Notes under the pieces: model-generated
Seen by the model: only the letters and a program-made list of their open reading frames with translations
Told to the model about the DNA's origin: nothing
The model's database searches: none
Position numbers and translations under genes: made by a program
DNA from: Nitrososphaerota archaeon
GTDB taxonomy: Archaea > Thermoproteota > Nitrososphaeria > Conexivisphaerales > UBA164
Assembly (NCBI GenBank): GCA_029786595.1
Contig: JAFLXO010000004.1
Coordinates: forward strand, 9,817-73,816
Length of the DNA stretch: 64,000 nt
Reading direction: 5' to 3'
In this document: positions 1 through 64,000 of the stretch, in pieces
Position numbering within the stretch: position 1 is the first letter of the stretch
Layout: the number at the start of each line of letters is the position of its first letter

Positions 1-157
1 CCAACCCCTGTATAAAATAAGGTATGCCGCACGGCCCGTAGGATACATAGCCGGATTCTTCAAATACTTTTATCGAAGAATCAGGATCGCGTTTCCTTAT
101 CCTTGAAGCCGCGCTCATGCCTGCGGCTCCCCCCCCTATAACGACATATGATTTCAT
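1..157 (-). CDS. FAD-dependent pyridine nucleotide-disulfide oxidoreductase (NADH oxidase / CoA-disulfide reductase-like), 5' part only, continues off the window
   Basis: Own translation from ATG (rc) at 155-157: MKSYVVIGGGAAGMSAASRIRKRDPDSSIKVFEESGYVSYGPCGIPYFIQGL. It has a GxGxxG Rossmann motif and a redox-Cys motif (SYGPCGIPY) typical of Nox/CoADR. Confidence 0.7.
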   Translation of the reverse strand, partial: MKSYVVIGGGAAGMSAASRIRKRDPDSSIKVFEESGYVSYGPCGIPYFIQGL

Positions 158-299
158 GTAGGGTACAGCCTTTGCGGGCTTAAAATACTTTATCAATAGG
201 CGTCTTGGTTGTGGGAAGCGTTTTTGGAGTAAAATATTTCATTAACTGGGGGGATGTTAGGATAGATAGAGTTAAAAATGTCATAATGGTAGAAGGCTC

Positions 300-3200
300 A
301 TGTCGGCTCCTATCGCTTTTCTCACTCAGAAGATAAGTGAACAGTCAAAGGGGATAACGGATCTTAAGGGAGGCTTCCTGTTAGGAGCTGGCTATGATGG
401 AGACAAGAAGCTGGCCTACCTTAAATTCTTGGATACTGTTTCACAATCCATCTGTTATTATTATGATAATTCAGGCCATAGGCCCTATTGTTATAGCAAA
501 AAGACGCCATCTGAGCTTCAGCAACTATTAAAGAGGCCGGATGTAATTGCCATAAGGAAGGAAGAGAAACTCGAGCCTATAAGTGACCAGAAGATCGAGG
601 TATCGAAGATAATCACTTCAGATCCGTTAGCCATCGGCGGTTCACCAAACAGCATAAGGAATATCGAGGACTGCTATGAGGCCGATATCAAATATTATGA
701 AAATTACCTCTATGATCTGGGGCTCATTGCCTGTACATATTATGACCTGGAAAAGGGCGTCATAAGCAAGTCAACGATCAGCTACACGGAGGATATGTCA
801 TCCGTGTTGCAGGGGGTGATAGGCTCGCAGGACGCGTCTATGGCCAAATACACGAGAGACTGGGCATTCATCCTTGCTCAACCGTTCCCCTATATAAAAA
901 GGGCCGCGATAGACATCGAAGTATTTGCTGAAGCCGAAAATAGATTGCCGGACCCAGAAAAGGCAGAACAGCCCATTATAAGCATCTCCGTTGTGGGAAA
1001 TGATGGCCAGCGAAAGGCCTTCGTTCTTAGGAGGACGGATGTGGAACCTGGTGATGACAAGCTGCCGGAAGGGGCAGATCTAATTTACTATGATGACGAA
1101 CTCCAGCTTCTGCTTGACTTTTTCAAAAAAATGCTTGAATACCCGGTAATAGTGACATTCAACGGTGATGGCTTTGATCTTCCATACCTGTACCATCGAG
1201 CGCAGAATCTGAATGTGCCTAAGGAAGCTATTCCGATCAGCATCGGTAAGGAGGTCGCATCCCTTAAACATGGAATACACGTCGACCTGTATAAAACATT
1301 CATAAATAGATCGATTCAGGGTTACGCCTTTTCTAACAAGTATTCTGAGCATACTCTTGACGCCATTAGTCAGGCCATCCTAGGCGAAGGAAAGGAACCG
1401 GTTGTAGACAGCATAAATACCATGACCACTACCAAGCTAGCCATATACAATTTGCAGGATTCAAACATAACCTTGGGGCTGACCACTTTCAACGATGATC
1501 TATTGTTCAAGCTCCTGATGACCATATCAAGGGTCGCGAAGATGCCGATCGAAGATACATCGAGGCTAAGCGTTTCCAATTGGATCAGGAGCATGCTTAT
1601 CTTCGAGCACAGAGCTAGGAAAGCGCTGGTGCCCAAGAGGGAGGAAATAGCCGCCAAAGGTAATGCTGGCTCCACGGCGATAATCAAAGGCAAGAAATAT
1701 CAGGGAGGATTCGTTGTAGAGCCGAAACCCGGCGTTCACTTCCAGGTAGTAGTTCTGGACTTTGCCTCCCTGTATCCTAGCATCATTAAGGTCTATAACC
1801 TAAGTTATGAAACTGTAAAGTGCCCACACCCAGAGTGCAGGGATAACATACTTCCTAATACAAATCTATGGGTCTGCAAAATAAACAAGGGTATGATTTC
1901 CCTCCTGATAGGCTCCTTGAGAGATATAAGGGTGAACTATTTTAAATCCCTTGCAAGGATAGCCGTAAACAAGGAACAAAAGCAATTTTACAACGTTATA
2001 TCCCAATCGCTAAAGGTTATACTCAATGCATCATATGGGGTGATGGGGTTCGAAAGCTTCCCCTTCTACAGTTTGCCAGTAGCCGATTCGACTACTGCAT
2101 TGGGGAGATATTCCATACAGAGCGCTATAACAAAGGCTCAGGAACTGGGGAGCGAGGTGATATACGGCGATAGTATAGCCGGTGACTCAATTGTGGTAGT
2201 AGCGACTGAAGGTGAGCAATCCGGTGTTTCACTTTCGCCAGCTGTTGAACGAAAGATGAAGGTTGAGGACCTGTTTAAGAGGGTCGATATAACCGGTGAC
2301 GGGGGGAAGGAGTATTATCTGCCCGAGCATCTCTTTGTAGAATCACTGGATCAAAATAAAATGGTGACGTTTGCGAAGGTCGTCAATATAATGCGCCACC
2401 GAACCGCTAAAGATATGTACAGAATACGGGTGGATGGACATAACATAGACGTTACAGAGGATCATTCGCTCATTTCGATTTCGGAATCCGACAGTTCGCA
2501 ATTTTCACCTATCAGACCGCTGGACATCAAGAAAGGAACGCTGCTTATAACGAGATCGAACACGACGAACGAAGTTAACGCTGGCAGTGGAACAAAGATC
2601 AGTATCTTATCTGCAGGCTATCATTTGGCGCACGCGTCAAGCATAGAGAAGCTGGCTGGCTATCAAGGCTACGTCTATGATCTTGAAGTGGAAGGTAATC
2701 ACCGCTTTTTCGCGAACTCCGTGTTAGTCCATAATACTGACAGCCTCTTTCTAAAAAATGCTTCCTCTATGCAAATCAAGGAAATGGAAAGATGGGCCAA
2801 GGAGAAGCTCGAAATAGATCTGGAGATAGACAAAAGGTACAGGTTTGTGGCGTTCAGTCAGAGGAAAAAGAACTATTTGGGTGTTTATGAAGATGGTTCC
2901 GTAGAGGTAAAGGGACTTTCCGGGAAGAAATCACATACTCCAGATTACATCAAAGAGGCCTTCTATAGCGTACTGGATACGCTTGGGAAGGTCAAGACGG
3001 AGGGTGATTTTGTTGAAGCAAAGGAAGAAATAAGGAAGAAGATACGTGAAGCATATTTGATGATAAATGAAAGGAAGGTGCCACTTGAAAAGTTAGCCTT
3101 TAAGGTCATGCTCAACAAGCCCGTTGACAAGTATACAGTAAGCACGCCGCAGCACGTCAAGGCGGCTCAACTGCTCATCGAAAATGGCAGTGAAATCAAG

Positions 3201-3398
3201 GCCGGCGATGTTATTTCATATATAAAGACTGTGACCCCGTCGGGAGTAAAGCCACTATCTCTGACGAAGAAGGAAGATATAGATACCGGCAAATACGTCG
3301 AGTTCCTTGAAAGTACGTTTGAACAGCTGCTCGATGCTTTAGGGTACAACTTTGATCAGATAATAGGTTCATCGAGAATCGAAGATTTTTTTGGCTAA
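300..3398 (+). CDS. polB: Family-B DNA polymerase, intein-containing
   Basis: Exo motifs (AAIDIEV, FNGDGFDLPYL), pol motif A (LDFASLYPSII) and motif B (KVILNASYGV). Motif C is split as VIYGD / TDSLF by an inserted intein. Confidence 0.95.
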   Translation: MSAPIAFLTQKISEQSKGITDLKGGFLLGAGYDGDKKLAYLKFLDTVSQSICYYYDNSGHRPYCYSKKTPSELQQLLKRPDVIAIRKEEKLEPISDQKIEVSKIITSDPLAIGGSPNSIRNIEDCYEADIKYYENYLYDLGLIACTYYDLEKGVISKSTISYTEDMSSVLQGVIGSQDASMAKYTRDWAFILAQPFPYIKRAAIDIEVFAEAENRLPDPEKAEQPIISISVVGNDGQRKAFVLRRTDVEPGDDKLPEGADLIYYDDELQLLLDFFKKMLEYPVIVTFNGDGFDLPYLYHRAQNLNVPKEAIPISIGKEVASLKHGIHVDLYKTFINRSIQGYAFSNKYSEHTLDAISQAILGEGKEPVVDSINTMTTTKLAIYNLQDSNITLGLTTFNDDLLFKLLMTISRVAKMPIEDTSRLSVSNWIRSMLIFEHRARKALVPKREEIAAKGNAGSTAIIKGKKYQGGFVVEPKPGVHFQVVVLDFASLYPSIIKVYNLSYETVKCPHPECRDNILPNTNLWVCKINKGMISLLIGSLRDIRVNYFKSLARIAVNKEQKQFYNVISQSLKVILNASYGVMGFESFPFYSLPVADSTTALGRYSIQSAITKAQELGSEVIYGDSIAGDSIVVVATEGEQSGVSLSPAVERKMKVEDLFKRVDITGDGGKEYYLPEHLFVESLDQNKMVTFAKVVNIMRHRTAKDMYRIRVDGHNIDVTEDHSLISISESDSSQFSPIRPLDIKKGTLLITRSNTTNEVNAGSGTKISILSAGYHLAHASSIEKLAGYQGYVYDLEVEGNHRFFANSVLVHNTDSLFLKNASSMQIKEMERWAKEKLEIDLEIDKRYRFVAFSQRKKNYLGVYEDGSVEVKGLSGKKSHTPDYIKEAFYSVLDTLGKVKTEGDFVEAKEEIRKKIREAYLMINERKVPLEKLAFKVMLNKPVDKYTVSTPQHVKAAQLLIENGSEIKAGDVISYIKTVTPSGVKPLSLTKKEDIDTGKYVEFLESTFEQLLDALGYNFDQIIGSSRIEDFFG
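2172..2735 (+). mobile_element. Mini-intein (188 aa) inserted in polB motif C (YGD|TDS)
   Basis: Starts with Ser (SIAGDSIVVV, block A). Block B is DVTEDHSLI, and the C-terminal blocks are GYVYDLEVEGNHRFFANSVLVHN followed by +1 Thr. Removing it restores YGDTDS. It is too short for a homing endonuclease domain. Confidence 0.85.
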
Positions 3399-3489
3399 TC
3401 CAAAATTCTGGTGAATCTACACTTCATTAGGCGCAGTACTCCTTTAAAAGTATATAAAGCATATTATATAAAAGGTTAAATCGATCAAA

Positions 3490-3939
3490 ATGAGGGTTAG
3501 AAGTCCCGAATTTAGGGATCAAGGATCAATTCCTATAGAACTCACCTGCGATGGAAAGGATGTGTCTCCGCGGCTTGAGTGGGACGCTGTACCTGGAGCC
3601 AAGAGCTATGCCTTGATAATGGAGGACCCTGACGCTCCCAACGGCACGTTCACACACTGGGTTATCTATGCCATACATAACACGTTCTTGCCCAAGGGGG
3701 TACCTGGGTCCGATAAATCGGAATATGGCTTTCAGGGAATAAACGACTTTGGAAAGATAGGATATGGTGGGCCCTGTCCCCCAAAGCCTCACCCTGCGCA
3801 CAGGTATTATTTTTATGTGTATGCCATCAGTGAGGATATCGAGTTTACACCGAAAACAACGGCCGTGTTACTGCGGAGTAAGATAAGGGGAAAGACCATA
3901 GATAGCGGAGTAATTATGGCCAAGTATAAACGCATATAA
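3490..3939 (+). CDS. YbhB/YbcL-family PEBP (Raf kinase inhibitor-like) protein
   Basis: Carries MEDPDAPNGTFTHWV and GYGGPCPPKPHPAHRYYFYVYA, the PEBP signature. Confidence 0.85.
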   Translation: MRVRSPEFRDQGSIPIELTCDGKDVSPRLEWDAVPGAKSYALIMEDPDAPNGTFTHWVIYAIHNTFLPKGVPGSDKSEYGFQGINDFGKIGYGGPCPPKPHPAHRYYFYVYAISEDIEFTPKTTAVLLRSKIRGKTIDSGVIMAKYKRI

Positions 3940-4008
3940 ACGCAAATAGTACGCTGTAAATGTGCGTTCTAGGGCATTAAATCATGAGGCATCTACTGAT
4001 CCTTATGA

Positions 4009-4551
4009 GTGCCACTTAGCAAATCTGCGAATTACGGCTCAGATTTAAAAAACATTTTTATATGGTCAAATCAAATCAGCTTAAGAATGATAAACGAAGT
4101 TATAGTTGAGAAAAGCGGTGCAGAGGAACTCCTGTATGATTTGAGCAAGAGGCTAAAGTCAAATAAGGTCGTTGGTATGGCCAGGTTGCCTGAGCCAAGA
4201 GCCGATCAAGAGTATAGAGATGTAATCAAGAAGATTTACACCTTAACCGGCAGCGTAGAGCCCATAGTCATGCTAGAAGGCGATGACGGTCAGAAGTATG
4301 TCTACACATTCCTCATTACGTCCAATCTTGAAAAGGGAAAGGAGTTGGTGGATTCCAGCGCGGTAGTCAGCGGGAAGTTAATTACGATCAAGGGGGATGG
4401 TACTGAAGTGCGATTGTACAGTCCTCTTAAGATTTCAGGTGGGAGAGAACTGTTCAAGAGAATTGAAACTATTGCCAACGATTATGAGGCCGCATACAGT
4501 GACCTATTTATAAGGAAATCTAAGAAGATAGATCCCTATTATTGGTTATGA
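4009..4551 (+). CDS. Hypothetical protein
   Basis: Long ORF with no recognised motif. The true start may be the internal MINEVIVEK. Confidence 0.4.
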   Translation: MPLSKSANYGSDLKNIFIWSNQISLRMINEVIVEKSGAEELLYDLSKRLKSNKVVGMARLPEPRADQEYRDVIKKIYTLTGSVEPIVMLEGDDGQKYVYTFLITSNLEKGKELVDSSAVVSGKLITIKGDGTEVRLYSPLKISGGRELFKRIETIANDYEAAYSDLFIRKSKKIDPYYWL

Positions 4552-4573
4552 GAAAAGGATGAAAATCACTAAA

Positions 4574-4915
4574 TCATATTTTATCAGACCCGACATCTGA
4601 CACAAGTTCGCTATTTTTTTGCTTTATTATAACGGCAGCTATTTCGTTTGGATTAAGCCCTGACTTTCCGTTTATGGCCTTTATGGTCGAGTCTATTATG
4701 TTATACGCGTAGTCGCCTGCAGGGAATTCGTCCTTCTCATCCATATAATAATGGATACCTATTGCATTATACAATGGGTGAACTACATAGATCATTTTAT
4801 CAAGCTTATAGAACACAAGAACCATACCACGGCCAGCGCCACTGGTGATTGCCGCAAGATCCTTTATGAGGTCCTCCAGAGAAAAGAATTGAGCGTAATA
4901 CTTCTCTATTGCCAT
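4574..4915 (-). CDS. Hypothetical protein
   Basis: 113-aa ORF with no motif I can name with confidence. Confidence 0.4.
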   Translation of the reverse strand: MAIEKYYAQFFSLEDLIKDLAAITSGAGRGMVLVFYKLDKMIYVVHPLYNAIGIHYYMDEKDEFPAGDYAYNIIDSTIKAINGKSGLNPNEIAAVIIKQKNSELVSDVGSDKI

Positions 4916-4977
4916 AGCTCCCCATTAAGATTGGAAATAGAAATAGTTAGCGGCTGATTTTGAAGGATCGTTAAGCT

Positions 4978-5232
4978 TCAAACCGCTGGTATCAGTCTGC
5001 AATTGGGCGGGCATGGCGTCTTTGAAACTGGAAGAACCTTTAATTCGCCACTTTTTATATCAAATTCAGCTCCATGAAATGGGCATCTAATTCTACCATC
5101 AACTATCAGAAATCCCTCTGACGTAATCACCCTACCCTTATGGGGACAGTAATCAAGATAGGAATAGGTTTGGCCATCAACCTTGATCCTAAATGCTGGG
5201 CCGGTCGTTGATAAAAATCGTTCGATTTCCAT
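4978..5232 (-). CDS. Small Rieske [2Fe-2S] domain protein
   Basis: CPHKG ... CPFHGAEF gives the CxH / CxxH Rieske ligand pattern in an 84-aa protein. Confidence 0.75.
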   Translation of the reverse strand: MEIERFLSTTGPAFRIKVDGQTYSYLDYCPHKGRVITSEGFLIVDGRIRCPFHGAEFDIKSGELKVLPVSKTPCPPNCRLIPAV

Positions 5233-5285
5233 TTAACCAATATCACCTAATAAAGACTTTTTACGGTCCCTTTTAAGCCTTATAT

Positions 5286-5882
5286 TTATATTAATTTTGG
5301 CATCTTCAGTCTCATGTCGGTTGTATGCGCAAATCCGAACGAGTGTAAATAATGCGTAAAGGCCTTCTTTATGTTCGTATCTGGCTCCGGGTTCTTCTCG
5401 TAAAAGAACCCTTCCATGAGCTTGGCTACATGATATCTGAAACTTTCTGAGTCCTTTACTACAAAAGTTATTATCCGCGGTTTCAATCCAAACAATGAAG
5501 TGCTGGAATATTTCCTGCCTTCCATGCCCACGCCCGTGCTTATCTTAATTAATTCTAACTCTGGATGAGACCTTCGAATTTTGCGTTCCAGATGGGGGGA
5601 GGTCACTTTAGTAAAGCCATTTATATCTATCAGCTCCATGGCCCTCTGGAATTCCATTTCCTTATAATTCATCAATCCATATTTACTTTTTAATTCCCTT
5701 ATCATCCTGTAAATCGTTGAAAAGCCCCTTTTGGTCATGCTTGATATGCCTTCCACTGAATACCCCTTTTTATACAGTTTAATCACCTGCTCAAATGTAT
5801 TATAATCGTGTAAGTAGAATGGTTTATTCCTTTTATAACTGGAATTAAGATTATTCCATATAATTTTTATATCATCAGCCAT
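5286..5882 (-). CDS. Hypothetical protein with probable N-terminal HTH
   Basis: The segment GYSVEGISSMTKRGFSTIYRMIREL looks like a resolvase-type HTH. The rest is unassigned. Confidence 0.45.
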   Translation of the reverse strand: MADDIKIIWNNLNSSYKRNKPFYLHDYNTFEQVIKLYKKGYSVEGISSMTKRGFSTIYRMIRELKSKYGLMNYKEMEFQRAMELIDINGFTKVTSPHLERKIRRSHPELELIKISTGVGMEGRKYSSTSLFGLKPRIITFVVKDSESFRYHVAKLMEGFFYEKNPEPDTNIKKAFTHYLHSFGFAHTTDMRLKMPKLI

Positions 5883-5946
5883 AACAAATTATCTACTTAA
5901 AGAATATTTAAATATATCTCCAATTTTTATTGTAAATTACAGAGTA

Positions 5947-7173
5947 TCACAAGTTGCGCTTGTCTATATATCCCGATTTATCAGTTTTGAACGCCCATAT
6001 ATTTTTTCTTAAAATCACTGCGCTTAGTGCCATTAGGGATGCCAGCGACAGGAATCCCATGTATAGATAGATAAGGGGCAGAAAGGCGATATTTCCCTTT
6101 AGTTCATCCTTTAACTTGATCATCGAGCCCAGGCTCGTCATCTGGATAATAACGAAATACCCAAATAGATATCCAGCAAAGAGTACGATCCTGTACACCC
6201 CGTATGTCCACAAATATATGGCTATGGGTGTAAGTGAAACCGTCACAAGAAGCAGTATGGAATACAAGGGCATCAGAAGGAATAGAAGCGCGTCCATTGC
6301 AGATATCATACCCGTCTTCTTGAACAGATCCAAGTGATTTCTTACCAGCTGCAGATATCCACCATACCATCTTATCCTTTGCCTGAAGAAAGTTGTGACC
6401 TTTGCTGGCACTTCTATCCAAACGAAGGAATCCAAATACGATGACTTGACCCTATTCTTAATAAGCTTAAGCCATAGATCCACATCCTCAGTTGCACTGT
6501 TGCTAAATCCTCCTATATCAAGCAATAATTCCCGATCCACAAAGGAGTTGTAACCGGCTATCGGAACCGATAACCCTAGCTTGTAACGTCCATAGTTCAA
6601 GGCCCTTGAAGTGAGAGATTCAAACGTAGATAGCTTTGATAGCCACGATTCGCCTACGTTTATCACTTTATAGTACCCGGTCATTGCCTTCTTACCACTC
6701 AAGTACTCCTGCGCGGCTGCCATCAGATAATTTTCGCAGGGGACACTGTCGGCATCCAGTAACGCCACAAGTTTTCCAGTGCAATACTTTAACCCAACAT
6801 TCAATGCACCGGGCTTCCTGTTATAATTCTTCTCCATTTTAACAACCCGGAGCCTTTTATCCTTCTCCGCGAAGGAATTAACTATGGCAAGGGAGTTATC
6901 TGTGGAATCATCAAGTACGAGGACCATTTCGATTAGGTCGGCTGGGTAATTGAGATGGTTGATGGACTGTATCAGCCTCCCGATGGTGTTTTCTTCATTC
7001 TTCACAGCCACTAGGATAGAAATCTTTGGAAGTCCACCGAATGGGAATTTATAGGCTTGCTTATTATTCTTGGATATCGCATTTCCTCCAACTAACATGA
7101 ACAGGCCCCAGTATGATGCTAGGAATATCACTATGCCATTGAAAAGCCAAGTAAGGTCTGCCCCGATTATCAA
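5947..7173 (-). CDS. Membrane glycosyltransferase family 2 (processive, cellulose/chitin-synthase-like)
   Basis: ISILVAVKNEE, DDSTDNS, LDADS (DxD) and QRIRW (QxxRW), with TM segments at both ends. Confidence 0.85.
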   Translation of the reverse strand: MIIGADLTWLFNGIVIFLASYWGLFMLVGGNAISKNNKQAYKFPFGGLPKISILVAVKNEENTIGRLIQSINHLNYPADLIEMVLVLDDSTDNSLAIVNSFAEKDKRLRVVKMEKNYNRKPGALNVGLKYCTGKLVALLDADSVPCENYLMAAAQEYLSGKKAMTGYYKVINVGESWLSKLSTFESLTSRALNYGRYKLGLSVPIAGYNSFVDRELLLDIGGFSNSATEDVDLWLKLIKNRVKSSYLDSFVWIEVPAKVTTFFRQRIRWYGGYLQLVRNHLDLFKKTGMISAMDALLFLLMPLYSILLLVTVSLTPIAIYLWTYGVYRIVLFAGYLFGYFVIIQMTSLGSMIKLKDELKGNIAFLPLIYLYMGFLSLASLMALSAVILRKNIWAFKTDKSGYIDKRNL

Positions 7174-7684
7174 TATACGCGCGTAAGAAATAAAGCGGTA
7201 TTATATATAATTTTCCGAAAATTGGAAATTTAATGTTCTGTAAGATCAGAACAATTATTACATCCCCTGATGCAATAATCGAGGTGATAGGCAACGTCTA
7301 TCAAAAACAGCGAGTTATACCTTAAGGATGGAGACATCTCACTTTTAAAGGAAGTCTACATGAGGAGGTACGGAGCTGTAGCAAGGGCGCTGTCCTACAG
7401 CGAAATACTTAGGATCTCCAAGGGACAGGCAGCAGGGTGATATGTCTGCTTGGGCAGGAGGCAGATGCAGAGGATGGCGAAGCGCTTTAGATATGATGGA
7501 ATAGTTGATCATAGGTTCAAGTCCACCAGGCCTTACATTTTTCCCAACAGGATGCCTCTGTGAATAAAAACCATGATGGTGAAGGTGAGGAAGGTGACGA
7601 GCTTATGTGCTGACCAGATATCGAGGATAGTCAACAACTTCTCTTTAACGAAAAGTATATGAACCTTTAGAAGGTAGATAATAT

Positions 7685-8110
7685 GTGTCCTCGGATTCAA
7701 ATTCAGGTACTATAAAGATCAGGGTTAGGAACGGCGAAAATGAGTTTGAAATAGATGCCAAAAAGGTGGATCTTCAAGACGCGTTTAAGACCGCAAGTGA
7801 TATATTCCAGCTGATTGGTAAAACACCTACTGTCGTTAGCCCCGCGATTGGACCCAGTTTCGATACACCAATCCAGATAGATTCAAAGGCGTCGCTTCCA
7901 AACATAGTGGTAAAGCTTCTTGGTAGTGAATGGGGAAGCAAGCCCAGAAGGCTAAAGGAAATCAAAGAGCAACTTGAGCAGATGGGTATGATATATCCAA
8001 AACAGTCAATAGCCGTATCCCTTTTACGTCTTGCTAAGGAAGGTGAAATAAGGAGATTTAAGGGAGATGAGGGTGATTACCTTTACGTAGGCGCGCGTAA
8101 GGGCAACTGA
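7685..8110 (+). CDS. Hypothetical protein with C-terminal winged-helix domain
   Basis: The C-terminus QSIAVSLLRLAKEGEIRRFKGDEGDYLYVG is wHTH-like. Confidence 0.5.
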   Translation: MSSDSNSGTIKIRVRNGENEFEIDAKKVDLQDAFKTASDIFQLIGKTPTVVSPAIGPSFDTPIQIDSKASLPNIVVKLLGSEWGSKPRRLKEIKEQLEQMGMIYPKQSIAVSLLRLAKEGEIRRFKGDEGDYLYVGARKGN

Positions 8111-8456
8111 GATTACTGAAAAGATGTTTGGGGGTTTCGTTATAAGCTGAACTCTGATGCCTTAACTGAGAAAATATACACGGGCTTCCTCCAACAACGG
8201 TTACTGTGTTCAAATGTCATTTATGATAATAATATATTGAGCCGGTCGCGTCTGATTTCATACCTGTGAAAATACACCCGGCGAAGCAACATACTGATGT
8301 CTGCCATGTGCCGCTAAATCATGAAACAACTTCCCTGCAGGTTTATGAGCCAGCAAGGGTGATGCCTTTATAAAAGGCTCGCACCATTGCACGTAAGAGG
8401 ACATCCCGATAAAACTATAATATGGGGATAATATATAGCAGTAGCGTTAGATTAAC

Positions 8457-8954
8457 ATGAGCGAAGAACCATTGAACGTAGAAATTCGCATGGGGGATTT
8501 ACACGCAACTTTTTCAGGGAAGCCGAGCGATGTTTATGAAACTGTTGATCGATTCCTTTCTCAAAACATATCTGAAATCAGTTTCGCGAGACAGATATAC
8601 CTTAATTATAGCCTTAAAGAACTGGTTGAAATGTTCAGGGAATTTGTGAAAATAACCGAGGAAGGCCCGCGGGTAATATCTGAAAGGCCCTTAAGCTTAA
8701 AGTTGAAGATAAGCCTTCAACTTATAGCGTGTAAGATCGCGTTTATGCTCAATCGCATCCAGAGGGCTGGATATTCTGTACAGGAGTTAGAGGAGTCAAT
8801 GGCGACCAACGCAAAATCCATCAGTTCTAGGCTTAGTGAATTGGTCAAGGAAGGATATGTAATGAGAAGCAACGACGAGAAGGGAAGTTCATATTATGTA
8901 ACCACTGCCGGCATTAAGTGGGTCTTCGACGCTCTGCACAGCGCGCTAAAATGA
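8457..8954 (+). CDS. Hypothetical protein with C-terminal winged-helix domain
   Basis: The C-terminus SISSRLSELVKEGYVMRSNDEKGSSYYVTTAG is wHTH-like. Its layout is similar to the 7685-8110 product. Confidence 0.5.
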   Translation: MSEEPLNVEIRMGDLHATFSGKPSDVYETVDRFLSQNISEISFARQIYLNYSLKELVEMFREFVKITEEGPRVISERPLSLKLKISLQLIACKIAFMLNRIQRAGYSVQELEESMATNAKSISSRLSELVKEGYVMRSNDEKGSSYYVTTAGIKWVFDALHSALK

Positions 8955-9040
8955 CAGGACCATCTTTTGGATACATCATATATTAGTAGCCAACCTACCC
9001 TTAAGGCACCTGATGAGCCACTTGGTTAACAAAGGCCCAC

Positions 9041-9397
9041 TTACTTGTGTCTCATTTTAGTGAAATCCTTGTTTTTAGAAAGAAATGCGCTTCTAAGCCG
9101 CCTCAGCTCTAGCACGCACTGCATGAATTCTCCTTCGTTATAATATTGCCTTGCTGTATCCAATGACCCAGGCTTGGAATCAGGTTGCACAGCAACCTCG
9201 ATATCATTATCCAGCTTGACTTCTAGGATTAGTGTCTCAAGTTTCACAAAGAAGCCATATGAGTCGCTCTCCATCTTTCCCAGCTCTTCAAACAGGTCAA
9301 GTATATGGCCCCTCATGATAAACAGTAGCCTTCTGAATATTAAAGGATTTTCTTTATATATAATATATGTGATGAAGAGGCTTCGACCACTTACCAC
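9041..9397 (-). CDS. Hypothetical protein
   Basis: ORF only. The start is uncertain (internal MRGHILDLFEEL is possible). Confidence 0.3.
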   Translation of the reverse strand: MVSGRSLFITYIIYKENPLIFRRLLFIMRGHILDLFEELGKMESDSYGFFVKLETLILEVKLDNDIEVAVQPDSKPGSLDTARQYYNEGEFMQCVLELRRLRSAFLSKNKDFTKMRHK

Positions 9398-9445
9398 TAG
9401 TTAAATATTTAAGAGCGTATATTTGCCCCCATACTAGGGATACTA

Positions 9446-9652
9446 TTGAATCGCATAAGGAAGATTTCCACCGAACTGTTGGTGAAATATCCAACTAAAT
9501 TTACAGAGAGCTTTGATTCAAATAAGCTCGCTCTCAATGAGCTTGCCGATATAACTTCGAAAAACCTGAGAAATGAGCTTGCGGGGTATATAACTAAAAA
9601 GATTAAGATGTCTCGGAGAGTTATAGAGGAATCACAAGATGGACAGGAGTAA
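9446..9652 (+). CDS. rps17e: Ribosomal protein S17e
   Basis: IRKISTELLVKYPTKFTESFDSNK...ITSKNLRNELAGYITKK follows the S17e pattern (KYY/KYP, FxxNK, SKKLRNxIAGY). Confidence 0.8.
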   Translation: MNRIRKISTELLVKYPTKFTESFDSNKLALNELADITSKNLRNELAGYITKKIKMSRRVIEESQDGQE

Positions 9653-10487
9653 CGTTCTGGACGTAGATGGTTTCAAGATAAACTTAATGCTGATGCCGCT
9701 TAAGAACATCAGAATTCATGAAGAAGTGCTTCCCAACTATCTTTCTGATCTGACCGAATCTATAAGACAAAGTGGAGTACAGCTAGATCCTATAATAGCA
9801 GATATTAAGACAGGAATCGCACTGGACGGTATGCATCGGATAGAGTCAATCAGAAAACTGGAGTGTAAAAGGATAATGGTTGCCGGGGTTGACTACTCCG
9901 ATCCACGTATAACGCTAAAGAGGTGGCTTCGTTCTGTAAAACTTCCCACAGGGATATTTGATGAATTACGGTATAATTTACAGTTAACCAGGGCCAGGGA
10001 TATGGAAGAAGCGAGATCACTAGTTGATTCAGGGGCATCACCGATAGCCGTTCTAAGCAAGGAAGAATCGTTTATTACATCTATAAAGGCTCAAGGGCTT
10101 GAATATTTTAAACTAGTAAGAAGGTTTGACGCATTGACCCATGGGTTAACTATTTCTCCAATACTCGATATAAATCTAAGGGAATATATTGATGGGGGTT
10201 ATAAGGTCCTTTATGTTCCTACACCTAAAAAGGATGATGTTATATTTTCCGGCATGAGCGGAACGCTATTTCCCCCGAAGTCCACACGCCATTTGATACC
10301 GCTCAGGCCGGTTAACGTTATGTGCCCGCTTGACCTGCTTAAAGGAAGGCTTGCGGACCATGAAGCTGAAGAAAGGTTTAACGAGCTGCTTCTAACCAAA
10401 TCGCGGTCCGAACTCCCGTCCGGTTCAGAATACAAGGGCAGGGTCTACGAGGAGCGATTGACTGTATTTAACGATAGGCAAAGCTAA
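9639..10487 (+). CDS. ParB/sulfiredoxin-fold (ParB-like nuclease domain) protein
   Basis: LKNIRIHEE...LDPIIAD...ALDGMHRIESIRKL contains the DGxHR ParB/Srx core. The C-terminal half is unassigned. Confidence 0.55.
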   Translation: MDRSNVLDVDGFKINLMLMPLKNIRIHEEVLPNYLSDLTESIRQSGVQLDPIIADIKTGIALDGMHRIESIRKLECKRIMVAGVDYSDPRITLKRWLRSVKLPTGIFDELRYNLQLTRARDMEEARSLVDSGASPIAVLSKEESFITSIKAQGLEYFKLVRRFDALTHGLTISPILDINLREYIDGGYKVLYVPTPKKDDVIFSGMSGTLFPPKSTRHLIPLRPVNVMCPLDLLKGRLADHEAEERFNELLLTKSRSELPSGSEYKGRVYEERLTVFNDRQS

Positions 10488-10488
10488 A

Positions 10489-11121
10489 TTGAAAATAAAG
10501 CTTCTAGGCAGCCTTTCCTACAAGGGCCGGACAAGGTTCAATGTAAGGACCCAGGGGCCCATCAAGCTTAAGGCCCTATTGGAAAAGATACCGAATGGGG
10601 AACTGACTCCTGGAAACCCTAATCTGATCGTCTTCATAAATGGTGTTGAATTCCACATGCTGGGCGGATATGATGCCATTGTCAGCGAATCCGATGAAGT
10701 AACAATACTCCCAGCAGCTCACGGAGGCTCTGGCTTCAGCGTCCGAATATCTGATAATGACACGGGTGTCACAGCCCAAAAAGGTGTCATAAGCGTCAGG
10801 TGCAGTCGCAGTTGCCTCCGATATATGGGTCACGTCTATTTTACAGCTTTGCAGACTTGGTATGCTCTTGCAAACGACGAACTGATAGCTAAGAAGCCTG
10901 AAGTGGACTACCTAATGAGGTTGTCACGACAGAGGAGAATCTCATTGGCCGTAAAAAGATGTGGAGCTGAAGGCAAGCCGAATAAGGATGTAGTAACTGT
11001 GAGCTTTGGAGAGTACGACATGATAGGGCTGATGATGCCATCTAAGAATATTACAATCTTACCTGAAACCGGTGAAGATGCACTTATAATGGGTGAAGAA
11101 AGCGCGTTAACTGCCATTTAG
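10489..11121 (+). CDS. cgi121: Ubiquitin-like (MoaD/ThiS-type beta-grasp) domain fused to KEOPS subunit Cgi121
   Basis: N-terminal residues ~1-80 end in ...DEVTILPAAHGG, a ThiS/MoaD-like terminus with a di-Gly. The C-terminal segment LQTWYALANDELIAKKPEVDYLMRLSRQRRISLAVKRCGAEG matches the Cgi121 core (xEILxRASGQRQIxxAIKxxGA). Confidence 0.7.
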   Translation: MKIKLLGSLSYKGRTRFNVRTQGPIKLKALLEKIPNGELTPGNPNLIVFINGVEFHMLGGYDAIVSESDEVTILPAAHGGSGFSVRISDNDTGVTAQKGVISVRCSRSCLRYMGHVYFTALQTWYALANDELIAKKPEVDYLMRLSRQRRISLAVKRCGAEGKPNKDVVTVSFGEYDMIGLMMPSKNITILPETGEDALIMGEESALTAI

Positions 11122-11151
11122 GTAATTCTTATTTATCGGTTTACAGACGGT

Positions 11152-11430
11152 ATGTCGGTTATGGATAAAAAATACGATGTTCAAGTAAAGACAAAGGATA
11201 AGGCTGCGCGGATACCCAAGGAGGTCATATCGAAGGCCAAGATGGGTCTAAGCGGGAAGATGATAGCAGCAATGAAAAAGGAAATCGTAGATTGTCCATT
11301 GGTCAAGGAAGAGGTTCCATTCCTGTACTGCTTTACCTGCCCATCATATATACGGAGGGTAAAGGGCGTAGTGCACTGCGCCGCTATCAAGGGCCCATAT
11401 GGTAGCATGGGAGCAGAGGCTACAGCTTAG
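11152..11430 (+). CDS. Hypothetical small Cys-rich protein
   Basis: VDCP...YCFTCP...VHCAA could be a metal-binding cluster. No family assigned. Confidence 0.4.
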   Translation: MSVMDKKYDVQVKTKDKAARIPKEVISKAKMGLSGKMIAAMKKEIVDCPLVKEEVPFLYCFTCPSYIRRVKGVVHCAAIKGPYGSMGAEATA

Positions 11431-11551
11431 AATATACAACTTACCGCAGTACTTGTGCTGAATGGTTCAGTGTATTTCGATAACAACAAATAGTTATGGA
11501 TCTTTGCCTAATTTAAACAAAGCTTAAAAAGGCTTTAATTAACGCCTGTTC

Positions 11552-12535
11552 ATGAGCATAAAACTTCTGAACATGGAGCAAGTCGGTTCCTTGATTGACA
11601 TGGATGAAGTTATTGAAGTCACAAAAAGGGTTCTAATTGAGAAGGCTAGGGAAGAGACGCAAATGCCTCCCAAGGTCTATGTCTTCTTCGCGGCTTATAA
11701 GGGGGACTTCAGGGTCATGCCCGCCTATATTCCAATGGAAGAGGCAGCCGGGGTTAAGATAGTGAACGTACACCCAGATAATCCCAAGCACAACCTCCCC
11801 ACGGTAATGGCTACGATAGTTTTGCTTGACCCGAAGACCGGAGAGTCTATTTCCATCATGGACGGCACGCTACTAACCAGCATAAGAACTGGTGCTGCAG
11901 GCGCCGTGGCCGCAGAACACCTAGCGAGAAAGGATGTGCGCAAGGTAGCTTTCATAGGTGGTGGAACTCAGGCAAAACAGCAGCTGTTAGGGCTTTTGAG
12001 CGTCTACGGGAATCGGTTTTCAGCCAAAGTTTATGATCCTTCAAGCGAGGCCATCAAGAGGTTGATAGGTTTAGCGAAGGAGAAGGGGGTTGATTTATCT
12101 GAGGAGAGCAACGTCAGGAGCTGCATCAGGGATGCCGATATAATTGTTACAACCACTCCATCAACTAAGCCAGTAGTTGAGGATGGGTGGGTTCAGGAGG
12201 GCGTCCACATAAACGCAATGGGAGCCGACGCGCCTGGTAAAGAGGAGCTGGATCCGAAGTTGCTAAAAAGGTCAAGAATATTCGTAGATGATATCGAACA
12301 GGCTACGCATTCCGGGGAGATCAACGTGCCAATATCAAAGGGGTTGATGGACAGGCACGATATAGCAGGGGAGCTCGGTGAAGTACTGGATGGAAGGGTT
12401 AAGGGTAGACAGAGTGATAAAGATATAACGGTTTTCGATTCAACCGGACTGGCGATTCAGGATATAGCGGTCGCCCATCTTGTATATGAGAGCGCCGTTA
12501 AGAAGGGAGTCGGCTCACTGATCAACTTAATCTAG
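11552..12535 (+). CDS. Ornithine cyclodeaminase/mu-crystallin family protein (archaeal alanine dehydrogenase-like)
   Basis: GDFRVMPAY, LTSIRTGAAGAVAA, a GGGTQA Rossmann motif, and INAMGADAPGKEELD. Confidence 0.8.
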   Translation: MSIKLLNMEQVGSLIDMDEVIEVTKRVLIEKAREETQMPPKVYVFFAAYKGDFRVMPAYIPMEEAAGVKIVNVHPDNPKHNLPTVMATIVLLDPKTGESISIMDGTLLTSIRTGAAGAVAAEHLARKDVRKVAFIGGGTQAKQQLLGLLSVYGNRFSAKVYDPSSEAIKRLIGLAKEKGVDLSEESNVRSCIRDADIIVTTTPSTKPVVEDGWVQEGVHINAMGADAPGKEELDPKLLKRSRIFVDDIEQATHSGEINVPISKGLMDRHDIAGELGEVLDGRVKGRQSDKDITVFDSTGLAIQDIAVAHLVYESAVKKGVGSLINLI

Positions 12536-15311
12536 CCCCTTCAACCACTATAGCTGGCCTTAAGGGAAGCGCTAATCTAGCCCTTTCTATATGCGCTGGC
12601 GACGCCTTTGATTCTGCTAATATATGTATCTTAGCTCCTGCCTCCTTCTCGATATATTCGGAGGCCGATCTGTAAATAAGGAGTTCATCGACAGCGCCCT
12701 TCTTTATGGTCATGCCCTGAAGGGGCGTCATTTCCCTGGATAGCTTATACATGCGCTGTAGCATTTTCTTGTCAATGTTCTGAACTAGCTTCTCCCCATT
12801 AATGATTCTCAGCAGCAGATCCTGTTTTTCCACTTCGGCAGTATATATGAAGAAGGACGGATCTGTAACCCTTACAACCTTCCTTATCTCCCTTATGTCA
12901 TCCGCCAATCTCTTAACTAGCTCAACCCTAAAGTCCGCCTCTTCGATGAAAGCCATATCGGACGGCCAACCTCTGTCAAGCACACTGCCAGAATTTCCGA
13001 GCCTCTCATTCAGCTCTTCCGAAATAAATGGAATGAACGGCTCCAGTACCTTAACCCAGCCGTCGAGGAACTTGAGTATTGCATACCTATTTGGATCAAC
13101 CTTCATATGTAGATAATCCCGAAGGTGATTGTTAAGGTCAAAGAAGGCTATTTGCATGGCGGACCTGGTGCTCATAGATTCTATTAATTCCCCTATCCTT
13201 GTGGCGCCAGTAATTAGCCTGTTTATAAGCCAATCATCCATATAATCATTAGCCAGACGCGGATCCTCCTTTTCCCCTTTAGAGGCGGCATAGATGTCAA
13301 TGAGCTCCAGAAGTTTATTGAGCCTTTCCTTAAGGTTTTTCGCATCCTCATCACGCCAGTTAGCATCATCCATGTTTTCAGCGCTCATCAATAGGGTTGC
13401 CCTTACAGCGTCGGCGCCAAATTGAGCTATAGCGTTGTTTATGGTAAGAACGTTGCCGCGTGATTTTGACATCTTTAGGCCCTCCTTCTTAAGCATGCCA
13501 TTAACAGAAATGCTGCGTGGCCATTTGCTTTCATCAAAAAGCGCTACATGATGAAAGATGAAAAACGTAAGATGATTGGGTACAAGCTCCTTAGCCGAGT
13601 TCCTCATATCAACCGGATACCAATACAGGAACTCCTTCCTCATGGATTCAAGAAGGTCTTCACCGATTCCAACCTGCGCTGATACCTTAGCTACATCCCC
13701 TTCCCCATATAATATGTAATCAAAGAAGGAAGGTGTCATCAATTCAGGATCAATAGCTTGTACCAGGTGCGAAAATGTGTAGTAGGCCATATATACAGTT
13801 GAGTCGCTCAGAGTTTCGATTACCCATTTTTTATCCCATGGAAGGGGCGTCCCCAATCCACTTGTCCTTGCGCAGGGGTAGTCATTGAGCCATGAAATAA
13901 CTTCATTGAACCATGGCCTCGCACTTTCAGGCATGATTTCCATACTTGAAAGGCATCGCCTGACATTATCCTTCCATTTCGTGTCTGAATATCTGAAGAA
14001 CCACTGGTCCGATAGCACCTTAACAGTGCATCTCGCAGTGCACCTGCAAATCACGGGTTCTGCTAGATCAAACATGGAAGCGCCTAAGCCATCCTCCTTA
14101 AGTTTCCTGATCATAGCGGCCCTAGCATCAGGGACGCTCAATCCAGCAAATTCTCCACAATTGCTTTTCATTCTTCCATCTCGGAACTCCTTGGAATATA
14201 TCTCCTTGGTGGCCTCCTTAGCTCCTTCATCCAACTGGCCCCTAAGTTTCATCCTCTTAATCACATCGAGCGCCGGCAGGTTACCGTAGCCTTTCACCTC
14301 TATTATCGATATCGGCTCGATGGCACCCTCCTTAAGATCCAGTAGTGCGAGCATATCGAATGGAGCGTGCGCGGGAACGCTAAATACGACCGCAGTTCCT
14401 AAACTGGGATCTATGAAATCTGCCTTCAGGATAGGAACCTCTGCGGACTTGATAGGCACTATACATTTCCTGCCTATCAACTCTGAACCCTTAAATCGCC
14501 TTTTTATTGTGACATTAAAGAGCTGGTTCTCCAACTTGATTATCGCTTCAGCCCCCACTATCCAAATCCTTCCGTTTACTTCAGCCTCTATATATTCAGC
14601 ATCCGGGGATATCCAGATATTAGTAGTGCCGTAGAGGGTCTCTGGCCTCAGGGTCGAAGCCACCAAAAACTTCTCTTCGTCAGCAAGCTTAAACATAATT
14701 AGTGAAAATTCTTGGGCAAAAACACCTTCACCGGTCAATCGGTCATGGTCCCCAACTGGGCTTTTATCCCGAGGACACCAGACTACCGGGTGCGTTCCCT
14801 TGTTTATGTAACCTTTCTCTTTAAGGGCAAGGAATTGCCATTCCACGAACTTGCTAAACCGTGGGTCGTCGGAAGTTGTATGAAACTCCCTTCGCCAGTC
14901 AATAGATATCCCCAAAGATATTAGGGCGTCACGGTTCCTTTCAGTATAATACCTAGCCATGAAAAGCGGGTCTTTGAATTTAGCCAGCGTTTCTTCATCA
15001 ACGCCGTCAATATCCCTGAACTCCTTTATCATGGACTCATCGCCTTTAGCCAGCCTTGATACCGCTGACGTGATCGATTGGCCGGTCCATTGCCATCCCT
15101 GAGGAAACAGAACGTTGAACCCCTTCATCCTTTTATATCTTGCATAGACATCCAGTTTAATGACGGTAAAGGCATGCCCTAGGTGAAGGGGGCCGTTCAT
15201 ATATGGTATAGGGAAGGTCACTAATACCTTCCTTCTGTTATAATCGACCTCCGGCTCGAACATGTGCCGTGACCGCCAGAGGTCTATCCACCGTTTCTCC
15301 GTCATTACCAA
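12522..15311 (-). CDS. leuS: Leucyl-tRNA synthetase
   Basis: Class I HIGH region (PYMNGPLHLGH) and KMSKS (GLKMSKSRGN). It is 929 aa with an archaeal LeuRS layout. Confidence 0.95.
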   Translation of the reverse strand: MVMTEKRWIDLWRSRHMFEPEVDYNRRKVLVTFPIPYMNGPLHLGHAFTVIKLDVYARYKRMKGFNVLFPQGWQWTGQSITSAVSRLAKGDESMIKEFRDIDGVDEETLAKFKDPLFMARYYTERNRDALISLGISIDWRREFHTTSDDPRFSKFVEWQFLALKEKGYINKGTHPVVWCPRDKSPVGDHDRLTGEGVFAQEFSLIMFKLADEEKFLVASTLRPETLYGTTNIWISPDAEYIEAEVNGRIWIVGAEAIIKLENQLFNVTIKRRFKGSELIGRKCIVPIKSAEVPILKADFIDPSLGTAVVFSVPAHAPFDMLALLDLKEGAIEPISIIEVKGYGNLPALDVIKRMKLRGQLDEGAKEATKEIYSKEFRDGRMKSNCGEFAGLSVPDARAAMIRKLKEDGLGASMFDLAEPVICRCTARCTVKVLSDQWFFRYSDTKWKDNVRRCLSSMEIMPESARPWFNEVISWLNDYPCARTSGLGTPLPWDKKWVIETLSDSTVYMAYYTFSHLVQAIDPELMTPSFFDYILYGEGDVAKVSAQVGIGEDLLESMRKEFLYWYPVDMRNSAKELVPNHLTFFIFHHVALFDESKWPRSISVNGMLKKEGLKMSKSRGNVLTINNAIAQFGADAVRATLLMSAENMDDANWRDEDAKNLKERLNKLLELIDIYAASKGEKEDPRLANDYMDDWLINRLITGATRIGELIESMSTRSAMQIAFFDLNNHLRDYLHMKVDPNRYAILKFLDGWVKVLEPFIPFISEELNERLGNSGSVLDRGWPSDMAFIEEADFRVELVKRLADDIREIRKVVRVTDPSFFIYTAEVEKQDLLLRIINGEKLVQNIDKKMLQRMYKLSREMTPLQGMTIKKGAVDELLIYRSASEYIEKEAGAKIHILAESKASPAHIERARLALPLRPAIVVEGARLS

Positions 15312-15460
15312 AGAATCAAATACTGATCTTATAAGCTCTTAGTTTTCACTGGAATAGAGTCTCGATATGGGCCTTTGTTGATTATATAGTCATGGGCACC
15401 AAAAAATTAGCGGGCTAAGATGAACCAGAAGTATCGGGCATCGCATGCGCGATTACTCTA

Positions 15461-15479
15461 ATAGAAGCCCCGGGCGAGG
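15461..15479 (+). repeat. attL-like direct repeat (duplicated tRNA-Thr 3' fragment)
   Basis: atagaagccccgggcgagg here versus atagtagccccgggcgagg at 33304-33322, with one mismatch. Confidence 0.75.
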
Positions 15480-15562
15480 ATTCCTATATAAACATTAAAT
15501 CACGCCATTATGAATATATGGTATTATAGCGTCTAGCATTAATCTGTCTTTTATTATATGAC

Positions 15563-15697
15563 ATGATATCCAATTTGCTAACCGTGGAGGAAGTGGCAAC
15601 AACGCTGAAGGTGCCGGAGACGACTATCAGGAAGTGGCTTAAGGATGGGAAGCTCAAAGGGGTTAAGCTTCCCAACGGGGACTGGCGGATCCCCTAG
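15563..15697 (+). CDS. Excisionase-family / MerR-type HTH DNA-binding protein (44 aa)
   Basis: Own translation: MISNLLTVEEVATTLKVPETTIRKWLKDGKLKGVKLPNGDWRIP. This is the classical excisionase-type HTH pattern (LLTxxEaAxxLxvsxxTixxwxxxGklxxxkxgxxwrip). It is below the ORF-track size cut-off. Confidence 0.7.
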   Translation: MISNLLTVEEVATTLKVPETTIRKWLKDGKLKGVKLPNGDWRIP

Positions 15698-15720
15698 GAT
15701 GCCGTAAGGGAGATGATGAA

Positions 15721-15975
15721 GTGATGGTCCTGCTAGAACTAAGGAAAGTGACTCAGGACCGCCTGGCGCGCAAGCTCAAGAGCGATATGCACAAATTTGA
15801 AACGATAGACGAAGTCATAAATTATGGCCTTGACGCAATTGAAGTAATGGACAAGCTGGTGGATGACAGCTACGTCATGAGCGTAATCGATGGTGTCTTT
15901 GACCAACAGAAGGCAGACAGAATTACGGAGCTTGAGGAGGAGCTTGAGTCACTGAAGGCAGGGGTTGAAGCATAA
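15721..15975 (+). CDS. Hypothetical small protein (coiled-coil C-terminus)
   Basis: ORF only. The acidic, helical C-terminus is ITELEEELESLKAG. Confidence 0.4.
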   Translation: MMVLLELRKVTQDRLARKLKSDMHKFETIDEVINYGLDAIEVMDKLVDDSYVMSVIDGVFDQQKADRITELEEELESLKAGVEA

Positions 15976-15993
15976 AGGGGCACCCCTTTGGGG

Positions 15994-16347
15994 CTACTCC
16001 CTGGCTGTCTCCTCCGTGAAAGGTGCAGGCTTCAGGACCATCGTTATGCCCTGGTAAATCCTCCAGTCCGTAGTCACTATGAGCAGCTTCCGGACGAACT
16101 TCCTTGCCTCAATCAGCAAAGCCCGTAAGTTTGTGTCGTCCTTGAAACGGTGCCCCTCCTCGATAACGATAACCCAGTTCTTTAGCGCCCCGGAGTTCTT
16201 GACGAAGTTCAGGTGTGAGAATATCGTGGCCGCTTCAGCCTGTGATATCTGGACGTTGGGGTTGGGCACGAAACGAAGCTTTTCCCCGCTTGCCTGCTCC
16301 CACTTTATGCTGAAGAAATGGCCCACGTCACCTGGTTCAGGATCCAC
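15994..16347 (-). pseudogene. 3' fragment of a HerA/FtsK/VirB4-like (DUF87-type) ATPase gene
   Basis: Only the tail is present: WVIVIEEGHRF (Walker-B-like hhhhEExH) and IEARKFVRKLLIVTTD. There is no Walker A or N-terminal part, and the upstream side is occupied by the IS110 remnant. Confidence 0.45.
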
Positions 16348-17189
16348 CTCAGATATTTGCTTCCCTGCTTAGTTATCGGACCATAGAAAGTATTTTCCCC
16401 TGATGAGTGGGTTGATGGTGATAGGCCTGAATACGAAACAAGATGGTTTGAATCGGTGAACCTGCCTATGTCACCGATTTCACTGACTATCATCAGCGCA
16501 GAATAGTACGATATTCCTGGTATTGTCATCAGGTTCCTTGCGTCATCGTTGTTTTCGGCCATCTTCATTATCATATCCGATGCCCCCTTTATTTCATTGT
16601 TTAACGACTCAATCACGTTCAGGTATCCGTTTATCTTGAAATCCTTCAATTCTCTTAACTTGTTCATGTATTCCTGAGTGAAAGGATAACCGTCTATCTT
16701 GACATTGTACATGAGCAGCCTTGCATGAACTTTATTCTTTGTCACTGCCCTAATCCTAACGAGGTTAGCCCTGTACCTTACAAGCTCCCTCAGCTGCATC
16801 ACTTCACCCGGTGGTATGTAGCTCTGGGCTATATACCCTCCCCTTAGCAGGTTGGCAAGGGTTTAGGCATCAATTTTGTCAGTCTTCACCTTTGCCGAAG
16901 CTATCACCTTTGTCTTCAGCGGATTGGACAGGACCACGTTATGCCTTTCAGACAGCGCTCGGTATGCCCAGTACCAGGTTGAAGAGCTCTCTATTACAAC
17001 ATCCGATTTCTCAGGAAGGGATTCGGAGAAATCCCTCAGGCTATCTGGCTCAGACTTCATCTTAACCTCATTGAGCACTTTCCCATTTTCATCCATAACT
17101 GCTGCATTCAGCGTTAGCTTGTGGAGATCAATCCCAACAAACATGTGCTTACTGTCACCTGATTTCCTAATATCCTTATTCCCGCTCAC
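16305..17189 (-). pseudogene. IS110-family transposase, inactivated (in-frame TAA, 3'-truncated); IS remnant
   Basis: The N-terminal ORF (FVGIDLHK...KTDKIDA) and the C-terminal ORF (TIPGISYYSALMIVSEIGDIGRF...GPITKQGSKYLRWIL) are in the same frame (885 nt). They are separated only by a TAA at 16863-16865 (KIDA*TLANLLRGGYIAQSYIPPGEV). The usual C-terminal ~50+ aa after ...LNQ are missing. Confidence 0.8.
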
Positions 17190-17822
17190 ATATAACTAAA
17201 ACAAACAAAGGACCGTGGGTTTTACCTTTATATATTTTGATAACAGCAACACAAACAACAAAAATGCCGTGTAATAACATACAAAATATTGAGGACTACA
17301 ATTTATTAAGCCATACTGTGTGGTTATTTTTTCGATGATAGATATAATGCCATTAAAGCAATTATGCAGGCAAGAGCTGCCCACTGACTCGCTGTTAAGA
17401 ATGTCAATTGAAGCCGAACGGGATTACTTGATGCCAGAGGAATATCTTGCAAAGCTCAAAGTGTGGCATGTAATGTTAGACCGCGAATTAGGCAAAACCA
17501 AGTGGAAGATGCTTTGCAACACGCGAAATTAAAATCTCAACTGATAATTAAAATTAATTTTTATTTACTTTCTATAAAACCAATCAGCTTTTCTGGCTCA
17601 GTTTCATTAAGGCAACCTATAAAATCAGAATATGAAGCTACCTGGTGAATTTGCGAGCAGAAATTAATACTTTTATACAGCGGTACATTTTTTATAAGCT
17701 GCATCACAATGGAGGTTTTAATATCAGATAGTTGGGCTTTACGTTGGTTAAGCCTGAACTCTGAGGGCTACAGCAGGTTAAAATCTTTAGAAATTAGCAC
17801 GGGCTTTTAACGGTAAACATTT

Positions 17823-18425
17823 CTAACAATCAAAATAAAGGTCCGAAAAACTGATAGTTTCTGCAAATTTAATTATGCTATCTTTTGGATCAATATTTAC
17901 GAAATTTTTTTTAATTAATTTCTCTAATGATTCATCGAATATTAATGCTGTAAAGTTGCCTATCAATTGTTTGTATTTATTACCGAAGGCCTTAGTTATT
18001 ACGTAACACCTTTTACGGAGACCTGTCTTAATGACACGCTCATCCTTTTTTTCTATTTTCAAACTTTTATTCCTTTGGTATATTTTACCAAATAACTTAT
18101 TCAGTTGCATATCAATATCTTTAGAATCTGCATCGAACATAAAGATTAGATTTGAGTTAGCATGGGTTATTTGTAACAATATGCCCGGGAATAATTTAAA
18201 AAGTCTGCCTTTTCCGTGTTCCTCTTTCAATAGTATATGATATGGAGAACTTGGCGAAAGGAAGGAACTTATAACATTAGTTTCAATGGCTTTTTCGGAA
18301 TTCCTTTTTCTCTCTTCTTCAAAATTGAACTTCTTATAGACGCAGCCAGTTGTTTTTTCTTTTTTGATAACTGTTTCTACAAATAATGAGTCGTTTGCTC
18401 CTTCCAATATAACTATTTGTTTCAC
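17823..18425 (-). CDS. TOPRIM-like small partner protein (DUF4435/DUF4276/RloB-like) of the upstream ABC ATPase
   Basis: The N-terminus MKQIVILEGANDSLFVE fits the hhhhEGxxD TOPRIM-type glutamate motif, and FMFDADS further on fits DxD. Its start at 18425 directly abuts the ATPase stop at 18426. The family assignment is from motif memory only. Confidence 0.45.
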   Translation of the reverse strand: MKQIVILEGANDSLFVETVIKKEKTTGCVYKKFNFEEERKRNSEKAIETNVISSFLSPSSPYHILLKEEHGKGRLFKLFPGILLQITHANSNLIFMFDADSKDIDMQLNKLFGKIYQRNKSLKIEKKDERVIKTGLRKRCYVITKAFGNKYKQLIGNFTALIFDESLEKLIKKNFVNIDPKDSIIKFAETISFSDLYFDC

Positions 18426-19718
18426 TCAAATTCCCCTCAGGTCCAAACCGACATCGTTAAGACTTTCTTTAGCTTGAGCTATGTTCATCTCTTCCGAGAT
18501 TATTGTGCCGGCCTTTTCTTTTTTATTTAATCTAATTATATTTGTATTCCGTTTTAGGAATTCTATTTCTTCTTTGGAAAGGGTCGTGGGATTAACAACG
18601 CTATCAATTAAGTCAAAACTATGTGTTGTAATGAAAATTTGATGATGCCCCCTTTTAGACAATCTGATCAAGTACTTGAGAAATTCAATTATGTAACCTG
18701 GGTGCATGTGCACCTCTGGCTCCTCAAGCAGGATTACAGACCTTGGAGGAGAACCCGCAAGGGTCGCAAGTAGCGATATCAGGACCCTAAAGCCATCACC
18801 CATAAGGTTTAACGGAATGATTCCGTCTCCCTCTAAGACGATCGAATTAAAGGAAAACCGTTCGAGACCTTGAATTAAATCCGCTTCTTTAATAATTTTC
18901 TGGACCTCATTTGCAACGCTTTCATTTTGTTCCGAGCTTTTCAAGCTCTCAATAGGGTCCTTTATGTAGATCAATCTTTCTCGGTGTCTTTTATAGCTTG
19001 TTTCTTTTCGACGATTCGCACTAAACCCATAAAGCATATATCTGGGAATGATGTCCGAGGTGTGCCTGACTAGATCTTTTACATCTGGGGTTTCTTTGGC
19101 AATTAAACTAAGTATTTCCCGTATTAATTCATCATACACATTCGAATACGGATGGCCTTTAAAATAACCACTATTCCTTCCGTCATACCATCTGAGTGTC
19201 ATTTTAGCGGCATTTTGAATTTTTTCCCTATTGGATTCAACGTCCAATACCTTATTTATATAGCTATCAATTGTTCTATCCTTTAATATTTTTTTAATAG
19301 TTTTTTCCAATTTAGTTGTTTTGTTTAGATCATGTAGTAAAAACAGAAATATAGACCGAGGTAAATGCTGTAATCCATCTTGGAATTCCTTTTTAAATAT
19401 TACTAAGAACTCTTCCAAGTCAATGTGATAAAGTTCCAATTTCTCTTCCTTCGATCTATTATAATGTATTTGTATTATACTGCTGCTGCCCTTGTGATTA
19501 ATTAAATTTGATGGATTACTCTGATAATTTGGTGGAAGTTCATGACTGTCTTGCATTAAATTCAATGCTTCTAATACCGAAGTTTTCCCCGTATTGTTCC
19601 TTCCAACCAATATATTCAATTTGCGCGGATGTATTTCAATAAAATCTATTGCTTTAAAATATTCAATAGTTAATTTATTAATCATCAATCCCCTTTCATG
19701 TAATTGATAAAGTTTCAA
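18426..19718 (-). CDS. ABC/SMC-like ATPase (AAA_15/AAA_21-type, OLD/AriA/AbiL-ATPase-like)
   Basis: Walker A GRNNTGKTSVLEAL, signature-like LMGDGFRVLISLL, Walker B SVILLEEPEVHMHP, and H-loop IFITTHS. Confidence 0.8.
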   Translation of the reverse strand: MKLYQLHERGLMINKLTIEYFKAIDFIEIHPRKLNILVGRNNTGKTSVLEALNLMQDSHELPPNYQSNPSNLINHKGSSSIIQIHYNRSKEEKLELYHIDLEEFLVIFKKEFQDGLQHLPRSIFLFLLHDLNKTTKLEKTIKKILKDRTIDSYINKVLDVESNREKIQNAAKMTLRWYDGRNSGYFKGHPYSNVYDELIREILSLIAKETPDVKDLVRHTSDIIPRYMLYGFSANRRKETSYKRHRERLIYIKDPIESLKSSEQNESVANEVQKIIKEADLIQGLERFSFNSIVLEGDGIIPLNLMGDGFRVLISLLATLAGSPPRSVILLEEPEVHMHPGYIIEFLKYLIRLSKRGHHQIFITTHSFDLIDSVVNPTTLSKEEIEFLKRNTNIIRLNKKEKAGTIISEEMNIAQAKESLNDVGLDLRGI

Positions 19719-20752
19719 CTATTTAAGAATATTGTTTAAGGTAATAGAGTAGACCGCAGGTCTTACCCTGCGGCCCCTCGTCGAACGTAGCGGGCGGATT
19801 TCCCGCACTACGCTCACCAATGATGTTCATAGTGCCACTGTGTAGAGAACGGGTTTAATCCGTATATTGAGGACTGAAATGCCAGCACCTATTATACTCC
19901 TGTATTTTCCTGTATGCTTCTTCTGATGTCACCTTTTGTACATTCTACAGAGGGACAGGTCAACAAGAAGAGAATCTGCATCAGCAAATTGTGAACAGGG
20001 ATGCGATTGTGGGCTTTTTGGAAAAAGCAACCAGCGGCACCGTTTTTCGAAAGCAGGGCAGGAAAATGAAAATTTAATTCATCTATGGTGACTACGCAAT
20101 GGGAAAGGGGGTTACTGCAAAGGAGGCCGGGAAAATGATGAATGACAAGATATTGAAAGTGCTGACCACGTTCGCGAGAAAGGAGCTCGACATAGCCGAC
20201 TGATTTTATGAAATGCTCACCAACAAAAAGATATAAGCAGGGTTGTGCATAAGAAGGGTATGTCGAAGCATTATACTGCAAATAGTAAATCCGGCCGATG
20301 GCATTATGGGCTGCGGCTTTCCGCGTGCCCAAATGGCCTGCTTTAATGGAATTGTTACTTACGTGTCAGTGCTCCTATAAACGATTTCAGGTCTTGGATC
20401 CTTATTTCTATGTCATCCTTTAACGACGGATAAAGGGCCTGCTGGCTTCTAAACTCTTTAATACCCCCTTCCAGCTATGGCGACAAGGATTTTAACCAGG
20501 ACTTCCTCATTGCCATCGGTATATATTCGTTCAATTGCTTTGCATAGGCTAAAACTGGATGGCAAATATGTACCTGTTAAGGAGTTGTACAGCTTCCCCA
20601 ACTTCTCCCTAAAGAAGATTGTTTCGGGAAATAAGTCTGGTCTCTCTACCAGGTTATATATGCCCTCTTCAGAAAATTTTGCCGCTGGTCTAACCCGTTT
20701 TCCGTTGGTGTAGAACTGCCCTCAAACAACAGGAAAAGAAACTCCCTTTTAT

Positions 20753-23014
20753 TTATGTAAAACAAATGCAGTCCCCTTGGTTAAAAATTTTTACCATCTC
20801 ATCCCCCTGCCTGTCAGCATATCCCTTGCCGAGCACGTGGAAAGCGAGAATTCTTACTAAATTGCCTATACCGCTCTTGAATTCCATGTTGAATGCCGTT
20901 GGCGTACCCATGGAATAAACGCCGGGTCGGGGTGCCTCCGGCTTGGTCTCCGGTTTGTTGTCTGGCTGCGATGGCGCCTCCGGCTTGCTTTCCGGTTGCT
21001 GTGTAATCGGTCCTTTCTTGTTGCCCCTGCGTCTTAACGCAAGCGCGGCTCCAGTGATTACGGCCGCCATCACTATCACGATTATGGCTATGTTGGTATA
21101 GTTGTAAGTGTAGTTAACGGTCAGGGAGGCCTGCACGGAATACCCTGTCGCGTCCGTCGCGGTTACGTTCAGCACGTTCTGGCCCATGTTCGCAAGCTGG
21201 TAGGTATAGGTTGCAGACGTGGTGGTGGCCACCTCCTGCCCGTTAAGATACCATGTGTAGGTGTAGGGGGATGTCCCGCCGCTCATCGCCGCATCCAGCA
21301 CAACGATATCGTTGGAATAGAGGAAGCTGCTGGAGCCGAGGGTGTATGTGCCGTTCATGGAGGGGTCCGGGTTCACGGTCAAGGAGATAGTGTTTGAGTT
21401 GACCTGGTAACCAAGGGAATCAGTGAGCCTTGCGGTAATCTGGTAACTGCCAGGGTTGGCAAGGGTGGTGGTGTCCCCGCTCATTAGGTTGCCATCGAGG
21501 TAGTAGGCTATGCTGTAGGGCGGGGTGCCCTGTGAAGTGCTTGCGGAGACCGTTAGCGTCTGCCCTGTATCGTACGCATTGCTCGGCACGGATATGGAGA
21601 TAGTAGGATCAGGATTAACGGTGAAGTATAAGATATTTGAATCAACCTTGTACCCGGTGGAATCGGTAAGTTGCGCATAGACTTGATGAGTTCCGGAGCC
21701 TGATGCCGTAGGTATGCTATTCCCAACGGGCACCCCATCAAGGTAATATGTGATAGTGTATGGGGGAGAGCCCATGGATGTGCTTATGGAAATATCAAGT
21801 GCCTGTCCTGCATCATAAGTTATAACTGGCATCGTAATGGAGATCGTAGGACCAGCGTTGATTGTAAGAAACACGAAGTTTGACAATGTCGCGGTATCTC
21901 CAATTGAATCAACCACCTCGAAAGTAGGGGTATATGTGCCGGCGCCGAGATTGTTGACAGTAAATGCAGAATTATAGTTGGTAGAAGAAGTGGAGGAGCT
22001 AAAAACCATTGTGCCATTCACGTAGATGTAGTAATAATATGGTGGGACGCCTCCGCTAACCACAGAATTAAAAGAATCGCTCAGCGGCATTCCCGCATCG
22101 CCAGTTTCAGAATAAGAATTGATAGTTACGTTCATATAAATAGGCCCGGTTATGAACATATTTGTATCCGCATATTCAGTGGCCCCATTGGACGAATATG
22201 GGTATAGCTGGCTGGTAAGGGATATCGGGTTTGAAGTCGACGTGGAGAAAAGGACCTGCTGGGTATTTGTATTATATTCATCAACCCACAGCCAGGCCGA
22301 AGTGAACTGGAATCCCTGCTCTGAATAGGTGACCTGCTGCTCACTCCCATAATATGGGTTGGTGTGGTACCATTCTGTCATCAGTCCGGTGAAGAAGCCG
22401 TTGGAATTCGAGGTGCTGTACCCGTTCTGGCCCTGGAAGTATGTGGCTCCCTCAGAGCTGAAGGTCTCCGAGGCACTGGCGCCCGTGTTCCAGTCATAGG
22501 CATACATTTTCACCACGCCGGTGGAGTTGTCAAAGTATAAATTGAGGAGCACTAAATCACCGCTGTTGACCGGTCCGGAGAAGCTATCCATGCCGCTTCC
22601 TCCAGCTGTAGGGAAAATTGAGGTGCCACTGGGGTTGAATACTTCATAGTTCATGTCGAAGCCGGCAGTTGGGCCATCCCAATCGTATGATAAGCCAACC
22701 TGATACCAGTAACCGGTATTTGACAACCCGTTTAAAAGATACGCCGGTCCATAGCCGGAACCACTCACTTGAGCTATCGCAGTTACGTTAAACGCGAGCG
22801 ATGTAAAATCCTGGGTAAAGGATTCACCCAACTGTTCATCCCAGTTGGCTGCTGGCGAATTGGCACCCTGTAATCCGGCAACTTCTGCTGATGGCAGCAG
22901 CCCGGCCGGATGAACATTAACAGCGCCGGCCTGGGCATTGGCGTGCGCAAAGGACGGGCTTGCGGCCAGCGGAAGGGTGAGCAACAGTAGGATAAGCCAG
23001 ATCTTATTTAGCAT
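20753..23014 (-). CDS. Secreted, membrane-anchored surface protein: possible acid-protease-like (thermopsin/eqolisin-like) N-domain followed by PKD-like repeats
   Basis: Signal peptide MLNKIWLILLLLTLPLAASPSFAHANA. Four PKD-like modules with GxxPYxYxW/Y motifs (GGVPPYYYYIY, GSPPYTITYY, GTPPYSIAYY, GGTSPYTYTWY). TM segment IAIIVIVMAAVITGAALAL followed by RRRGNKK, then a Pro/Glu/Lys-rich tail. The N-domain call is weak (GYWYQVGL, LMTEWY). Confidence 0.7.
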   Translation of the reverse strand: MLNKIWLILLLLTLPLAASPSFAHANAQAGAVNVHPAGLLPSAEVAGLQGANSPAANWDEQLGESFTQDFTSLAFNVTAIAQVSGSGYGPAYLLNGLSNTGYWYQVGLSYDWDGPTAGFDMNYEVFNPSGTSIFPTAGGSGMDSFSGPVNSGDLVLLNLYFDNSTGVVKMYAYDWNTGASASETFSSEGATYFQGQNGYSTSNSNGFFTGLMTEWYHTNPYYGSEQQVTYSEQGFQFTSAWLWVDEYNTNTQQVLFSTSTSNPISLTSQLYPYSSNGATEYADTNMFITGPIYMNVTINSYSETGDAGMPLSDSFNSVVSGGVPPYYYYIYVNGTMVFSSSTSSTNYNSAFTVNNLGAGTYTPTFEVVDSIGDTATLSNFVFLTINAGPTISITMPVITYDAGQALDISISTSMGSPPYTITYYLDGVPVGNSIPTASGSGTHQVYAQLTDSTGYKVDSNILYFTVNPDPTISISVPSNAYDTGQTLTVSASTSQGTPPYSIAYYLDGNLMSGDTTTLANPGSYQITARLTDSLGYQVNSNTISLTVNPDPSMNGTYTLGSSSFLYSNDIVVLDAAMSGGTSPYTYTWYLNGQEVATTTSATYTYQLANMGQNVLNVTATDATGYSVQASLTVNYTYNYTNIAIIVIVMAAVITGAALALRRRGNKKGPITQQPESKPEAPSQPDNKPETKPEAPRPGVYSMGTPTAFNMEFKSGIGNLVRILAFHVLGKGYADRQGDEMVKIFNQGDCICFT
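21110..22141 (-). repeat. Four tandem PKD/Ig-like coding repeats (about 80-95 aa each) inside the surface protein gene
   Basis: Residues ~292-635. Repeats 2 and 3 align closely (PTISITMPVITYDAGQALDISISTSMGSPPYTITYYLDG versus PTISISVPSNAYDTGQTLTVSASTSQGTPPYSIAYYLDG). Confidence 0.6.
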
Positions 23015-23163
23015 TCCTACATAATATCTTGAATATTATTTAACCATTTAGCAGTCTTTTACATATATTTTAACTACGCACTGTAGTTCGTACAAAACTT
23101 GGGCCAACCTCTGCGAGTCTAATTATTTTTATGCTTAGTTTGCTGATCTTGGCCTGACAAAGA

Positions 23164-23922
23164 TTATCTATCAAGCTGCGGGCTTTGGCCTGATTCTTTA
23201 ATTATAACCTGCTTTCCTTTTTCCGTCAATTCATAATGTTTCTTGAATAAGCCTACTTTCCTTAGATAACCTCTAGCTATTAAATCCTTCAAAATGGAAA
23301 TATTATCAGGATTTATTGTCTTTCTATCTAGCCAACCACTATCCGCTTCTATTAACATATCATATTCTGAAAGTTTAGAAATATCAATACTTGAATTCAA
23401 GATTTTTTGTAGGTTTTTAATTTCGTTTATTAATGGTACCCTTTCATTCGCGGTTCCAACCATAGAAAGACGTTTCTTAGCATAGTTCAGCTTCTTAGTT
23501 ATCATCTCTACATAGTTGGCATTGCCATGATCAGGAGCTAATGGAACGGTTTGTAATTTATCAGTTTCTGATATTAATGTGGCCTGCCGAACCCGATCTT
23601 CTACTTCAGAGATCAGGTCGGCTTCACTTACTTTGGAGTTACCCTCCCACATCGCTACAATTAGATGGGATGCAACCGTTTCAGGCATAACTATAGGATA
23701 TGACCCAAGCTTGGTATTGAACGCCTCTCTCAGAATATTATTTAGACTTGTATGTGATATTTCACATTTAGCGGTGGCCCAAAATCCGTTATTGGTGCTT
23801 GCTAAATAATCCCTTAGCCCACCGCTCACAAAATCGAGACCAATAGAGCGGGGAAAGGGAAGTTCACCCAGCTGGATTTTAACATCTACATCATTTGAGG
23901 ACCGAACATCTGAGGTAAGCAT
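23164..23922 (-). CDS. Hypothetical protein, unknown N-domain plus C-terminal winged helix
   Basis: The C-terminus ISILKDLIARGYLRKVGLFKKHYELTEKGKQVI is MarR-like wHTH. The N-terminal 190 aa are unrecognised. AT-rich gene next to the RM gene. Confidence 0.5.
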   Translation of the reverse strand: MLTSDVRSSNDVDVKIQLGELPFPRSIGLDFVSGGLRDYLASTNNGFWATAKCEISHTSLNNILREAFNTKLGSYPIVMPETVASHLIVAMWEGNSKVSEADLISEVEDRVRQATLISETDKLQTVPLAPDHGNANYVEMITKKLNYAKKRLSMVGTANERVPLINEIKNLQKILNSSIDISKLSEYDMLIEADSGWLDRKTINPDNISILKDLIARGYLRKVGLFKKHYELTEKGKQVIIKESGQSPQLDR

Positions 23923-24187
23923 TGTTCCTCATTTTCAATTGACTATGGGATTTATATACGTATTGACTAAAAGGGTCTTCATTTCAGGCGCGTGCCATTG
24001 AAGGCGATAGGCTGTCCGTATTTGCCGAAAGGCGTATCAAGATGGCAATAAGCCAGATAGTCAAAAGAGAACTCGATCTTGACTCTCATAATGCTTTAAA
24101 ATTCTAGGTATGATAGAATGGTTTATGATAATAAAAAACCGTCAGTAATGGCTTGGCCGCCAGCGGCTCTTTTCATATCAGCTTTAT

Positions 24188-24294
24188 GTTCGTTTTACCA
24201 TTTTCGCATGAAATAAAGATGCCATAAGAAATACGAACAGGTTCGCTTTACTATTTTTACATGAAATATGACGCCTAATTAGAAGTGCGAACAG
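24188..24294. repeat. Two head-to-tail imperfect repeats (53 + 54 bp)
   Basis: Unit 1 is gttcgttttaccattttcgcatgaaataaagatgccataagaaatacgaacag. Unit 2 is gttcgctttactatttttacatgaaatatgacgcctaattagaagtgcgaacag. Each unit starts with gttcg and ends with cgaacag, and the junction forms the palindrome cgaacaggttcg. Confidence 0.6.
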
Positions 24295-24646
24295 TAAATC
24301 AGGGCATTTAGGCATACCCCCCGATTGCCCTTCTTAAGCGCGGATAAACCATGCGCGCCAAGCGTGGGCCAAGGGTAAAGCCGTTCATATTTCTGAAAGA
24401 AAAGCGAACTTTTTTAAGACACATCCCCGGTCTTTTTTGACAGCTCGTTTCATGTGCCAAAATATCGGGGATATTGCACCAATTTAGCCGGATTTAGGGG
24501 TGTTTTAGGATAATTAAGGGCTATTGGCGTGGAATTAGATGTTCCTAAGGATGAGCCAGAACAGCTACCTGATCATGATGCGAATGCCTCCTGCTGTCCG
24601 CTACCTGTTGAAACAGGTGTCGTCACATTGAATGTTGCTCAGAAAG

Positions 24647-27028
24647 TTATTTGAATTGGAGAGATAGTTGTTTTAGTTTATCTTTAATTATTGCCCTCTC
24701 TTTATTTACCGCCTTAACCTCTGACGTTATCTGTGCTATTTCTTTCTCGGTCAGTTTAGGCACCTTGATTGTCATGTATTCATCGTCCGATATTGCTGGT
24801 AAAATTGTTCCTGAGGACTTCCATCGTACCTGATCTAACGTTGTCCTGAGCCTTAATATTACAAATAGAGCTTCTGCGGTCATAGGTGGTCTTGGTTTCA
24901 ATACCACAAAGCCAGATGAGACTATTGCGCCTTCGTATTCTTCTGGTATAATGGCTACATTCTCTTCGCTGTCCTTTACTTTTGCAGCTACTATGTCCCA
25001 TTTATTTACAAGCAACTTGGCTCTTGAAGGAGCTTCTTCTCCGAGCAAATCATAATGGCTTGTTATATCTCCAAGATTGCTCTCTATGTTGCTATACTGA
25101 ATATACTTTATAGCCTTTTTGGGTTCTTTCTTCGGATTGACTATTATTTTTGACTGAACTGCTATGTCCTTTATCTCACAACTTTCTTTCTTAAGTTCAA
25201 AAACGTATTTTGCATGGTAATACGTTGCATCTATTCTATCCTTTACCATATTTTTTCCTATGATGAAACAAGATGGTGTATTGTTCAAAATTTCCATAAC
25301 ATCTGTTTTGCCTTTTAGATTCTCAAAGAACTTGCTCGATTTGTACTCCTTATAGACACTGAGAATTTTAGGTAAGTCATTTTGATCTATTGGCTTTGCC
25401 TCTTTTGTTTTAGTCTCATAACCAACATAGTCGGCTACTGCCATAAATATTGGTTGCTGTTCTTCGTCTTCAGCAATCTTTTTCTTAATGAATAATAAGC
25501 TTGTTTTGCTGTTAGCACCAGACGCCTTGAACGCTCTGTCTGGAAGACTTATTACCGCCTTTATTACTGCCCTGCTTTTTATGAAGTCTCTTACGTAAGT
25601 TAAACGTTCATTGTTTAGTATGCCGTCTGGTAATAGAATAGCAAGCTCGCCACCAGCAGGTTTTAGGAACTTTAAGCACTTCTCAACGAACAGTATCTCT
25701 CGTAGTTGCTCTTTCATTACCTTTTTATCCACTTTACCTAAGTCAAATTGTTCTAAGATTTTACCATGATCCTTATTCCCAAAAGGCGGGTTTGTTATTA
25801 CTAAGTCAAATTTACCTTCAGTTATTTCGTTTATTCCCTCAAGACCGTTTGCTTTGTAAATTTTGCCATGTCCATCTCCATGCAATACCATATTCATTTT
25901 TGCTACCATGACCAACCTTTCGTTAATGTCAATACCGAATATTTGCTCCTTAGAAAGTCTTTCGAGAAGTTCTTTCTGTTTGCTCTCTGGTTGTCTTGCT
26001 ATCTTTTCCTGTATTGCCTTAAAAACCTCTATCAAAAATCCGCCAGAGCCGCAAGCAGGGTCTAATACGAGATATGGATCATTGCGGTTTGATACGGCAG
26101 AGTTAATCTCTGGATCTGCAAATTGAACAGCAAATCTGACTATTGTTCTTGGCGTAAAGAATTGTCCAAGTCCGCCTGTAAATGTTTTACCGAGAAATAT
26201 CTCAAAAGCACGACCTTTTACATCTATATTAGTTCTTATTAGTGTATATCTTTGAAGCAATTCTACGAGTTTTTCTATGCTTTCGTCTTGCAAATTTATG
26301 ACTTCATTGCCTGTGAATATGTCCTTGTTGTTGTCTCTTGCTTCTTTGAATAGGTAATTTCTGACGTATTTAGCACCACCATTAGCTTTTATGCTTTCTA
26401 TTGAGAAGGGGTTTGATTTGCCGTCTAATGCTAACTTCTCAAAATACATCTTACAAAATAAGATTTTACTTATTTCATCAAAAGCATCTGCACCTGTAAG
26501 ACCATCAACATCTCTTATAACGTCTTCGCATTTTAATAAAATTGATGAGAATTCTTTTATTCCTTCAAAAACGAGCAATGTCTTTCTTGCCTCTTCAAGT
26601 CTTTCTTCTGAAATAGTTTCTACAGCTTTGCCTATTTGTCTTGTTAAATTCTCTTTTGATAAAAATGTTGGTAATACAGATACTGGTTTATCCCAGATTA
26701 CTTTCTCTGTCTGCGTCTCGTAGACTTTAATTGTTAAGCCATTTGATAGAACCGAGTAAGGTGCCTTTAAGAGAAGTCCATAGGATATAATTTGCCTTTC
26801 GTAAAGGTTTAAATTTTCAGTTGGGTTTTTGCCATCAACAACAATTACAGAAACCCCATTTATGTTTATTACAATATCTGGATAAACGTATTTGCCTCTA
26901 CCTATTTCTATTGACTTTTGATGTTCTATTTCCCCTTTAACCTTTTCGCTATATCCGAGTTTTTCAAGGATGGGAATTATAATCTTTATGATAACATCCG
27001 TCTCTGAATTATCTTCAAAATTGGTCAT
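24647..27028 (-). CDS. Single-chain restriction-modification enzyme candidate (Type IIG/IIB-like): PD-(D/E)xK nuclease + N6-adenine methyltransferase + one TRD
   Basis: The N-terminal HSDR_N-like fold has YPDIVI...VIVVDGK...RQ (PD...DxK...Q). MTase motif I is VLDPACGSGGFLIE and motif IV is TNPPFGNKD. The C-terminal ~200 aa resemble a Type I S-subunit target-recognition domain ending in a coiled coil. Confidence 0.8.
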   Translation of the reverse strand: MTNFEDNSETDVIIKIIIPILEKLGYSEKVKGEIEHQKSIEIGRGKYVYPDIVININGVSVIVVDGKNPTENLNLYERQIISYGLLLKAPYSVLSNGLTIKVYETQTEKVIWDKPVSVLPTFLSKENLTRQIGKAVETISEERLEEARKTLLVFEGIKEFSSILLKCEDVIRDVDGLTGADAFDEISKILFCKMYFEKLALDGKSNPFSIESIKANGGAKYVRNYLFKEARDNNKDIFTGNEVINLQDESIEKLVELLQRYTLIRTNIDVKGRAFEIFLGKTFTGGLGQFFTPRTIVRFAVQFADPEINSAVSNRNDPYLVLDPACGSGGFLIEVFKAIQEKIARQPESKQKELLERLSKEQIFGIDINERLVMVAKMNMVLHGDGHGKIYKANGLEGINEITEGKFDLVITNPPFGNKDHGKILEQFDLGKVDKKVMKEQLREILFVEKCLKFLKPAGGELAILLPDGILNNERLTYVRDFIKSRAVIKAVISLPDRAFKASGANSKTSLLFIKKKIAEDEEQQPIFMAVADYVGYETKTKEAKPIDQNDLPKILSVYKEYKSSKFFENLKGKTDVMEILNNTPSCFIIGKNMVKDRIDATYYHAKYVFELKKESCEIKDIAVQSKIIVNPKKEPKKAIKYIQYSNIESNLGDITSHYDLLGEEAPSRAKLLVNKWDIVAAKVKDSEENVAIIPEEYEGAIVSSGFVVLKPRPPMTAEALFVILRLRTTLDQVRWKSSGTILPAISDDEYMTIKVPKLTEKEIAQITSEVKAVNKERAIIKDKLKQLSLQFK

Positions 27029-27372
27029 AAAATATCACCAATATTGCGTAAACTAAACGCTAACAGTTGCTGAACTAGCAAGCAAAGAAATAGCCGGCTG
27101 AATCTTGTATAGTGTCTAAGCCATAATACAATTTTAGTATCCATATTATTGAGATACAAGCTTGTATGCTTTACTATAAATCCATTCATGCCTTTACCCG
27201 CTTTAGCGATGTAATAAAGTGCTATTAAATTATGGGTTTTACCATCACCCAATGAAGTTTCAAGCTTGATTATAGGCGTAGAATCTGGGGCTTCGCCACT
27301 AAGCCTTCCAAACACTTCTTTCAACTGTTCTTTGCAGTCCCCCCCGAAGACTCTATCTACCCAATTGCCCAT
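27025..27372 (-). pseudogene. 5' fragment of a DUF499-like P-loop ATPase gene
   Basis: PIIKLETSLGDGKTHNLIALYYIAKAG resembles the N-terminal Walker A region of large (~1000 aa) DUF499 ATPases. Only about 70 plausible residues are followed by low-complexity sequence. The stop overlaps the RM start (ATGA). Confidence 0.4.
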
Positions 27373-27549
27373 ATAATCCGTAATTGCTTATTTGATTAAT
27401 AAGTATTTGCTGCAGGTGTTTCCATCTTTGCATCTATATTATGAGGGTCGGAGAGGTGGTTTTACCTGCGCGTTTGCGTAAGGGTTTGTCCATGCTCAGT
27501 CATCGCCCTCAGCGCGTAGTCCTCGTAACGCGCTGTCTATCTATATTAT

Positions 27550-28029
27550 ATGAAAGTAATCGTGAACCTGAAATTAAAGGTCGACACAACCTATTACGCA
27601 GGCAGGAGCATCTACAACAACCTCACGGGGGGCGTCTTTGAAGAGCCGGGGTGCCTTACCGAGCTTGAGAGCATAGTATGGCTGTCAAGGAACAGCCTGG
27701 AGCTGGATTTAAGAATACACCAATTAAAAATTCCCGACATAATGAAGGTGTATATAAGCCGGGAAGACCTCAGTCACTCTAACAAATTGACGGTGCTATA
27801 TCCCGAAATCGGCGTAAAACCGCTTGGCCCCCTGCCGGATAATATTATCGAATACATAGAGGCGCCACAGAACCCTACCCCTAAATCGAATCAGGTTATG
27901 AACGACTGGCGATTGCGAAAGTGGTTCGAAACCAAGGACCCGACCTATCTTGGCCTGCCGGCCCCAATCGATTATAATACAATGTTTAACATAAAAGAGG
28001 TAGACTGGTCGCACTTTAAGGGGATCTAA
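27550..28029 (+). CDS. Hypothetical protein
   Basis: 159-aa ORF in the GC-richer backbone, followed by a GC hairpin. No motif recognised. Confidence 0.45.
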   Translation: MKVIVNLKLKVDTTYYAGRSIYNNLTGGVFEEPGCLTELESIVWLSRNSLELDLRIHQLKIPDIMKVYISREDLSHSNKLTVLYPEIGVKPLGPLPDNIIEYIEAPQNPTPKSNQVMNDWRLRKWFETKDPTYLGLPAPIDYNTMFNIKEVDWSHFKGI

Positions 28030-28199
28030 ACAGTCAACCGGTAGGGGCGCACCCCTTAGAGTGGGGTATTTTAATCAATTAGATCATGATGTTTGGGAAG
28101 GAAAGAAAGCTAAAGAACGGCAGCTATTAACACGACAAAGTCAGCATGCCGCTAAAGTCCATACCGTCTATCTTTTCTACCTGCATATTATATAGATCG

Positions 28200-28570
28200 C
28201 CTGAGCGTTGCCAGAAATGGCAACGTTTTGTTGCCTTTTTGCGGTTTTTGCGTTACCATTTGCTATTTTTAGCCCTCCTGATGGGTTGGTTGTGGGGGGG
28301 CGTTTCATACCTGAGCATAAACAAATATGTTGACAATTTGTTAACTTTCAGCCATTTTTCCATCAGCATTCCTGTATTTCCTACCCCTCCTGTGCGGGGG
28401 CGGTTCGTAGCATACATCCTAAGCGGCACCATTTGTGGTGTCATTTTGACACCATTTTGAGGTTTTTATGGCACCATTTGCCAGTTTTAGCTCTTTCCCA
28501 AGATGGGTTTAGCGGGGGCGCTTCATAGATATTTTTTATCCCAAAAAAATCGCAAAAAAAGACGCTGGGT
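28200..28570. promoter_or_regulatory. Iteron-like repeat cluster, putative replication origin of the element
   Basis: Three copies of GGGGGCG(N)TTC(A/G)TA at 28294-28316, 28394-28419 and 28512-28533. Four to five copies of (G/T)(C/T)ACCATTT(T)G at 28253, 28433, 28449 and 28469. Palindrome gttgccagaaatggcaac at 28207-28224. An A/T tract at 28531-28560. The region lies upstream of the helicase operon. Confidence 0.5.
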
Positions 28571-28671
28571 GTTTAGTTTGGAAAATTTTGACTTTGCGCA
28601 TATCTATATAGTATGACCAAATACTGCGGTTCATTTGGCGACGCGGCATTATCCGCGGACGGAGTGGGAAA

Positions 28672-29214
28672 ATGAACGAGGAAGGCAGGGCCCCCCTGCA
28701 AGGGGGCCACAACGGAGAGGTAGCATCAACAAATAAAAGCACACATCTTTTCGAGCGCACCATCGATGATGGAACATACAAACTTCAGGTTTGCGTGAAT
28801 GCGTTGGGCCGTATTGTAGTTTCCATTAATGAAATTTCAATCACAGTCTTAGCTGAAGATGGCCTTGAAGCGGTATGGCATGAACTAATACTGGCTGGCG
28901 CCTTTGGCCCAGCGGTTCCAGAGCACGATCGCTTTCGAATCCTTAACAACATTTCATTTATGCATCGCGACGCGGTCACATGGCTTGCTGAGGCACAAAA
29001 ACGCACTCAAGCCAAGCATAACGATTCAAGGGTTCAAACGCTGGCCGACCTGTTCAAGGAGGAGAGCGAAAAAATGATAGGCAAGCCGGGGTCAGGAGCT
29101 GGACTAAACTTCAAAACAGAGTCAAAAATGGCAATATTTACAGAGGGTAGAAATTCCGCAGGAACCGCCGGAACCGCCGGAACCTGCGCGATGAAACAGG
29201 CAAGGGATAAATAA
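28672..29214 (+). CDS. Hypothetical protein (first gene of the helicase operon)
   Basis: Its stop overlaps the helicase ATG (TAATG). The C-terminus SAGTAGTAGT is encoded by the GGAACCGCC repeat. Confidence 0.45.
   Translation: MNEEGRAPLQGGHNGEVASTNKSTHLFERTIDDGTYKLQVCVNALGRIVVSINEISITVLAEDGLEAVWHELILAGAFGPAVPEHDRFRILNNISFMHRDAVTWLAEAQKRTQAKHNDSRVQTLADLFKEESEKMIGKPGSGAGLNFKTESKMAIFTEGRNSAGTAGTAGTCAMKQARDK
29143..29183. repeat. Left arm of perfect 41-bp inverted repeat
   Basis: gagggtagaaattccgcaggaaccgccggaaccgccggaac is the exact reverse complement of 30598-30638. Confidence 0.9.
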
Positions 29215-31007
29215 TGGTCGAAAATCAAACCGCCGGAACCTTGACGCCAACCATGGATACCCTACCGAACGAGGTCGCTGATGCTCTCCTTGTCACCATG
29301 CACGTCCTTACCCTTCGTGATACCAAGGAGATGCTTGTCTACCGTGATGGAGTATATGAAGAGTACGGGGAGCAGGTCATAGAGCAGCTGGTTTTGAATA
29401 CGTTCAAGCACGCCCGCATAGCACAGAAGCTCAACCGGAATTACATGAACGAAGTGCTGGCCCACGTGCGCTGGGGCTCATATACGGACAGGAAGGAATT
29501 TGACAATGACGAGAATATAATCCATCTTGCGAACGGGCTTCTGGACATCAGGACAGGGAAGGTGTCGCCCGAAACACCGGATTACTATTCAAGGATCAAA
29601 CTTCCAGTGTTTTACGATCCTGAGGCGAAGGCGCCGGCATTCGAGAAGGCGCTGGCTGAGATACTGCCGGATGAGAAGGCAAGGCTGGACGTTATGGAGG
29701 AATTTGCGGCCGTCCTCTGGCGCACGGCGAAGCTCCAGAAAGCCTTCCTATGGGTTGGGAATGGCCGCAACGGGAAGTCAACGCTCTTATACGTTCTCCA
29801 GTCATTGATAGGGGCGAAGAACTTTTCAAGCATAGCCATACAGGACTTGCAGGTTAGTCGTTTCAAGCCGGCCGAGCTTGATGGGAAACTTGCCAATATC
29901 TATAGCGATATATCGGCGACAGAAATCCATGCCACCGGGATTATCAAGTCCATAATCAGTGGTGATGCGATAACAGTTGAAAAGAAGAACCGCGACCCCT
30001 TCACATTCCATCCGTTCTCAAAGCTGTTCTACTCAGCGAACCAAGTGCCGGAGGTGCTGGACTCATCGGATGCATGGTTCCGCAGGTGGAAGATCACCGA
30101 ATTCACGCAGGAGTTCGAAAAGGACAAGTGCGATCCCGACCTTCCGGCCAAGCTAACGAGCCCGCAGGAATTATCAGGCATCCTTAACCTTGTCATTGCC
30201 ACCCTGAAAGACCTGATAGCGAGGGGGAAGTTTGCCCATGAAGATGATATCGATCTTATAAGAGAGAGTTGGCTGCTAAAAGCTGACCACCTGCGCAGGT
30301 TCATTGATGCCGAACTTGAGCTTGAGCCGGGTGTTGACACGTCAAGGCAGAAGGTGTATGACGCCTATACGAAATGGTGTTATGAGAACGGCGTGGTTAA
30401 CGTCTACAGCCAGCAAAAGTTCAACAGTGAGTTCATAAAAAAGATACCGGTCAGCCAGTCTTCCCCAAAACCGGGAGGCAAAGGTACCAATTCGGTGTAT
30501 AGCTGGAGGGGGGTGAAGTTCAAGGAAGGTTCCGGCGGTTCCGGCGGTTCGACAAAAGTCGATGCCGGACAAAAAACCATCAATGAAACGGAAAATAGTT
30601 CCGGCGGTTCCGGCGGTTCCTGCGGAATTTCTACCCTCCCAAAAAATGGCCATTTTGACGATCTTGTCAGTGAACTGACCAAACGGGACGGCAAGATTTA
30701 TGTCAAGTGTAAGGATCATAGGGTTGACAGCGACGGTCACGAGCGTTGGTTCTGCAAGGACGACGGGGAGTGGGAGATGCACCTGCAAAGACAGCATGGC
30801 TTAGAGACGAAGGCGGAAGCTGTGCTGGACATATTCAGGAAGCTCTGCGGCCCGGAGAATAAGGAGGTCACGGTGCAGGAGGTCATGGCCGAGCTGAAGA
30901 AGGCAGGCATAGAGGAGCCCGAGGGGGCCACGCTGATTGCGTCGCTGCAGAATAACGGGCAGATATATGAAAGGAGCCCCGGCAGGTTCAGCCTTACCAT
31001 ATCATGA
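29214..31007 (+). CDS. D5/P4-type SF3 replicative helicase (phage/plasmid primase P4-family C-terminal domain) with C-terminal winged-helix
   Basis: D5_N-like region (IIHLANGLLDIRTG...PETPDYY), Walker A VGNGRNGKST, Walker-B-like KLANIYSD, then WFRRWKIT. A Gly/Ser linker and a Cys/His-rich segment follow, then a wH-like tail. Confidence 0.85.
   Translation: MVENQTAGTLTPTMDTLPNEVADALLVTMHVLTLRDTKEMLVYRDGVYEEYGEQVIEQLVLNTFKHARIAQKLNRNYMNEVLAHVRWGSYTDRKEFDNDENIIHLANGLLDIRTGKVSPETPDYYSRIKLPVFYDPEAKAPAFEKALAEILPDEKARLDVMEEFAAVLWRTAKLQKAFLWVGNGRNGKSTLLYVLQSLIGAKNFSSIAIQDLQVSRFKPAELDGKLANIYSDISATEIHATGIIKSIISGDAITVEKKNRDPFTFHPFSKLFYSANQVPEVLDSSDAWFRRWKITEFTQEFEKDKCDPDLPAKLTSPQELSGILNLVIATLKDLIARGKFAHEDDIDLIRESWLLKADHLRRFIDAELELEPGVDTSRQKVYDAYTKWCYENGVVNVYSQQKFNSEFIKKIPVSQSSPKPGGKGTNSVYSWRGVKFKEGSGGSGGSTKVDAGQKTINETENSSGGSGGSCGISTLPKNGHFDDLVSELTKRDGKIYVKCKDHRVDSDGHERWFCKDDGEWEMHLQRQHGLETKAEAVLDIFRKLCGPENKEVTVQEVMAELKKAGIEEPEGATLIASLQNNGQIYERSPGRFSLTIS
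30598..30638. repeat. Right arm of perfect 41-bp inverted repeat
   Basis: gttccggcggttccggcggttcctgcggaatttctaccctc. Weaker similarity continues for about 22 bp beyond both arms. Confidence 0.9.
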
Positions 31008-31057
31008 AGAGATAGATGGAATATGAAACAAGCGATAGTTAAACTTAAGGCGCCGGC

Positions 31058-31324
31058 GTGGGAAAATCATATCCGGAACGCCGGATATCAGCACGGATTC
31101 AGGAGAATTATCCCAAAGGTGGTCAAGCCATGACCAGTTATCAGCTCCGAATCGTAAAGAGGGAATGGGATCCGGCGAGGAAGGCCAAGGCCTCTCATTC
31201 ATTAATCACAAAGCCGCTCTCTGAGGCGCAGGCCAGGCAGCTGGTTGAATTGTTTAAGTCATCAGAGTTGTTCAAGTCCGCAGCGCTTATTGAAGCAGAA
31301 GTCAAGGAGGGCCGGATGGCATGA
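31058..31324 (+). CDS. Hypothetical small protein
   Basis: ORF only. The likelier start is the internal MTSYQLRIVK. Confidence 0.35.
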   Translation: MGKSYPERRISARIQENYPKGGQAMTSYQLRIVKREWDPARKAKASHSLITKPLSEAQARQLVELFKSSELFKSAALIEAEVKEGRMA

Positions 31325-31983
31325 TCGCCGAACACTTATTACGTCAACGGGACACAATTCCCCAAGGCATCAGGGCAAAGACGCAATACCTTGTATTCAG
31401 GCACCGGTTCAATAATCCAGGGGACAGCCTTGAAGACGTGGCAAAGGCGCTTGGCCTGAGCTACTGGACGGTGGCCAAGTCATGGTCAAGGCTCAGGCGT
31501 TCAAGGAACCTGGCCAGGCTGTGCCCGGTATGCTTCCATGAAACGCTCTACAATTCCCTGTGCCAGAGCTGCGGGGCCGACTTCCGGGAAGATGAAACAG
31601 GGGGCGTTGAAATGGCTGACATGGACCAGCACAGCCCGGTCTATCGGATCCAGCCTAACGGCGGCCTTGGGGGAGAGCCCCAATACAGCGGCCTAAGGCT
31701 CCAGAACCGGCCCACATATATCCGCCATTTAGTGGAACAGCAGGGAGGAGACGAAGGGAGGATCCAGGAAATACTTGAGCTGATATGGGAGGAGCTCAAG
31801 GCAACCATGCCTAGGGATGACGTGGGGGAGCTGGCCGCCAGGACCGCAAGGAAGGAGTATTACCGGATGAAGCGGGATTACCCGGACCTGATGAGCAAGA
31901 AGGGGTTCAAGGAAGCCGTAGCCGGGAAGGTCGTAAGGGAGCTGAGGACCATCTATAGAATAGGCAATGGAGGTGAGCGGTAG
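31321..31983 (+). CDS. Putative regulator: HTH plus zinc ribbon
   Basis: LEDVAKALGLSYWTVAKSWSRLRR is HTH-like, followed by CPVCFHETLYNSLCQSCG (CxxC...CxxC). Confidence 0.5.
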   Translation: MIAEHLLRQRDTIPQGIRAKTQYLVFRHRFNNPGDSLEDVAKALGLSYWTVAKSWSRLRRSRNLARLCPVCFHETLYNSLCQSCGADFREDETGGVEMADMDQHSPVYRIQPNGGLGGEPQYSGLRLQNRPTYIRHLVEQQGGDEGRIQEILELIWEELKATMPRDDVGELAARTARKEYYRMKRDYPDLMSKKGFKEAVAGKVVRELRTIYRIGNGGER

Positions 31984-32066
31984 GATGAACGACAGCGATA
32001 AGGAGGCCGAATACGTCAAGGTGCCCAAGTCAAAGATAGTTGAAATGATAGAGGAAGTAAGGCGGC

Positions 32067-33305
32067 TCAGGGAACTGTCTCGTGACCAGAAGCAAGAAGG
32101 GCGTTAAGCTGCTCTTCAAGCTTCGCCAGCCTTTCCTCATACTCGTTCCTTATTCTTGTTTCAGTCTCGAGCGCCTTCCCGCTTGCCGGGTTGAGCCATG
32201 GCCGGGCGATCTTCATGTATTCCTTCCTGTAGTGCTCGGGATCGTTCCACGGGGACTTGTCATACTTCAGCTTGTCTATCGAGTGGCCCAGAAAGAAGTT
32301 GGCAGCCGTCATGTCGGCCCCAACGTGTTTTGCCATCGTTATCAGGGTATCCCTGCATTCGTGAGAATGAAATGCATACTGGATATGGGCTCCCTTAAAC
32401 TTTTCGAGCTTGACCGACGGATCCCTTATGTTTATCTTGGCACGCCTGCCAGCCATGAGGAATATCGAGGTCACCTGCTTGGCGCTCATGGGATGGCCGA
32501 ACTTGTCAATGAAGATGGGGTCCGAATGAGGGAGCTCTCCCGGGTTGCCTGGATAAACCTTCAGGTCCCTTCCCTTCAGGTATTCAGCTATGGTCTCAAC
32601 GGCATCAATGTCCAGGAAGGTATAGTACCTGTAATCCGACTTTGGCCTTACCAGGTCAATCCTTATCGGGCACGCAGTTTGACATTTTGACACATCATTT
32701 AACACGCCCGAATTTAATAGCTGGGGATATCCAACTAAGTTGAAGACGTCCGTGAGCGTAGAGGCGTCCATGCCCGACTGAAGCATTGCCAGGATAACGG
32801 CCCTGTCCCTCACCGACACCTTCCCGTAATGAAGAGCCGTGTTGATATATTCAAGGAAATCATGGGCCGTGATTTCTCGCCTTATCGTATGGTGGTTCCC
32901 GTTCCTTACAACTGGCCGGACGTGGGGGAGCTCCACGAAGTTATGAAGATAGAATGACCTTATGGTGGCCATCTCCCTCCTGATTGTCTCCTTGTTCTCG
33001 GATGGATATTCCTGGCAGTATTCAAGCAGCCTGCTAACATGATCGACCAGGACCCTGTTATTCCCGTTCAAACACTCATCGATCAGCCTGTCCGGGTCCG
33101 CCTCGAAGCCCCTTGATTTCAGCCATCTCACGTAGCGGCCCAGTGCGTAGACGTTGCCCTTCCTGTAGCCGCCGCTCCTGAGAGCATTAAGCCATTTCCT
33201 AACGCTCTCCCTTTCAATCAGTGGTTCTAGGTCGTCATAGACCTTTGAAATTCCGCCCGGCCCCCTGCTCATGCTATTAAAAAGGTGAGGTTCGAACTTA
33301 TCCAT
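32067..33305 (-). CDS. int: Tyrosine recombinase / integrase
   Basis: C-terminal catalytic pattern: AFHSHECRDTLIT (HxxR), FLGHS, then KLKYDKS (Tyr). The start codon lies inside the att core, and the gene abuts tRNA-Thr. Confidence 0.85.
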   Translation of the reverse strand: MDKFEPHLFNSMSRGPGGISKVYDDLEPLIERESVRKWLNALRSGGYRKGNVYALGRYVRWLKSRGFEADPDRLIDECLNGNNRVLVDHVSRLLEYCQEYPSENKETIRREMATIRSFYLHNFVELPHVRPVVRNGNHHTIRREITAHDFLEYINTALHYGKVSVRDRAVILAMLQSGMDASTLTDVFNLVGYPQLLNSGVLNDVSKCQTACPIRIDLVRPKSDYRYYTFLDIDAVETIAEYLKGRDLKVYPGNPGELPHSDPIFIDKFGHPMSAKQVTSIFLMAGRRAKINIRDPSVKLEKFKGAHIQYAFHSHECRDTLITMAKHVGADMTAANFFLGHSIDKLKYDKSPWNDPEHYRKEYMKIARPWLNPASGKALETETRIRNEYEERLAKLEEQLNALLASGHETVP

Positions 33306-33322
33306 AGTAGCCCCGGGCGAGG
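33304..33322 (+). repeat. attR-like direct repeat overlapping the tRNA-Thr 3' end
   Basis: atagtagccccgggcgagg. Positions 33309-33322 are the discriminator, the acceptor 3' strand and the T-stem 3' strand plus one T-loop base of the tRNA. Confidence 0.75.
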
Positions 33323-33382
33323 TTTGAACTCGCGGCCCACAGCTTACAAGGCTATTGCTCTACCAGGCTGAGCTACCGGGGC
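33309..33382 (-). tRNA. tRNA-Thr(UGU): tRNA-Thr (anticodon UGU)
   Basis: Hand-folded cloverleaf of the reverse complement: GCCCCGG-TA-GCTC-AGCCTGGTA-GAGC-A-ATAGC-CTTGTAA-GCTGT-GGGCC-GCGAG-TTCAAAC-CTCGC-CCGGGGC-T. All stems pair. It is 74 nt with no encoded CCA. Confidence 0.9.
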
Positions 33383-33715
33383 ATTTTTGACAAGGCTTTC
33401 ATCAACTAGATATTTAAATATTTGATTGAACTCTTCGTCATGTAAAACGAATAGCTCATATGATTTATCTTCCATAGCCCTTTTTACGGCTTGTATATGT
33501 ACACATTCTCCGATTGACCCTTTTATCACTCCATCATAATGGCTATAACAGGTACAACTATTGCCGTTGACTAAGTAATCGGACCCTTTTCCTACAACCA
33601 CCATGAGGTTATTGCCGGATGGGGAGAATAAGAGCTTCTTTACAGATTGTTCGTATTGCCTGTGTTTATGTTTCAACGGTACCCACCTTAAAGGCGGAGA
33701 TAGGGAACTCCTCAT
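33344..33715 (-). CDS. SWIM zinc-finger protein
   Basis: NGNSCTCYSHYDGVIKGSIGECVHIQAVKRA gives CxC...CxH, the SWIM pattern. The 3' end reads 39 nt into the tRNA-Thr gene, and the start overlaps the upstream gene, so exact ends are uncertain. Confidence 0.6.
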   Translation of the reverse strand: MRSSLSPPLRWVPLKHKHRQYEQSVKKLLFSPSGNNLMVVVGKGSDYLVNGNSCTCYSHYDGVIKGSIGECVHIQAVKRAMEDKSYELFVLHDEEFNQIFKYLVDESLVKNAPVAQPGRAIAL

Positions 33716-34118
33716 TTATTATGAAATATAAACCATCTCCCGCAATTTCATATTTCCTGAAAAATCTATCTGACCCCTTGCCGAAGGAAATCAACTTCTT
33801 CTCGACGCCTTTGTGCTCAGACTTGATAATGCCGCCTAGGGGTATACATCGGTTTTTGACTTTTGCAAGTACGGAGGAAGAGCATACCTTTTTCATTATC
33901 TTTGTATCGGCATAACAGACCACCGTCCCATCAGGCTTGATTAGCGTCGATGTCCTGGCTATAGATTCATCGTTCTCCTCCTGCCTTAGCACTATGACCT
34001 TAATCTCTTCATTAAAGAAAGCTGATAGAAGTAGCTGGTTTGTGCCATCGTTGAACAATATCATCCTTTCCACGGGTTCCAGAATTTTTGCCCCAGACCT
34101 ATTTCCTGTGGGAATCAT
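33666..34118 (-). CDS. Hypothetical protein (possibly chorismate-lyase/UTRA-fold, DUF98-like)
   Basis: 150-aa ORF whose start overlaps the rpiA stop by 4 nt. The fold guess rests only on a weak resemblance (IPLGGIIKSEHKGVEKKLISF). Confidence 0.35.
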   Translation of the reverse strand: MIPTGNRSGAKILEPVERMILFNDGTNQLLLSAFFNEEIKVIVLRQEENDESIARTSTLIKPDGTVVCYADTKIMKKVCSSSVLAKVKNRCIPLGGIIKSEHKGVEKKLISFGKGSDRFFRKYEIAGDGLYFIINEEFPISAFKVGTVET

Positions 34119-34738
34119 AGAAGATGCACCGTTGCGTCGTATATAAAAAGTCCTACATCCAGTACTCCAGGCAGACCCCTTAGGTCGTAATATGCTTGCC
34201 TTGCGTCCTTGTATGATACATCGAATAAAAAGTTTCCATTTTCACTGACCAATGGATAACCCTTTTCATTGGTTCTTAAAGTAGCATGCATGCCCTTCTT
34301 TTCAATCAACTTTTTTAGAATATACATCGAAAATGGAAGGAATTCCACAGGAAGGGGAAGTGACAGGTCCTTTACCATCCTTTCCTTTTTGATAAATACA
34401 TGGACGTTATCAGAAGCCTCCCAAAGGACTCGCTCTCTACCAAGCGCGCCTCCGCCCCCCTTGATGATCATACCACCTTCAGTGAACTGATCAGCTCCAT
34501 CCACGACTATGTCCAGTCGATCGAGTTCGCTGGGAGATAGCATAATAAAACCCGCTGATGAGGCTGCTAAGGCTATCTGAGTAGAGCTTGGGATACCCAT
34601 AATGGTTATGCCATCCATCCTTGCTTGGAATCCTAACTCCTCAGCTACCATTCTGGCTGCGGAACCACTTCCAAGCCCAACCGTGATATCCCTCCTGCCT
34701 CTAAGGGCCTGGTTTACAAAGTTCTTAATCTCTTCCAC
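34115..34738 (-). CDS. rpiA: Ribose-5-phosphate isomerase A
   Basis: GLGSGSAA, VDGADQF and IKGGGGALGRERV motifs. Confidence 0.85.
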   Translation of the reverse strand: MEEIKNFVNQALRGRRDITVGLGSGSAARMVAEELGFQARMDGITIMGIPSSTQIALAASSAGFIMLSPSELDRLDIVVDGADQFTEGGMIIKGGGGALGRERVLWEASDNVHVFIKKERMVKDLSLPLPVEFLPFSMYILKKLIEKKGMHATLRTNEKGYPLVSENGNFLFDVSYKDARQAYYDLRGLPGVLDVGLFIYDATVHLL

Positions 34739-34889
34739 GAATGTCGTTTGCGGTATATCGTTAAAAACTTTCTTGAACCGTGTTACTCAAGACAATGATA
34801 ATGTGGAACGTAAACATATACAAGTCAAAGGTTGTAACCTACAATCAGTTTGAGCGCGGTTCACAGGTTAATGGCTGGTTTTATCATAA

Positions 34890-35120
34890 TTACGAGTTAT
34901 CATTACTTCCAGTTACCTGCTGTGTATCCTTCCTGTTTGCCGCCATATAGTCTTCTGCATCAATTTCTACATACACAGACCCTTTATAACCGCACTTTTC
35001 GCAATAATAATATTCTGGGGTCATCCATCCGCTCATAGATGAAGTTTGGCCAAGCTTTCCCCCACATTTTGGACATACCTTAACGGTAGGCTCTAATGGG
35101 TCTTTCCAATGGAATTTCAT
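34890..35120 (-). CDS. Zinc-ribbon protein
   Basis: CPKCGGKL ... YYCEKCGY (two CxxC pairs). Its start overlaps the stop of the aSUI1 gene. Confidence 0.5.
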   Translation of the reverse strand: MKFHWKDPLEPTVKVCPKCGGKLGQTSSMSGWMTPEYYYCEKCGYKGSVYVEIDAEDYMAANRKDTQQVTGSNDNS

Positions 35121-35425
35121 TGCATTATAATACTGTCCTGCTTAAACCCCAGGCCTACAAGATACTCGGTTATCTTATCACGGTGATCTCCTTGTAACAT
35201 GATTTGACCATCCTTCACTGATCCACCGCACGCCAATTTTTTCTTCAATGTTTTAGTTATATCGTCAATATCCAGATGCTTTGAATCGCCTATCTCAAGC
35301 AATGTAATAGGCTTGTTAAATCTCCTCCTTTCTAGCCTCACTATTATCCTTGAACTCTCCCTATCAAGTTCGTCACATACGCACAGTTCCTTTGGAAGCC
35401 CGCACCTTTCACAAATTTCCCCCAT
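35117..35425 (-). CDS. sui1: Translation initiation factor aSUI1 (eIF1 homologue)
   Basis: N-terminal Cys knuckle CERCGLPKELCVCDE plus the SUI1 core IIVRLERRRFNKPITLL...LKKKLACGGSVKDGQIMLQGDHRDKI. Confidence 0.85.
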   Translation of the reverse strand: MGEICERCGLPKELCVCDELDRESSRIIVRLERRRFNKPITLLEIGDSKHLDIDDITKTLKKKLACGGSVKDGQIMLQGDHRDKITEYLVGLGFKQDSIIMQ

Positions 35426-35716
35426 TAAGTTCTCTACGAGGACTAGTTATGATGGTGTATTTAAATATATCCTAGTAAGCGATTGTTTCGCTAAAAGCAG
35501 TTAGAAATAGTCCCGAAAGGCTAATCCTGATCTGGCACCTTTAAGATACACTCTGCGTGGGCAAGAAGCTCTTTTGTAACAACTTGGTGATGCCCATTTA
35601 AAAGAACTCGTTCGTTCTATGTTTAGGTTCTAACGATTGTCGAGTCATGATCTGCTGAATGGCTATCATTGCGCCGAAAGGGTTAAAAGGCCGTTTAATT
35701 TCATTCCCTAAAGGCA

Positions 35717-36979
35717 TTGATACCGGTTTTCGAGTTTTTTTTGCTGGCCAGCCTGATAATATTTATTGGGTTCTTCGGCAACATATTTTTCAGGAAGACC
35801 GGGTTCCCCGAAGTCCTCTTTCTCATAGCGGTAGGGATAATAATAGGGCCGCTGTTCAAGATCATACCGACATCAATAGCTTACAGCATTTTACCCTATT
35901 TCAGCGACTTGACTTTAGCTATGATCCTCTTTAATATAGGAATTCAGCTAGATCTTCGAAGCCTGTTTCAGGAAGGTATCAGGGCCATAGGAAGGACTGT
36001 CTTATATGTTTCCATAAGTGTGATAGTCATATTTTTCATATTCAGTCATATATTTAACTGGGGAACCTATTCCTCGCTTCTGTTATCCGTGATCATTGGT
36101 GGGGAAACTACTACAGTGGTGGTGCCGGAGCTGGTACGAAGCCTGGCCGACAAAAGGCTCTTTACCAATCTCACCATCGAGTCGGTGCTAAATAGCGTCA
36201 TACTGATAGTTTTATTCTTCGTCTTCCTCAATGGCTTCCTGAACTCCACGCCGATCAGCCTTGCAGGAGCGACGGATCTCGTTGGGTCCTTTTTTTCTCA
36301 GTTCTCAATAGGGATAGTAGTTGGATTGATTGCCGCCATAGTGTGGGTAAAGTTCTTACAGTTGGTAGGCGTTGAAAACTATTTCTATATAGCTACAATA
36401 GGTTATGTGCTTCTGATATATGAGTTTGTGGAGCAGATAGGCGGAAGCGCCATACTCGCGGTGCTAACGATGGCGATAACCATGGTCAATCTCAGATTCA
36501 TAAGCGACCCGCTTTCAATATATCTGGATATACCGAAGAGCGCCAAACAATATATTATAGACTTTCAAGGGGAAATATCATTCTTCCTAAAGACCTTCTT
36601 CTTCCTTTTCTTGGGCATGGTACTATCCGTGTCCTCTTTTAGCAGCCCCTTAACATATTTACTGGCTGGCATAGTTATCGTGGTACTGGCCCTTTCTAGG
36701 TTAACGGCAATACAGCTGGTTAACAGGGATAAAAGTGCAGAAGATAGGAAGCTAATATTTTACATGATGGCGCAGGGTTTAACCCCAGCTGTGCTAGCTA
36801 CCACCCTGCTGCTCTATCCGGTCCCTCATAGGGAGGGAATAGTCCTCATTACTACACTTGTGATAATAATCACTAATATAATAACGACCATCGGATCCGT
36901 CAGGTTTAAGCAGGGATGGAACAATTTGAATATCAACTCCAAGAAAAATTTGAATAAGGCCGAATCTGATAATTCATAA
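35717..36979 (+). CDS. Cation:proton (Na+/H+) antiporter, CPA family
   Basis: About 11-12 predicted TM helices with the typical sodium/hydrogen exchanger N-terminus (FFRKTGFPEVLFLIAVGIIIGP). Confidence 0.75.
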   Translation: MIPVFEFFLLASLIIFIGFFGNIFFRKTGFPEVLFLIAVGIIIGPLFKIIPTSIAYSILPYFSDLTLAMILFNIGIQLDLRSLFQEGIRAIGRTVLYVSISVIVIFFIFSHIFNWGTYSSLLLSVIIGGETTTVVVPELVRSLADKRLFTNLTIESVLNSVILIVLFFVFLNGFLNSTPISLAGATDLVGSFFSQFSIGIVVGLIAAIVWVKFLQLVGVENYFYIATIGYVLLIYEFVEQIGGSAILAVLTMAITMVNLRFISDPLSIYLDIPKSAKQYIIDFQGEISFFLKTFFFLFLGMVLSVSSFSSPLTYLLAGIVIVVLALSRLTAIQLVNRDKSAEDRKLIFYMMAQGLTPAVLATTLLLYPVPHREGIVLITTLVIIITNIITTIGSVRFKQGWNNLNINSKKNLNKAESDNS

Positions 36980-37138
36980 ACTACAGAATCAAAAACCTCC
37001 TTTCCCACACATGATATTAAAACCTTATACCTAATTGAAACCTTATAAGCATAAACGAGCTCATTAATGTTGGCTGCTCATGGTCAAATCGTTCTCTGTT
37101 TATAGTCGGAATATAATCTGCCCTATGTCGGAAGAAGG

Positions 37139-37213
37139 CGGGCCCGGTGGGATTTGAACCCACGGCTTCCGGCTTCGCAGGCCAGCGCCCTATCCATCCT
37201 AGGCCACGGGCCC
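37139..37213 (-). tRNA. tRNA-Arg(GCG): tRNA-Arg (anticodon GCG)
   Basis: Reverse complement folds as GGGCCCG-TG-GCCT-AGGATGGATA-GGGC-G-CTGGC-CTGCGAA-GCCGG-AAGCC-GTGGG-TTCAAAT-CCCAC-CGGGCCC-G. It is 75 nt with no encoded CCA. Confidence 0.85.
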
Positions 37214-37720
37214 ATCCTTTAAATGGCGTTCAAAGCCATATTTAAATGGAATGCGAGGCAAAGCTTTGAGCAGCCGTGCTGGAGGGCTGGATGATTTAGA
37301 AACATCCAATAAGGAGGAAAGGTGGTCAGGCCCTAATGCCGTCATTAGAGGGGGTGGTGTTGCAACACTGCTAGGAGCGCCGGTCGCCCTAATTATCGCA
37401 TTATCACTTGTAATAAACATCCAACTGGCTTCTCCTATAGCTGGTCGGTTGAGTCTAATTTTACAAAAGGCAATGCCCTTTAAAGGGCATGCTAAAAAGG
37501 ACCGCTGCAATTCTGGTTAAAAACTACCGGAATTATGTCAAGAGTATATATTACCTGAAGGATCACCATAGTTATTGATCAAAATCCTTCTGCTCACAAA
37601 CCTAGTGAAAGGCTACCCATAGATCTCCTCTTTCGGCTTAAAAAATAAACAAGCGTAGCGGCCGCTGTTTAACGGCCATTATCGGGAAATATTTATAGGA
37701 ACAATAAGGGCTCGTCTTCA

Positions 37721-38563
37721 ATGGGGTCGTTTGATATATTGCATAAAATAATCGACACGCATATCCATCTGTCCGAACGAAAGGATGATATGTTGATCCC
37801 TTACGCCAGAATTAACGGTTTGGAGTATACCCTGGAAGAGTTATTGCGCCTTATGGAACAACAGGGAGTAGCCAAGGGGCTTCTGCTTAGCCCTCCCCTC
37901 CAGAGCGGTGTGCCTTTACCAAATGAAGAAGTTATTGATATTTGCAGCAAATCTGATCTGAAGCTCCTACCGATCTTGACAGCTGAGCCTGAAACCGGGG
38001 CAATAAGGGCGGCGATAAAGCTTGCACAAGAAAATCGGGAGAACATCAGGGGGTTCAAGATAAGGCTTGGATATGTTAACGCCTACGCGACGGACCCGAT
38101 CTTCGACAAGCTCTACGACTTCGCCGAGGTCGAGCACCTGCCTGTGCTCTTCCATACAGGTGACACGGCCACTAATAACGGAAGCCTGAGCCGTTCGCAT
38201 CCGCTCACGTTGGATGCCCTGGCTAATAAAAGAGAGGCATTAACCATCGTCCTGTGCCACTTTGGCAATCCGTGGTTTCAGGACGCCGCCGAGCTTATTT
38301 ACAAGCACCAAAACGTCTTCGTCGACATATCAGGCCTTATAACCGGAGGTGGTAGATATCCAGAGAAATATATGGGCTGGGTTACCGAAAGGATCAACGA
38401 AGCCATTTACTACGCCGGTGGAGCTGATAAGGTGATCTTCGGAACTGACTATCCGGTTAGCAGGTATCTAGATGTCCTTCAATTGGTAGAAAGATTGGAC
38501 ATAAGCGAGGAGGACAGGGAGAATATCCTATGGCGAAACGCGAGCGCGGTGTTCAGGCTTTGA
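37721..38563 (+). CDS. Metal-dependent TIM-barrel amidohydrolase (amidohydrolase-2-like)
   Basis: IDTHIHL near the N-terminus, LFHTGD, CHFGNPW and FGTDYP motifs. Confidence 0.7.
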   Translation: MGSFDILHKIIDTHIHLSERKDDMLIPYARINGLEYTLEELLRLMEQQGVAKGLLLSPPLQSGVPLPNEEVIDICSKSDLKLLPILTAEPETGAIRAAIKLAQENRENIRGFKIRLGYVNAYATDPIFDKLYDFAEVEHLPVLFHTGDTATNNGSLSRSHPLTLDALANKREALTIVLCHFGNPWFQDAAELIYKHQNVFVDISGLITGGGRYPEKYMGWVTERINEAIYYAGGADKVIFGTDYPVSRYLDVLQLVERLDISEEDRENILWRNASAVFRL

Positions 38564-39084
38564 TACAAGACAACGGCCTCTTGGTGGTTGACTATCCTCC
38601 CGAGAAGAGGAAGGCGCTAGAGGGGTTGCTCGAACAGAGCTTTGAAGGTTGGTATCTCAGACATTCAAAAAGGACTATCCGGAATATTGAAACTGTAAAG
38701 GCGGCCCTGAGGTCAGGAGCACCGGTGGGCTTGGCCATGCTTAAGAGGCTAGATGAGCACTATGGCTACGTCTTCTACATAGCGGTTGCGATGGATGAAC
38801 GGAAAAAGGGGGTGGGCGGAAGGCTTTTGGATGACGCGCTGGCCCATTTTGGGAGGCTTGGAATGATAGGCGTGTACGCGAGCGTGGAGGAGGACAACGA
38901 AGCTTCAAGGGAGCTGTTTCAGTCTAGGAAGTTCGTCCGCATCGGCTTCGGGGATGAATCAAGGAAGCATGGTTTAGTCAGAGCTTTAATGATGTATAGA
39001 ACCATGCGCGTCGTGCCAGGAGAGATTTTGCTGTACAGGGACCTTGCTAGTCATCCGCTTCACACCATGGGCTTCCGGTATTAA
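38530..39084 (+). CDS. GNAT-family N-acetyltransferase
   Basis: YIAVAMDERKKGVGGRLLDDAL is acetyl-CoA motif A (Q/RxxGxG/A). The start may be downstream of the annotated overlap. Confidence 0.7.
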   Translation: MAKRERGVQALIQDNGLLVVDYPPEKRKALEGLLEQSFEGWYLRHSKRTIRNIETVKAALRSGAPVGLAMLKRLDEHYGYVFYIAVAMDERKKGVGGRLLDDALAHFGRLGMIGVYASVEEDNEASRELFQSRKFVRIGFGDESRKHGLVRALMMYRTMRVVPGEILLYRDLASHPLHTMGFRY

Positions 39085-39262
39085 TGGTCAAGCTTAATCC
39101 AGAAGTTAATCCGCCGCCTTCAGGGCCCCATCTAAGATCGGATATTATCAAAAATCAATTATGGCTGAATGGAATTGTGTATAAGTGCCCGATCTGATTG
39201 ACTCTGATTCGCATAGTGTTAAGTGGGCGTGTCAGGATTTCAATTTTTATAAAAAATGGGGT

Positions 39263-39685
39263 TTAAATAACCCCGAGAAATCCGATTAGGTGGTCTAGAG
39301 ATATGGCTCCCGGGCCCAGCAGTACTAATGTTACCGACAACAAGAGATATAGCACATCCATTTCATAACTGGGTTTCTCTGTGGATATATAGGGGGATTT
39401 CATCTTCATCCTTTTCATTATTATATTCGACACCATGAATATGGCAAAGAATATAGCCACTATTTGTGTGAGAAGACCAAAAATGAGCGTTATTCCGCCG
39501 AAAAATTCGAGGATAGTTGCAAGCGCGGCGGTCCATGCGGGTATGCCCATGTTATTCATCCATTGTCCTGCCTGTTTTGCTCTATCCTTTAATTTCGGAT
39601 AACCGTGGAGCATAAACGTACCACCCAGTACCAGACGATATAGTAGGAGCCACACCGTTATGAGTATGCTGTAGTTCATATTCAC
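39263..39685 (-). CDS. DoxX-family membrane protein
   Basis: RLVLGGTFMLHGYPKL plus four TM segments. Confidence 0.7.
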   Translation of the reverse strand: MNMNYSILITVWLLLYRLVLGGTFMLHGYPKLKDRAKQAGQWMNNMGIPAWTAALATILEFFGGITLIFGLLTQIVAIFFAIFMVSNIIMKRMKMKSPYISTEKPSYEMDVLYLLLSVTLVLLGPGAISLDHLIGFLGVI

Positions 39686-39930
39686 CGTTCAATCCTATAA
39701 GTATACTATATAAACTTAGTAGTAATTTTGTACTTGCATTCAAAAAACCCTGAGACTTTGAGAAAACGGTAAAACTTCGACGTTTAGTAAAAAGATACAA
39801 CCGTCCCCAAATAGCGGCCGCCATTGAACAGAAGATGCACAAAAAAAAGTCCCCCGCTCGCTGAGCGGCGAAGCTGCGAAAAGGGAATAGCTGTGAAGGA
39901 GCGCTCACCGGTTTTAGTAATTAAAGGGTA

Positions 39931-40254
39931 TCATTTCCACTTGTTTATCCATTCCGCTACCTGTTTGATTATCAGTTTTAGATCATTTCCTTTTTCGGTT
40001 AGATAATATTCAACACGTGGGGGCGAATCGGCCGAGACTATCCTCTTTACTATTTCCTCCTTTTCTAGTTCCAATAATCGTTCGGATAGGCTCGTTGAAC
40101 ATATGCCGCCAATCCTTCTTTTGAGCTCATTGAATCTGGATGGTTTAATCATGTCCAGCGAATAAATCAGGGGGATGGTCCAGGTATGAATCATCTTATC
40201 CCATTCCAGTAACACACGGTCGCACTGATCATCATTTGAAACTCGATCGCTCAA
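39931..40254 (-). CDS. HxlR-family transcriptional regulator
   Basis: SRFNELKRRIGGICSTSLSERLLELEKEEIVKRIV...PPRVEYYLTEKG. Confidence 0.75.
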   Translation of the reverse strand: MSDRVSNDDQCDRVLLEWDKMIHTWTIPLIYSLDMIKPSRFNELKRRIGGICSTSLSERLLELEKEEIVKRIVSADSPPRVEYYLTEKGNDLKLIIKQVAEWINKWK

Positions 40255-40408
40255 GACAATTCAACAAAATGCTTTCCCTCTAATAAATTTTTATCGTGAA
40301 TTCAGGTCATTAAGCGGCATTCACGCAATGAGCTGTTATCGTGTTTCGACCCATTTTACCCTTAATCATGACCAATTACTGCCGGCGGGCTGCCGATCAT
40401 GCCATCTT

Positions 40409-41158
40409 CTAAAGAAGGTTTACGGCAAACCCTAAAATGAAGCCTATGAAGACTCCGGCATAGGCAATGCCTAGCATGGTTTTATCTGGGTCAATCAGCA
40501 GGTTCCCCAGCATGGGCAATATGACATAGAGCATAGTTCCAATTGCCAACCCAAAGAACACAAGGTCAAATACGGTGGAATTATAATAATACCCGAGCGC
40601 TCCTCCTATTATCGTGGGAAAACCCCCTAGGAACAGCGCTCCAGCCATAACTCCCATTCGCCCTTCCGTAGACCCCAGAAAGGGTGAGGCGATGGGAAAG
40701 CCTTCCGTAAAGTTCTGAAAAATAAACCCGATCAGTACAACCAATGCCATGCCGGTCAGCCCGATGGTCGAGTCAACAGAGCCAAATAGCAGGCCTTCAG
40801 TCAAATTTTGAAAAGCTATCCCGAGCGCGATTATCAATGCCAATTGAATCTGGGATAGCCGCCCCCTTCTCCGGTGGCCCACGGCAAACAGTATAAAAAA
40901 TCCAATTGTCGTTGAAACTCCGAATATAAGGTCGTAATAAGGCGAAGACCCATATCCATAGAGCGTCCCGTTATAGAGCACCTGTGCCGCATCCAGAAAG
41001 ACATCCGATATCAGGAAGATCAATATGCCTATAGCGATCGCATTTAGAAATTTTGTTTTCGTATTCGCCAAATTCTTTTTCATGATAATAGGCATTGAAA
41101 GGTAAATGGAAAGCCCCATTATCGCGGATAGAAGCAGCGTATCTGTGAAGCTAACCAA
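40409..41158 (-). CDS. ZIP-family (ZupT-like) divalent metal transporter, tentative
   Basis: Polytopic membrane protein with duplicated FQNLTEGL / FQNFTEGF motifs, resembling the HNxxEG motifs of ZIP transporters. Confidence 0.5.
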   Translation of the reverse strand: MVSFTDTLLLSAIMGLSIYLSMPIIMKKNLANTKTKFLNAIAIGILIFLISDVFLDAAQVLYNGTLYGYGSSPYYDLIFGVSTTIGFFILFAVGHRRRGRLSQIQLALIIALGIAFQNLTEGLLFGSVDSTIGLTGMALVVLIGFIFQNFTEGFPIASPFLGSTEGRMGVMAGALFLGGFPTIIGGALGYYYNSTVFDLVFFGLAIGTMLYVILPMLGNLLIDPDKTMLGIAYAGVFIGFILGFAVNLL

Positions 41159-41422
41159 TACATATCCGCACCAATGGCTGTTGAATTATAACACAGTTAT
41201 AAGCATTTATCATTTTCCGGTCAGAAGATGGTTTGAAATAATACAGTTCTTATAAATAAACACTACAGGTTATTACCATCAAGGCTTAAATCGCTAATTG
41301 GATTAGCAGGCCCTCTGCCGGAGTAAAGCCGGTTCATCCTTGGCTGGTAATCGTCTAATTATGTGCACTGTCAGGTGTATTATGTCGTGGTTAAAGGAAA
41401 AAAGGCAGGTCTAGTGCTGCCT

Positions 41423-42787
41423 TTAACCGCCTAGCTTAAGTACGTCAACCTGCTCCTTTACTCCCTTTAGCCTAGCCCAGTAGTCACCTACCATTCTTAG
41501 CACTTTCTGGTTCACCTGCTCGTAACTGACCTTTGTGGGCACCCTGTCCCTTAATACTAGTTCACCATTAACCACTACATCGCTGACGTCATCACCATCT
41601 ATTGAATTTACCAAGTGTCCGTAGACTGAGGAAACGGTGATCGGAGTTGGAAGCAACTGCGGTTTTATTATCACTATATCGGCCCGCTTCCCTACTTCCA
41701 GTGACCCAAGGTCCTTTTCAAGGTGATATGCCTTTGCCGCGTTTATCGTAGCCATCTCTAGGGCCTGCAGTATCGAGATCTTCCTAGGGTCGAGCATGTT
41801 TACCTTGTGAAGAAGGAAAACCCCCCTCAGGTTCTCGAATACATCAAATATATATCCATCATTTCCTAGGCTTACGTTTATACCTTCATCCAACATATGA
41901 GGCACGGCGGGCACCCCCACCGCGTTAAGCATGTTACTTAAGGGATTATGTGCCACATTAGTCCCTGTCTTCTTGATTATCTGTAACTCGTCCTCATTTA
42001 TGTTGACGGCATGCGCTACAACCGTCCTGTTCCCCAACGCCCCGAGGTCATGGAGCCTTTCAAATGTCCTCTTACCATATCTTTCCATGCTGTGATAGAG
42101 GTCCCATCTTCCTTCAGCCGTATGAATGGTTGTGGTCGCCTTCAGCGATCCAGCCTTTTCAATGGCATATTTGATCAATTCATCGCTTACGGTAAAGGGT
42201 GCGTGCAGACTTATCATGCCCATTATCCTATCACCATTCTCCTTCTTGATGAACCGCACATCTTCTTCGACCCCTCTATATCCCTCTTCATGGCTCCTTC
42301 TTTGCGTTGCTTCAAAGGCAAGTACCCCTCTGATTCCCACCTCGTCAACCCCCTTCTTGATATCGTCTAGGACTCCTTCTATTGCGTTCGGCCCAGAAAA
42401 GGTATCAGCGAATAGGGTGGTCCCGCTCCTCATAAGCTCCATGCTTGCCGTAAGGGCGCTTATGTATGCGTCCTGATGGTTCATGGCCTGGTCCATTGGC
42501 CACCATATACGCTGCAGGTTCTGGGTGAAGTCGGTCGGAGCTGGAAGGTTTAGATTAGCTCCCCTCAGGAGGATGCCGTAAAGGTGCGTATGGGAGCATA
42601 TGAAGCCGGGCGTGATGATTCCACCCTTGGCATCAATAACTTCGCTCGCTCCTTCGCCCCCTATATTTCTTTCATCCCCTACCTTAATTATCCTCTCACC
42701 CTCTACCAGCACTCCGCCCTTGAACACGGACCTCTCCTTATCCATGGTCACTACTATTCCGTTCTTAATCAGCAACGATTTGGCCAT
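41423..42787 (-). CDS. Amidohydrolase, nucleoside/nucleobase deaminase family (MTA/SAH or guanine deaminase / chlorohydrolase-like)
   Basis: ITPGFICSHTHL, ISLHAPFTVS, TTIHTAEG and VAHAV, with an Asp in GNDGY. Confidence 0.8.
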   Translation of the reverse strand: MAKSLLIKNGIVVTMDKERSVFKGGVLVEGERIIKVGDERNIGGEGASEVIDAKGGIITPGFICSHTHLYGILLRGANLNLPAPTDFTQNLQRIWWPMDQAMNHQDAYISALTASMELMRSGTTLFADTFSGPNAIEGVLDDIKKGVDEVGIRGVLAFEATQRRSHEEGYRGVEEDVRFIKKENGDRIMGMISLHAPFTVSDELIKYAIEKAGSLKATTTIHTAEGRWDLYHSMERYGKRTFERLHDLGALGNRTVVAHAVNINEDELQIIKKTGTNVAHNPLSNMLNAVGVPAVPHMLDEGINVSLGNDGYIFDVFENLRGVFLLHKVNMLDPRKISILQALEMATINAAKAYHLEKDLGSLEVGKRADIVIIKPQLLPTPITVSSVYGHLVNSIDGDDVSDVVVNGELVLRDRVPTKVSYEQVNQKVLRMVGDYWARLKGVKEQVDVLKLGG

Positions 42788-42819
42788 GGTGGAACTACTA
42801 AAGGTAGTATTTATTAAAT

Positions 42820-43395
42820 TTAATCACGATAAGCGGTCGTGGTCCCCTTCCATCTGCTGAACAATTCATTGGGAAGGTCCAATTCATCCATCATCCTTCC
42901 CACCATGAATTTTACTATGTCATCTATGGATTTTGGCCTGCTGTAGAACCCCGGAGACGCCGGCATAACTATAGCTCCAGCCTGTGCAACCCTGAGCATC
43001 GCCTCTATGTGGATGACGCTTAGCGGCGTTTCACGTATCAGAAGCAGTAACCTTTTCCTTTCTTTCAGCTGAACCATGGCCGCCCTTGTTATAAGGTTCG
43101 ACTCGTAAGCAGTTGCTATTGAAGATAGCGTTTTAACGCTGCAGGGGGCTATCACCATTGCGTCATACCGTGCGGAGCCGCTTGCCATAGGGGCGGTCAT
43201 ATCATCCTCGGTATAGTTGTAATCTGCAAGCCTTTGAAGCTGCTGGGGTTTGAGATTAGTTTCCTGCTTCATTGTGACCTTTGAGCCCTCGCTCAATATC
43301 AGACTGATCTCAACCTTCGCATCTCTAAGAGCTGAGAGGAGGCCGACACCGTACTGGATGCCGCTAGCCCCAGTTATTGCAACTATTGCTTTCAT
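42820..43395 (-). CDS. ubiX: Flavin prenyltransferase UbiX
   Basis: MKAIVAITGASGIQYG..., APCSVKTLSSIA, LLLLIRETPLS and VMPASPGFY. I chose the internal Met at 43395 rather than the track start at 43503, whose extension is unconserved and overlaps the divergent gene. Confidence 0.85.
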   Translation of the reverse strand: MKAIVAITGASGIQYGVGLLSALRDAKVEISLILSEGSKVTMKQETNLKPQQLQRLADYNYTEDDMTAPMASGSARYDAMVIAPCSVKTLSSIATAYESNLITRAAMVQLKERKRLLLLIRETPLSVIHIEAMLRVAQAGAIVMPASPGFYSRPKSIDDIVKFMVGRMMDELDLPNELFSRWKGTTTAYRD

Positions 43396-43480
43396 GCATA
43401 TTAATGACGACGTTAGGATATTAAGTTTTACTGACATAACTTCGTAAAAGCTTAATAATATAAAATCAGAGATGGTATAA

Positions 43481-44104
43481 ATGCGAAAGACAGCACTCGC
43501 CATTTTTATGATACTGGTGGTGGTTGCAGCGTCCCTTGGATACTACTATGTGTATATCTACGAACCAGGGAGCAGGCTGTACCAGAGCACGCTATTTTAC
43601 AAATATGTCGTTAACGACAGCTTCGACGGTAACCCGGTGAACTATACGGAGTTCGCTACCTATCAACTTCTGGGTGTCAATGGCGGTGTGATGCACATGT
43701 TGGCTGAGGAGGAGCTTGAAACCTATATGGCGGTGATAAATGCTACTACGGGCAGAATGGTGGGTGCGTACTACAACGGCCCGCCTTATTATAATCTTTC
43801 CTTCGGCTCAAACTTCTACGAGCCTATGGTCCTATTCGACAGGAATTTAAAGGTGGGTTCGCAGGTCCCTCTCCTGAATTATAACTTTACCACAGTATCG
43901 ACGACAGGCAGTACCGAAGTGCTATTATATCGTAATGATTCGACCAATTCCAGCGGCGCCTCCATTGATCAGCTATTCGTCTATACATATTCAAGGAGCA
44001 CAGGATATATGCTTAATGGAACAACCCTCTACACTTACTCTAGCCCAACGAGCCATTCCACGATCTACGTTCAGGTCTTACTAATTTCTGCAAGGAGTAA
44101 ATAG
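43481..44104 (+). CDS. Hypothetical N-terminally membrane-anchored protein
   Basis: N-terminal TM segment (LAIFMILVVVAASLGYYYVYIY), then Asn/Tyr-rich extracellular-looking sequence with several NxS/T sites. Confidence 0.45.
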   Translation: MRKTALAIFMILVVVAASLGYYYVYIYEPGSRLYQSTLFYKYVVNDSFDGNPVNYTEFATYQLLGVNGGVMHMLAEEELETYMAVINATTGRMVGAYYNGPPYYNLSFGSNFYEPMVLFDRNLKVGSQVPLLNYNFTTVSTTGSTEVLLYRNDSTNSSGASIDQLFVYTYSRSTGYMLNGTTLYTYSSPTSHSTIYVQVLLISARSK

Positions 44105-44169
44105 GAGGAAGACCTTTCATGGTAGTAGACAAGGGAATAATTAATTAAGAGGATGAAGTCAGGTAATAC

Positions 44170-44691
44170 ATGAATGTAATAGTGGGAAGCGATAACCCTG
44201 TTAAAATTAATGCTTGCACTGAGGCATTCAGAAAGGCGTTTAGGGGGCATACGGTGGATGTTATGGGAATTGGCGTAGAAAGTGGCGTGCCGGCCCAGCC
44301 TTCAAATGATGAAATGTTTGAAGGGGCTAGGAACAGGGCCGCTAGGGCAATGGCTCTAACAAGCGCTGATTATTCGGTAGGCATAGAAGGTGGGACCCTT
44401 ACGGCGGGTCGCCATTTATTCGTAACAGCTGTCATCTGCATACTGGACTCCAAGGGCAGGGAGGGATACGGGCTCAGCGGGGGGTTTCTGATCCCGCCTA
44501 GCGTTGCAGGGATGTTAAAGAGCATGGAGCTCGGGGATGCCGTGGATATTTTTTCCAATCAGCATGATACAAAAAGGAAAGGTGGAGCAGTAGGGCTATT
44601 CACCGGTGGTCTGATAGACAGAAAGGGCCTTTATGAGCACGGGATTACACTGGCCCTGGCCAGGTTTCTGTCCGCTGGTATATGGAATTAG
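44170..44691 (+). CDS. Inosine/xanthosine triphosphatase (YjjX/DUF84 NTPase)
   Basis: VGSDNPVKINA, GVESGVPAQP, SVGIEGG and a family-typical size of 173 aa. Confidence 0.7.
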   Translation: MNVIVGSDNPVKINACTEAFRKAFRGHTVDVMGIGVESGVPAQPSNDEMFEGARNRAARAMALTSADYSVGIEGGTLTAGRHLFVTAVICILDSKGREGYGLSGGFLIPPSVAGMLKSMELGDAVDIFSNQHDTKRKGGAVGLFTGGLIDRKGLYEHGITLALARFLSAGIWN

Positions 44692-44692
44692 T

Positions 44693-45913
44693 TTATCTTC
44701 GTAAAGTAAGGTGACCTTGGCTTACTACATAATCCGGTTCTACCTGAAAGGTGAGTGCTTCCATCACCGATTTTGCCGGTAAGAGGACAAGGTTGGCAGT
44801 ATTACCCTCCTTGAGCCCGAAGTCGTTTACTCCGATGATCCTAGCCGGACTCGTAGTTACCATATCATATATCCTGTCTACCCCTTCATAGTCCATTCTC
44901 CATAGCAGGTGGCTGGCGAGGAACGCTACTTCTGTCATTTTACATCTTCCATAGGGATAGTAAGCATCGCTGCAGTCATCCTGCCCTATGGCTATATCTA
45001 CACCATAGCGCGCCAGCTTTTCAACTGGTATATGAAGCGGGCCTGTATGCGGATCAGTAACTAAGCCCATCCCCGCCGTCCTGATCTTCTGGGCCACCTC
45101 CCTCAGCCTTGAGTCGTCATATAACTGTAGTGCCCTTGCATGACAGGCTTCAACCTTCCCATCTAGGCCCGCTCGATGAGCCATTTCAGCTAGCATTTCA
45201 ACGGTGTGCAATTCCTTGTTAGCCGCATCGTCCACCAGCATTGCAACTGGCTTATTATATTCAACCGCTAAATTGATCATCTTCTGTATATGCGCTCTCT
45301 GATCCTCCTCGGTCCGTTCTATCCAGGGTATTCCACCTACTACATCAGCCCCTTTATCTAGCGCCTTTCTGACCAGCTCCTCGGCACCAGGCTCCATTAT
45401 AACGCCGTCCTGAGGAAATGCTACTACCTGAATTGAGATTTCCGACTTGAGCTGTTCCCTGAGCTCGCATAATGCATCTATAGCCATTAGCTTTGCCTTG
45501 GTATCTACGTCCGCAAAGGCCCGTATATGGGAAACTCCATATTTCTTTGCAAGCATCAGGTACCTACTGGCCCTTTCCTTTATGCTTTCGACCGTATATG
45601 AGGCCTTGACCTTTGATGCCGTCATTATCGCATCCTTGGCGCTTGAGTTATCCATCCTGTGGTAGGCCCTTACCGCCGTATCCCCAGCGATGTCCCATGT
45701 ACCCACTTTATCAAGATGCACGTGCGCTATAACGTATGATTCTGTCACAAGCCTTCCCTTAGCGTCTATCTCTATCTGTGCCTTTTGGGTTTCACCGGCC
45801 TCTTTAATGGATATTATTTTGCCGTTCTGGATGTATATGGAGTAGAGTTCGTCCTTTCCCCTGAGCCTTGCCCCCTTAATGAATATGTCATCCATACCAT
45901 CCATGTACAGCAT
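44693..45913 (-). CDS. Amidohydrolase, cytosine-deaminase/AtzC-like
   Basis: VIAHVHLDK metal-binding HxH, HIRAFADVD, CHARAL and GQDD. Confidence 0.7.
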   Translation of the reverse strand: MLYMDGMDDIFIKGARLRGKDELYSIYIQNGKIISIKEAGETQKAQIEIDAKGRLVTESYVIAHVHLDKVGTWDIAGDTAVRAYHRMDNSSAKDAIMTASKVKASYTVESIKERASRYLMLAKKYGVSHIRAFADVDTKAKLMAIDALCELREQLKSEISIQVVAFPQDGVIMEPGAEELVRKALDKGADVVGGIPWIERTEEDQRAHIQKMINLAVEYNKPVAMLVDDAANKELHTVEMLAEMAHRAGLDGKVEACHARALQLYDDSRLREVAQKIRTAGMGLVTDPHTGPLHIPVEKLARYGVDIAIGQDDCSDAYYPYGRCKMTEVAFLASHLLWRMDYEGVDRIYDMVTTSPARIIGVNDFGLKEGNTANLVLLPAKSVMEALTFQVEPDYVVSQGHLTLRR

Positions 45914-46043
45914 CTAAATATTAATGTTACTTGCCAAGGCCTTTGATATAAAATGGCGGTAATTTGCAGCTTCTCCCCAAGTCCACAACATATTGATAAA
46001 CATAGCTAGTTTTAAATAGCCTTTGTAAGCAATCCCTTCCCGT

Positions 46044-46925
46044 ATGTATCCTCCTTCTTTTGATTATGCCGCGCCGGACGATTTGGACGAAGCTATAAAG
46101 CTATTTGAACTTCATAATGATAATGCGAAGATCATGACCGGCGGAGTGGGGCTTATAAATGCTATGAAACATCACATAATCAGGCCGGGGTTTCTCATCG
46201 ATATCTCCCGTATAAGGGAACTAAGCTTGATTGGTGATCACGGCGGTTATCTTTCAATCGGTGCAACCGTGAAGGTGGCCGAACTTCAGCGATCGGATCT
46301 GGTGAAAAGAAACTATACCGCCATCTCAGAAGCCGCAGGAGCCATAGCGGACCCGCTCCTTCGGAACATGATAAGCGTAGGTGGCAATGTATGCACCGGA
46401 AATCCTGATGATGACCTCCCCCCAGTTTTTCTCTCGATGGACGCCCAGTACATTTTGGCCGGAAGGAACGGCCGCAGGGTCATTGACGCTGATGGCTTCT
46501 ACCTTGGTCATATGTCAACTGCCATAAGGCCCGGAGAAATTCTGGTAGAGGTGCGAGTGCCAAGGCAGGCTGAGCGGTCAGGTAGCGCTTATATTAAAAG
46601 AGAGTTAAGGCAGAATGACCATCTGGTTGCTGGTGTAGCCGCATCTATATCGTTGGAGGAGGATGGAAGGTATAAGCGGCTAGCCTTTGGGCTGTCTGGA
46701 TCAGGAAACACATCCATACATGCTAGGCTACCCGGGGCCAAGTTTACAGGAAGCCGACCTATTGATGTGCCAGTTGGGGATATAGCCAAGATGGTAGTTG
46801 AAGAAGCTTCACCGTTGTCCGACAGGCAAGGCTCAGCTAGCTACAAGAGGAAAGTTATCTTGGCGCTCGCCAGGGAAGCCCTTACTCTAGCCCTCCAAAG
46901 GGCTGAACAGGGGGGGCAGAAATGA
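46044..46925 (+). CDS. Molybdenum hydroxylase, FAD-binding medium subunit (CoxM/XdhB-like)
   Basis: [15 protein letters not shown]...[10 protein letters not shown].. FAD-binding domain. Forms an operon with the 2Fe-2S and Mo subunits through overlapping stops and starts. Confidence 0.85.
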
Positions 46926-47395
46926 AGATTAGTGTTAATGTTAATGGAAGGAACGTCGATGCAGATGTGGAGCCAAGAAAACTTCTGGTGGATTTCATAA
47001 GGGATGACCTTCACCTTACTGGGACCCATGTCGGTTGCGACACATCGAGCTGTGGAGCTTGTACCGTTCTCTTGGATGGTGTGGCAGTGAAGTCCTGCAC
47101 CATGTTTGCAGTGCAGGCCAATAACAGAAATATAACAACCATTGAGGGGTTATCGAAAGGAGATGAACTTCATAGGCTGCAGAGCGCCTTCATTGAAGAG
47201 GGCGGCCTTCAATGTGGATATTGTACGCCGGGGATGATAATGACATCAGCATGGCTGTTATCAAATAACGCTGCTCCTACTGAGGAGGAGATACGCAATG
47301 GTATATCAGGAAACCTCTGCAGGTGCACAGGATACGACTCGATCATTCGCTCTATACAGAAGGCTTCATCGGATAGGAGAGGGGGTCGTAAGTGA
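46922..47395 (+). CDS. Molybdenum hydroxylase, [2Fe-2S] small subunit (CoxS/XdhC-like)
   Basis: [12 protein letters not shown] and [12 protein letters not shown]...NLCRCTGY cluster motifs. Confidence 0.9.
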
Positions 47396-49437
47396 ACATG
47401 GAAGCTACTGAGAGGTTTGTAAGGGGAAAGGGAAGGTATGTCGGCGATATCGAGCTGCCTGGCACGTTACATCTTGCAATAATAAGGAGTAAATACGCTA
47501 GGGCTAGGCTGCTCAGGGTAGAAGGGGGAATAAGCGGCCGTGACCTGAGCGCTGTGATACCTGATGTGGGCGAGGGGGCAAGAGGCGAAAGCTGGAAGAT
47601 AAAGCAGCCAGTGTTCGCTACAGGGCAGGTGAACTACCTAGGACAGCCGGTGGCTGCGGTTTATGCGGATAACAAATACCTAGCGGAGGACCTTATGGAT
47701 TCGGTAGATGTATCATATGAGCCGATGCAGCCGGTGCTTGATGAGCAGGAAGCCATGACCGCAGAGCCTATCCATCCAGGATTGAATAGTAATGTGGCTA
47801 CCGACCAATTTATAGGAAAGGACTTTGAAGAGAAGGACGCCGAAGTCGTGTTGGATGACGCTTTTAAGATAGGCAGGATAGCGACGGACCCGATAGAGAC
47901 TAGAGGCATACTGGTCAATTATGATGGCTCCAGATTGAACGTATGGGTATCCACCCAAGCAATGTTCAGCATAAGGAATGGGTTGTGTGCTACCCTGGGC
48001 TTACCAATTACGAGCGTCAGGGTCATGCAGGCAGACACCGGAGGCGCATTTGGATCAAAGAGCGCCATGTATCCCGAATATGCCATAGCCGCCTTTGTTT
48101 CAATGAAGACCCGCAGACCAGTAAAGTGGCTGGAGTCCAGAAAAGAGCATCTGACAGCCTCCAGGCCGGGCAGGGGAGTCAGCGGCAGCATGAAGCTCTT
48201 TGCCAAGAGGGACGGAACGGTGATCGGGCTTAAAGGGGAAATAATAGTCAATGGGGGCGCCTACCTTGACGGCCTCGCAAGGTTCTCACCGATGTTCATA
48301 GGGATGCAATTGACTGGCCCATACGCCATAAGGAACGGCTATATCAGGGCTATCTCTGTAGTCACCAATACTCCACCTCTGGGGCCTTACAGGGGAGCCG
48401 GCAGGCCCGAAGCCGCATTCTTCAGGGAAAGGATGATGGATTTGTTGGCCGATGAGCTGAAGCTGGACCCAGCGGAGATAAGGATAAAGAACGCTACGGA
48501 TCAGGTGTTCACCAACCCATTTGGAATGAGGATAATTGGAAGCCGCCAGTTTATGACAGAGGCATTTGATAGTTTGGAGTACTACAAGTTGGCCCGGGAG
48601 CCAAATGGGAGAAGAGGCGTCGGCATTTCATGTTTCGTACTTGTTCCGGCCCTGATGGAAGGTGAAAGCTGTAAATTAAAGGTGGATAATGGCAGGATTA
48701 AAGCTTGGCTAGGTGGGAATTCTCACGGCCAGGCTCATGAGGTTTTCGTCAGAAAGCTGATCGGTTCAACACTGGATGTTTCGACTGGTGTTGTAGATGT
48801 TCAGCCAGGCGACACGGATATGATAACATCTGGGGTGGGAGTCTGGGGAAGCCGTTCAGCTATAGTCGCTGGATATGCCACAGTCCTTGCTTCACAAACG
48901 CTGAAGGAGAAGGTCGTAAAAACCAAGGGCCTCTATACGCCTGAATATCTTCTGGCGGGCAACTATGAAGCAGAAGTGTTGAATGAGAAGTTCGATGATC
49001 CAAGTCTCAATTCATTTGGAGCAAACTTGGTGACGGTTGATGTGGATGAGTTGGGCGAGGTTACGGTTGAGGAGTGCAGGTCATACTATGACGTAGGGAA
49101 TGCGCTAAATAGGGAAATGGTAAAAGGGCAGATAGCAGGCGGTATGGCGCAGGGGATATCCTCAGTGCTCTATGAGGGTTTGATTTTTTCAAAAGATGGG
49201 ACCCTTCTGACGGATTCGATAGCCAGCGCTGGGGTGCCTCCTGCAAGGGAGCTCCCGCACTTTGTAACCGGCATAACCGAGCATCCATCGAGTCTGCCGC
49301 ATGGGGCTAAGGGGGTGGGAGAAGCCCCCACCATAGGGGTGCCACCGGCCCTAGTGAGGGCAATAGAGAAGGCCACAGGAGTAAGAATACGTAATATTCC
49401 AATACATCCCGAAGTCCTCATAGGACCCAAGAAGTAA
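47392..49437 (+). CDS. Molybdenum hydroxylase, molybdopterin-binding large subunit (xanthine dehydrogenase / form-II CoxL-like)
   Basis: [10 protein letters not shown] and [11 protein letters not shown] (form-II AYRGAGR-type, not the form-I CO-DH loop), plus [12 protein letters not shown] near the C-terminus. Confidence 0.85.
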
Positions 49438-49815
49438 AACAGTTCGGGGCGTATCAAAAAATGTTAATATTGGGCCGGAGTGCCTTTTAAACTTCAGTCG
49501 AAATCAGTTTACATTACCTTATGGCTTAAGCTGTTCTCAACTCTCTTTGGCTATCATTAGCACCAATTGTTTAGAAGTACTCCATAAATCGCGCCATTTT
49601 GGAGGTTAGTTGCCCCTCACCCTACCCCCTTCACTATAGCAGGTTAACGAATGGTAAATGGATACCCTTCTGGTGGCCTAAGGCGCGGTATCCTTTCCAT
49701 GGATAATTGTTGTTCTAGGGGCCTGCCAAGCGGGCATGTCACTTATGTTTGAGTTAATGATAAAATAAATTTGATAGCCGGTTATATAATTATATTAGCC
49801 TTTAAAGTGTAGAAA

Positions 49816-50997
49816 ATGAGTCTAGCTTTAGTGTTATCGTTCAGCCCTACATTGGTTCTTAACAAGAATTTCCCATATGAAAGGGCAGATCGCATAATTA
49901 GCGAAGCGAACCTTGTGGACAGGTACTTTGATGCCAAGCTGACCAAGGATATTTTTCTGAACTATTCCAAGAACGTCTATTCACAGATCCTGACCAAGGC
50001 GGTTGAGCTGAAGGAGTCATCCATAAAATCCGCCGTGCCGTTTAAGATCAGCATAGCCCCGACCGGGGTTTTTTTCGAACTTGCAAAATATGATAATACG
50101 ATTTTGACTCTACTAAAAAAACTTCAGTCGATAGATGCGGTGGAGTTCATAGGTACTACCTTCTACAGTACGATGGCCCCTCTGGCCCCTAACACCCTTG
50201 ATGAAGTAGAGGAACAGGTCAGGAACCATATTGAACTCTTAGAAGGTTCATTCAAATACAGGCCAACTATCCTGGTCCTACCACATATGCTTTATAATGA
50301 TAGGCTTGCCAAGGTCGCACAGAAGCTTTCATTTAAAGCGGTGTTGACGGAGGAGGTAGGGGAGCTTAGCGACCATCGTTACTCCTTTGTGCCATCCGGC
50401 ATGGAGAATATGAAGGTGCTGATCAGGAATTATGAGCTGAGCCAAGCGCTATATGAAGGTAAGCTTGAGGCACTCCTGCCCGAAAATAATAACGGTATAG
50501 CCTTCCTAGAAGCAGAAAGGCTTGGTAGAAGGGGGCCTAACTACGTTAGCCTCCTTTTGGAATCAGCATATAGGTCCGGAAAGGAGATGATCGGCCTAAG
50601 CCGGCTACTTGATGATATTGAAAATGGGGTGCTTACTGTTCCAGAACAGCTTACCGTCATCGACAGGGCCTACGGATCCGGCTCGTCATCTGTCATGAAG
50701 AACAAATTTCAGCGCGCTTCCATAGATAGGCTATACTACCTCAAACAGTACCTATATGAGCTGGGAGACCAGAGGAATATAGCGATCTGGAGATTGCTTC
50801 AACAGGATGAAAATCTGATAGAAATGGATCACCATATTGATGGTAAGGTTTCAAATTTCGTTGACGGCGATGACGCAAAGCTAGCCTTCTGGTCCATATA
50901 TTCTGATTTCGAAGGTAAAGTGGCTTCGAAAGTGCAGGCCGGCAGGCGTACGAAGCAGATGGTTACTGGAAGGTATGGTGTTCAGAAGCCGGGTTGA
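49816..50997 (+). CDS. Hypothetical protein (weak GH57 / polysaccharide-deacetylase-like resemblance)
   Basis: 393-aa ORF. Only a weak N-terminal resemblance to GH57-type proteins, and no catalytic motif confirmed. Confidence 0.35.
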   Translation: MSLALVLSFSPTLVLNKNFPYERADRIISEANLVDRYFDAKLTKDIFLNYSKNVYSQILTKAVELKESSIKSAVPFKISIAPTGVFFELAKYDNTILTLLKKLQSIDAVEFIGTTFYSTMAPLAPNTLDEVEEQVRNHIELLEGSFKYRPTILVLPHMLYNDRLAKVAQKLSFKAVLTEEVGELSDHRYSFVPSGMENMKVLIRNYELSQALYEGKLEALLPENNNGIAFLEAERLGRRGPNYVSLLLESAYRSGKEMIGLSRLLDDIENGVLTVPEQLTVIDRAYGSGSSSVMKNKFQRASIDRLYYLKQYLYELGDQRNIAIWRLLQQDENLIEMDHHIDGKVSNFVDGDDAKLAFWSIYSDFEGKVASKVQAGRRTKQMVTGRYGVQKPG

Positions 50998-51046
50998 ACT
51001 TTACCAACTCTACCCCCTATCATCCAAAGGGTTTAGACAGTACGCT

Positions 51047-52417
51047 TTAGGATTGATTTTGTAAGGCTTCCCTGACCAACTTCACCCCTTCCTTGGCTAT
51101 ACGCTGTGCCTCCTTTCTCTTTATTCCCTGAGCGAAGATCCTTATGAGCGGCTCGGTTCCAGAAGGCCGAATTAATAGCCATGAGCGGTTTCCATACATG
51201 GCCTTTATACCGTCCGTTAGGTCAAGCGATCTAGCCTTCAATCCATTTTTTACGAACTTCATGGCAGCCACTTTCTGTTCATCAATCACTCGCACGGCCA
51301 TCTTAAGCAAATAGTAGTTCGGAACCTCCTGCCTCATACTCAGAAGGGTTTCCTTTTCGGTCAGCTTCAACATTTTTAAAGTTGAAAGGACGGAATCGCC
51401 GTACATCAGGATGTCAGGCCATATGTATTTCCCAGATTCTTCAACCGCAAATAGGCTGGTGGGATTCTCCCTTATCGCTTCTACGAGTGCTGGTGGGCCC
51501 ACCTTAGTCCGGACCAGGCGGCCGCCGTTGGCAGAAACTATATCCTCTACAGCGTCGGAAGTGTTGATGGTTGTAATTATGGTATTATCCCTTCCGCTTG
51601 GGTTGGATCGTAGCGCATCCTTTGCAAACAGAGCCCCTGCTACATCGCCCCAGATCAGGCCGCCTTCTTCATCGAAGAAAATAGCCCGGTCACCATCAGC
51701 ATCGGTAGCTATTCCTATTCCGCCTCTATGGCGCTTTATGTAATCTGATGTTCCCTTAAGGTGCGCCGGTATAGGGCTGGGTAGCCTGTTTGGGAACCTG
51801 CCATCCGGGGATATATTGAGTATCTCATGGTTCAGGCCAAGCTCTTCAAATGCCGCTTTGGCAAATGGACCAGAGGCCCCGTTACCAGCATCAAATATCA
51901 CTTTTCTAGCCCCGTTAAATTCTAACCTTGGAACCTTCCGCCTAAGCTCCTTCGTGTATTCTTCTGCTACATCAGGGATAGTTTCCTCACTTTCAATGCT
52001 CCTCCAACTGCTGAGCCTTGCCCTTTCCTTAAAGTAATTATCCTCTACCCTGGACGCGTCTGCTGTAGTGAGTTCTCCTCCGTCCTTCAGAAAGAAGAGT
52101 AGGCCACATATCTGAGCTGGTGTATGGCTACCGGTCACCGCCACAGTCGCATCCGCCTTAAGCTTCCTCATTAACCAAAGCCCGACAGGAGTGGGAGCCA
52201 TTCCTACGTTATAGATGTGTACACCGGAGGACAGAAGGACCGAATTAACCGCCTTAAGCAGCGGCTCGGACTGCGCCCTTGGGTCTTTCAGGACAACGGC
52301 CGAAGAAACTCCTTTAAATGTATACAAAAAGGCATTCGTGAGCCTGACCGCTACTGTCGGGCTTAGTGTGGAATTTATGTACCCGCGTACACCAGATGTT
52401 CCAAACAGGTGTTCCAT
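51047..52417 (-). CDS. Phosphohexomutase (phosphoglucosamine / phosphomannomutase family)
   Basis: Active-site loop VTGSHTPAQ, Mg loop TDADGDRAIFFD, sugar loop VEESGKY, and phosphate loop IRPSGTEPLIR. Confidence 0.8.
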   Translation of the reverse strand: MEHLFGTSGVRGYINSTLSPTVAVRLTNAFLYTFKGVSSAVVLKDPRAQSEPLLKAVNSVLLSSGVHIYNVGMAPTPVGLWLMRKLKADATVAVTGSHTPAQICGLLFFLKDGGELTTADASRVEDNYFKERARLSSWRSIESEETIPDVAEEYTKELRRKVPRLEFNGARKVIFDAGNGASGPFAKAAFEELGLNHEILNISPDGRFPNRLPSPIPAHLKGTSDYIKRHRGGIGIATDADGDRAIFFDEEGGLIWGDVAGALFAKDALRSNPSGRDNTIITTINTSDAVEDIVSANGGRLVRTKVGPPALVEAIRENPTSLFAVEESGKYIWPDILMYGDSVLSTLKMLKLTEKETLLSMRQEVPNYYLLKMAVRVIDEQKVAAMKFVKNGLKARSLDLTDGIKAMYGNRSWLLIRPSGTEPLIRIFAQGIKRKEAQRIAKEGVKLVREALQNQS

Positions 52418-52492
52418 GCATAACCATCGGCCGACATTCTTATAAATGGGAGGCCTGAAGGTATGTCAAGGAGGAAAAATAGTTGAACACTG

Positions 52493-53707
52493 GTGATCTA
52501 CTTTATCCATCCACTGAATACCTACGTGCTTAAGTTCGGTGGTTCTGTCCTTATCGACTCGAATAGTTCGACCAACGCATCGTCCTTTGTAAAAAAACTT
52601 GTAAATAGGGGAGACAGTGTCGTAGTAGTGGTATCCGCGCTGAAGGGGGAAACTGACAGGCTACTACAGAGCATAAGCGGCATAAGCAATGATAGGGAGG
52701 ACACGGCGGAGGTCATAGCAATGGGGGAGAGGACCAGCGCCAGGCTGATGGCCGCGGCGCTCAAGAAAGCTAATGTCCCTGCCGTTCTGGTCGATCCCAA
52801 GGGGGAGAACTGGCCCATATTCACGCATGGGGATTTCCTTGACGCGGACATCGATATGGATAAGACAAAAAAGGCGGTCGAAGAACGTATAAGACCTCTC
52901 CTGTTAAAGGGGATGGTGCCCGTAGTCTGTGGTTTTATGGGGTTGAACGGCGATGGCCGTATTCAGACCCTTGGGAGGGGCGGAAGCGATACCAGCGCTG
53001 TGGTGTTAGGTTCATGTCTTGGGGCAAGGGAGGTGGTGCTCCTGAAGGATGTAGGGGCAGCACTTACTGCTGACCCTAAGAAGACCAACGGTACGAGAAC
53101 AATAGACACATTAGATGCTTCGGAGGCGCTTGCCCTTTCGATGGGTGGCTCAAAGCTTATACACGCAAAGGCGTTCAGATATCTTAAAGGGACAAACCTG
53201 CGCATAACGAGCATCGAGCTTGGCCTTGAGGGCGGTACCCTTATAGATGGGCAGACGTCGGTAAACCTGACGGCACTGGACAAGGACATAAGCATGGTAA
53301 CTTTGGTCACACGCAGGGCCACTATGGACCTCGTTAATTCTATAGGTAAGATTCTGAAGGAAGCCGGGGCGGAGCTACTGGGAATGACGCTCGGTGGTAG
53401 GTCGCTCCTGCTATATCTAAAGGGAGGCAGTAATGTGGTGGATAGTCTTCATTCGAAGCTCGTGAACGGTGAAGAGGTCAAGGCAATCAGCGAAATAAAT
53501 AACCTGGCTGAAATAACGGTCAGGTCCGATTTCCTGGAAAGAGCCCCAGGTTATATAAGCGATATTACGGCGCCGCTGTCTGCGAACGAAATAAACATCT
53601 ATGGAATATCCACCATTTCTAACAGTATCAAGCTATACATCCTTGCAAAGGACCTGCATAGCGCGCTAAACCTTATAAAAAAGGAATTGGAGGATAGGGA
53701 ACTATGA
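52493..53707 (+). CDS. Aspartate kinase
   Basis: VLKFGGSVL, VVVVSALKGETDRL, LGRGGSDTSAVVLG, and C-terminal ACT-like region. The true start is probably a few codons in. Confidence 0.8.
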   Translation: MIYFIHPLNTYVLKFGGSVLIDSNSSTNASSFVKKLVNRGDSVVVVVSALKGETDRLLQSISGISNDREDTAEVIAMGERTSARLMAAALKKANVPAVLVDPKGENWPIFTHGDFLDADIDMDKTKKAVEERIRPLLLKGMVPVVCGFMGLNGDGRIQTLGRGGSDTSAVVLGSCLGAREVVLLKDVGAALTADPKKTNGTRTIDTLDASEALALSMGGSKLIHAKAFRYLKGTNLRITSIELGLEGGTLIDGQTSVNLTALDKDISMVTLVTRRATMDLVNSIGKILKEAGAELLGMTLGGRSLLLYLKGGSNVVDSLHSKLVNGEEVKAISEINNLAEITVRSDFLERAPGYISDITAPLSANEINIYGISTISNSIKLYILAKDLHSALNLIKKELEDREL

Positions 53708-54765
53708 GGAACGAACTAAGGCTGGGCATATTGGGAGCGACGGGGATGGTAGGACAACAGTACATAAAACTGCTTGCCGATCATCCATGGTTCAAGGTGT
53801 CTCGAATAGTAGGAAAGAAGTCGGCTGGCATGTCGTTTAAGGATGCGGCAGAATGGGTTGGGGAGTACGACCCTCCAGCATCCATAATGGATATGAAGGT
53901 CGATGGCGCAAATCCGGAGTCACAGGGTGCTGACCTATTTGTGAGTTGCCTTCCTACGGATGGGGCAAAGGAACTGGAGCCGCTTTATGCTAGGCTATAC
54001 CCCACATTTAGCGACGCAAGCGCCTACAGGATGGAGGATGATGTACCTCTGATAATACCTGAGGTCAATGCTGAACAGGGAAGGCTTATTGAAAGGCAGA
54101 AAAGGAGCCGCAACTGGATGGGCTTCTTGGTTACGGGGCCCAACTGTACTAGCATCGGGCTTAACATGACCCTCAAGCCCCTCGATGACGAATTCAAGAT
54201 AAGGAAGGTAATAGTTTCGACCATGCAGGCGGTCAGCGGCGCTGGCTATCCCGGTGTACCAAGCCTTTCCATCATAGATAACGTCATCCCGTACATAAAG
54301 GATGAGGAGGACAAGGTTGCCATCGAGTCAAACAAGATATTGGGCAAGTTCGTAGGTGGTAGAGTGGAACCGGCCGGTCTGGCGGTCTCCGCTATGTGCC
54401 ACAGGGTTGCTACGATAGACGGGCACATGGAGAGCGTATATATTGAAACGGAAAAGCCCGTAAGCGTTAATGATGCGTCCCAAGCGCTACGTGATTTCAC
54501 TGGACTACCGCAGTCGCTCAAACTTCCGACGGCGCCTGAAAAACCAATAATAGTAAGGGAGGAGCCCGATAGGCCTCAGGTCAGGAAGGACAAGAACGCT
54601 GGCACAGTCCCAGGCATGAGCACTGTGGTCGGTAGAATAAGGCCAGGGCTTGACAACCACTCATTAAAGTACACGTTACTCAGCCATAACACCATAAGGG
54701 GAGCGGCCGGGAATACGATACTTACAGCAGAACTCTTCTACAAACAAGGGTGGATGAACCTTTGA
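53704..54765 (+). CDS. asd: Aspartate-semialdehyde dehydrogenase
   Basis: LGILGATGMVGQ Rossmann motif, active-site GPNCTSIGL, and HRVATIDGH. Confidence 0.85.
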   Translation: MRNELRLGILGATGMVGQQYIKLLADHPWFKVSRIVGKKSAGMSFKDAAEWVGEYDPPASIMDMKVDGANPESQGADLFVSCLPTDGAKELEPLYARLYPTFSDASAYRMEDDVPLIIPEVNAEQGRLIERQKRSRNWMGFLVTGPNCTSIGLNMTLKPLDDEFKIRKVIVSTMQAVSGAGYPGVPSLSIIDNVIPYIKDEEDKVAIESNKILGKFVGGRVEPAGLAVSAMCHRVATIDGHMESVYIETEKPVSVNDASQALRDFTGLPQSLKLPTAPEKPIIVREEPDRPQVRKDKNAGTVPGMSTVVGRIRPGLDNHSLKYTLLSHNTIRGAAGNTILTAELFYKQGWMNL

Positions 54766-55547
54766 CCGATGGGAAGCGCCAGAGGTTATCACGCCTCTTA
54801 AAGGACGGTAGGATGCTCTGCGTCCCAATGGATCACGGAATGAGCGATGGCCCGATCCAGGGGTTGGAGGATATCAACGCTATAGTCAGGTCGGTGGAGG
54901 AGGGAGGGGCCAGTTCCGTGATACTTCACAAGGGTATGATTAAATCCCTTAACTTCAGCCCCCGGCTCGGCTTGATAATGCACGTTTCGGGAAGCACATC
55001 CAGAGGCCCAGCCCCCTTTTATAAAGTTGATGTATCTGGCGTAAGGGAGGCCATCCTGCTAGGGGCGGATGCCGTGTCATTCCATATGAATGTGGGTGCC
55101 AATTCGGAGAGCGATATGATGAGATCCCTTGGTGCGTTGGCCGACGAAGCGGATAGGTGGGGCTATCCATTAATAGCCATGATGTACGTCCGTGGTGAAA
55201 GGGTAAAGGACCAGTTCGACCCAGATCTTACAGCCCTAGCGGTGAGGCTAGGTGCCGAGCTGGGAGCAGATCTAGTAAAGACGACGTACACTGGTAACAT
55301 AGACAGCTTTGCGAAGGTAGTCAAGGGTTCGCCTGTACCGGTTGTGATAGCTGGTGGTCCGAAGGTAAGTTCAAGGAGGGAGCTTTTACAGATGGCCAAG
55401 GATGCATTAGATGCTGGCGCCATCGGTGTAACATTCGGGCGTAACGTATTTCAGGATAGCGATCCGAAAAAGGTCGTAAAGGCCCTCTCCGCCATAATAT
55501 TTAATGATGCGGATGTAGAAAGCGCCCTGAAGGAGTTCGATCATTGA
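54750..55547 (+). CDS. 2-amino-3,7-dideoxy-D-threo-hept-6-ulosonate (ADH) synthase, class-I aldolase DhnA family (AroA-prime)
   Basis: VPMDHGMSDGP and LVKTTYTG (Schiff-base Lys region). Sits between asd and DHQ synthase II. Confidence 0.75.
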   Translation: MDEPLTDGKRQRLSRLLKDGRMLCVPMDHGMSDGPIQGLEDINAIVRSVEEGGASSVILHKGMIKSLNFSPRLGLIMHVSGSTSRGPAPFYKVDVSGVREAILLGADAVSFHMNVGANSESDMMRSLGALADEADRWGYPLIAMMYVRGERVKDQFDPDLTALAVRLGAELGADLVKTTYTGNIDSFAKVVKGSPVPVVIAGGPKVSSRRELLQMAKDALDAGAIGVTFGRNVFQDSDPKKVVKALSAIIFNDADVESALKEFDH

Positions 55548-56557
55548 AACAGATAATAGTCAAGCTGCCTAACGATCAGGCAGCGGCAAGGCCGCTGATC
55601 CAGGCCGCAAACTCTTACGGTGTGTCGTCGTTCGTGAGTGAAGGCCATCATGATGTTGGGTCCGGAACGCTCTACGCTGAAAGTTCCTTCCGAATTGCCA
55701 CCATAACCACCCAGCAGGACATTCTGGACATAAGCGAAGCCAATGTAGGAAATAAGGGAAATGAAAAAGGAGATAAAGGCCTTAACATTCTGATCCGGAC
55801 GGCGGACTGGAGAGTCATCCCGCTAGAAAACCTAATCTCACGCGTACAGGGTAAGGGGGTTCACGTTTTCGCCGAAGCCAGGGATAAGGCCGACGCGGTC
55901 ATGCTCAGTGGCGTACTGGAGGAGGGGGTGGAGGGCGTAATCATCGAGCCTCATGACGCCGAAGAGCTATTTGAGTATTTGGACGCGATGGGGCTGGGCA
56001 GATATAAAATAGACCTGATACCAGCTACGGTTACATCTATAGAAGTAGTGGGCATTGGAGAAAGGAGCTGTATAGATACCGCCAACCTGCTTCACCAGGG
56101 CGAGGGCATGTTGCTGGGCTCCTTCAGTTCCTTTTTCTTTTTGATCCATGCCGAGGTGGCAGCTACGAGCTTTACAAGCCCAAGGCCTTTCCGCGTAAAT
56201 GCTGGGGGTATTCACAACTATATAATGCTCCCAGATGGTAGGACCAAATATCTTTCTGAAGTCACGGCGGGGGATCACGTGCTTGTTGTATCAGCGGAGG
56301 GAGAAGGCAGGAGGGCCATAGTGGGTAGGTCAAAGATTGAGAGGCGGCCGCTGGCGTTGATCAGGGCTTCCACGGAACACCTCTCCGGATCCGTTATACT
56401 GCAGTACGCTGAAACCATTTCACTGCTCGACGCGGATAGGAAGCCGATTCCAGTCACCTCACTCAAGGGAGGTGATACCGTGCTCATCCATCCTGTCGTT
56501 GGGCCGAAGGGTAGGCACTTTGGCGTAGCTATAGATGAAACTATTATAGAAAAATGA
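55544..56557 (+). CDS. 3-dehydroquinate synthase II (archaeal AroB-prime)
   Basis: WRVIPLENLIS and RPFRVNAGGIHNYI, at 337 aa, typical of DHQ synthase type II. Confidence 0.75.
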   Translation: MKQIIVKLPNDQAAARPLIQAANSYGVSSFVSEGHHDVGSGTLYAESSFRIATITTQQDILDISEANVGNKGNEKGDKGLNILIRTADWRVIPLENLISRVQGKGVHVFAEARDKADAVMLSGVLEEGVEGVIIEPHDAEELFEYLDAMGLGRYKIDLIPATVTSIEVVGIGERSCIDTANLLHQGEGMLLGSFSSFFFLIHAEVAATSFTSPRPFRVNAGGIHNYIMLPDGRTKYLSEVTAGDHVLVVSAEGEGRRAIVGRSKIERRPLALIRASTEHLSGSVILQYAETISLLDADRKPIPVTSLKGGDTVLIHPVVGPKGRHFGVAIDETIIEK

Positions 56558-57240
56558 AGTTCGCTATAGTAGTCAGCATAAGAGGCAGGAGCCTTGCTGA
56601 AATGGTGACCAAGGCTATGAAGGTCGCCGATGACGTCATGTTTGAGTTCAGGCTTGATTCAATTTCGGAAGAATATTCGAAGGATATAGGGAACGCGCGG
56701 TTACCGGAGAGCCTGTCCCGAAGGTCTATATTGACCTATAGAGTCCCCAATGAGGGAGGGCTGAGCCGTGCCTATAGCGTCGACAGGCTGATCCAGCTCA
56801 TCAGGTCCTGTTCGAGCGAGCCACCTGCGTTCGTGGACGTCGAATCTTCATCCATTGACGATAATCTTGTAGCTGCGGAATTAAAACGGTACAGCGGAAG
56901 GCTCATCATATCCAGCCATCTTGCTGACGGCGGAACTTCGGTTGAGGGGCTGTTTGAGCACTGGCTAAAGTGGAAGGGAACAGCCCATTATATTAAGGTC
57001 ATAAACATGCCTGCCACTCTTCATGAAGCTCTTCTAAGCCTCGAGCTTTATGGGCGTGTTGACCCCCTCAGATTGATATCGTTTTCTGCTGGAAAACGCT
57101 GGAGTTTCACACGATTTACATCTGTATTTCTTGGTTCGCCTCTATTTTACTCTTGCCTGCCGGGGGAGCCGCTGGCCGACGGTCAACCGACCGTACAGGA
57201 GGCCGTTAAATTCAAGAAGGCAATAGAGGATGGAGCATAA
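56554..57240 (+). CDS. aroD: 3-dehydroquinate dehydratase, type I
   Basis: FEFRLD and IISSH, a Lys in HYIKVINM, and operon position. Confidence 0.65.
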   Translation: MKFAIVVSIRGRSLAEMVTKAMKVADDVMFEFRLDSISEEYSKDIGNARLPESLSRRSILTYRVPNEGGLSRAYSVDRLIQLIRSCSSEPPAFVDVESSSIDDNLVAAELKRYSGRLIISSHLADGGTSVEGLFEHWLKWKGTAHYIKVINMPATLHEALLSLELYGRVDPLRLISFSAGKRWSFTRFTSVFLGSPLFYSCLPGEPLADGQPTVQEAVKFKKAIEDGA

Positions 57241-58015
57241 ACTTTACGGGATACTCGGGCATCCGATTTCGGGATCGCTTTCACCAATAATTCAGAACAT
57301 CGCGCTTGAGCGGCTGGGCGCTAGGTATGTACCATTTGATGTTGAACCTGATGATTTTGATACGGCGGTGGCCGGGTTAAGGGTGTTGAGCGATGGATTC
57401 AACGTGACAATTCCTTACAAGCGAACAATAGTGAGGTATATTGATGAATTATTTGGATTTGCACGGGATATCAGGGTCGTCAACACGGTGAGGGTAAAGG
57501 CGGGGCGCCTGGAGGGTTTTAACACCGATGTTACTGCGCTCATATCGCTTTTGAAGGAAAGGGGTATGAAGGTGGCTGGCTTGAGTTGCCTTATAGTAGG
57601 GGCTGGCGGCGCAGCAAGGGCTGCCGTAGCGGCTCTTAGGGAGTTGGGGTGCAATGATTTCGGCGTATTTAACAGGACGCCACAGAACACCGAGGAGCTT
57701 ATCGGGGTCATCAGGGAAGGTGGTAGCGGTGCTGAAGAGGTACTGCCCAATGTGGATGTTCAAAAATGGAATATACTGGTAAATGCGACGCCTATGGGGA
57801 TGTATGGCGACGATTCCATCCTTATGAAAATACAGAGGGCCGGCCACTTTAGCTTGGTCATAGATTTCGCTTACAAGAGGGGTTCCACGCGCCTAGCAAA
57901 TGAGGCCGGCGTCGCTATAAGCGGTCTAGATCTGCTTATTGAGCAGGCAGCCCAATCGATCAAGATCTGGACTGGTTTGGATCCCGACAGAAGGGCTATG
58001 AGGGGTAGCATTTGA
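57230..58015 (+). CDS. aroE: Shikimate 5-dehydrogenase
   Basis: LYGILGHPISGSLSPIIQN, FNVTIPYK, NTD and a VGAGGAARA Rossmann motif. Confidence 0.8.
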   Translation: MEHKLYGILGHPISGSLSPIIQNIALERLGARYVPFDVEPDDFDTAVAGLRVLSDGFNVTIPYKRTIVRYIDELFGFARDIRVVNTVRVKAGRLEGFNTDVTALISLLKERGMKVAGLSCLIVGAGGAARAAVAALRELGCNDFGVFNRTPQNTEELIGVIREGGSGAEEVLPNVDVQKWNILVNATPMGMYGDDSILMKIQRAGHFSLVIDFAYKRGSTRLANEAGVAISGLDLLIEQAAQSIKIWTGLDPDRRAMRGSI

Positions 58016-58863
58016 GCGTAACCGTCAGATCCAGCGGTGCAGTTTCCCTCCTGAATGCTATCCCGTCAGGTGTTGGTTCTGCCATGGGAGTTGAACTTCC
58101 AATTGAAGTCACCGTCAAGGAAAGTGAGAGCCTAGGTCTCATGGGTGATAAAACAGACGGCCTCATCGAAACTACATGGCAGCTCTTGGAAGGTAGGCTC
58201 AAGCGCAAATCAGGCATAGAATACAGCATAAGATCAGAGGTTCCAGCATCAAGGGGGTTGAAGAGCTCAAGCGGATTGACCATCGCTTTTATAGCGGCCG
58301 TATCCAGGCTTTTTGATATGAACCTCACGGACGAGGAGATGGTGAAGATCAGCGCAAACTCCTCCATAGCTGCCGGCGTCTCCGTTACAGGCTCGTACGA
58401 CGATGCCTATGCGGCCCTTCTAGGTGGCATTGTGCTCACCGATAGCCGGAGTGGGCAGCTGATAAGAAGGACCATGCCACCGGACGGTATAGAAGTCCTG
58501 ATAGCTTATAATGCACGTGTCAAGCCCATTGTGGACCCCTCAAGATATCGCGACCTACGGGATGAGTCGATGGTCATATGGAACCTCATACTGCACGGAG
58601 GGTTTGGTGTCCCTATCGTCCTTAACGGGCTTATGGTTTCTGCTATATGTGGATATGACTCTAAACCGCTTATTAATGGGCTGGCACATGGGGCTCTGAG
58701 TTGCGGTGTATCGGGCACTGGCCCATCAATCTTTTTCATAGCAAAGGATGGAGATGGACATCGGCTGGAATCTATCCTTAGAAGTACATCATTAAGGGGC
58801 TGGAGCACGATCCTGGTAAAGCCTAGGGTCAACAGGATTTCGGTGAGTTGTGTTGGCCTTTAA
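58012..58863 (+). CDS. Archaeal (GHMP-type) shikimate kinase
   Basis: GHMP motif II is EVPASRGLKSSSGLTIAF. Size and operon position match archaeal shikimate kinase. Confidence 0.7.
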   Translation: MSVTVRSSGAVSLLNAIPSGVGSAMGVELPIEVTVKESESLGLMGDKTDGLIETTWQLLEGRLKRKSGIEYSIRSEVPASRGLKSSSGLTIAFIAAVSRLFDMNLTDEEMVKISANSSIAAGVSVTGSYDDAYAALLGGIVLTDSRSGQLIRRTMPPDGIEVLIAYNARVKPIVDPSRYRDLRDESMVIWNLILHGGFGVPIVLNGLMVSAICGYDSKPLINGLAHGALSCGVSGTGPSIFFIAKDGDGHRLESILRSTSLRGWSTILVKPRVNRISVSCVGL

Positions 58864-60142
58864 GTTGAAATATGGCTGGAAGGAAGGGGCGGCATTGGTA
58901 CCGCCACCCAGCAAGAGTTATGCCCAGAGAGCCCTAATCGTGGCGTCCCTCGCCGAAGGTAGAAGCCATTTAAAGATGAGTGAGGTTGAAGCTGAGGACA
59001 TATCTATAATGGTGTCAGCTCTGAAGGAATTCGGCGTTCAGATAGAGGTTGGCCATGAGGTAACTGCCATAGACGGTGGACACCTTAGGGCACCCGCGCA
59101 GCCGGTTAACTGCGGCCTGTCCGGGGCTACCATCAGATTCTTAACTTCATTTTCAACTTTAGTCCCCAATGGGTCAGTGCTCCTCACCGGCGAACCCGAC
59201 CTTCTGAGAAGGCCCATAGGTCCTCTCATTGATGCTATAACAAAGCTTGGAGGAAGCGCCGAGTCCCTGAGGGTTAGTGGTTTTCCTCCAGTAAGGGTAA
59301 AGGGGGGTGGATTGAAGGGTGGGTTTGCCGTAGTCGAGAGCTCATCCTCCTCGCAGTTCATCAGTTCCCTTTTGATGGTTTCGCCTTTAGCTAAAGAAGG
59401 TGTACGGCTCGAGGCTAAGGGCTTGGTATCTAGTCCCTATGTTGAAATGACAATCAGTACTATGAAGGATTTCGGTGTAATGGTCAGAAGCGAGGGGATG
59501 ACCTTCAGTGTGCATGGTGGAGGATATAATTACGCCGATTTTGACGTCCCAGCTGACATGTCGGCCGCCTCCTTCTTTATGTGCATGGCCGTGCTCAGGA
59601 ATAGCGCCATCAAGATAGGCCATGTCAACCTTGCTCGGCCGCAGGCTGATTCCAAAATAGTGGATATTTTAAGGCTACTTGGGGTTACGGTGACAGTGGA
59701 CGGAGACAGCATACAGGTCAGGATGAGGGACGGAGAGCTTCGTAGCGATGTTGAAATAGACCTGAAGGATTCTCCAGATATATTTCCTCCTCTAGCTACG
59801 CTAGGTCTCCTGATCCCCATTACATTCAGAGGGATAGCACATACCAGGCTAAAGGAAAGCGACAGAATAAGGGCCATGGGGACAGAGCTAACTAGGCTGG
59901 GGGCGAACGTCTTGACCTTTGATGATGGAGTACGTATTGTACCACCGAAAGATCTAAAACGCGGCGTAAGGTTAAATGGGTGGAACGATCACAGGGTCGT
60001 AATGGCGTTAAGTATTGCTGATGCAGCGCTGGAGCTGGACTGTACCATTGAAGGTAGGGACGCTGTGCGGAAGTCCTATCCGGGCTTCTTCAGGGATCTA
60101 GGGCTTATGGGCATCGAGGTTGAAAACGAGCATGTCCGATAA
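58850..60142 (+). CDS. aroA: 3-phosphoshikimate 1-carboxyvinyltransferase (EPSP synthase)
   Basis: PPSKSYAQRALIVASLAEG, LLRRPIGPLIDA, SSQFISSLLM, LKESDRI and NDHRVVMA. Confidence 0.85.
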   Translation: MLAFKLKYGWKEGAALVPPPSKSYAQRALIVASLAEGRSHLKMSEVEAEDISIMVSALKEFGVQIEVGHEVTAIDGGHLRAPAQPVNCGLSGATIRFLTSFSTLVPNGSVLLTGEPDLLRRPIGPLIDAITKLGGSAESLRVSGFPPVRVKGGGLKGGFAVVESSSSSQFISSLLMVSPLAKEGVRLEAKGLVSSPYVEMTISTMKDFGVMVRSEGMTFSVHGGGYNYADFDVPADMSAASFFMCMAVLRNSAIKIGHVNLARPQADSKIVDILRLLGVTVTVDGDSIQVRMRDGELRSDVEIDLKDSPDIFPPLATLGLLIPITFRGIAHTRLKESDRIRAMGTELTRLGANVLTFDDGVRIVPPKDLKRGVRLNGWNDHRVVMALSIADAALELDCTIEGRDAVRKSYPGFFRDLGLMGIEVENEHVR

Positions 60143-61238
60143 TAGCTTTGGCCAGGCGCTTCGTATGACGTCCTTTGGCGAAAGCCATGGGAAGGCTGTA
60201 GGGGTGGTCATTGAGGGCCTGCCTGCCGGCTTGGTAGTCGACCAGGAAAAGATACAGATATGGTTGGACAGAAGGAGGCCCGGTCAATCGAAGTTGTCCA
60301 GCAATAGAAAGGAGTCAGATATTATAAATCTGTTGTCGGGCATATACAAGGATAGGACGACTGGGGCACCGCTTACGGCAGTAGTTCAAAACGAAGACGT
60401 CATGCCAGAGTTCTATAATGATATCGAGGCTGGCTGGGCTAGGCCTGGCCATGCCGATTACCCTGCTTTTGTCAAGTATGGCGGTTATAACGACCCCCGG
60501 GGAGGGGGCAGATTTTCGGCACGCATAACGGTTGGCTTTGTAATAGCGGGGGCTATATCGCATTCGCTGATCAAGGAAAGCCTTGGTATAGATGTTGTGG
60601 CATATGTAAAACGGATAGGGGCAGTTGAGGCGAGGGGGCTGAACTTTGAGGAAGCCTTAAATAGATATGATTATTCGATGAGATGCCCCGAAGCTGAAGC
60701 AAATGAAAGGATGGAGCAGGAGGTCTCCTCGGCTAAAAAGGACGGTGATAGCGTTGGTGGGATAATCGAGTGCCTTACGACGCCAGTTCAGCCAGGGCTC
60801 GGACAGCCAGTCTTTTCATCACTTGATTCGGAACTGGCCAAGGGGCTGTTCTCCATACCTGCCGTCAAGGCCGTAGAATTTGGCGCCGGCTTTCAAGCCT
60901 CAGGCTGGCGGGGTTCCCGTAACAACGACATTTATGAAATAAGAGAGGATGCTATAAGGACTAGGACAAACAACAGCGGAGGCATAATTGGGGGGCTCAC
61001 TATAGGGGAGCCCTTGGTGATCAGGGTCGGGTTCAAGCCAACTTCTTCTATATATCTGCCTCAGCGAACGGTTAACTTTAAGGAGATGAAGGAAGGAACG
61101 CTCAGCCTTAAAGGAAGGCATGACCCCTGTGTGGTGCCTAGGGCGGTACCTATAGTGGAATCCATAGTTAGCTTTACGCTTGCTGATATGGCCATTCGTG
61201 GCGGTATGATAAAGCAGGTTCTGAGGAAGGACAGGTGA
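60120..61238 (+). CDS. aroC: Chorismate synthase
   Basis: FGESHGKAVGVVIEGLPAG, RPGHADY, GGGRFSARIT and KGRHDPCVVPRAVP. Confidence 0.9.
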   Translation: MKTSMSDNSFGQALRMTSFGESHGKAVGVVIEGLPAGLVVDQEKIQIWLDRRRPGQSKLSSNRKESDIINLLSGIYKDRTTGAPLTAVVQNEDVMPEFYNDIEAGWARPGHADYPAFVKYGGYNDPRGGGRFSARITVGFVIAGAISHSLIKESLGIDVVAYVKRIGAVEARGLNFEEALNRYDYSMRCPEAEANERMEQEVSSAKKDGDSVGGIIECLTTPVQPGLGQPVFSSLDSELAKGLFSIPAVKAVEFGAGFQASGWRGSRNNDIYEIREDAIRTRTNNSGGIIGGLTIGEPLVIRVGFKPTSSIYLPQRTVNFKEMKEGTLSLKGRHDPCVVPRAVPIVESIVSFTLADMAIRGGMIKQVLRKDR

Positions 61239-62551
61239 TCACGATGCAGGAGGAGCTTAGAAAGGGGGCCTGGGAAGAGCTCAGGAAAATGATGTGGTCC
61301 ATTAAAAGAAGAAGGGAGATATCTAAGAAGATAGGCCACGATAAGCGGCTGAACGGTGTGCCAACCGAGGATCCTGCGAGGGAGTCCGAGTTAAGAAGAT
61401 GGGTGAGGTCAGAATTCGGTGAAGATAAAATTTACGGCATCGTATTGAACACGATTCTAAGGGATTCCATAGAGCTTCAGGGATATAGGCCGCGCCCTGC
61501 AGTTCAGAGCGCTATGGTAGATTCTACTGGTAGAAAAAACATATTTGCCAACATAGGCGAACCTCACTTTGAAGATGCTGACCAGAAGATTATTAGCCTT
61601 GATATCAATAAAGTGCCCATAGATAGGTATTCCAGCCCTGGGGGTAGTTATGATGTTAAACAGGGGCTCGCAGAATTCATGTCCGGCCTCCTGGGCTATA
61701 ACGTTTCACCGGATGAAGTCATGTTCACGGAGGGGGGGCGGTTCGGCATCTACTCCGCACTGCTCGCTACTTCAAGGGGGAAGTCCACAGCCTTCTTCGA
61801 TCCATCGTGGCCAGCTTTCGAGGAGCTTGCATGGGAAGCTAATGCAAGGCCATATAAATTCGCGCTAACGGACGGGACGTGGGAAATTAAGCTACCACCG
61901 GTAATCAGCGATATCGACGGCTCAATAATACTGAACTCCCCGAGTAATCCTACGGGCCGGATTATGAGCATCGAGGATCTACGTTCTCTAAGGGAATCGA
62001 TGTCCAGTCGCGCTTACCTTATCGATGATGAATCCTATAGGGACCTGGTATTTGGGGAGAAGAAGGTTATATATCCAGGTGAAATTGGATTTGAACGCTT
62101 TGTTTGTATCTACAGTTTCTCAAAGGGGTTCGGCTTTCCCGGGCTAAGGATAGGGGTAGCCGTGGGGGATAGGGCGCTGATAAGCGAAATGGAGCGCATA
62201 CAGCAGAAGCTGCTTACGTCGCCTCCAGTATATGACCAGGCACTTGCAATGGAGTTGATTAAACACAGGGAGGTACTAGAGGCTCACAGAATTGAATCGC
62301 AGAAGAAGATGGAATTGACATACCGGGCTATATCTGACAACAAAAGATATGAATTTAGCAGGCCCGATGGCGGACTCTACTTCTTCATACGGGACAGGAT
62401 GAACGCCACCCCTTGGGTTTCACTTATGAGAAACGGCCTTGCTACGGCACCAGGCACATCCTTCGGCAATTATCCAAACTATTTCCGCTTCACCTTTCTC
62501 TTAAAAATGGCCGACCTCAATGAAGCTCTGTCAATCCTGAAGCGCTCATAA
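61235..62551 (+). CDS. Fusion: AroQ-type chorismate mutase (N-terminal ~90 aa) + class I/II aminotransferase
   Basis: The N-terminus LRK...IKRRREISKKIGHDKRLNGVPTEDPARESEL...SIELQ follows the AroQ pattern (R..R...K...DP.RE...Q). The C-terminal part has NSPSNPTG and YSFSKGFGFPGLRIG (PLP Lys). Confidence 0.7.
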   Translation: MITMQEELRKGAWEELRKMMWSIKRRREISKKIGHDKRLNGVPTEDPARESELRRWVRSEFGEDKIYGIVLNTILRDSIELQGYRPRPAVQSAMVDSTGRKNIFANIGEPHFEDADQKIISLDINKVPIDRYSSPGGSYDVKQGLAEFMSGLLGYNVSPDEVMFTEGGRFGIYSALLATSRGKSTAFFDPSWPAFEELAWEANARPYKFALTDGTWEIKLPPVISDIDGSIILNSPSNPTGRIMSIEDLRSLRESMSSRAYLIDDESYRDLVFGEKKVIYPGEIGFERFVCIYSFSKGFGFPGLRIGVAVGDRALISEMERIQQKLLTSPPVYDQALAMELIKHREVLEAHRIESQKKMELTYRAISDNKRYEFSRPDGGLYFFIRDRMNATPWVSLMRNGLATAPGTSFGNYPNYFRFTFLLKMADLNEALSILKRS

Positions 62552-62577
62552 AAGCGCATAATATTTATAAGGTATAG

Positions 62578-63027
<450 letters not shown>

Positions 63028-63155
63028 ATCTTTTTATAAATAAATTGCAATAATATACACGCATTGGCCTATGGCGTGAATTTCAAATTTTTATATCCTG
63101 ATAATTTTTATGTGATTCATAGTATCAGTGCAAATAGTACGGCCCGTTAAATTTT

Positions 63156-63866
63156 TTAGGTGTATATTTCAGTTCCTTTTCCTCTTTCTTCCTTGGGTGA
63201 TTCTTCCCTTTGTATGTTTGCTTCAATCGTTTCAGCTCCCTTGATCAATTCTGAGACATCTATGCTGAGCCCGTAATATCTTCCTATAAGGTTTACGGCC
63301 TCCGCCGCAGCCCTTGGATCCAACCTTTCAGGGGAGGCGTAGACCAGCAGGGCAGCAGCCGGGAAATTCATTATTTCGAAATAATTCAGGAGCACAGCTA
63401 CTGGGCCAACTATTATATGGTCATCCTCTAGGACTTCGGCTGATAACAGCTCATCGCGTGCCTCAAAGGCCCTAGTTTTAACTATCCTATATGAAGAGTC
63501 ATCCCTTTTAAGGTTAACGTCCAGCCCTCCTATAAGAAGCACCTCCTTGACGCCCTTCTCGATCAGCAGCCTTCCTAGTTCCTTGTAAAATTCCACTTCA
63601 TGTTCCTTCTGTACAGGTACCTCAACCTTCAGTGCGCTTATATCGTCATTGGTAAATATTTCATAGGGAGTGCTTATCGATTTTCCAATTACGGTCGATA
63701 CGGGCGCAGCCAAGTCGGAGTCCAGGTACGCCAGCCTATGCATTCCTGCTTCCTTGATGATGTGCTTAATGCTCCAGTAACCGGCGGCACCTATCCCGTG
63801 AAAGCCTGCTATTAGGCTCTTTCCCCTGAAATCAGCTTCTTCTGGATAAAACCTTATATATACCAT
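63156..63866 (-). CDS. PAC2-family proteasome assembly chaperone-like protein
   Basis: LIAGFHGIGAAGYWSIKHII near the N-terminus (the GFpGiG motif of PAC2/COG1938). It is 236 aa. Confidence 0.65.
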   Translation of the reverse strand: MVYIRFYPEEADFRGKSLIAGFHGIGAAGYWSIKHIIKEAGMHRLAYLDSDLAAPVSTVIGKSISTPYEIFTNDDISALKVEVPVQKEHEVEFYKELGRLLIEKGVKEVLLIGGLDVNLKRDDSSYRIVKTRAFEARDELLSAEVLEDDHIIVGPVAVLLNYFEIMNFPAAALLVYASPERLDPRAAAEAVNLIGRYYGLSIDVSELIKGAETIEANIQREESPKEERGKGTEIYT

Positions 63867-63919
63867 GATTGGAGGATGGTCTGTTTTAGGTAATCTAAAA
63901 ACATAGCGGTAGAAGTATA

Positions 63920-64000
63920 TTGAAAGTAAAAGTTTTGGGCGCTGCGAAAAAGGTTGGCTGTTCCGGGTTCCTGCTTACTTCGAGCGGCCAGTCGCTGTTG
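63920..64000 (+). CDS. Metallo-beta-lactamase/beta-CASP-like protein, 5' end only (TTG start), tentative
   Basis: Own translation: (M)KVKVLGAAKKVGCSGFLLTSSGQSLL, resembling the N-terminus of MBL-fold beta-CASP RNases (hxxLGgaxEVGrSc). The gene runs off the window. Confidence 0.4.
   Translation, partial: MKVKVLGAAKKVGCSGFLLTSSGQSLL

Follow-up and report, generated by a model that had tools for sequence, protein, structure and literature searches.

The universal tRNA modification t6A is the product of KEOPS, and Urm1-type proteins stand, in evolution, between the sulfur carriers of prokaryotes and the ubiquitin-like modifiers of eukaryotes. The canonical archaeal KEOPS subunit Cgi121 (M. jannaschii MJ0187 and P. 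furiosus PF0523; structures 3enh, 7kjt, 8up5 and 1zd0) is made as a separate chain of 140-150 aa beginning at strand beta1, and in Urm1/SAMP2-type modifiers the Gly-Gly is the free C-terminus. A protein joining a ubiquitin-like domain (Ubl) to Cgi121 was described by Makarova and Koonin (Archaea 2010:710303, PMC2948915), who reported the fusion in all Thaumarchaea, linked to the gene for ribosomal protein S17e, and who interpreted it in terms of coordinated function or regulation, not of processing. In the same survey, Cgi121 is listed as absent only from Sulfolobales/Desulfurococcales and the Nanoarchaeon; taken together with the presence of the fusion in all Thaumarchaea, this implies that the fusion was counted as a Cgi121 orthologue. 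Among the URM1 homologues of Sulfolobales, the Ubl gene is likewise linked to an S17 gene (PMC2948915). We found no experimental study of the Ubl-Cgi121 fusion in the literature, including a KEOPS review, the Pcc2 paper and the 2025 archaeal Urm1 paper.

Other N-terminal Ubls are also followed by an internal Gly-Gly and then by a functional partner. The activity of Mycobacterium tuberculosis MoaX, a MoaD-MoaE fusion, requires cleavage between Gly82 and Ser83 (PMC4326299). A MoaD-MoaE protein of Deinococcus radiodurans is reported to be cut by DRJAMM (PMC8832034), and a Caldiarchaeum ubiquitin precursor is reported to be processed by CsRpn11 (PMC6043591). These proteins and the eukaryotic ubiquitin-ribosomal fusions share their layout with the protein described here, in which the junction, Gly80 followed by Ser81, has the same GG and S residues as that of MoaX. 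Cleavage has been demonstrated experimentally for those proteins and is a prediction for the Ubl-Cgi121 fusions, whose Cgi121 partner belongs to another tRNA-modification complex rather than being a user of the Ubl thiocarboxylate.

The gene examined here is a Ubl-Cgi121 fusion that lies in a window of 64 kb, the whole stretch of DNA that was analysed, among the following features:

9446..9652, + strand: ribosomal protein S17e gene, first of an apparent operon (Pfam Ribosomal_S17e, 7.8e-12)
9639..10487, + strand: SerK-like gene (free serine kinase family; NCBIfam SerK, 7.5e-17, full length)
10489..11121, + strand: Ubl-Cgi121 fusion ORF, 210 aa, with a TTG start and a TAG stop at 11119-11121
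10489..10728, + strand: residues 1-80, Urm1/MoaD/ThiS-type beta-grasp Ubl (AF2, Foldseek, family profile)
10720..10728, + strand: His78-Gly79-Gly80 (cac gga ggc), an Urm1-type tail motif, here internal and followed by Ser81
10729..11118, + strand: residues 81-210, reduced Cgi121 (KEOPS subunit) domain without alpha1 and alpha5-alpha7
10891..10965, + strand: residues 135-159 (KKPEVDYLMRLSRQRRISLAVKRCG), putative equivalent of Cgi121 helices alpha3-alpha4, the contact surface for the tRNA 3'-CCA
11080..11115, + strand: residues 198-209, predicted C-terminal helix, equivalent of alpha8, which binds the Bud32 N-lobe
11152..11430, + strand: Cys-rich ORF of 92 aa just downstream of the fusion, found in this clade only (conserved in loci L008 and L012)

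The order of the operon is S17e, SerK-like gene and Ubl-Cgi121. The SerK-like gene shares 14 nt with the end of the S17e gene and stops 1 nt ahead of the fusion start codon, and its product matches PDB entries 1vk1 and 5x0b at 7e-11 and 1e-8. The domain order, the phylum and the S17e linkage are those of the fusion described by Makarova and Koonin; the window locus differs in having the SerK-like gene between S17e and the fusion. Among related loci, S17e linkage of the fusion also occurs in L004, L005, L012 and L013, and the SerK-like position is also occupied in L004, L012, L013 and L014. In N. koreensis, the fusion gene adjoins Sua5 and a THUMP-domain gene. It is uncertain that the 92-aa Cys-rich ORF, which had no match in Pfam and NCBIfam family scans, is part of the operon. 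The SerK-like neighbour might supply O-phosphoserine to a cysteine synthesis of the CysO/CysM kind that depends on a Ubl thiocarboxylate, but this stays speculation, as no CysM-like gene turned up.

A single uninterrupted frame spans the ORF, as the initial annotation had stated; no alternative start lies nearby, Met112 being the first inside the chain. In favour of the TTG start, the N-terminus, MKIKLLGS, lines up with the N-termini of all homologues. The same 210-aa protein (P0001) is encoded, at 100% identity, on 23 contigs from several independent assemblies, and the fusion is also found in orthologues with 87% and 65% identity. Comparison with the 87%-identity orthologue gives low dN/dS values, 0.16 in the Ubl and 0.25 in the Cgi121 half, and both halves are under purifying selection. 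The identical protein on 23 contigs and these dN/dS values therefore leave no room for a frameshift or an assembly artefact. That the ORF might really be two genes had been raised at the outset, and it is true of related genomes, where two overlapping genes meet at this same boundary; in the window genome it fails, as far as sequence data go, given the fused orthologues and the contigs just described. The merging of adjacent Ubl and Cgi121 genes by a sequencing or assembly error, to which those related genomes might lend some colour, is consequently a vanishingly improbable explanation, and it would also have to account for more than 1,100 fused homologues.

These homologues are the database proteins with the PF02597+PF08617 architecture, some of them in complete genomes and carrying the source name 'KEOPS complex subunit Cgi121'. 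The fusion, published in 2010 for Nitrososphaerota/Thaumarchaeota and present in routine annotations, is thus already known. It was found too in Sulfolobales, Desulfurococcaceae and Verstraetearchaeota MAGs. A search of genome contigs with a narrow family alignment yielded 5 loci, and the window protein can be aligned end to end with 45-57 fusion representatives. The Thermoplasmata setting that had initially been assumed is ruled out by the source names of the protein, which read Nitrososphaerota or Thaumarchaeota archaeon and refer to MAGs; a survey of Thermoplasmata would hence have looked in the wrong group. Compared with the Nitrosopumilus fusions of about 257 aa, the window protein is shorter, at 210 aa, is just 20-27% identical and lacks alpha1 and alpha5-alpha7. 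What is added here is the conservation of an HGG motif, the occurrence of gene splits at the Gly-Gly together with an E1 gene, a wider taxonomic spread and the loss of alpha1 and alpha5-alpha7.

The proposal that residues 1-80 form a Ubl with an internal Gly-Gly, made initially from the sequence, is borne out by an AF2 model, by Foldseek and by the family profile. The model built on a 45-sequence alignment has a pLDDT of 84.3 (51 with a 5-sequence alignment), and its Ubl half has the beta-beta-alpha-beta-beta topology of a beta-grasp fold. Foldseek matches to this half at probability 1.00 include mouse and T. brucei Urm1, S. solfataricus Urm1 4wwm and MoaD 1jwb_D, the last with a target-normalised TM-score of 0.70; by PDB id, the Urm1 matches are 1wgk, 2k9x, 2ax5 and 4wwm. 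When the 45-sequence family profile was compared with PDB, Urm1 structures, at E-values of 1e-13 to 7e-12, were the best sequence-profile matches of the Ubl half, and the beta-grasp fold and HGG tail are held in common with yeast Urm1, Sulfolobus Urm1 4wwm and the H. volcanii SAMPs. Single-sequence Pfam scores of the window protein are below the cut-offs (Urm1, PF09138, 17.1 against 21.8; ThiS, PF02597, 17.1 against 22.5), while the Ubls of L006 and L010 pass, with 34-40 bits against ThiS. Stand-alone Ubl homologues stop exactly at position 80 of the family profile.

Residues 73-80 of the fusion read ILPAAHGG, and the HGG at their end is the best-conserved motif of the fusion family. Among 45 representatives with at most 50% identity, which are about 20% identical overall, H78 is the sole invariant column and G79 and G80 are at least 90% conserved. 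Of 175 fusion-sized relatives, 173 carry the motif, and 160 of these continue with a small residue: S (122), A (31) or T (7). One lineage, P0019, has HCS instead and has kept the fusion. In the window protein, the Gly-Gly occupies residues 79-80 of 210, in contrast to the free C-terminus of Urm1/SAMP2-type modifiers, and 130 more residues follow it; E1-dependent adenylation is therefore impossible without proteolysis.

The initial annotation had named three readings without preferring one: a processed precursor, a physical tie of t6A to thiolation or sampylation, and a structural adaptor. Two readings of this internal motif have to be weighed. We tentatively favour a precursor that is cut after Gly80, as in mycobacterial MoaX, a reading that is quite possible though short of probable. 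Nearly as likely is an uncleaved two-domain KEOPS subunit, in which the Ubl is a permanent N-terminal appendage of Cgi121. The appendage would serve as a docking module for an E1-like enzyme, an NcsA-type thiolase, the proteasome or the ribosome, or as an aid to solubility or folding, and the HGG would be a flexible hinge or a non-covalent E1-binding element. Retention of the fusion across Nitrososphaerota, and its presence in the Sulfolobales, Desulfurococcaceae and Verstraetearchaeota MAGs, suggests that the linkage has value in itself. The linker is also very short: in the AF2 model the first Cgi121 beta-strand begins 3 residues past the Gly-Gly, and in the comparison with canonical Cgi121 the window beta1 comes 2-3 residues past it. 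Further points in favour of an uncleaved protein are the P0019 lineage, which is fused without a Gly-Gly, the preference of Makarova and Koonin for coordinated functioning or regulation (PMC2948915), and the absence of a protease gene from all loci examined. In the window, no E1, JAMM/MPN protease, NcsA, Kae1, Bud32, Pcc1 or Sua5 gene was detected in the ORFs scanned, which span approximately 0.3-58.0 kb of the 64 kb; these family scans leave out the ORFs at 58,012-63,866 and a few short ones. A tblastn search with a sister-locus E1 found no E1 across the whole 64-kb window, and no JAMM/MPN gene occurs in any retrieved flank of the related loci. Integral, never-released Ubl domains, however, normally lose their Gly-Gly, and here the HGG is instead the part of the whole protein that is conserved best.

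The related loci provide a second line of evidence. In sister Nitrososphaeria loci, the same gene is split at the Gly-Gly or 1-2 codons later, giving overlapping Ubl and mini-Cgi121 genes; four sister loci are split here, start and stop overlapping as ATGA. In L006 the stop codon of the Ubl ORF follows HGG directly, and in L009-L011 two variable residues come between. The gene that comes next after the Ubl/mini-Cgi121 unit in L006, L009-L011 and L015 encodes a ThiF-family E1. This operon of Ubl, mini-Cgi121 (111 aa) and ThiF-type E1 has been kept in two sub-lineages, the E1s of which are about 53% identical, and a 193-aa fused version is found in the same synteny (His_Phos, Ubl-miniCgi121, ThiF, EndoIII). 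TcdA is an E1-like enzyme that makes cyclic t6A and could have connected the E1 with Cgi121 in the absence of any Ubl chemistry. The linked E1 is not TcdA, as ThiF/MoeB/UbaA models match it at 1e-59 to 1e-49 and TcdA at 6e-13.

The near-invariant HGG, the natural splits at or just past the Gly-Gly and the adjacent E1 together tilt the interpretation towards an activatable Ubl and away from a degenerate adaptor. They also weigh on the uncleaved two-domain subunit: in the related lineages the Ubl and Cgi121 halves are two polypeptides, with the break at the Gly-Gly, so the link is not essential, and an internal Gly-Gly is not open to E1 adenylation or thiocarboxylation, even though the sister loci have an E1 gene in close linkage. 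The split lineages can be read against the cleaved precursor as well. They show that an operon suffices for co-expression, yet the fusion persists phylum-wide and beyond, and the covalent link may thus matter.

The assignment of the region after the Gly-Gly to Cgi121, also part of the initial annotation, holds up in both Foldseek and the family profile; residues 138-162 are EVDYLMRLSRQRRISLAVKRCGAEG, matching the stretch quoted there. Foldseek matches the Cgi121 structures 1zd0, 3enh_C, 8up5_C, 7kjt_H and 8k20_C at probability 1.00, with target-normalised TM-scores of 0.45-0.52, moderate values that fit the loss of alpha1 and alpha5-alpha7. The alignment with relatives of 244-258 aa shows these losses as two deletions. 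In the family profile comparison with PDB, Cgi121 structures match at E-values of 1e-12 to 9e-11 (P. furiosus, 1.2e-12; M. jannaschii, 8e-11). On its own, the window protein scores 15.6 bits with Pfam CGI-121 (PF08617), under the cut-off of 25, and 34.7 bits with NCBIfam Cgi121 (NF011465), under the cut-off of 40, against which a Nitrosopumilus member reaches 166 bits. Because it is below the curated Cgi121 thresholds, the protein is annotated only as 'MoaD/ThiS family protein'.

In M. jannaschii Cgi121, the CCA contacts are F21, K56, M60, Q71, I72 and G80 (PMC7718258), and helix alpha8 is the Bud32 contact (PMC8565320). The profile alignment maps K56, M60, Q71, I72 and G80 to K135, V139, R150, I151 and G159 of the window protein. 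Thus the Lys, Ile and Gly (K135, I151 and G159) are conserved, while Met60 is replaced by Val139 and Gln71 by Arg150, and alpha1, with the F21 contact, is missing. L142, R144, I151 and G159 are nearly invariant across the fusion family. In the C-terminal helix, E203, A206 and L207 are conserved. The trimmed domain has the fold of canonical Cgi121 and, judged from the alignment and the model, appears to keep the CCA-binding alpha3/alpha4 surface and the Bud32-docking C-terminal helix.

The reduction of this domain is relevant to a further alternative, namely that the Cgi121-like domain acts outside KEOPS, either exclusively or in addition. It would then assist the Urm1/E1 pathway, perhaps as a CCA-binding adaptor handing tRNA to the thiolation machinery, with t6A synthesis proceeding without it or with another Cgi121. 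Such a role would suit the operon of Ubl, mini-Cgi121 and ThiF-type E1 conserved in two sub-lineages, the lack of any Pfam match to mini-Cgi121 by itself, and the same reduced architecture and sub-threshold scores in the window protein; Cgi121 is moreover dispensable in some archaea, being absent from Sulfolobales/Desulfurococcales (PMC2948915). However, the window gene is the S17e-linked positional orthologue of the Nitrosopumilus gene whose product reaches 166 bits with the Cgi121 equivalog model, the putative Bud32-binding helix has been kept and is conserved, and nothing points to a second Cgi121 gene in the parts of these genomes that were covered, which are less than whole genomes. A purely or partly accessory role is for these reasons doubtful, and we regard it as improbable.

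The best explanation of the gene as a whole, which we advance as a tentative preference and not as an established case, is that it is the Nitrososphaerota form of KEOPS Cgi121, made as one chain behind a Urm1-type Ubl. From what is known of the family, the Cgi121 part would work in KEOPS, recruiting ANN-decoding tRNAs by their CCA end and stimulating Bud32, so that Kae1 makes t6A37. The least certain step would be a cut between Gly80 and Ser81 by a peptidase of the cell, for which the JAMM/MPN+ type is the most plausible candidate. The cut would release a Urm1-like protein with a terminal Gly-Gly carboxylate, and a MoeB/UbaA-type E1 could then adenylate and thiocarboxylate the freed Ubl for thiolation of the tRNA wobble U and possibly for urmylation. 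The sulfur carrier and the t6A subunit would be made at a fixed 1:1 ratio, in which respect the fusion resembles the eukaryotic ubiquitin-ribosomal-protein fusions and mycobacterial MoaX. Counted against this cleaved precursor are the lack of any JAMM/MPN protease, E1, NcsA or further KEOPS gene among the scanned window ORFs (about 0.3-58.0 kb), the HCS of the P0019 lineage, scores below both the Cgi121 and the Ubl cut-offs, and the missing alpha1, a contributor to CCA binding in M. jannaschii.

A more speculative idea, unlikely but worth stating, is that the triad of Ubl, Cgi121 and E1, fused or translationally coupled, forms one physical tRNA-modification station. In such a station, Cgi121 would hold the tRNA CCA end on KEOPS, and the Ubl, cleaved after Gly80 and thiocarboxylated by the E1, would bring sulfur to U34. 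If this were true, tRNAs such as tRNA-Lys(UUU) would acquire t6A37 and s2U34 in a single docking, and the fusion would be an archaeal counterpart of the ubiquitin-ribosomal-protein precursor genes. If the protein is cut at the Gly-Gly, it would provide a prokaryotic case of a Ubl precursor fused to a protein of the translation machinery, as in eukaryotic ubiquitin genes. A conserved covalent or operonic link between Urm1 and KEOPS in TACK archaea argues for thiolation and threonylcarbamoylation of the anticodon loop being co-regulated or physically coupled.

The fusion of a ubiquitin-like (Ubl) domain to the KEOPS subunit Cgi121 lies among the following features:

9446-9652: ribosomal protein S17e (Pfam, 7.8e-12)
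9639-10487 (+): full-length SerK-like protein, a homologue of the archaeal free serine kinase (NCBIfam, 7.5e-17; PDB 1vk1, 7e-11, and 5x0b, 1e-8)
10489-11121 (+): Ubl-Cgi121 fusion, 210 codons, TTG start, TAG stop
10720-10728 (+): HGG codons, closing ILPAAHGG (residues 73-80)
Fusion residues 138-162 (+): EVDYLMRLSRQRRISLAVKRCGAEG, in the Cgi121 half
11152-11430 (+): 92-aa ORF with the Cys-rich stretch CPLVKEEVPFLYCFTCPSYIRRVKGVVHC, 30 nt downstream of the fusion

Both motifs are located where the initial annotation placed them, and the one continuous frame it described is borne out by the single 210-codon ORF and by the occurrence of the exact same protein on 23 contigs of several assemblies. 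The TTG start is credible because the N-terminus, MKIKLLGS, aligns with those of all homologues; the preceding gene ends 1 base upstream. Measured against an 87%-identical orthologue (L008), dN/dS comes to 0.16 in the Ubl half (residues 1-80) and 0.25 in the Cgi121 half (81-210). The ORF is a real single gene under selection, and an artefactual fusion is extremely improbable. The Thermoplasmata origin that had been assumed has to be given up, as the sources label the protein as belonging to Nitrososphaerota/Thaumarchaeota MAGs.

The SerK-like gene, which keeps the HE, DGxHR and PKxTRH motifs, lies between S17e and the fusion and is translationally coupled to them. It has the same position at four related loci (L004, L012, L013 and L014). 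The resulting S17e-(SerK-like)-Ubl-Cgi121 context is found in the window clade and for relatives P0004-P0006, and in Nitrosopumilus without the SerK-like gene; a second context is linked to a Ubl-activating enzyme (E1). It is a matter of speculation that the SerK-like protein might supply O-phosphoserine to a CysO/CysM-like route drawing on a Ubl thiocarboxylate. Conservation of the 92-aa ORF does not extend beyond the window clade (L008, L012), and neither Pfam nor NCBIfam has a family that it matches. Just downstream of the N. koreensis fusion, on the opposite strand, are Sua5 and a THUMP-domain gene.

Elsewhere in the window, a mobile element of about 17.8 kb (15461-33325) is integrated at tRNA-Thr(TGT), with a 22-nt direct repeat at its two ends (15461-15482 and 33304-33325). 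Its components and the tRNA gene are:

16305-17189: IS110 transposase, split into two ORFs
18426-19718: AAA_15/AbiEii-like ATPase, with a 200-aa partner
20753-23014: Ig-domain protein
24647-27028: N6-adenine methylase/RM protein
29214-31007: D5-like primase-helicase
32067-33305: tyrosine integrase
33309-33382 (-): tRNA-Thr(TGT), at which the element sits

Sibling MAG contigs (L001, L002) lack the element, and there LeuRS is followed directly by a 150-aa ORF and RpiA. A family-B DNA polymerase gene (300-3398, +) carries an intein (Intein_splicing domain, residues 686-812). A co-directional block (52493-58015, +) encodes aspartate kinase, aspartate-semialdehyde dehydrogenase, a DeoC-family aldolase, DHQ synthase II, dehydroquinase and shikimate dehydrogenase, and constitutes the aspartate-semialdehyde/DKFP-type route by which archaea enter the shikimate pathway. 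Upstream of it is a three-subunit molybdoenzyme of the xanthine-dehydrogenase/CO-dehydrogenase family (46044-49437).

Taken singly, the window sequence falls just under curated thresholds (Pfam Urm1, 17.1 bits against a cut-off of 21.8; Pfam ThiS, 17.1 against 22.5; Pfam CGI-121, 15.6 against 25; NCBIfam Cgi121, 34.7 against 40), hence NCBI calls it a 'MoaD/ThiS family protein'. Exhaustive searching with a profile recovered 539 relatives, which form three groups: about 55 cluster representatives, each 240-260 aa long, that span both halves; stand-alone Ubls of 82-97 aa whose ...HGG C-terminus coincides exactly with profile position 80; and stand-alone Cgi121 proteins of 140-150 aa aligned to positions ~95-210. 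A 45-sequence fusion profile matches solved structures of both Urm1 (T. brucei, 1.1e-13; yeast, 7e-12) and Cgi121 (P. furiosus, 1.2e-12; M. jannaschii, 8e-11; human TPRKB, 2e-7). With the same alignment, the AlphaFold model reaches a pLDDT of 84.3, versus 51 with five sequences, and contains the beta-grasp expected of the N-terminal 80 residues (2-75), a 7-residue tail/linker with HGG, and the Cgi121 sheet and helices; about 2-3 residues join the HGG tail of the Urm1-type fold to beta1 of Cgi121. Foldseek retrieves Cgi121 chains (1zd0, 3enh_C, 8up5_C, 7kjt_H) and Urm1/MoaD/SAMP chains (1wgk, 2k9x, 4wwm, 1jwb_D), all at probability 1.00. Profile, model and Foldseek support both domains, and the initial annotation was right about them.

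The fusion itself was published in 2010 (PMC2948915) and is present in standard annotations; the window feature is a divergent, trimmed instance. That paper discussed links to t6A and SAMPylation, and described apparent cotranscription with ribosomal protein S17, a linkage the window gene shares. In its listing, Sulfolobales/Desulfurococcales lack Cgi121 and only Thaumarchaea have the fusion. The distribution is in fact wider: fusions of 271-311 aa retaining HGG (P0031, P0108, P0117 and the P0041 cluster) come from MAGs labelled Sulfolobales, Desulfurococcaceae and Candidatus Verstraetearchaeota. A profile search of 5.8 billion proteins yielded 1,105 at E <= 1e-5; among the 120 matches listed, all have PF02597 and all but two also PF08617. 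Relatives are named 'KEOPS complex subunit Cgi121', 'sulfur carrier protein ThiS', or both (JGI), and the N. koreensis member (P0190) reaches 166 bits with NCBIfam's Cgi121 model. The literature searched contained no experimental study of the fusion.

Cgi121 brings tRNA to KEOPS and switches on Bud32 for t6A37 synthesis. In M. jannaschii, F21, K56, M60, Q71, I72 and G80 touch the tRNA CCA end (PMC7718258); alpha1, alpha3 and alpha4 are used for CCA binding, and the last helix, alpha8, is the main Bud32 contact (PMC8565320). Profile-to-structure alignment gives these equivalents:

K56: window K135
M60: window V139
Q71: window R150
I72: window I151
G80: window G159

L142, R144, I151 and G159, nearly invariant in the C-terminal half of the family, are on the CCA-contact surface, and the C-terminal helix (198-209) is conserved at E203, A206 and L207. 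Compared with relatives of 244-258 aa, the window clade has lost alpha1 and the ~37 residues of alpha5-alpha7, but keeps the alpha8 equivalent. The domain is therefore a trimmed Cgi121 with the Bud32 helix and most, not all, of the predicted CCA surface. Co-option of this Cgi121-like domain into a Ubl/E1 pathway, rather than KEOPS, is unlikely. Other Nitrososphaeria MAGs have these E1-linked loci:

L006, 350-2000; L009, L010 and L011, ~5000-6676; L015, 5001-6626: Ubl, mini-Cgi121 and ThiF/MoeB-type E1 operon

These operons are flanked by histidine phosphatase and EndoIII-like genes, and their Ubl ORFs end in HGG or HGG plus 1-2 variable residues. At L006, the Ubl ends ...ILPAAHGG-stop, the TGA overlapping the ATG with which a 111-aa mini-Cgi121 begins (ATGA), and a ThiF-family gene comes after them. 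In the three MAGs with L009-L011, HGG is followed by QY, KN or RD, the two genes overlap by 4 nt, and an E1 of 349-353 aa comes next (Pfam ThiF, 2.6e-61; NCBIfam ThiF/MoeB, 1e-59 to 1e-57; UbaA, 6e-49). Assignment of this E1 to TcdA was rejected (just 6e-13, against 1e-59 to 1e-57 for ThiF/MoeB). L015 (GCA_002499005.1) has a fused 193-aa Ubl-miniCgi121 in His_Phos / X / ThiF / EndoIII synteny. Fused and split forms thus occur at one locus, with the break at GG or 1-2 codons past it and a Ubl-activating enzyme adjacent.

Across 45 representatives that share only ~20% identity with the window protein, a single column, H78, never varies, and conservation is 90% or more at both G79 and G80. HGG occurs in 173 of 175 fusion-sized relatives, where the residue after it is most often S (122), then A (31) or T (7); of the other two, P0019 has HCS and P0131 has no Ubl. 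The terminal Gly of Urm1/SAMP2-type Ubls is adenylated and thiocarboxylated by MoeB/UbaA-type E1s, leading to s2U34 formation and conjugation. An internal GG cannot be activated, and in Ubl domains that stay attached for good the GG is usually lost. Since HGG is also the best-conserved part, and the separate Ubl of sister lineages ends there beside an E1, we tentatively favour a precursor that would be cut between G80 and S81, at slightly less than even odds. MoaX, a MoaD-MoaE fusion, offers a precedent in its required cut at G82|S83 (PMC4326299), as do the reported cleavage of MoaD-MoaE by DRJAMM (PMC8832034) and the reported processing of the Caldiarchaeum Ub precursor by CsRpn11 (PMC6043591). 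It may instead be that the Ubl is a permanently fused adaptor, which is only a little less likely. Several points speak against cleavage: the fusion is ancient, although an operon would do for co-expression, the P0019 lineage (HCS) lacks GG, and no protease gene is linked to any locus examined. For the cleaved precursor as for the adaptor, the split and fused variants and their E1 linkage sharpen what value remains in this feature into a well-posed experimental question.

Follow-up and report, generated by a model that had tools for sequence, protein, structure and literature searches.

A site-specific insertion at tRNA-Thr(UGU) of an uncultured Nitrososphaerota archaeon: a probable cryptic integrated element with a putative episome-only integrase promoter

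The window analyzed here, a stretch of 64,000 nucleotides, carries an insertion of ~17.86 kb (15461-33322) at the 3' end of tRNA-Thr(UGU). Relative to sister genomes, the region is an insertion whose limits are exactly those of a duplicated 19-bp core, and it very probably represents a site-specifically integrated, plasmid-like 'cryptic integrated element' (CIE) of an uncultured Nitrososphaerota archaeon. Its integrase gene begins just after the tRNA, an arrangement in which integration probably separates int from its promoter. A preliminary description had assumed a Thermoplasmatales host; this was mistaken, the NCBI MAGs being annotated as 'Nitrososphaerota archaeon'.

Boundaries of the insertion and empty sites

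The two copies of the core, ATAGAAGCCCCGGGCGAGG and ATAGTAGCCCCGGGCGAGG, are identical at 18/19 positions, and the likeness between them reaches 20/22 nt. The variable position is T in attL, as in the empty site of the sister genome L012, and A in attR. Even at 2 mismatches, the 19-mer has no further site in the window, and it was matched in 0/100 dinucleotide-preserving shuffles (0 expected by chance). The placement of the intact tRNA-Thr by ARAGORN and Rfam means that the last 14 nt of the tRNA fall within the right 19-mer (one base of the T loop, the 3' strands of the T-stem and the acceptor, and the discriminator), in agreement with the preliminary description, as do 5 nt downstream.

An empty site is present in two sister genomes, L012 and L013, whose flanks share ~96% nucleotide identity with the window. 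In both, the order is rpiA, a 150-aa ORF, tRNA-Thr, 154 nt and leuS, with a single 19-mer core and no element DNA or internal genes at the site, and the tRNA-Thr(UGU) sequence is the same as in the window. The window flanks are 96.1% identical to L012 over 10.5 kb and 96.7% over 9.8 kb, and the two alignments meet exactly at one 19-bp core, so that the insertion boundaries are those of the repeat. A search for relatives holding both 19-mers yet lacking the internal genes, or for a dispersed 19-mer, found neither. The unique repeats and the empty sites thus bear out the earlier proposal of an integrative element at this tRNA 3' end with an 18/19-bp att duplication, including its expectation of genomes in which leuS lies beside tRNA-Thr with one 19-mer.

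Presence and absence by themselves give no polarity, and the empty-site genomes number only two; the region might accordingly be ancestral and have been lost from L012 and L013, or the two 19-mers might repeat by chance. However, the boundaries match to the base a duplicated tRNA 3' end beside a tyrosine integrase, a mosaic GC content of 35-54% sets the element apart from its flanks, and the int-after-tRNA layout is found again at many different tRNAs. Exact loss of the DNA between the repeats would itself amount to excision by the integrase. Both readings are effectively refuted. For the insertion, we propose that a circular form recombined, through its attP (CCTCGCCCGGGGCT-A-CTAT), with the exact counterpart of this sequence at the tRNA 3' terminus; the crossover would have fallen inside the 14 tRNA bases, and the tRNA would have been rebuilt.

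Gene content and class of the element

Table 1. Features of the element and its target, in window coordinates
Feature	Position	Strand	Basis
attL, leuS-proximal copy of 19-bp core, ATAGAAGCCCCGGGCGAGG	15461-15479	.	Repeat search
TATA-like octamer TTTATATA, P arm, 5 nt from core	15485-15492	-	P-arm comparison with L040, L039, L041, L116
Excisionase-family HTH protein, 44 aa	15563-15697	+	PF12728 E=4e-11; TIGR01764 37.9 bits, cutoff 28.8
84-aa ORF	15721-15975	+	Called as gene in MAGs
P-loop ATPase fragment, 117 aa	15994-16347	-	Walker-B-like VIVIEEGH (by eye)
IS110-family transposase, ORFs of 108 aa and 165 aa	16305-17189	-	Model positions 1-98 and 121-295 of 343
Two-gene module, low GC (35%)	17823-19718	-	Profile matches
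Group II intron domain V/VI remnant	19744-19817	-	Rfam
Ig-like repeat protein, 753 aa	20753-23014	-	Repeated Ig-like domains
252-aa ORF	23164-23922	-	C-terminus winged-helix-like by eye
Fused methyltransferase, 793 aa	24647-27028	-	HSDR_N-like N-terminus, N6-adenine methyltransferase, S-subunit-like C-terminus
115-aa ORF	27025-27372	-	Match to N-terminal part only of DUF499/HmaC ATPases
Iteron-like region, upstream of replication genes	~28250-28560	.	Repeat inspection
180-aa ORF directly 5' of helicase gene	28672-29214	+	ORF
P4/D5-type SF3 helicase, 597 aa	29214-31007	+	D5_N, DUF5906, Pox_D5; TIGR01613 188.9 bits, cutoff 108.7
88-aa ORF	31058-31324	+	ORF
Backbone protein, 220 aa	31321-31983	+	Neighbour of int in 12 related loci
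Intact tyrosine integrase, classical type	32067-33305	-	PF00589 29.3 bits, cutoff 27.1
T-loop-like motif AGTTCGAACC, P' arm, 11 nt past tRNA end	33289-33298	-	Sequence comparison
attR, tRNA-proximal copy of 19-bp core, ATAGTAGCCCCGGGCGAGG	33304-33322	.	Repeat search
Intact tRNA-Thr(UGU), anticodon TGT, integration target	33309-33382	-	ARAGORN and Rfam

The backbone genes named in the preliminary description were recovered by profile searches (Table 1). The tyrosine integrase lies by attR, and the excisionase-type HTH ORF, previously put at about 85 bp from attL, lies 83 nt from it, with a homologue at the same end of a 7.2-kb relative (L116). The HTH protein is a candidate recombination directionality factor and would bias the reverse reaction. 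An iteron-like region is likewise present: GGCACCATTTG, GACACCATTTT and again GGCACCATTTG lie at 28425, 28448 and 28470 (spacing 22-23 nt), with a fourth variant at 28252, three copies of GCGGGGGCGNTTCRTAG and A-tracts at 28538-28560. It is a candidate origin of replication, at which the SF3 helicase, together with host replication proteins, would replicate the episome. As in P4 alpha and poxvirus D5-type primase-helicases (TIGR01613; PDB 7ola, 'DNA primase'), the helicase combines D5_N, the SF3 helicase domain and a C-terminal winged-helix region; unlike them, it has no N-terminal primase domain and carries a C-terminal extension of ~120 aa, absent from its relatives. PHROG primase families match it by their C-terminal halves only, the 180-aa ORF yielded neither a family match nor primase motifs, and no primase or initiator was identified in the element. 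The 220-aa protein, in which inspection suggests an HTH and, after it, a zinc ribbon of the CxxC...CxxC kind, is presumed to be a DNA-binding regulator or initiator; its AF2 model, at pLDDT 55.7, was too poor for use.

Among the cargo, the low-GC module encodes a 430-aa AAA_15/AriA/PDC-M38A-like ATPase and a partner of 200 aa that matches DUF3226 and PDC-M38B weakly, and is candidate defence cargo. The 793-aa methyltransferase fusion is type I/IIG-like and resembles MAD2, with a MAD2 score under the family cutoff; the adjoining 252-aa ORF, which gave no significant match in a family search, is a possible partner. By inspection, the 753-aa Ig-like protein starts with a signal-like segment and ends in a membrane anchor, and so resembles surface-protein cargo. 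The earlier statement that the element hosts all defence cargo of the window stands for the ten large outside ORFs to which PADLOC was applied, none of which gave a match. Part of the content is debris (IS110, ATPase fragments, intron stub), a correction to the preliminary description. The split IS110 transposase is a pseudogene, and the 115-aa ORF is probably a gene fragment. Neither a reverse-transcriptase ORF nor a 5' GUGYG was found upstream of the group II intron remnant. The 117-aa ATPase fragment shares 70% identity over 58 aa with an nSTAND3/DUF87-like gene of a related element (L031).

Capsid, portal, terminase, packaging ATPase and conjugation families are absent from the element in Pfam and PHROGs, as first noted for capsid and conjugation genes. 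It is nevertheless conceivable that the element is the provirus of a kind of archaeal virus not yet recognised, with virion proteins among the unannotated ORFs (for instance the Ig-domain protein or the 252-, 159- and 180-aa ORFs): several ORFs have no family match, the Ig-domain protein matches Hoc-like decoration PHROGs, the 117-aa fragment resembles a P-loop ATPase, and novel viruses or plasmids may be represented among cryptic elements, as noted in PMC6563490. Yet those PHROG matches are to generic Ig domains, and the signal-like segment and membrane anchor fit a cell-surface protein. The integrase family has no relatives among 2.9 million IMG/VR contigs, and related loci have in common only int, the 220-aa protein and a helicase, amid unrelated cargo; one relative holds an ABC transporter, and the smallest is the 7.2-kb L116. 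We therefore regard a provirus as highly improbable.

Considering the amount of debris, the element may be decaying, and it could be a dead genomic island that integrated once and lost excision and replication, leaving att and int as relics. The broken transposase, ATPase fragments and intron stub would fit this, as would the lack of an attP junction or circular form in any assembly looked up, the mismatch between the att copies and the presence of the element at the same site in all contigs of the population. In sister genomes, an int remnant of 86% nucleotide identity directly follows tRNA-Thr(CGU), within an element wrecked by IS insertions; the remnant is also evidence of mobility in the lineage. 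Divergence of the element in carrier strains is no lower than that of its immediate flanks and so gives no sign of recent spread. Against a dead island, the damage is limited to cargo: the integrase ORF is full length with complete catalytic residues, and none of the HTH, helicase and 220-aa genes is disrupted. Polymorphism between attB and attP accounts for the att mismatch, the variable position being T in L012 and A in L013. A dead island is thus rather unlikely, and we favor the plasmid-like integrated element.

By description rather than sequence comparison, this element fits an already described class, the CIE of Thaumarchaeota (PMC6563490, Krupovic et al. 2019). In that survey, tRNA genes were used by 39/68 elements, at the 3' end in all but one of these, and the medians were 17 bp for att and 17 kb for size, compared with 19 bp and 17.9 kb here. 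The host phylum and the insertion at a tRNA 3' end are the same, as are a tyrosine integrase as the sole constant gene, SF3 helicases among the replication proteins, cargo with restriction-modification genes and Ig-domain S-layer-like proteins, IS insertions within elements, and the absence of virion and conjugation signature genes. The present element differs in its helicase, which lacks a recognisable primase-polymerase domain, whether fused or adjacent, in the excisionase-family HTH gene at attL, and in the location of int 3-55 nt from the tRNA end across its integrase family.

Integrase and its position behind the tRNA

AF2 modeling (pLDDT 85.6) gave XerA, lambda Int, IntI and Tn1549 Int as best PDB matches (probability 1.0) and only a weak match to SSV1 Int (E>2). 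Across 59 homologs, R220, H315, H341 and Y348 never vary, and conservation of R318 is at least 90%. The protein is intact, its catalytic set is complete, and its fold is that of the classical (XerA/lambda-like) tyrosine recombinases.

About 60 to 120 relatives make up the integrase family. Of 56 loci, 31 have a co-oriented tRNA upstream of int, and 27 of these tRNAs end 23-55 nt before the conserved int N-terminus. In the window, the ORF begins 3 nt past the tRNA end, with its ATG (33305-33303) sharing 2 nt with the att core, or 36 nt past it if the alternative start M12 at 33272 is used. Most members of the subfamily to which the window's integrase belongs have an in-frame start upstream, with the frame staying open. 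On the P' arm, GGTT or GTTC begins 8-13 nt beyond the tRNA end in 17/23 family members.

In reconstituted attP, the octamer TTTATATA has its 3' end 22 nt ahead of the integrase ATG (33305). All five elements with both ends located (the window's own, L040, L039, L041 and L116) have a TATA-like box adjoining the core on the P arm, the far side of attP; the att of L039 and L041 were assigned from 11-mers. The joint background probability for the window, L040, L039 and L041 is ~2e-6, as a product of per-locus rates. In L116 a stop follows the upstream int ATG, and in L039 this ATG is out of frame; the spacing is therefore not constant, which speaks against a promoter split. Still, with int just after the tRNA and a TATA box on the far attP arm, integration probably parts the gene from its promoter, and we infer that the octamer is a putative episome-only int promoter.

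Known integration systems share parts of this arrangement. In pNOB8-type (class II, 'classical') integration (She et al.; PMC8371274), int also remains intact, and attP and attB share a common core after the lambda paradigm; that type differs in its YxxR motif, as against an H-E-C-R (HxxR) box II here, as in XerA and bacterial enzymes, and in its 40-50 bp att core and Sulfolobales host, as against 19 bp and Nitrososphaerota. In the SSV-type 'suicidal' systems (SSV1, pTN3, pT26-2; PMC7253208, PMC8371274), integration likewise cuts off something that the integrase needs, and attP lies at or within the 5' part of the int transcription unit. There the gene is split and the motif is KxxR; here the ORF is unsplit, its start codon shares no more than 2 nt with the core, and int appears to be severed from its TATA box instead. 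The bacterial tRNA-then-integrase ('STI') layout of KplE1 IntS (Panis et al. 2010, PMC2951348) has the same co-oriented tRNA immediately upstream of int and a recombination site overlapping the promoter region of int, an overlap from which autoregulation through binding of Int and RDF is predicted. Across the bacterial STI cases the tRNA-int spacer averages 208-228 nt and contains the promoter (PMC2951348), in contrast to 3-55 nt here. In the subfamily of the window this spacer is too short to hold a promoter, and the signals are archaeal TATA and leaderless-type. Integration reportedly parts int from its promoter in phage P2 as well, the 'split-operon' control said to have been described by Bertani in 1970.

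Since the int ORF begins 3 or 36 nt past the tRNA while the TATA-like box lies on the other arm, int would have its own promoter only in the circle, correctly spaced and of leaderless type. In the integrated state, the gene would be silent or reliant on read-through from the tRNA gene.

Boundaries, empty sites and distribution of the element

The stretch between 15461 and 33322 is a real, well-delimited integrated element. The two 19-mers proposed as its ends in the preliminary description, one beside leuS (attL) and one at the tRNA-Thr(UGU) gene (attR), were both recovered at the positions reported there and are the sole matches in the 64-kb window with up to two mismatches allowed; dinucleotide-preserving shuffles contained no such match (0 of 100). 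The similarity between the two sites stretches to 20 of 22 nt. An intact tRNA-Thr(TGT) was called by both ARAGORN and Rfam at coordinates which imply that the right 19-mer spans the final 14 nt of the tRNA and 5 nt past its end. The insert is thus bounded by direct repeats duplicating a tRNA 3′ end, as defines an element residing at a tRNA attB site.

Empty sites were searched for with the flanking LeuS protein as query and one genome per species. The search returned two close relatives, the MAG 'archaeon' DX2.bin21 (L012, 98%) and TL1-5.bin24 (L013, 96%), all remaining LeuS matches being at most 40% identical. Both sister genomes have the uninterrupted arrangement that had been anticipated from the sequence, with tRNA-Thr(TGT) near leuS and a single copy of the core; the gene order is rpiA, a 150-aa ORF, tRNA-Thr(TGT), 154 nt and leuS. 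When aligned to this empty site, the attR side matches up to the core and the attL side matches from the core on. In blastn comparisons with L012, identity is 96.1% over the 10.5-kb left flank and 96.7% over the 9.8-kb right flank; the alignments end at 15460 and resume at 33323 with exactly 19 nt of L012 in between, and no match to element DNA was found in L012 or L013.

At the empty-site junction, [A/T]CTATTAGAGTAATCGCG comes directly after the tRNA-Thr 3′ end. The sole mismatch between attL and attR is located one base beyond the discriminator, with T in attL and L012 and A in attR and L013. This pattern fits an attP carrying A that would have recombined with an attB carrying T, the crossover presumably falling within the 14 tRNA bases. 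Integrase-mediated insertion of a plasmid-like element is, in our assessment, very probable.

The Thermoplasmatales host suggested in the preliminary description found no support, since exact-sequence look-ups led to NCBI MAGs in which both flank and element proteins are named 'Nitrososphaerota archaeon'. The same element was also found at this site in two MAGs, GCA_029786485.1 and GCA_023381215.1, and on five metagenome contigs; samples carrying it are ERZ27237177, ERZ27237019, ERZ27236928, ERZ27237044 and JGI 3300039716. The attP junction expected of an excised circle, GGTTCGAACTTATCCATAG[A/T]AGCCCCGGGCGAGGATTCCTATATAAAC, was absent among contigs carrying the exact integrase or HTH protein, which displayed integrated contexts only, and the same pattern was absent from IMG/VR. 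No contig of the integrase family had the terminal overlap indicative of circularity.

In a first comparison, the element was 100% identical across contigs and the left flank differed by 1–2%. A mismatch map revealed that nearly all flank differences cluster at window 3–5 kb and 8–12 kb, reaching up to 77 per kb, and that the rest of the 46 kb compared among element-carrying strains is close to identical. Recent spread of the element was dropped as an explanation because its near flanks are as identical as the element itself among the carrier strains; the stretches 3000–5000 and 8000–12000 are local hypervariable or recombined patches of the host chromosome. Within the element, contig L005 has 84 mismatches to the window in about 1 kb at 22067–23000, in the 5′ part of the Ig-protein gene, and is otherwise identical, which could point to a variable region of a surface protein or stem from assembly at the contig end. 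In the left flank, the 1032-aa ORF at 300–3398 (+) corresponds to an intein-bearing family B DNA polymerase, according to the Pfam list of the matching gene in L006.

Backbone, cargo and debris

Coordinates of the features and the main family matches are collected in the table.

Features of the integrated element and its attachment sites (window coordinates)
Feature	Position	Strand	Evidence or sequence
attL 19-mer	15461-15479		ATAGAAGCCCCGGGCGAGG
P-arm TATA-like box	15485-15492	-	
HTH protein, 44 aa	15563-15697	+	TIGR01764 'excisionase family' 37.9 vs 28.8 bits; PF12728 E=4e-11; MAD1, sub-threshold
ATPase	18426-19718		MAD3, sub-threshold
Group II intron domain V/VI	19744-19817	-	RF00029 44.5 bits vs gathering score 40, full model
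Methyltransferase	24647-27028		MAD2 and MAD5, sub-threshold
Iteron-like repeats	28425; 28448; 28470; fourth variant 28252		GGCACCATTTG; GACACCATTTT; GGCACCATTTG
Inverted repeat, 59 nt	29125-29183; 30598-30656		arms 92% complementary
SF3 helicase, P4/D5-type	29214-31007	+	PF08706 and PF19263; TIGR01613 188.9 vs 108.7 bits
220-aa ORF	31321-31983	+	no above-threshold family; HTH then CxxC...CxxC zinc ribbon by eye
Integrase	32067-33305	-	PF00589 29.3 bits vs 27.1 cutoff, just above threshold
T5 of the YTTTTA tract	33277-33285		
T-loop-like motif	33289-33298; 33290-33297		AGTTCGAACC; GTTCGAAC
attR 19-mer	33304-33322		ATAGTAGCCCCGGGCGAGG
tRNA-Thr(TGT)	33309-33382	-	ARAGORN and Rfam

The helicase combines a D5_N domain with an SF3 core, the signature of P4/D5-type primase-helicases, and its first ~70 aa match no primase family (AEP or Toprim). 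The 180-aa ORF paired with it was evaluated as a primase and rejected, since no family matched it at a cutoff as loose as E≤1 and inspection revealed no AEP motifs. An iteron-like region is situated upstream of this gene pair; besides the repeats listed, it includes three copies of GCGGGGGCGNTTCRTAG and A-tracts, followed by a TATA-like sequence. The consensus GVYACCATTTK occurs three times at 28425–28480 with a spacing of 22–23 nt, these being its sole matches in 64 kb, and 2 of 100 shuffles also reach three.

Both arms of the 59-nt inverted repeat, separated by 1414 nt, are coding: one specifies the C-terminal end of the 180-aa ORF, the other a linker within the helicase. Each arm contains tandem 9-mers (CCGCCGGAA in one, GGTTCCGGC in the other), and the inverted repeat could be origin-related. 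It was not found at equivalent places in relatives; different inverted repeats (TGTCCAGGG / GGGTGGACA) are located beside the helicase genes of the related loci L040/L048 and L047.

For the 220-aa protein encoded beside int, Pfam gave weak hints of an HTH and a zinc ribbon, the indexed search returned three homologues, and the AF2 model (pLDDT 55.7) was unusable. The 44-aa HTH protein might, judging by its family assignment, be a candidate directionality factor. Archaeal integrases characterised so far need no such factor (PMC8371274), which makes an excisionase-family gene at attL a modest curiosity; were it shown to act as such a factor, the protein would be unusual.

Two cargo genes form a low-GC (35%) pair, one for an ATPase of the AAA_15/AriA/PDC-M38A-like kind and one for its 200-aa partner. 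A further cargo protein, of 753 aa, contains Ig repeats between a signal-like N-terminus and an anchor at the C-terminus, and another, of 793 aa, fuses HSDR_N-like, N6-adenine methyltransferase and S-like domains. These are accompanied by debris: an IS110 transposase broken into two pieces, a 117-aa ATPase fragment with 70% identity over 58 aa to a gene of the related element L031, and a DUF499/HmaC N-terminal fragment. The group II intron match lies between the genes for the Ig protein and the AAA_15 ATPase. A complete six-domain intron was rejected, as D5–D6 alone are present; no D1–D4 family at E≤1, no RT ORF and no 5′ GUGYG upstream were found, and the match is therefore interpreted as the 3′ stub of an intron.

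No capsid, portal, terminase or conjugation families were detected in the element with Pfam and PHROGs, nor was any provirus hallmark (major capsid protein, packaging ATPase or terminase) found with these collections. VirB4/VirD4-type ATPases, a relaxase and mating-pore proteins were likewise absent in Pfam searches, the 117-aa fragment of an unclassified P-loop ATPase being all that is present. The NCBIfam matches to MADS components were not taken as a MADS system: they are all sub-threshold, far below the cutoffs, and the genes concerned are scattered over 11 kb. PADLOC gave no match on ten large ORFs outside the element.

Integrase family and its arrangement around the attachment site

The integrase has 59 homologues with 30–57% identity. 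Across 27 family members, R220, H315, H341 and Y348 are invariant and R318 is conserved in at least 90%, so that the tyrosine recombinase pattern R...HxxR...H/W...Y is present, with H315-E-C-R318 as box II. The AF2 model is confident (pLDDT 85.6) and displays a two-domain fold of core-binding and catalytic domains; its best PDB matches in Foldseek are XerA (5hxy), lambda Int (1z19), IntI (2a3v) and Tn1549 Int, all with a probability of 1.0, and SSV1 Int matches weakly (E>2). The enzyme belongs to the classical, non-split integrases and has an HxxR motif. Its 412-aa ORF is intact when integrated, the first 2 nt of the ATG alone overlapping the core. The family amounts to about 60 protein relatives and 122 metagenome loci; an alignment-based scan found no relatives in IMG/VR.

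To describe related elements, the contexts of the integrase homologues and of 80 metagenome loci were compared. A homologue of the 220-aa protein is encoded next to int on the opposite strand in 12 loci, followed by a D5-type helicase in the five with enough reach. The shared backbone, which recurs at many tRNA genes, consists of int and the 220-aa protein together with a P-loop ATPase, either of the SF3 type or another; in some cases an excisionase-type HTH is also present. The accompanying cargo is unrelated between elements (Mrr; an ABC transporter; PLD with a DEAD helicase; ubiquitin-like systems). A 7.2-kb minimal relative at tRNA-Cys(GCA), L116/L117 5072–12283, is bounded by a 13-bp att repeat, CATCCCCTCCTCC, and has the order HTH_17, small ORFs, 615-aa P-loop protein, 220-aa homologue and int. 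Its contig, from GCA_021324115.1, is 450 kb long; P0094, the 220-aa homologue, also occurs on a 2.07-Mb contig. The HTH_17 gene at the far end, present in L116, is missing in the related elements L039, L040 and L041.

In the sister genomes, a 141-aa N-terminal int remnant is positioned directly after tRNA-Thr(CGT) (L118/L119 7886–8426). It shares 86% nucleotide identity with the integrase, its junction (...GGGGCT ACTATGGATAAGTTTGAACC...) closely resembles that of the window, and IS elements truncate the remnant, which is followed by DDE_Tnp_1 and rve transposases. The remnant is a second, decayed integration at an isoacceptor tRNA, and elements of this type have thus integrated at least twice in the lineage.

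Two further loci have unusual sequence upstream of int. At L041/L042 (~6700–6800) and at L113 (~9640–9775), the tRNA-Gln core TAGCCGGGCTA occurs twice about 60 nt apart, the first copy being preceded by an AT-rich P-arm-like sequence, and L113 has a degenerate T-loop-like motif upstream in addition; both look like tandem or decayed element arrays re-using tRNA-Gln. Separately, a 22.6-kb Logan contig (L115), of which the first 11.3 kb were covered, begins 78 nt upstream of int with AT-rich non-tRNA sequence, GAGCTAATTAGG, and then a core-like stretch (positions 1–80); it could be the unintegrated (attP) form of a family member.

The connection of int to its target is a recurrent property of the family. 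Among loci with enough upstream sequence, 31 of 56 have a co-oriented tRNA upstream of int, and in 27 of these 31 a distance of 23–55 nt separates the tRNA end from the conserved N-terminus of the integrase. The targets comprise many tRNA species, and several further loci contain tRNA remnants. A T-loop-like GGTTCRA motif lies ~10 nt beyond the tRNA end. GGTT or GTTC begins 8–13 nt beyond this end in 17 of 23 non-redundant loci, compared with 4.3 on average and at most 11 in 2000 shuffles. In the subfamily of the window, the int ORF starts 3–13 nt past the tRNA 3′ end; an in-frame ATG 3–8 nt past the end, with the frame open, is present in 11 of 12 lineages. At the downstream codon 'M12', the same lineages have ATG (seven) or TTG (three), and one has neither. 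Because the upstream ATG is better kept than M12, the 412-aa ORF from 33305 is probably real; L039 and L116 are exceptions regarding the start codon.

On the opposite side of the core, the P arm (attL side), a TATA-like box abuts the core in all five elements whose far end was found. Its sequence, in each case followed by the core, is TTTATATAGGAAT in the window, TTTTATTAGAGG in L040, TTCTTATAGCA in L039, ATAATAATC in L041 and GTTTAAGT in L116; the background rates of such an octamer are 0.15 for the window, 0.024 for L040, 0.02 for L039 and 0.033 for L041. When attP is reconstituted, 22–26 nt separate the end of the TATA box from the first in-frame start in four of these five elements. Such a TATA-to-start spacing is the geometry of archaeal leaderless promoters.

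We tentatively suggest, from this arrangement of motifs, that integration may unplug int from its promoter. The gene would have its own promoter in the circular form only; integration would move this promoter 17.8 kb off, facing leuS, and would leave int directly behind the tRNA. The integrated int would then be silent, or expressed solely by tRNA read-through and possibly released by RNase Z. A YTTTTA tract is conserved and could terminate tRNA transcription. Such an integrase–promoter architecture is a plausible, testable variant feature. It is possible, without yet being probable, that these integrases form an undescribed, widespread classical archaeal family in which the transcription unit is built across attP and integration acts as a hard-wired switch. 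In the integrated state, the P-arm TATA box faces leuS, whose ORF start (15311) is ~170 nt downstream, and integration may thus add a promoter upstream of leuS.

Relation to known systems and implications

With an integrase and att sites, no virion, casposase or conjugation signature genes and a thaumarchaeal host, the element falls into the operational class of thaumarchaeal cryptic integrated elements. These have medians of 17 kb in size and 17 bp in att length, reside mostly at tRNA 3′ ends, encode an integrase and varied replication proteins including SF3 helicases, and carry restriction-modification and Ig-domain S-layer-like cargo as well as IS insertions (PMC6563490). In SSV-type (class I) integrases, attP lies inside the int ORF, the gene is split and KxxR replaces HxxR, whereas the present ORF is unsplit and retains HxxR; pNOB8-type (class II) genes, like the present one, stay intact after integration, but their published description gives a YxxR box II, which sets them apart from the HxxR found here (PMC8371274). 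The tRNA-then-int layout is shared with the bacterial 'STI' arrangement, in which the spacer averages 208–228 nt and holds the promoter (Panis et al., PMC2951348).

If the separation of int from its promoter is true, its effect would resemble that of SSV 'suicidal' integrases, with the gene left undestroyed. For phage P2, Bertani reportedly found in 1970 that integration separates int from its promoter; no paper with the term 'split-operon' was found in a literature search. Together with the excisionase-family HTH gene, such a mechanism, if true, would give archaea an integration-state control like the split-operon control of P2.

To our knowledge, this branch of Nitrososphaerota is poorly sampled and uncultured, and very few elements are known from it. 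The element described here is a cleanly bounded mobile element of that branch, verified by empty sites, and shows how a small integrase/helicase backbone bears defence genes (the fused methyltransferase and the AAA_15 pair) and a surface protein. The element extends a known class, overturning no current view, and suggests a testable rule for this family, namely that integration may unplug the integrase from its promoter.

Follow-up and report, generated by a model that had tools for sequence, protein, structure and literature searches.

A repeat block at 28175-28530, upstream of a helicase operon in an integrated archaeal element, would, if we have read it correctly (and to this we give about an even chance), be a set of orphaned operator-type arrays with three specificities, placed in the regulatory slot of that operon as a trans-responsive control or titration site. 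This reading draws on the homology of the block to a module of virus-like contigs, on the architecture of its sites, on the co-variation of such arrays with an HTH protein, on their independence of the helicase, and on the truncation of the HTH gene next to the block. An earlier note on this DNA had proposed that the block is a replication origin of the adjacent helicase, which it probably is not.

An integrated element with a repeat block upstream of its helicase operon

The window (by which we mean the whole stretch of 64,000 nucleotides that was analysed) is archaeal chromosome, and the nearest relatives of its helicase are found in Nitrososphaerota MAGs. The features that define the element and the surroundings of the block are the following (L003 is a sister element that is discussed below):

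15466..33325, strand not applicable: integrated element of ~17.8 kb with att copies at both ends
15466-15482: att copy AGCCCCGGGCGAGGWTT, the second copy of which (33309-33325) is the 17-nt 3' end of tRNA-Thr(TGT)
28039..28118, plus strand: hairpin segment (ACCCCTTAGAGTGGGGT followed by a T-rich run), 79% identical to L003
28600..28615, plus strand: TATA-like box ATCTATATAGTATG, kept in L003 and itself an inverted copy of the box at 28184-28197
28672..31007, plus strand: helicase operon, consisting of a 180-aa ORF (28672-29214) and an SF3 helicase (29214-31007)
32067-33305, minus strand: tyrosine-integrase gene, abutting tRNA-Thr(TGT)
33309-33382, minus strand: tRNA-Thr(TGT), the integration site of the element

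The SF3 helicase contains D5_N, DUF5906 and Pox_D5 domains together with a winged-helix domain, and among the other genes of the element are two of defence type, for a large N6-methyltransferase and an AriA-like ATPase. Thaumarchaeota are known to harbour a class of cryptic integrated elements into which this one fits, and the catalogue of that class covers helicases and integrases and does not describe cis-acting sites (PMC6563490). The repeat block sits within a 640-bp gap between a 159-aa ORF and the 180-aa ORF, and the TATA-like box at 28600-28615 is likely to serve as the promoter of the 180-aa/helicase operon. The breakpoints of the window-specific block are marked on the left by the segment at 28039-28118 and lie on the right at ~28590. 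Gene fragments occur near the block (an HmaC-like piece at 27025-27372 and IS110-like pieces), and the element as a whole is a mosaic that has the 159-aa ORF and the N-terminus of an Ig-like protein in common with a virus-like contig, L018. Note that the helicase (~80% identity) and other genes are common to the element and local viruses.

The block consists of three diverged tandem units

The motifs that the earlier note had listed are all present in the block and are concentrated there beyond chance. In particular, the G-run motif GSGGGGGCGNTTCRTA has three exact copies, at 28294, 28394 and 28512, and none elsewhere in the 64 kb; when up to two mismatches are allowed, the window holds four matches where 0.37 are expected. 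The CCTCCTG/ATGGGTT-like sequence said to precede the G-runs is found as CCTCCTG at 28273 and 28385 and as GATGGGTT at 28280 and 28502, the only two copies of the latter in the window. Four of the 12 window copies of YACCATTT, which represent the repeat (g/t)(c/t)accattt(t)g, fall in the block. The perfect palindrome GTTGCCAGAAATGGCAAC is confirmed at 28207-28224, and a second perfect palindrome, TGGTGTCATTTTGACACCA, lies at 28436-28454 (of perfect palindromes with 7-nt arms, ~0.3 are expected per 0.5 kb). The view that the block holds no credible CDS also stood: it contains only mechanical ORFs (28146-28460, plus strand; 28253-28444, minus strand), and a gene caller run on the second assembly of the locus (L009) placed no gene over it.

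These motifs belong to three contiguous, diverged tandem units of ~105-135 bp each, which are 59-68% identical to one another in pairwise comparisons, with alignment z-scores of 7-15 versus shuffles. A search with a profile made from these same units returned exactly three contiguous copies, which are listed here together with the tract that follows them:

28175..28310, plus strand: U1, whose nearest relatives are the units of contigs L010 (76%) and L012 (75%)
28309..28412, plus strand: U2, of the type of contig L001, with which it has a 10-nt deletion and the GTYRAC half-site in common
28411..28530, plus strand: U3, with its G-run (or G-box) at 28512
28531..28562: A/T tract ATTTTTTATCCCAAAAAAATCGCAAAAAAAG after the last unit, U3; 79% A+T over 33 nt

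U1 opens with a TATA-like box, CATATTATATAGAT (28184-28197), and contains CCTGAGC. When a fourth, inverted unit was sought in 28525-28672, only the shared TATA-like box was found. All three junctions are alike, in that the G-box is followed by NTTCRTA, which includes the first codons of an HTH gene that is described below. This likeness of the junctions suggests that one unit was amplified and that the cores of its copies were later replaced or co-evolved. The A/T tract, for its part, had been put forward as an unwinding element. The tract is real; it is also modest and unexceptional, since 916 33-nt stretches in the 64 kb are equally rich or richer (which places it in the top 1.4%), and it lies at the edge of the array with no opposed repeats around it.

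Each unit carries four half-sites in helical phase

One layout of sites is kept in all units, with half-sites of 6-7 nt at 0, 11-12 (inverted), 23 and 45 bp that are separated by T-rich spacers (ATTTT, TTTTTGCG and others); this spacing, together with the T-rich spacers, argues that all sites point to the same side of the helix. What the earlier note had described as (g/t)(c/t)accattt(t)g copies and as a palindrome are half-sites of these units. U1 has GTTGCCA at 28207, an inverted site at 28218-28224, GTTGCC at 28230 and GTTACCA at 28252. U3 has GGCACCA at 28425, inverted GACACCA at 28436-28442, GACACCA at 28448 and GGCACCA at 28470. The half-sites of U2 (ATAAACA, inverted GTTGAC, GTTAAC and ATCAGCA) are partly decayed.

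The backbone of the unit is conserved and the half-site sequence differs from unit to unit, both in the window and in the related contigs that are introduced in the next section:

L013: GGCTACA
L012 and L018: GTTGCA
L001, L008, L014 and L015: GTCAACA
L010: GNTNGCA set
window U1: GTTGCC(A)
window U2: decayed GTYRAC set
window U3: GRCACCA

Identity between half-sites is 0.81 within a unit as opposed to 0.51 between units, a difference that none of 10,000 label permutations reached, and at the four central half-site positions the corresponding values are 80% and 35%. Within U1 and U3 half-site identity amounts to 0.86 and 0.90, respectively. With four half-sites per unit in helical phase, the three window units present three different sequences.

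The unit is homologous to a single-copy module of virus-like contigs

The same unit occurs as a single-copy intergenic module in L001/L002, L008, L010/L011, L012, L013, L014, L015 and L018. L001/L002, L008 and L018 are virus-like contigs of 38-47 kb from Nitrososphaerota metagenomes and L010-L015 are short contigs; the assignment to viruses is based on gene order and size, plus a weak large-terminase match. (Note that the related virus contigs and the twin assembly of the locus come from a narrow run of ENA analyses, ERZ27236928 to ERZ27237490.) Gene order around the module is constant, with a conserved gene of 63-65 aa, the array, and an HTH gene of 184-213 aa; the wider order in the viruses is helicase, 72-aa ORF, Hjc-like resolvase, 65-aa gene, array and HTH gene. 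The genes that flank the module in the viruses point in one direction and are not divergent. At these loci the palindrome lies 7-10 bp from a TATA-like box, and the box abuts the start codon of the HTH gene, a placement with which either promoter direction and either sign of regulation would be compatible.

Every window unit is at least as close to some virus unit as it is to the neighbouring units. U1, for example, scores 126 when aligned with the unit of L010 and 121 with that of L012, but only 58-78 with the other window units, and the score of U2 versus L001 is 84.

The comparison with the virus loci also accounts for the G-runs, which had been taken for iterons. The motif is the reverse complement of Ala-Pro-Ala codons (...I/T-A-P-A...) near the end of the 65-aa gene: read on the opposite strand, CGCCCCCGC specifies the Ala-Pro-Ala that is invariant in the 65-aa protein, and the final residues of that protein, together with the stop, come from GAGGAGGGCTAA. 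The G-runs of the window are relics of that gene end. U1 closes with CCCTCCTG...GGGGGGGCG, a relic of the tail of the 65-aa gene that reads NAPPQPTHQEG* on the minus strand, and the corresponding minus-strand relics of U2 and U3 read APAQEG* and APAKPILGKS*. A remnant of the other flanking gene lies to the left of U1:

28130..28187, minus strand: remnant of the HTH gene, 19 codons (MQVEKIDGMDFSGMLTLSC) and then a stop

By tblastn this remnant is 62% identical over 16 aa to the protein of L013, a short match with a weak E-value. No complete homologue of either the HTH gene or the 65-aa gene was found within the 64 kb. Thus, with the HTH gene cut to 19 codons and no homologue in the 64 kb, the window block is an orphan copy and an incomplete module. 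The window arrays face away from the helicase promoter, and the palindromes lie beside the truncated HTH gene, an arrangement that speaks against the operator reading and against a function at present. (An upstream in-frame ATG in L012 and L013 had raised the idea that the array is a coding extension of the HTH ORF; because this ATG is out of frame or followed by a stop in L010 and L001, the array is not a conserved coding extension.)

Given the truncated neighbour genes and the decayed sites of U2, the block could be an unused relic. According to this explanation, which is the main rival to the operator reading and which we regard as possible, if rather unlikely, the block is recombination debris of the virus-derived element and related viruses, without function and still in place only as recent debris. 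The HTH gene cut to 19 codons fits such an origin, as do the gene-end relics in the units, the other gene fragments nearby, the decay of the outer half-sites of U2, and the mosaic nature of an element that has a 159-aa ORF and an Ig-like N-terminus in common with L018; sister elements, moreover, manage without the block. However, U1 and U3 each keep four consistent half-sites even though the units are only 59-68% identical, the junctions are all of one type with the G-box as the best-kept part, which would be unexpected for neutral debris this old, and three side-by-side specificities are hard to obtain by decay alone.

Arrays co-vary with the HTH protein and not with the helicase

The HTH protein encoded beside the virus arrays has an N-terminal HTH_23 domain (predicted helices at residues 10-18, 23-30 and 34-41) and is near-invariant from residue 55 on; the HTH is its most variable part. 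The four array types pair with four recognition helices (SYQTVWLWAHRK, SDTEVWLWAHKK, NKSTVWRWGRKA and SGKTVGAWARKT), in a small sample in which the two parts are physically linked. The pairing extends to a recombinant, L014, which has an L001-type N-terminus and an L013-type C-terminus and carries an L001-type array, matching its N-terminus. A comparison of L018 and L001 points the same way. These two contigs are 95-100% identical in DNA over ~14 kb, and the 65-aa gene, the array and the N-terminal part of the HTH gene are exactly the stretch in which identity drops, to 61-78%; by its sequence, this stretch is a specificity island. The island occurs despite an identical helicase and the same type of 9-mer repeat (see below). 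Together, the island and the pairing with recognition helices argue that the specificity of an array goes with the HTH protein and does not depend on the helicase. Note that about five independent virus-type units stand behind the co-variation and that part of it could result from simple physical linkage.

The HTH protein looks like a transcription regulator of the phage/virus type. A profile search of 1.84 billion representative proteins recovered only a small family, and all full-length relatives that were scanned combine an Xre/HTH_3/HTH_23 N-terminus with an unannotated helical C-terminal domain. No link was found between the family and known initiator families. The AlphaFold model of the protein is mediocre (pLDDT 69) and gave no Foldseek match to the PDB below E = 0.07; a cyclin/TFB-like resemblance among weak Foldseek matches was disregarded.

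An origin with its initiator would give the same island pattern, and the island therefore does not separate an origin from an operator. The HTH protein could accordingly be a viral origin-binding initiator and the arrays its iterons, in which case the block would amount to three origins that make the element replicable, like a satellite, by three virus types. We consider this improbable. The virus array does lie within a block of replication genes, as a single copy per virus with phased sites and T-tracts, and the specificity island resembles a lambda-type ori/initiator pair. The HTH family, however, is Xre-regulator-like with no link to known initiator families, a convincing unwinding element is absent, and the winged-helix domain of the helicase together with the co-varying 9-mers fits the role of an origin better.

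Sister elements keep the helicase and lack the block

The earlier note had proposed the block as an origin belonging to the element itself, with recognition by the winged-helix domain of the SF3 helicase or by the 180-aa protein. The noncoding cluster of repeats and the A/T tract directly upstream of the helicase operon are consistent with it, as is the finding that in SaPIs the iterons are bound by SF3 helicases that carry winged-helix domains (PMC9371898). The cluster is indeed noncoding and does hold phased sites of the protein-binding type. However, the motifs are absent from L003, L004 and L007, none of which contains the block although their helicases are ~80% identical to that of the window element; the earlier note had itself named such an absence from related elements as a reason to give up its proposal. 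From 28747 through the integrase and tRNA genes, the DNA of L003 is 82% identical to the window; L003 lacks the block, and has in its place a ~0.95-kb stretch with a different two-gene cassette; its homologue of the 180-aa protein occurs without arrays. Nor are the repeats matched to the helicase: the helicase genes of L001 and L018 are 98-100% identical in DNA and their arrays differ, which argues that array specificity does not follow the helicase. The iterons of one initiator should agree in sequence and the sites of the three units do not, the G-runs are gene-tail relics, and pRN1 has a promoter upstream of its rep operon and its origin downstream (PMC4234260). For these reasons we hold it to be very improbable that the block is the origin of this helicase.

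Judged by eye, the slot upstream of the helicase operon holds regulator-type genes in the sister elements. That of L003 contains an 85-aa ORF that appears RHH-like and has no Pfam match, and that of L004 a divergent ORF with a wHTH-like stretch. More distant relatives of the helicase, at 40-43% identity (L016 and L017), carry no arrays and also lack the 9-mer inverted repeats described next. (The scan of the genome and that of the metagenome with the helicase yielded one short extra locus each, and protein-guided searches of IMG/VR found nothing, whether they used the helicase, its alignment or the alignment of the HTH protein.)

9-mer repeats around the helicase gene

Another set of repeats accompanies the helicase gene itself:

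29125..29238, plus strand: left arm (29125-29183) of a 59-nt inverted repeat, with direct 9-mers
30527..30656, minus strand: inverted 9-mer clusters (30527-30550 and 30598-30628) and the right arm of the repeat (30598-30656), in helicase linker codons

Just 5' of the helicase ATG lie two direct 9-mers of the sequence CCGCCGGAA (starting at 29165 and 29174) and one of the variant sequence CCGCAGGAA (starting at 29156), and a further copy of the CCGCCGGAA type is located at 29230, within the first helicase codons. This layout is present in the whole helicase clade (the window, L001, L003, L004, L007, L008 and L018), with two or three direct 9-mers just upstream of the ATG, one in the first codons, and inverted clusters (one in L004, two in the others) 1.3-1.4 kb downstream in the linker codons. 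The inverted repeat that holds the 9-mers measures 59-63 nt and is 80-92% complementary in the window, L003 and L004.

Copies within one element nearly all agree, and three types are found: CCGCCGGAA in the window, L003 and L007; CCGGCGGAA in L001, L008 and L018; and CTGGCGGAA in L004. The helicase residue beside the winged-helix domain (S, Y or Q) tracks the 9-mer type, a correspondence across only three groups. L007 and L008 are 96.8% identical, and 9 of the 72 differences between them fall on the central C/G of the 9-mers. Concerted change of this kind, in both orientations and in two reading frames, would be expected of sites bound by a single protein, or of gene conversion that is still going on. 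The 9-mers appear to be a better candidate than the block for an origin linked to the helicase.

The SaPI origin lies immediately downstream of rep and consists of 6-12 identical 5-6-nt iterons that are opposed around a central AT-rich region (PMC9371898). Like SaPIs and PICIs, the present element is integrated and has an integrase, a winged-helix helicase and short repeats close to the helicase gene; unlike the SaPI origin, the block is upstream and heterotypic, is invariant with respect to the helicase in no regular way, and its A/T tract is placed at an edge. A better match to the SaPI definition is given by the 9-mer clusters, which have identical repeats in opposed orientation but differ from it in being 1.3-1.4 kb apart and in coding DNA. 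The best-studied archaeal SF3 replicon, pRN1 of Sulfolobus, has as its origin a 100-nt stem-loop downstream of the gene; the short region upstream of its SF3-helicase operon is a promoter, and the operon also encodes a repressor (PMC4234260). The window element resembles pRN1 in having an archaeal SF3-helicase operon, and differs from it in that pRN1 encodes its own repressor.

Other readings of the repeats

Could the block be a structured non-coding RNA or an array of small-RNA genes? TATA-like boxes flank it and a T-run follows U3. However, it has no Rfam match (the sole match, E = 0.47, lies outside the block), its folding energy is like that of shuffles on both strands (z = -1.3 and -1.6), and what is conserved in it are half-sites phased along the DNA helix instead of paired stems, so that we find an RNA gene hardly credible. 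The architecture of the repeats also does not fit a reading of the CTGA/TGATG strings as C/D-box sRNAs, nor does it fit an interpretation of the repeats as integrase arm sites, for which the distance of 5 kb to the att site is a further misfit.

Archaeal Orc1/Cdc6 origins comprise a dyad with a nearby G-run, repeated around an AT-rich region beside an orc1/cdc6 gene. An ORB of this type was dismissed here: 70-80 bp separate the G-run and the palindrome, and Ala-Pro-Ala codons, read in reverse complement, account for the G-box. None of the ten neighbouring ORFs that were scanned has an Orc1/Cdc6 domain. The two exact matches to the G-box core in IMG/VR, both in GC-rich coding DNA of unrelated contigs, were attributed to chance.

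Discussion

If the operator reading is correct, the block at 28175-28530 would comprise three tandem copies of a virus intergenic control module, and the four half-sites of each module (an inverted pair and direct sites at +23 and +45) would most likely be bound cooperatively by the HTH protein. The window units would then offer three half-site specificities, GTTGCC(A), GTYRAC and GRCACCA. Because the cognate gene is truncated and the 64 kb hold no full homologue, the arrays could be occupied in trans only, by regulators of resident or infecting related viruses. One possible outcome is that the adjacent helicase operon is tied to related viruses in its expression or its activity; another is that the arrays titrate the regulators of those viruses. 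Actual binding, the sign of any regulation and the continued use of the arrays are inferences.

A close parallel is provided by the immunity regions of temperate (lambdoid) phages, which pair a repressor with sets of operators and exist in heteroimmune variants. As in those regions, the gene of an HTH regulator is flanked in the virus loci by a number of short sites that are phased and in part palindromic, the recognition helix changes in step with the site sequence, and the hypervariable island has sharp boundaries in genomes that are otherwise near-identical. Unlike them, the loci belong to archaeal hosts, with a TATA-type promoter, flanking genes in the same direction, and one inverted pair plus two direct half-sites, and the window has three heterotypic operator sets in tandem and no regulator gene. 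In P1 incA and in iteron incompatibility generally, arrays that are not origins titrate a protein, with a single sequence and a single initiator on the same replicon. The block is similar in being an array of putative sites for a protein encoded elsewhere, which it could sequester, and differs in that its three specificities would be for proteins with no gene in the element. The late promoters of P4 respond to Ogr of its helper P2. P4, like the window element, combines a helicase and an integrase with sites, putative in our case, for the regulator of another virus; the differences are the archaeal hosts, the three adjacent specificities, and an element that shows no sign of activation, packaging or helper dependence. 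What is new here is best read as an immunity-type regulator-operator module, of a kind itself known, that has been orphaned, made heterotypic and tripled in an archaeal integrated element.

More speculatively, and with a probability that we put low, the element may be to archaea what a phage satellite or a defence island is to bacteria, displaying three immunity-type operator sets without their regulators so as to sense or decoy an infecting virus; the 9-mers would, separately, act as a specificity code of the helicase's own origin. If so, the element could switch on the helicase operon or replication upon infection, or soak up the master regulator of the virus.

Almost nothing is known about the regulation and replication of the mobile elements and viruses of Nitrososphaerota (Thaumarchaeota). 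The present analysis corrects an attractive but probably wrong assignment of an origin and redirects the search for the origin to the 9-mers. The locus offers a testable system of protein-DNA recognition, in which a single regulator family is combined with six or more half-site variants and a constant geometry, and an integrated element is found to hold this system in several heterotypic copies but to lack the regulator. Should the arrays still be in use, this would point to cross-talk that links such an element to viruses of its host, a phenomenon documented so far mainly for bacterial satellites.

A cassette slot 5' of the helicase genes

The array block, which consists of three tandem, putatively regulator-binding units upstream of the operon encoding the SF3 helicase, is flanked on both sides by inverted copies of a TATA-like 14-mer:

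window 28184-28197: TATA-like 14-mer, CATATTATATAGAT
window 28602-28615: inverted copy, ATCTATATAGTATG

In the viruses, an identical 14-mer touches the start codon of the HTH gene. In the array-less sister element L003, positions 105-1050 replace window 28119-28590, with breakpoints that are conserved on both sides. The replacing segment contains two genes:

L003, inside 105-1050, minus strand: 231-aa gene
L003, inside 105-1050: 85-aa gene, overlapping the helicase-operon promoter

We read the product of the 85-aa gene, by eye and without a Pfam match, as ribbon-helix-helix-like. The slot 5' of the helicase operon is a site for exchangeable cassettes.

Repeats at the helicase gene

Two regions contain 9-mer repeats together with the arms of an inverted repeat, and both have counterparts in three sister elements (L003, L004 and L007) and three virus-like contigs (L001, L008 and L018):

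window 29125-29238: 9-mer repeats and inverted-repeat arm
window 30527-30656: 9-mer repeats and inverted-repeat arm

Copies of the window 9-mer, CCGCCGGAA, lie directly 5' of the helicase start and just within the gene, and the codons of the helicase linker hold two inverted clusters. The 9-mers are enclosed by a 59-nt inverted repeat whose arms are 92% complementary and 1.4 kb apart. Other elements have their own versions (CCGGCGGAA, CTGGCGGAA), copies inside one element being all, or nearly all, alike; L007 and L008 are 96.8% identical, yet the central base is changed in each 9-mer copy. The 9-mers are candidate iterons specific to the helicase, or a candidate gene-conversion site.

The 63-65-aa protein and the G-box

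In the virus loci, the gene for a 63-65-aa protein falls within a hypervariable island:

L001 10109-10306: 63-65-aa protein gene
L018 10001-10195: 63-65-aa protein gene
other virus loci: 63-65-aa protein gene

The core of this protein (WGASEISLKVELTRDERSVLAR.RKVDDVKM) does not vary, and its N-terminus is specific to the type. Because the G-box DNA at the 3' end of the gene is as invariant as this core and is retained in the window though non-coding there, the G-box may itself be a DNA site, possibly one bound by the 63-65-aa protein.

Composition of the integrated element

A direct repeat of a tRNA-Thr(TGT) 3' end flanks the 17.8-kb integrated element, which carries defence-type cargo:

window 15466-15482 and 33309-33325: direct repeat
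window 18426-19718, minus strand: AAA_15/AriA-like ATPase, defence-type
window 24647-27028, minus strand: 793-aa N6-methyltransferase, HSDR_N-like N-terminus, defence-type
window 27025-27372, minus strand: 115-aa ORF, defence-type
window 32067-33305, minus strand: integrase

At the L003 locus, the same integrase (92% amino-acid identity) adjoins the same tRNA. Approximately 4 kb outside the element is a tRNA-Arg (anticodon GCG; 37137-37213, minus strand). Since the resemblance of the 115-aa ORF to an HmaC-type AAA+ ATPase is limited to the N-terminal part of the latter, the ORF is likely a gene fragment. Just upstream of the AriA-like gene, window 19744-19817 (minus strand) scores 44.5 bits against the Rfam model of the group II intron catalytic domain (gathering score 40).

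Two proteins have counterparts in L018 at 79-80% identity, namely the 159-aa ORF adjoining the arrays (27550-28029, plus strand) and the N-terminal 206 residues of a 753-aa Ig-domain protein (20753-23014, minus strand):

L018 19931-20194: counterpart of the 159-aa ORF
L018 1-639: counterpart of the Ig-domain protein

By these resemblances, the integrated element is a mosaic, several parts of which are of viral origin.
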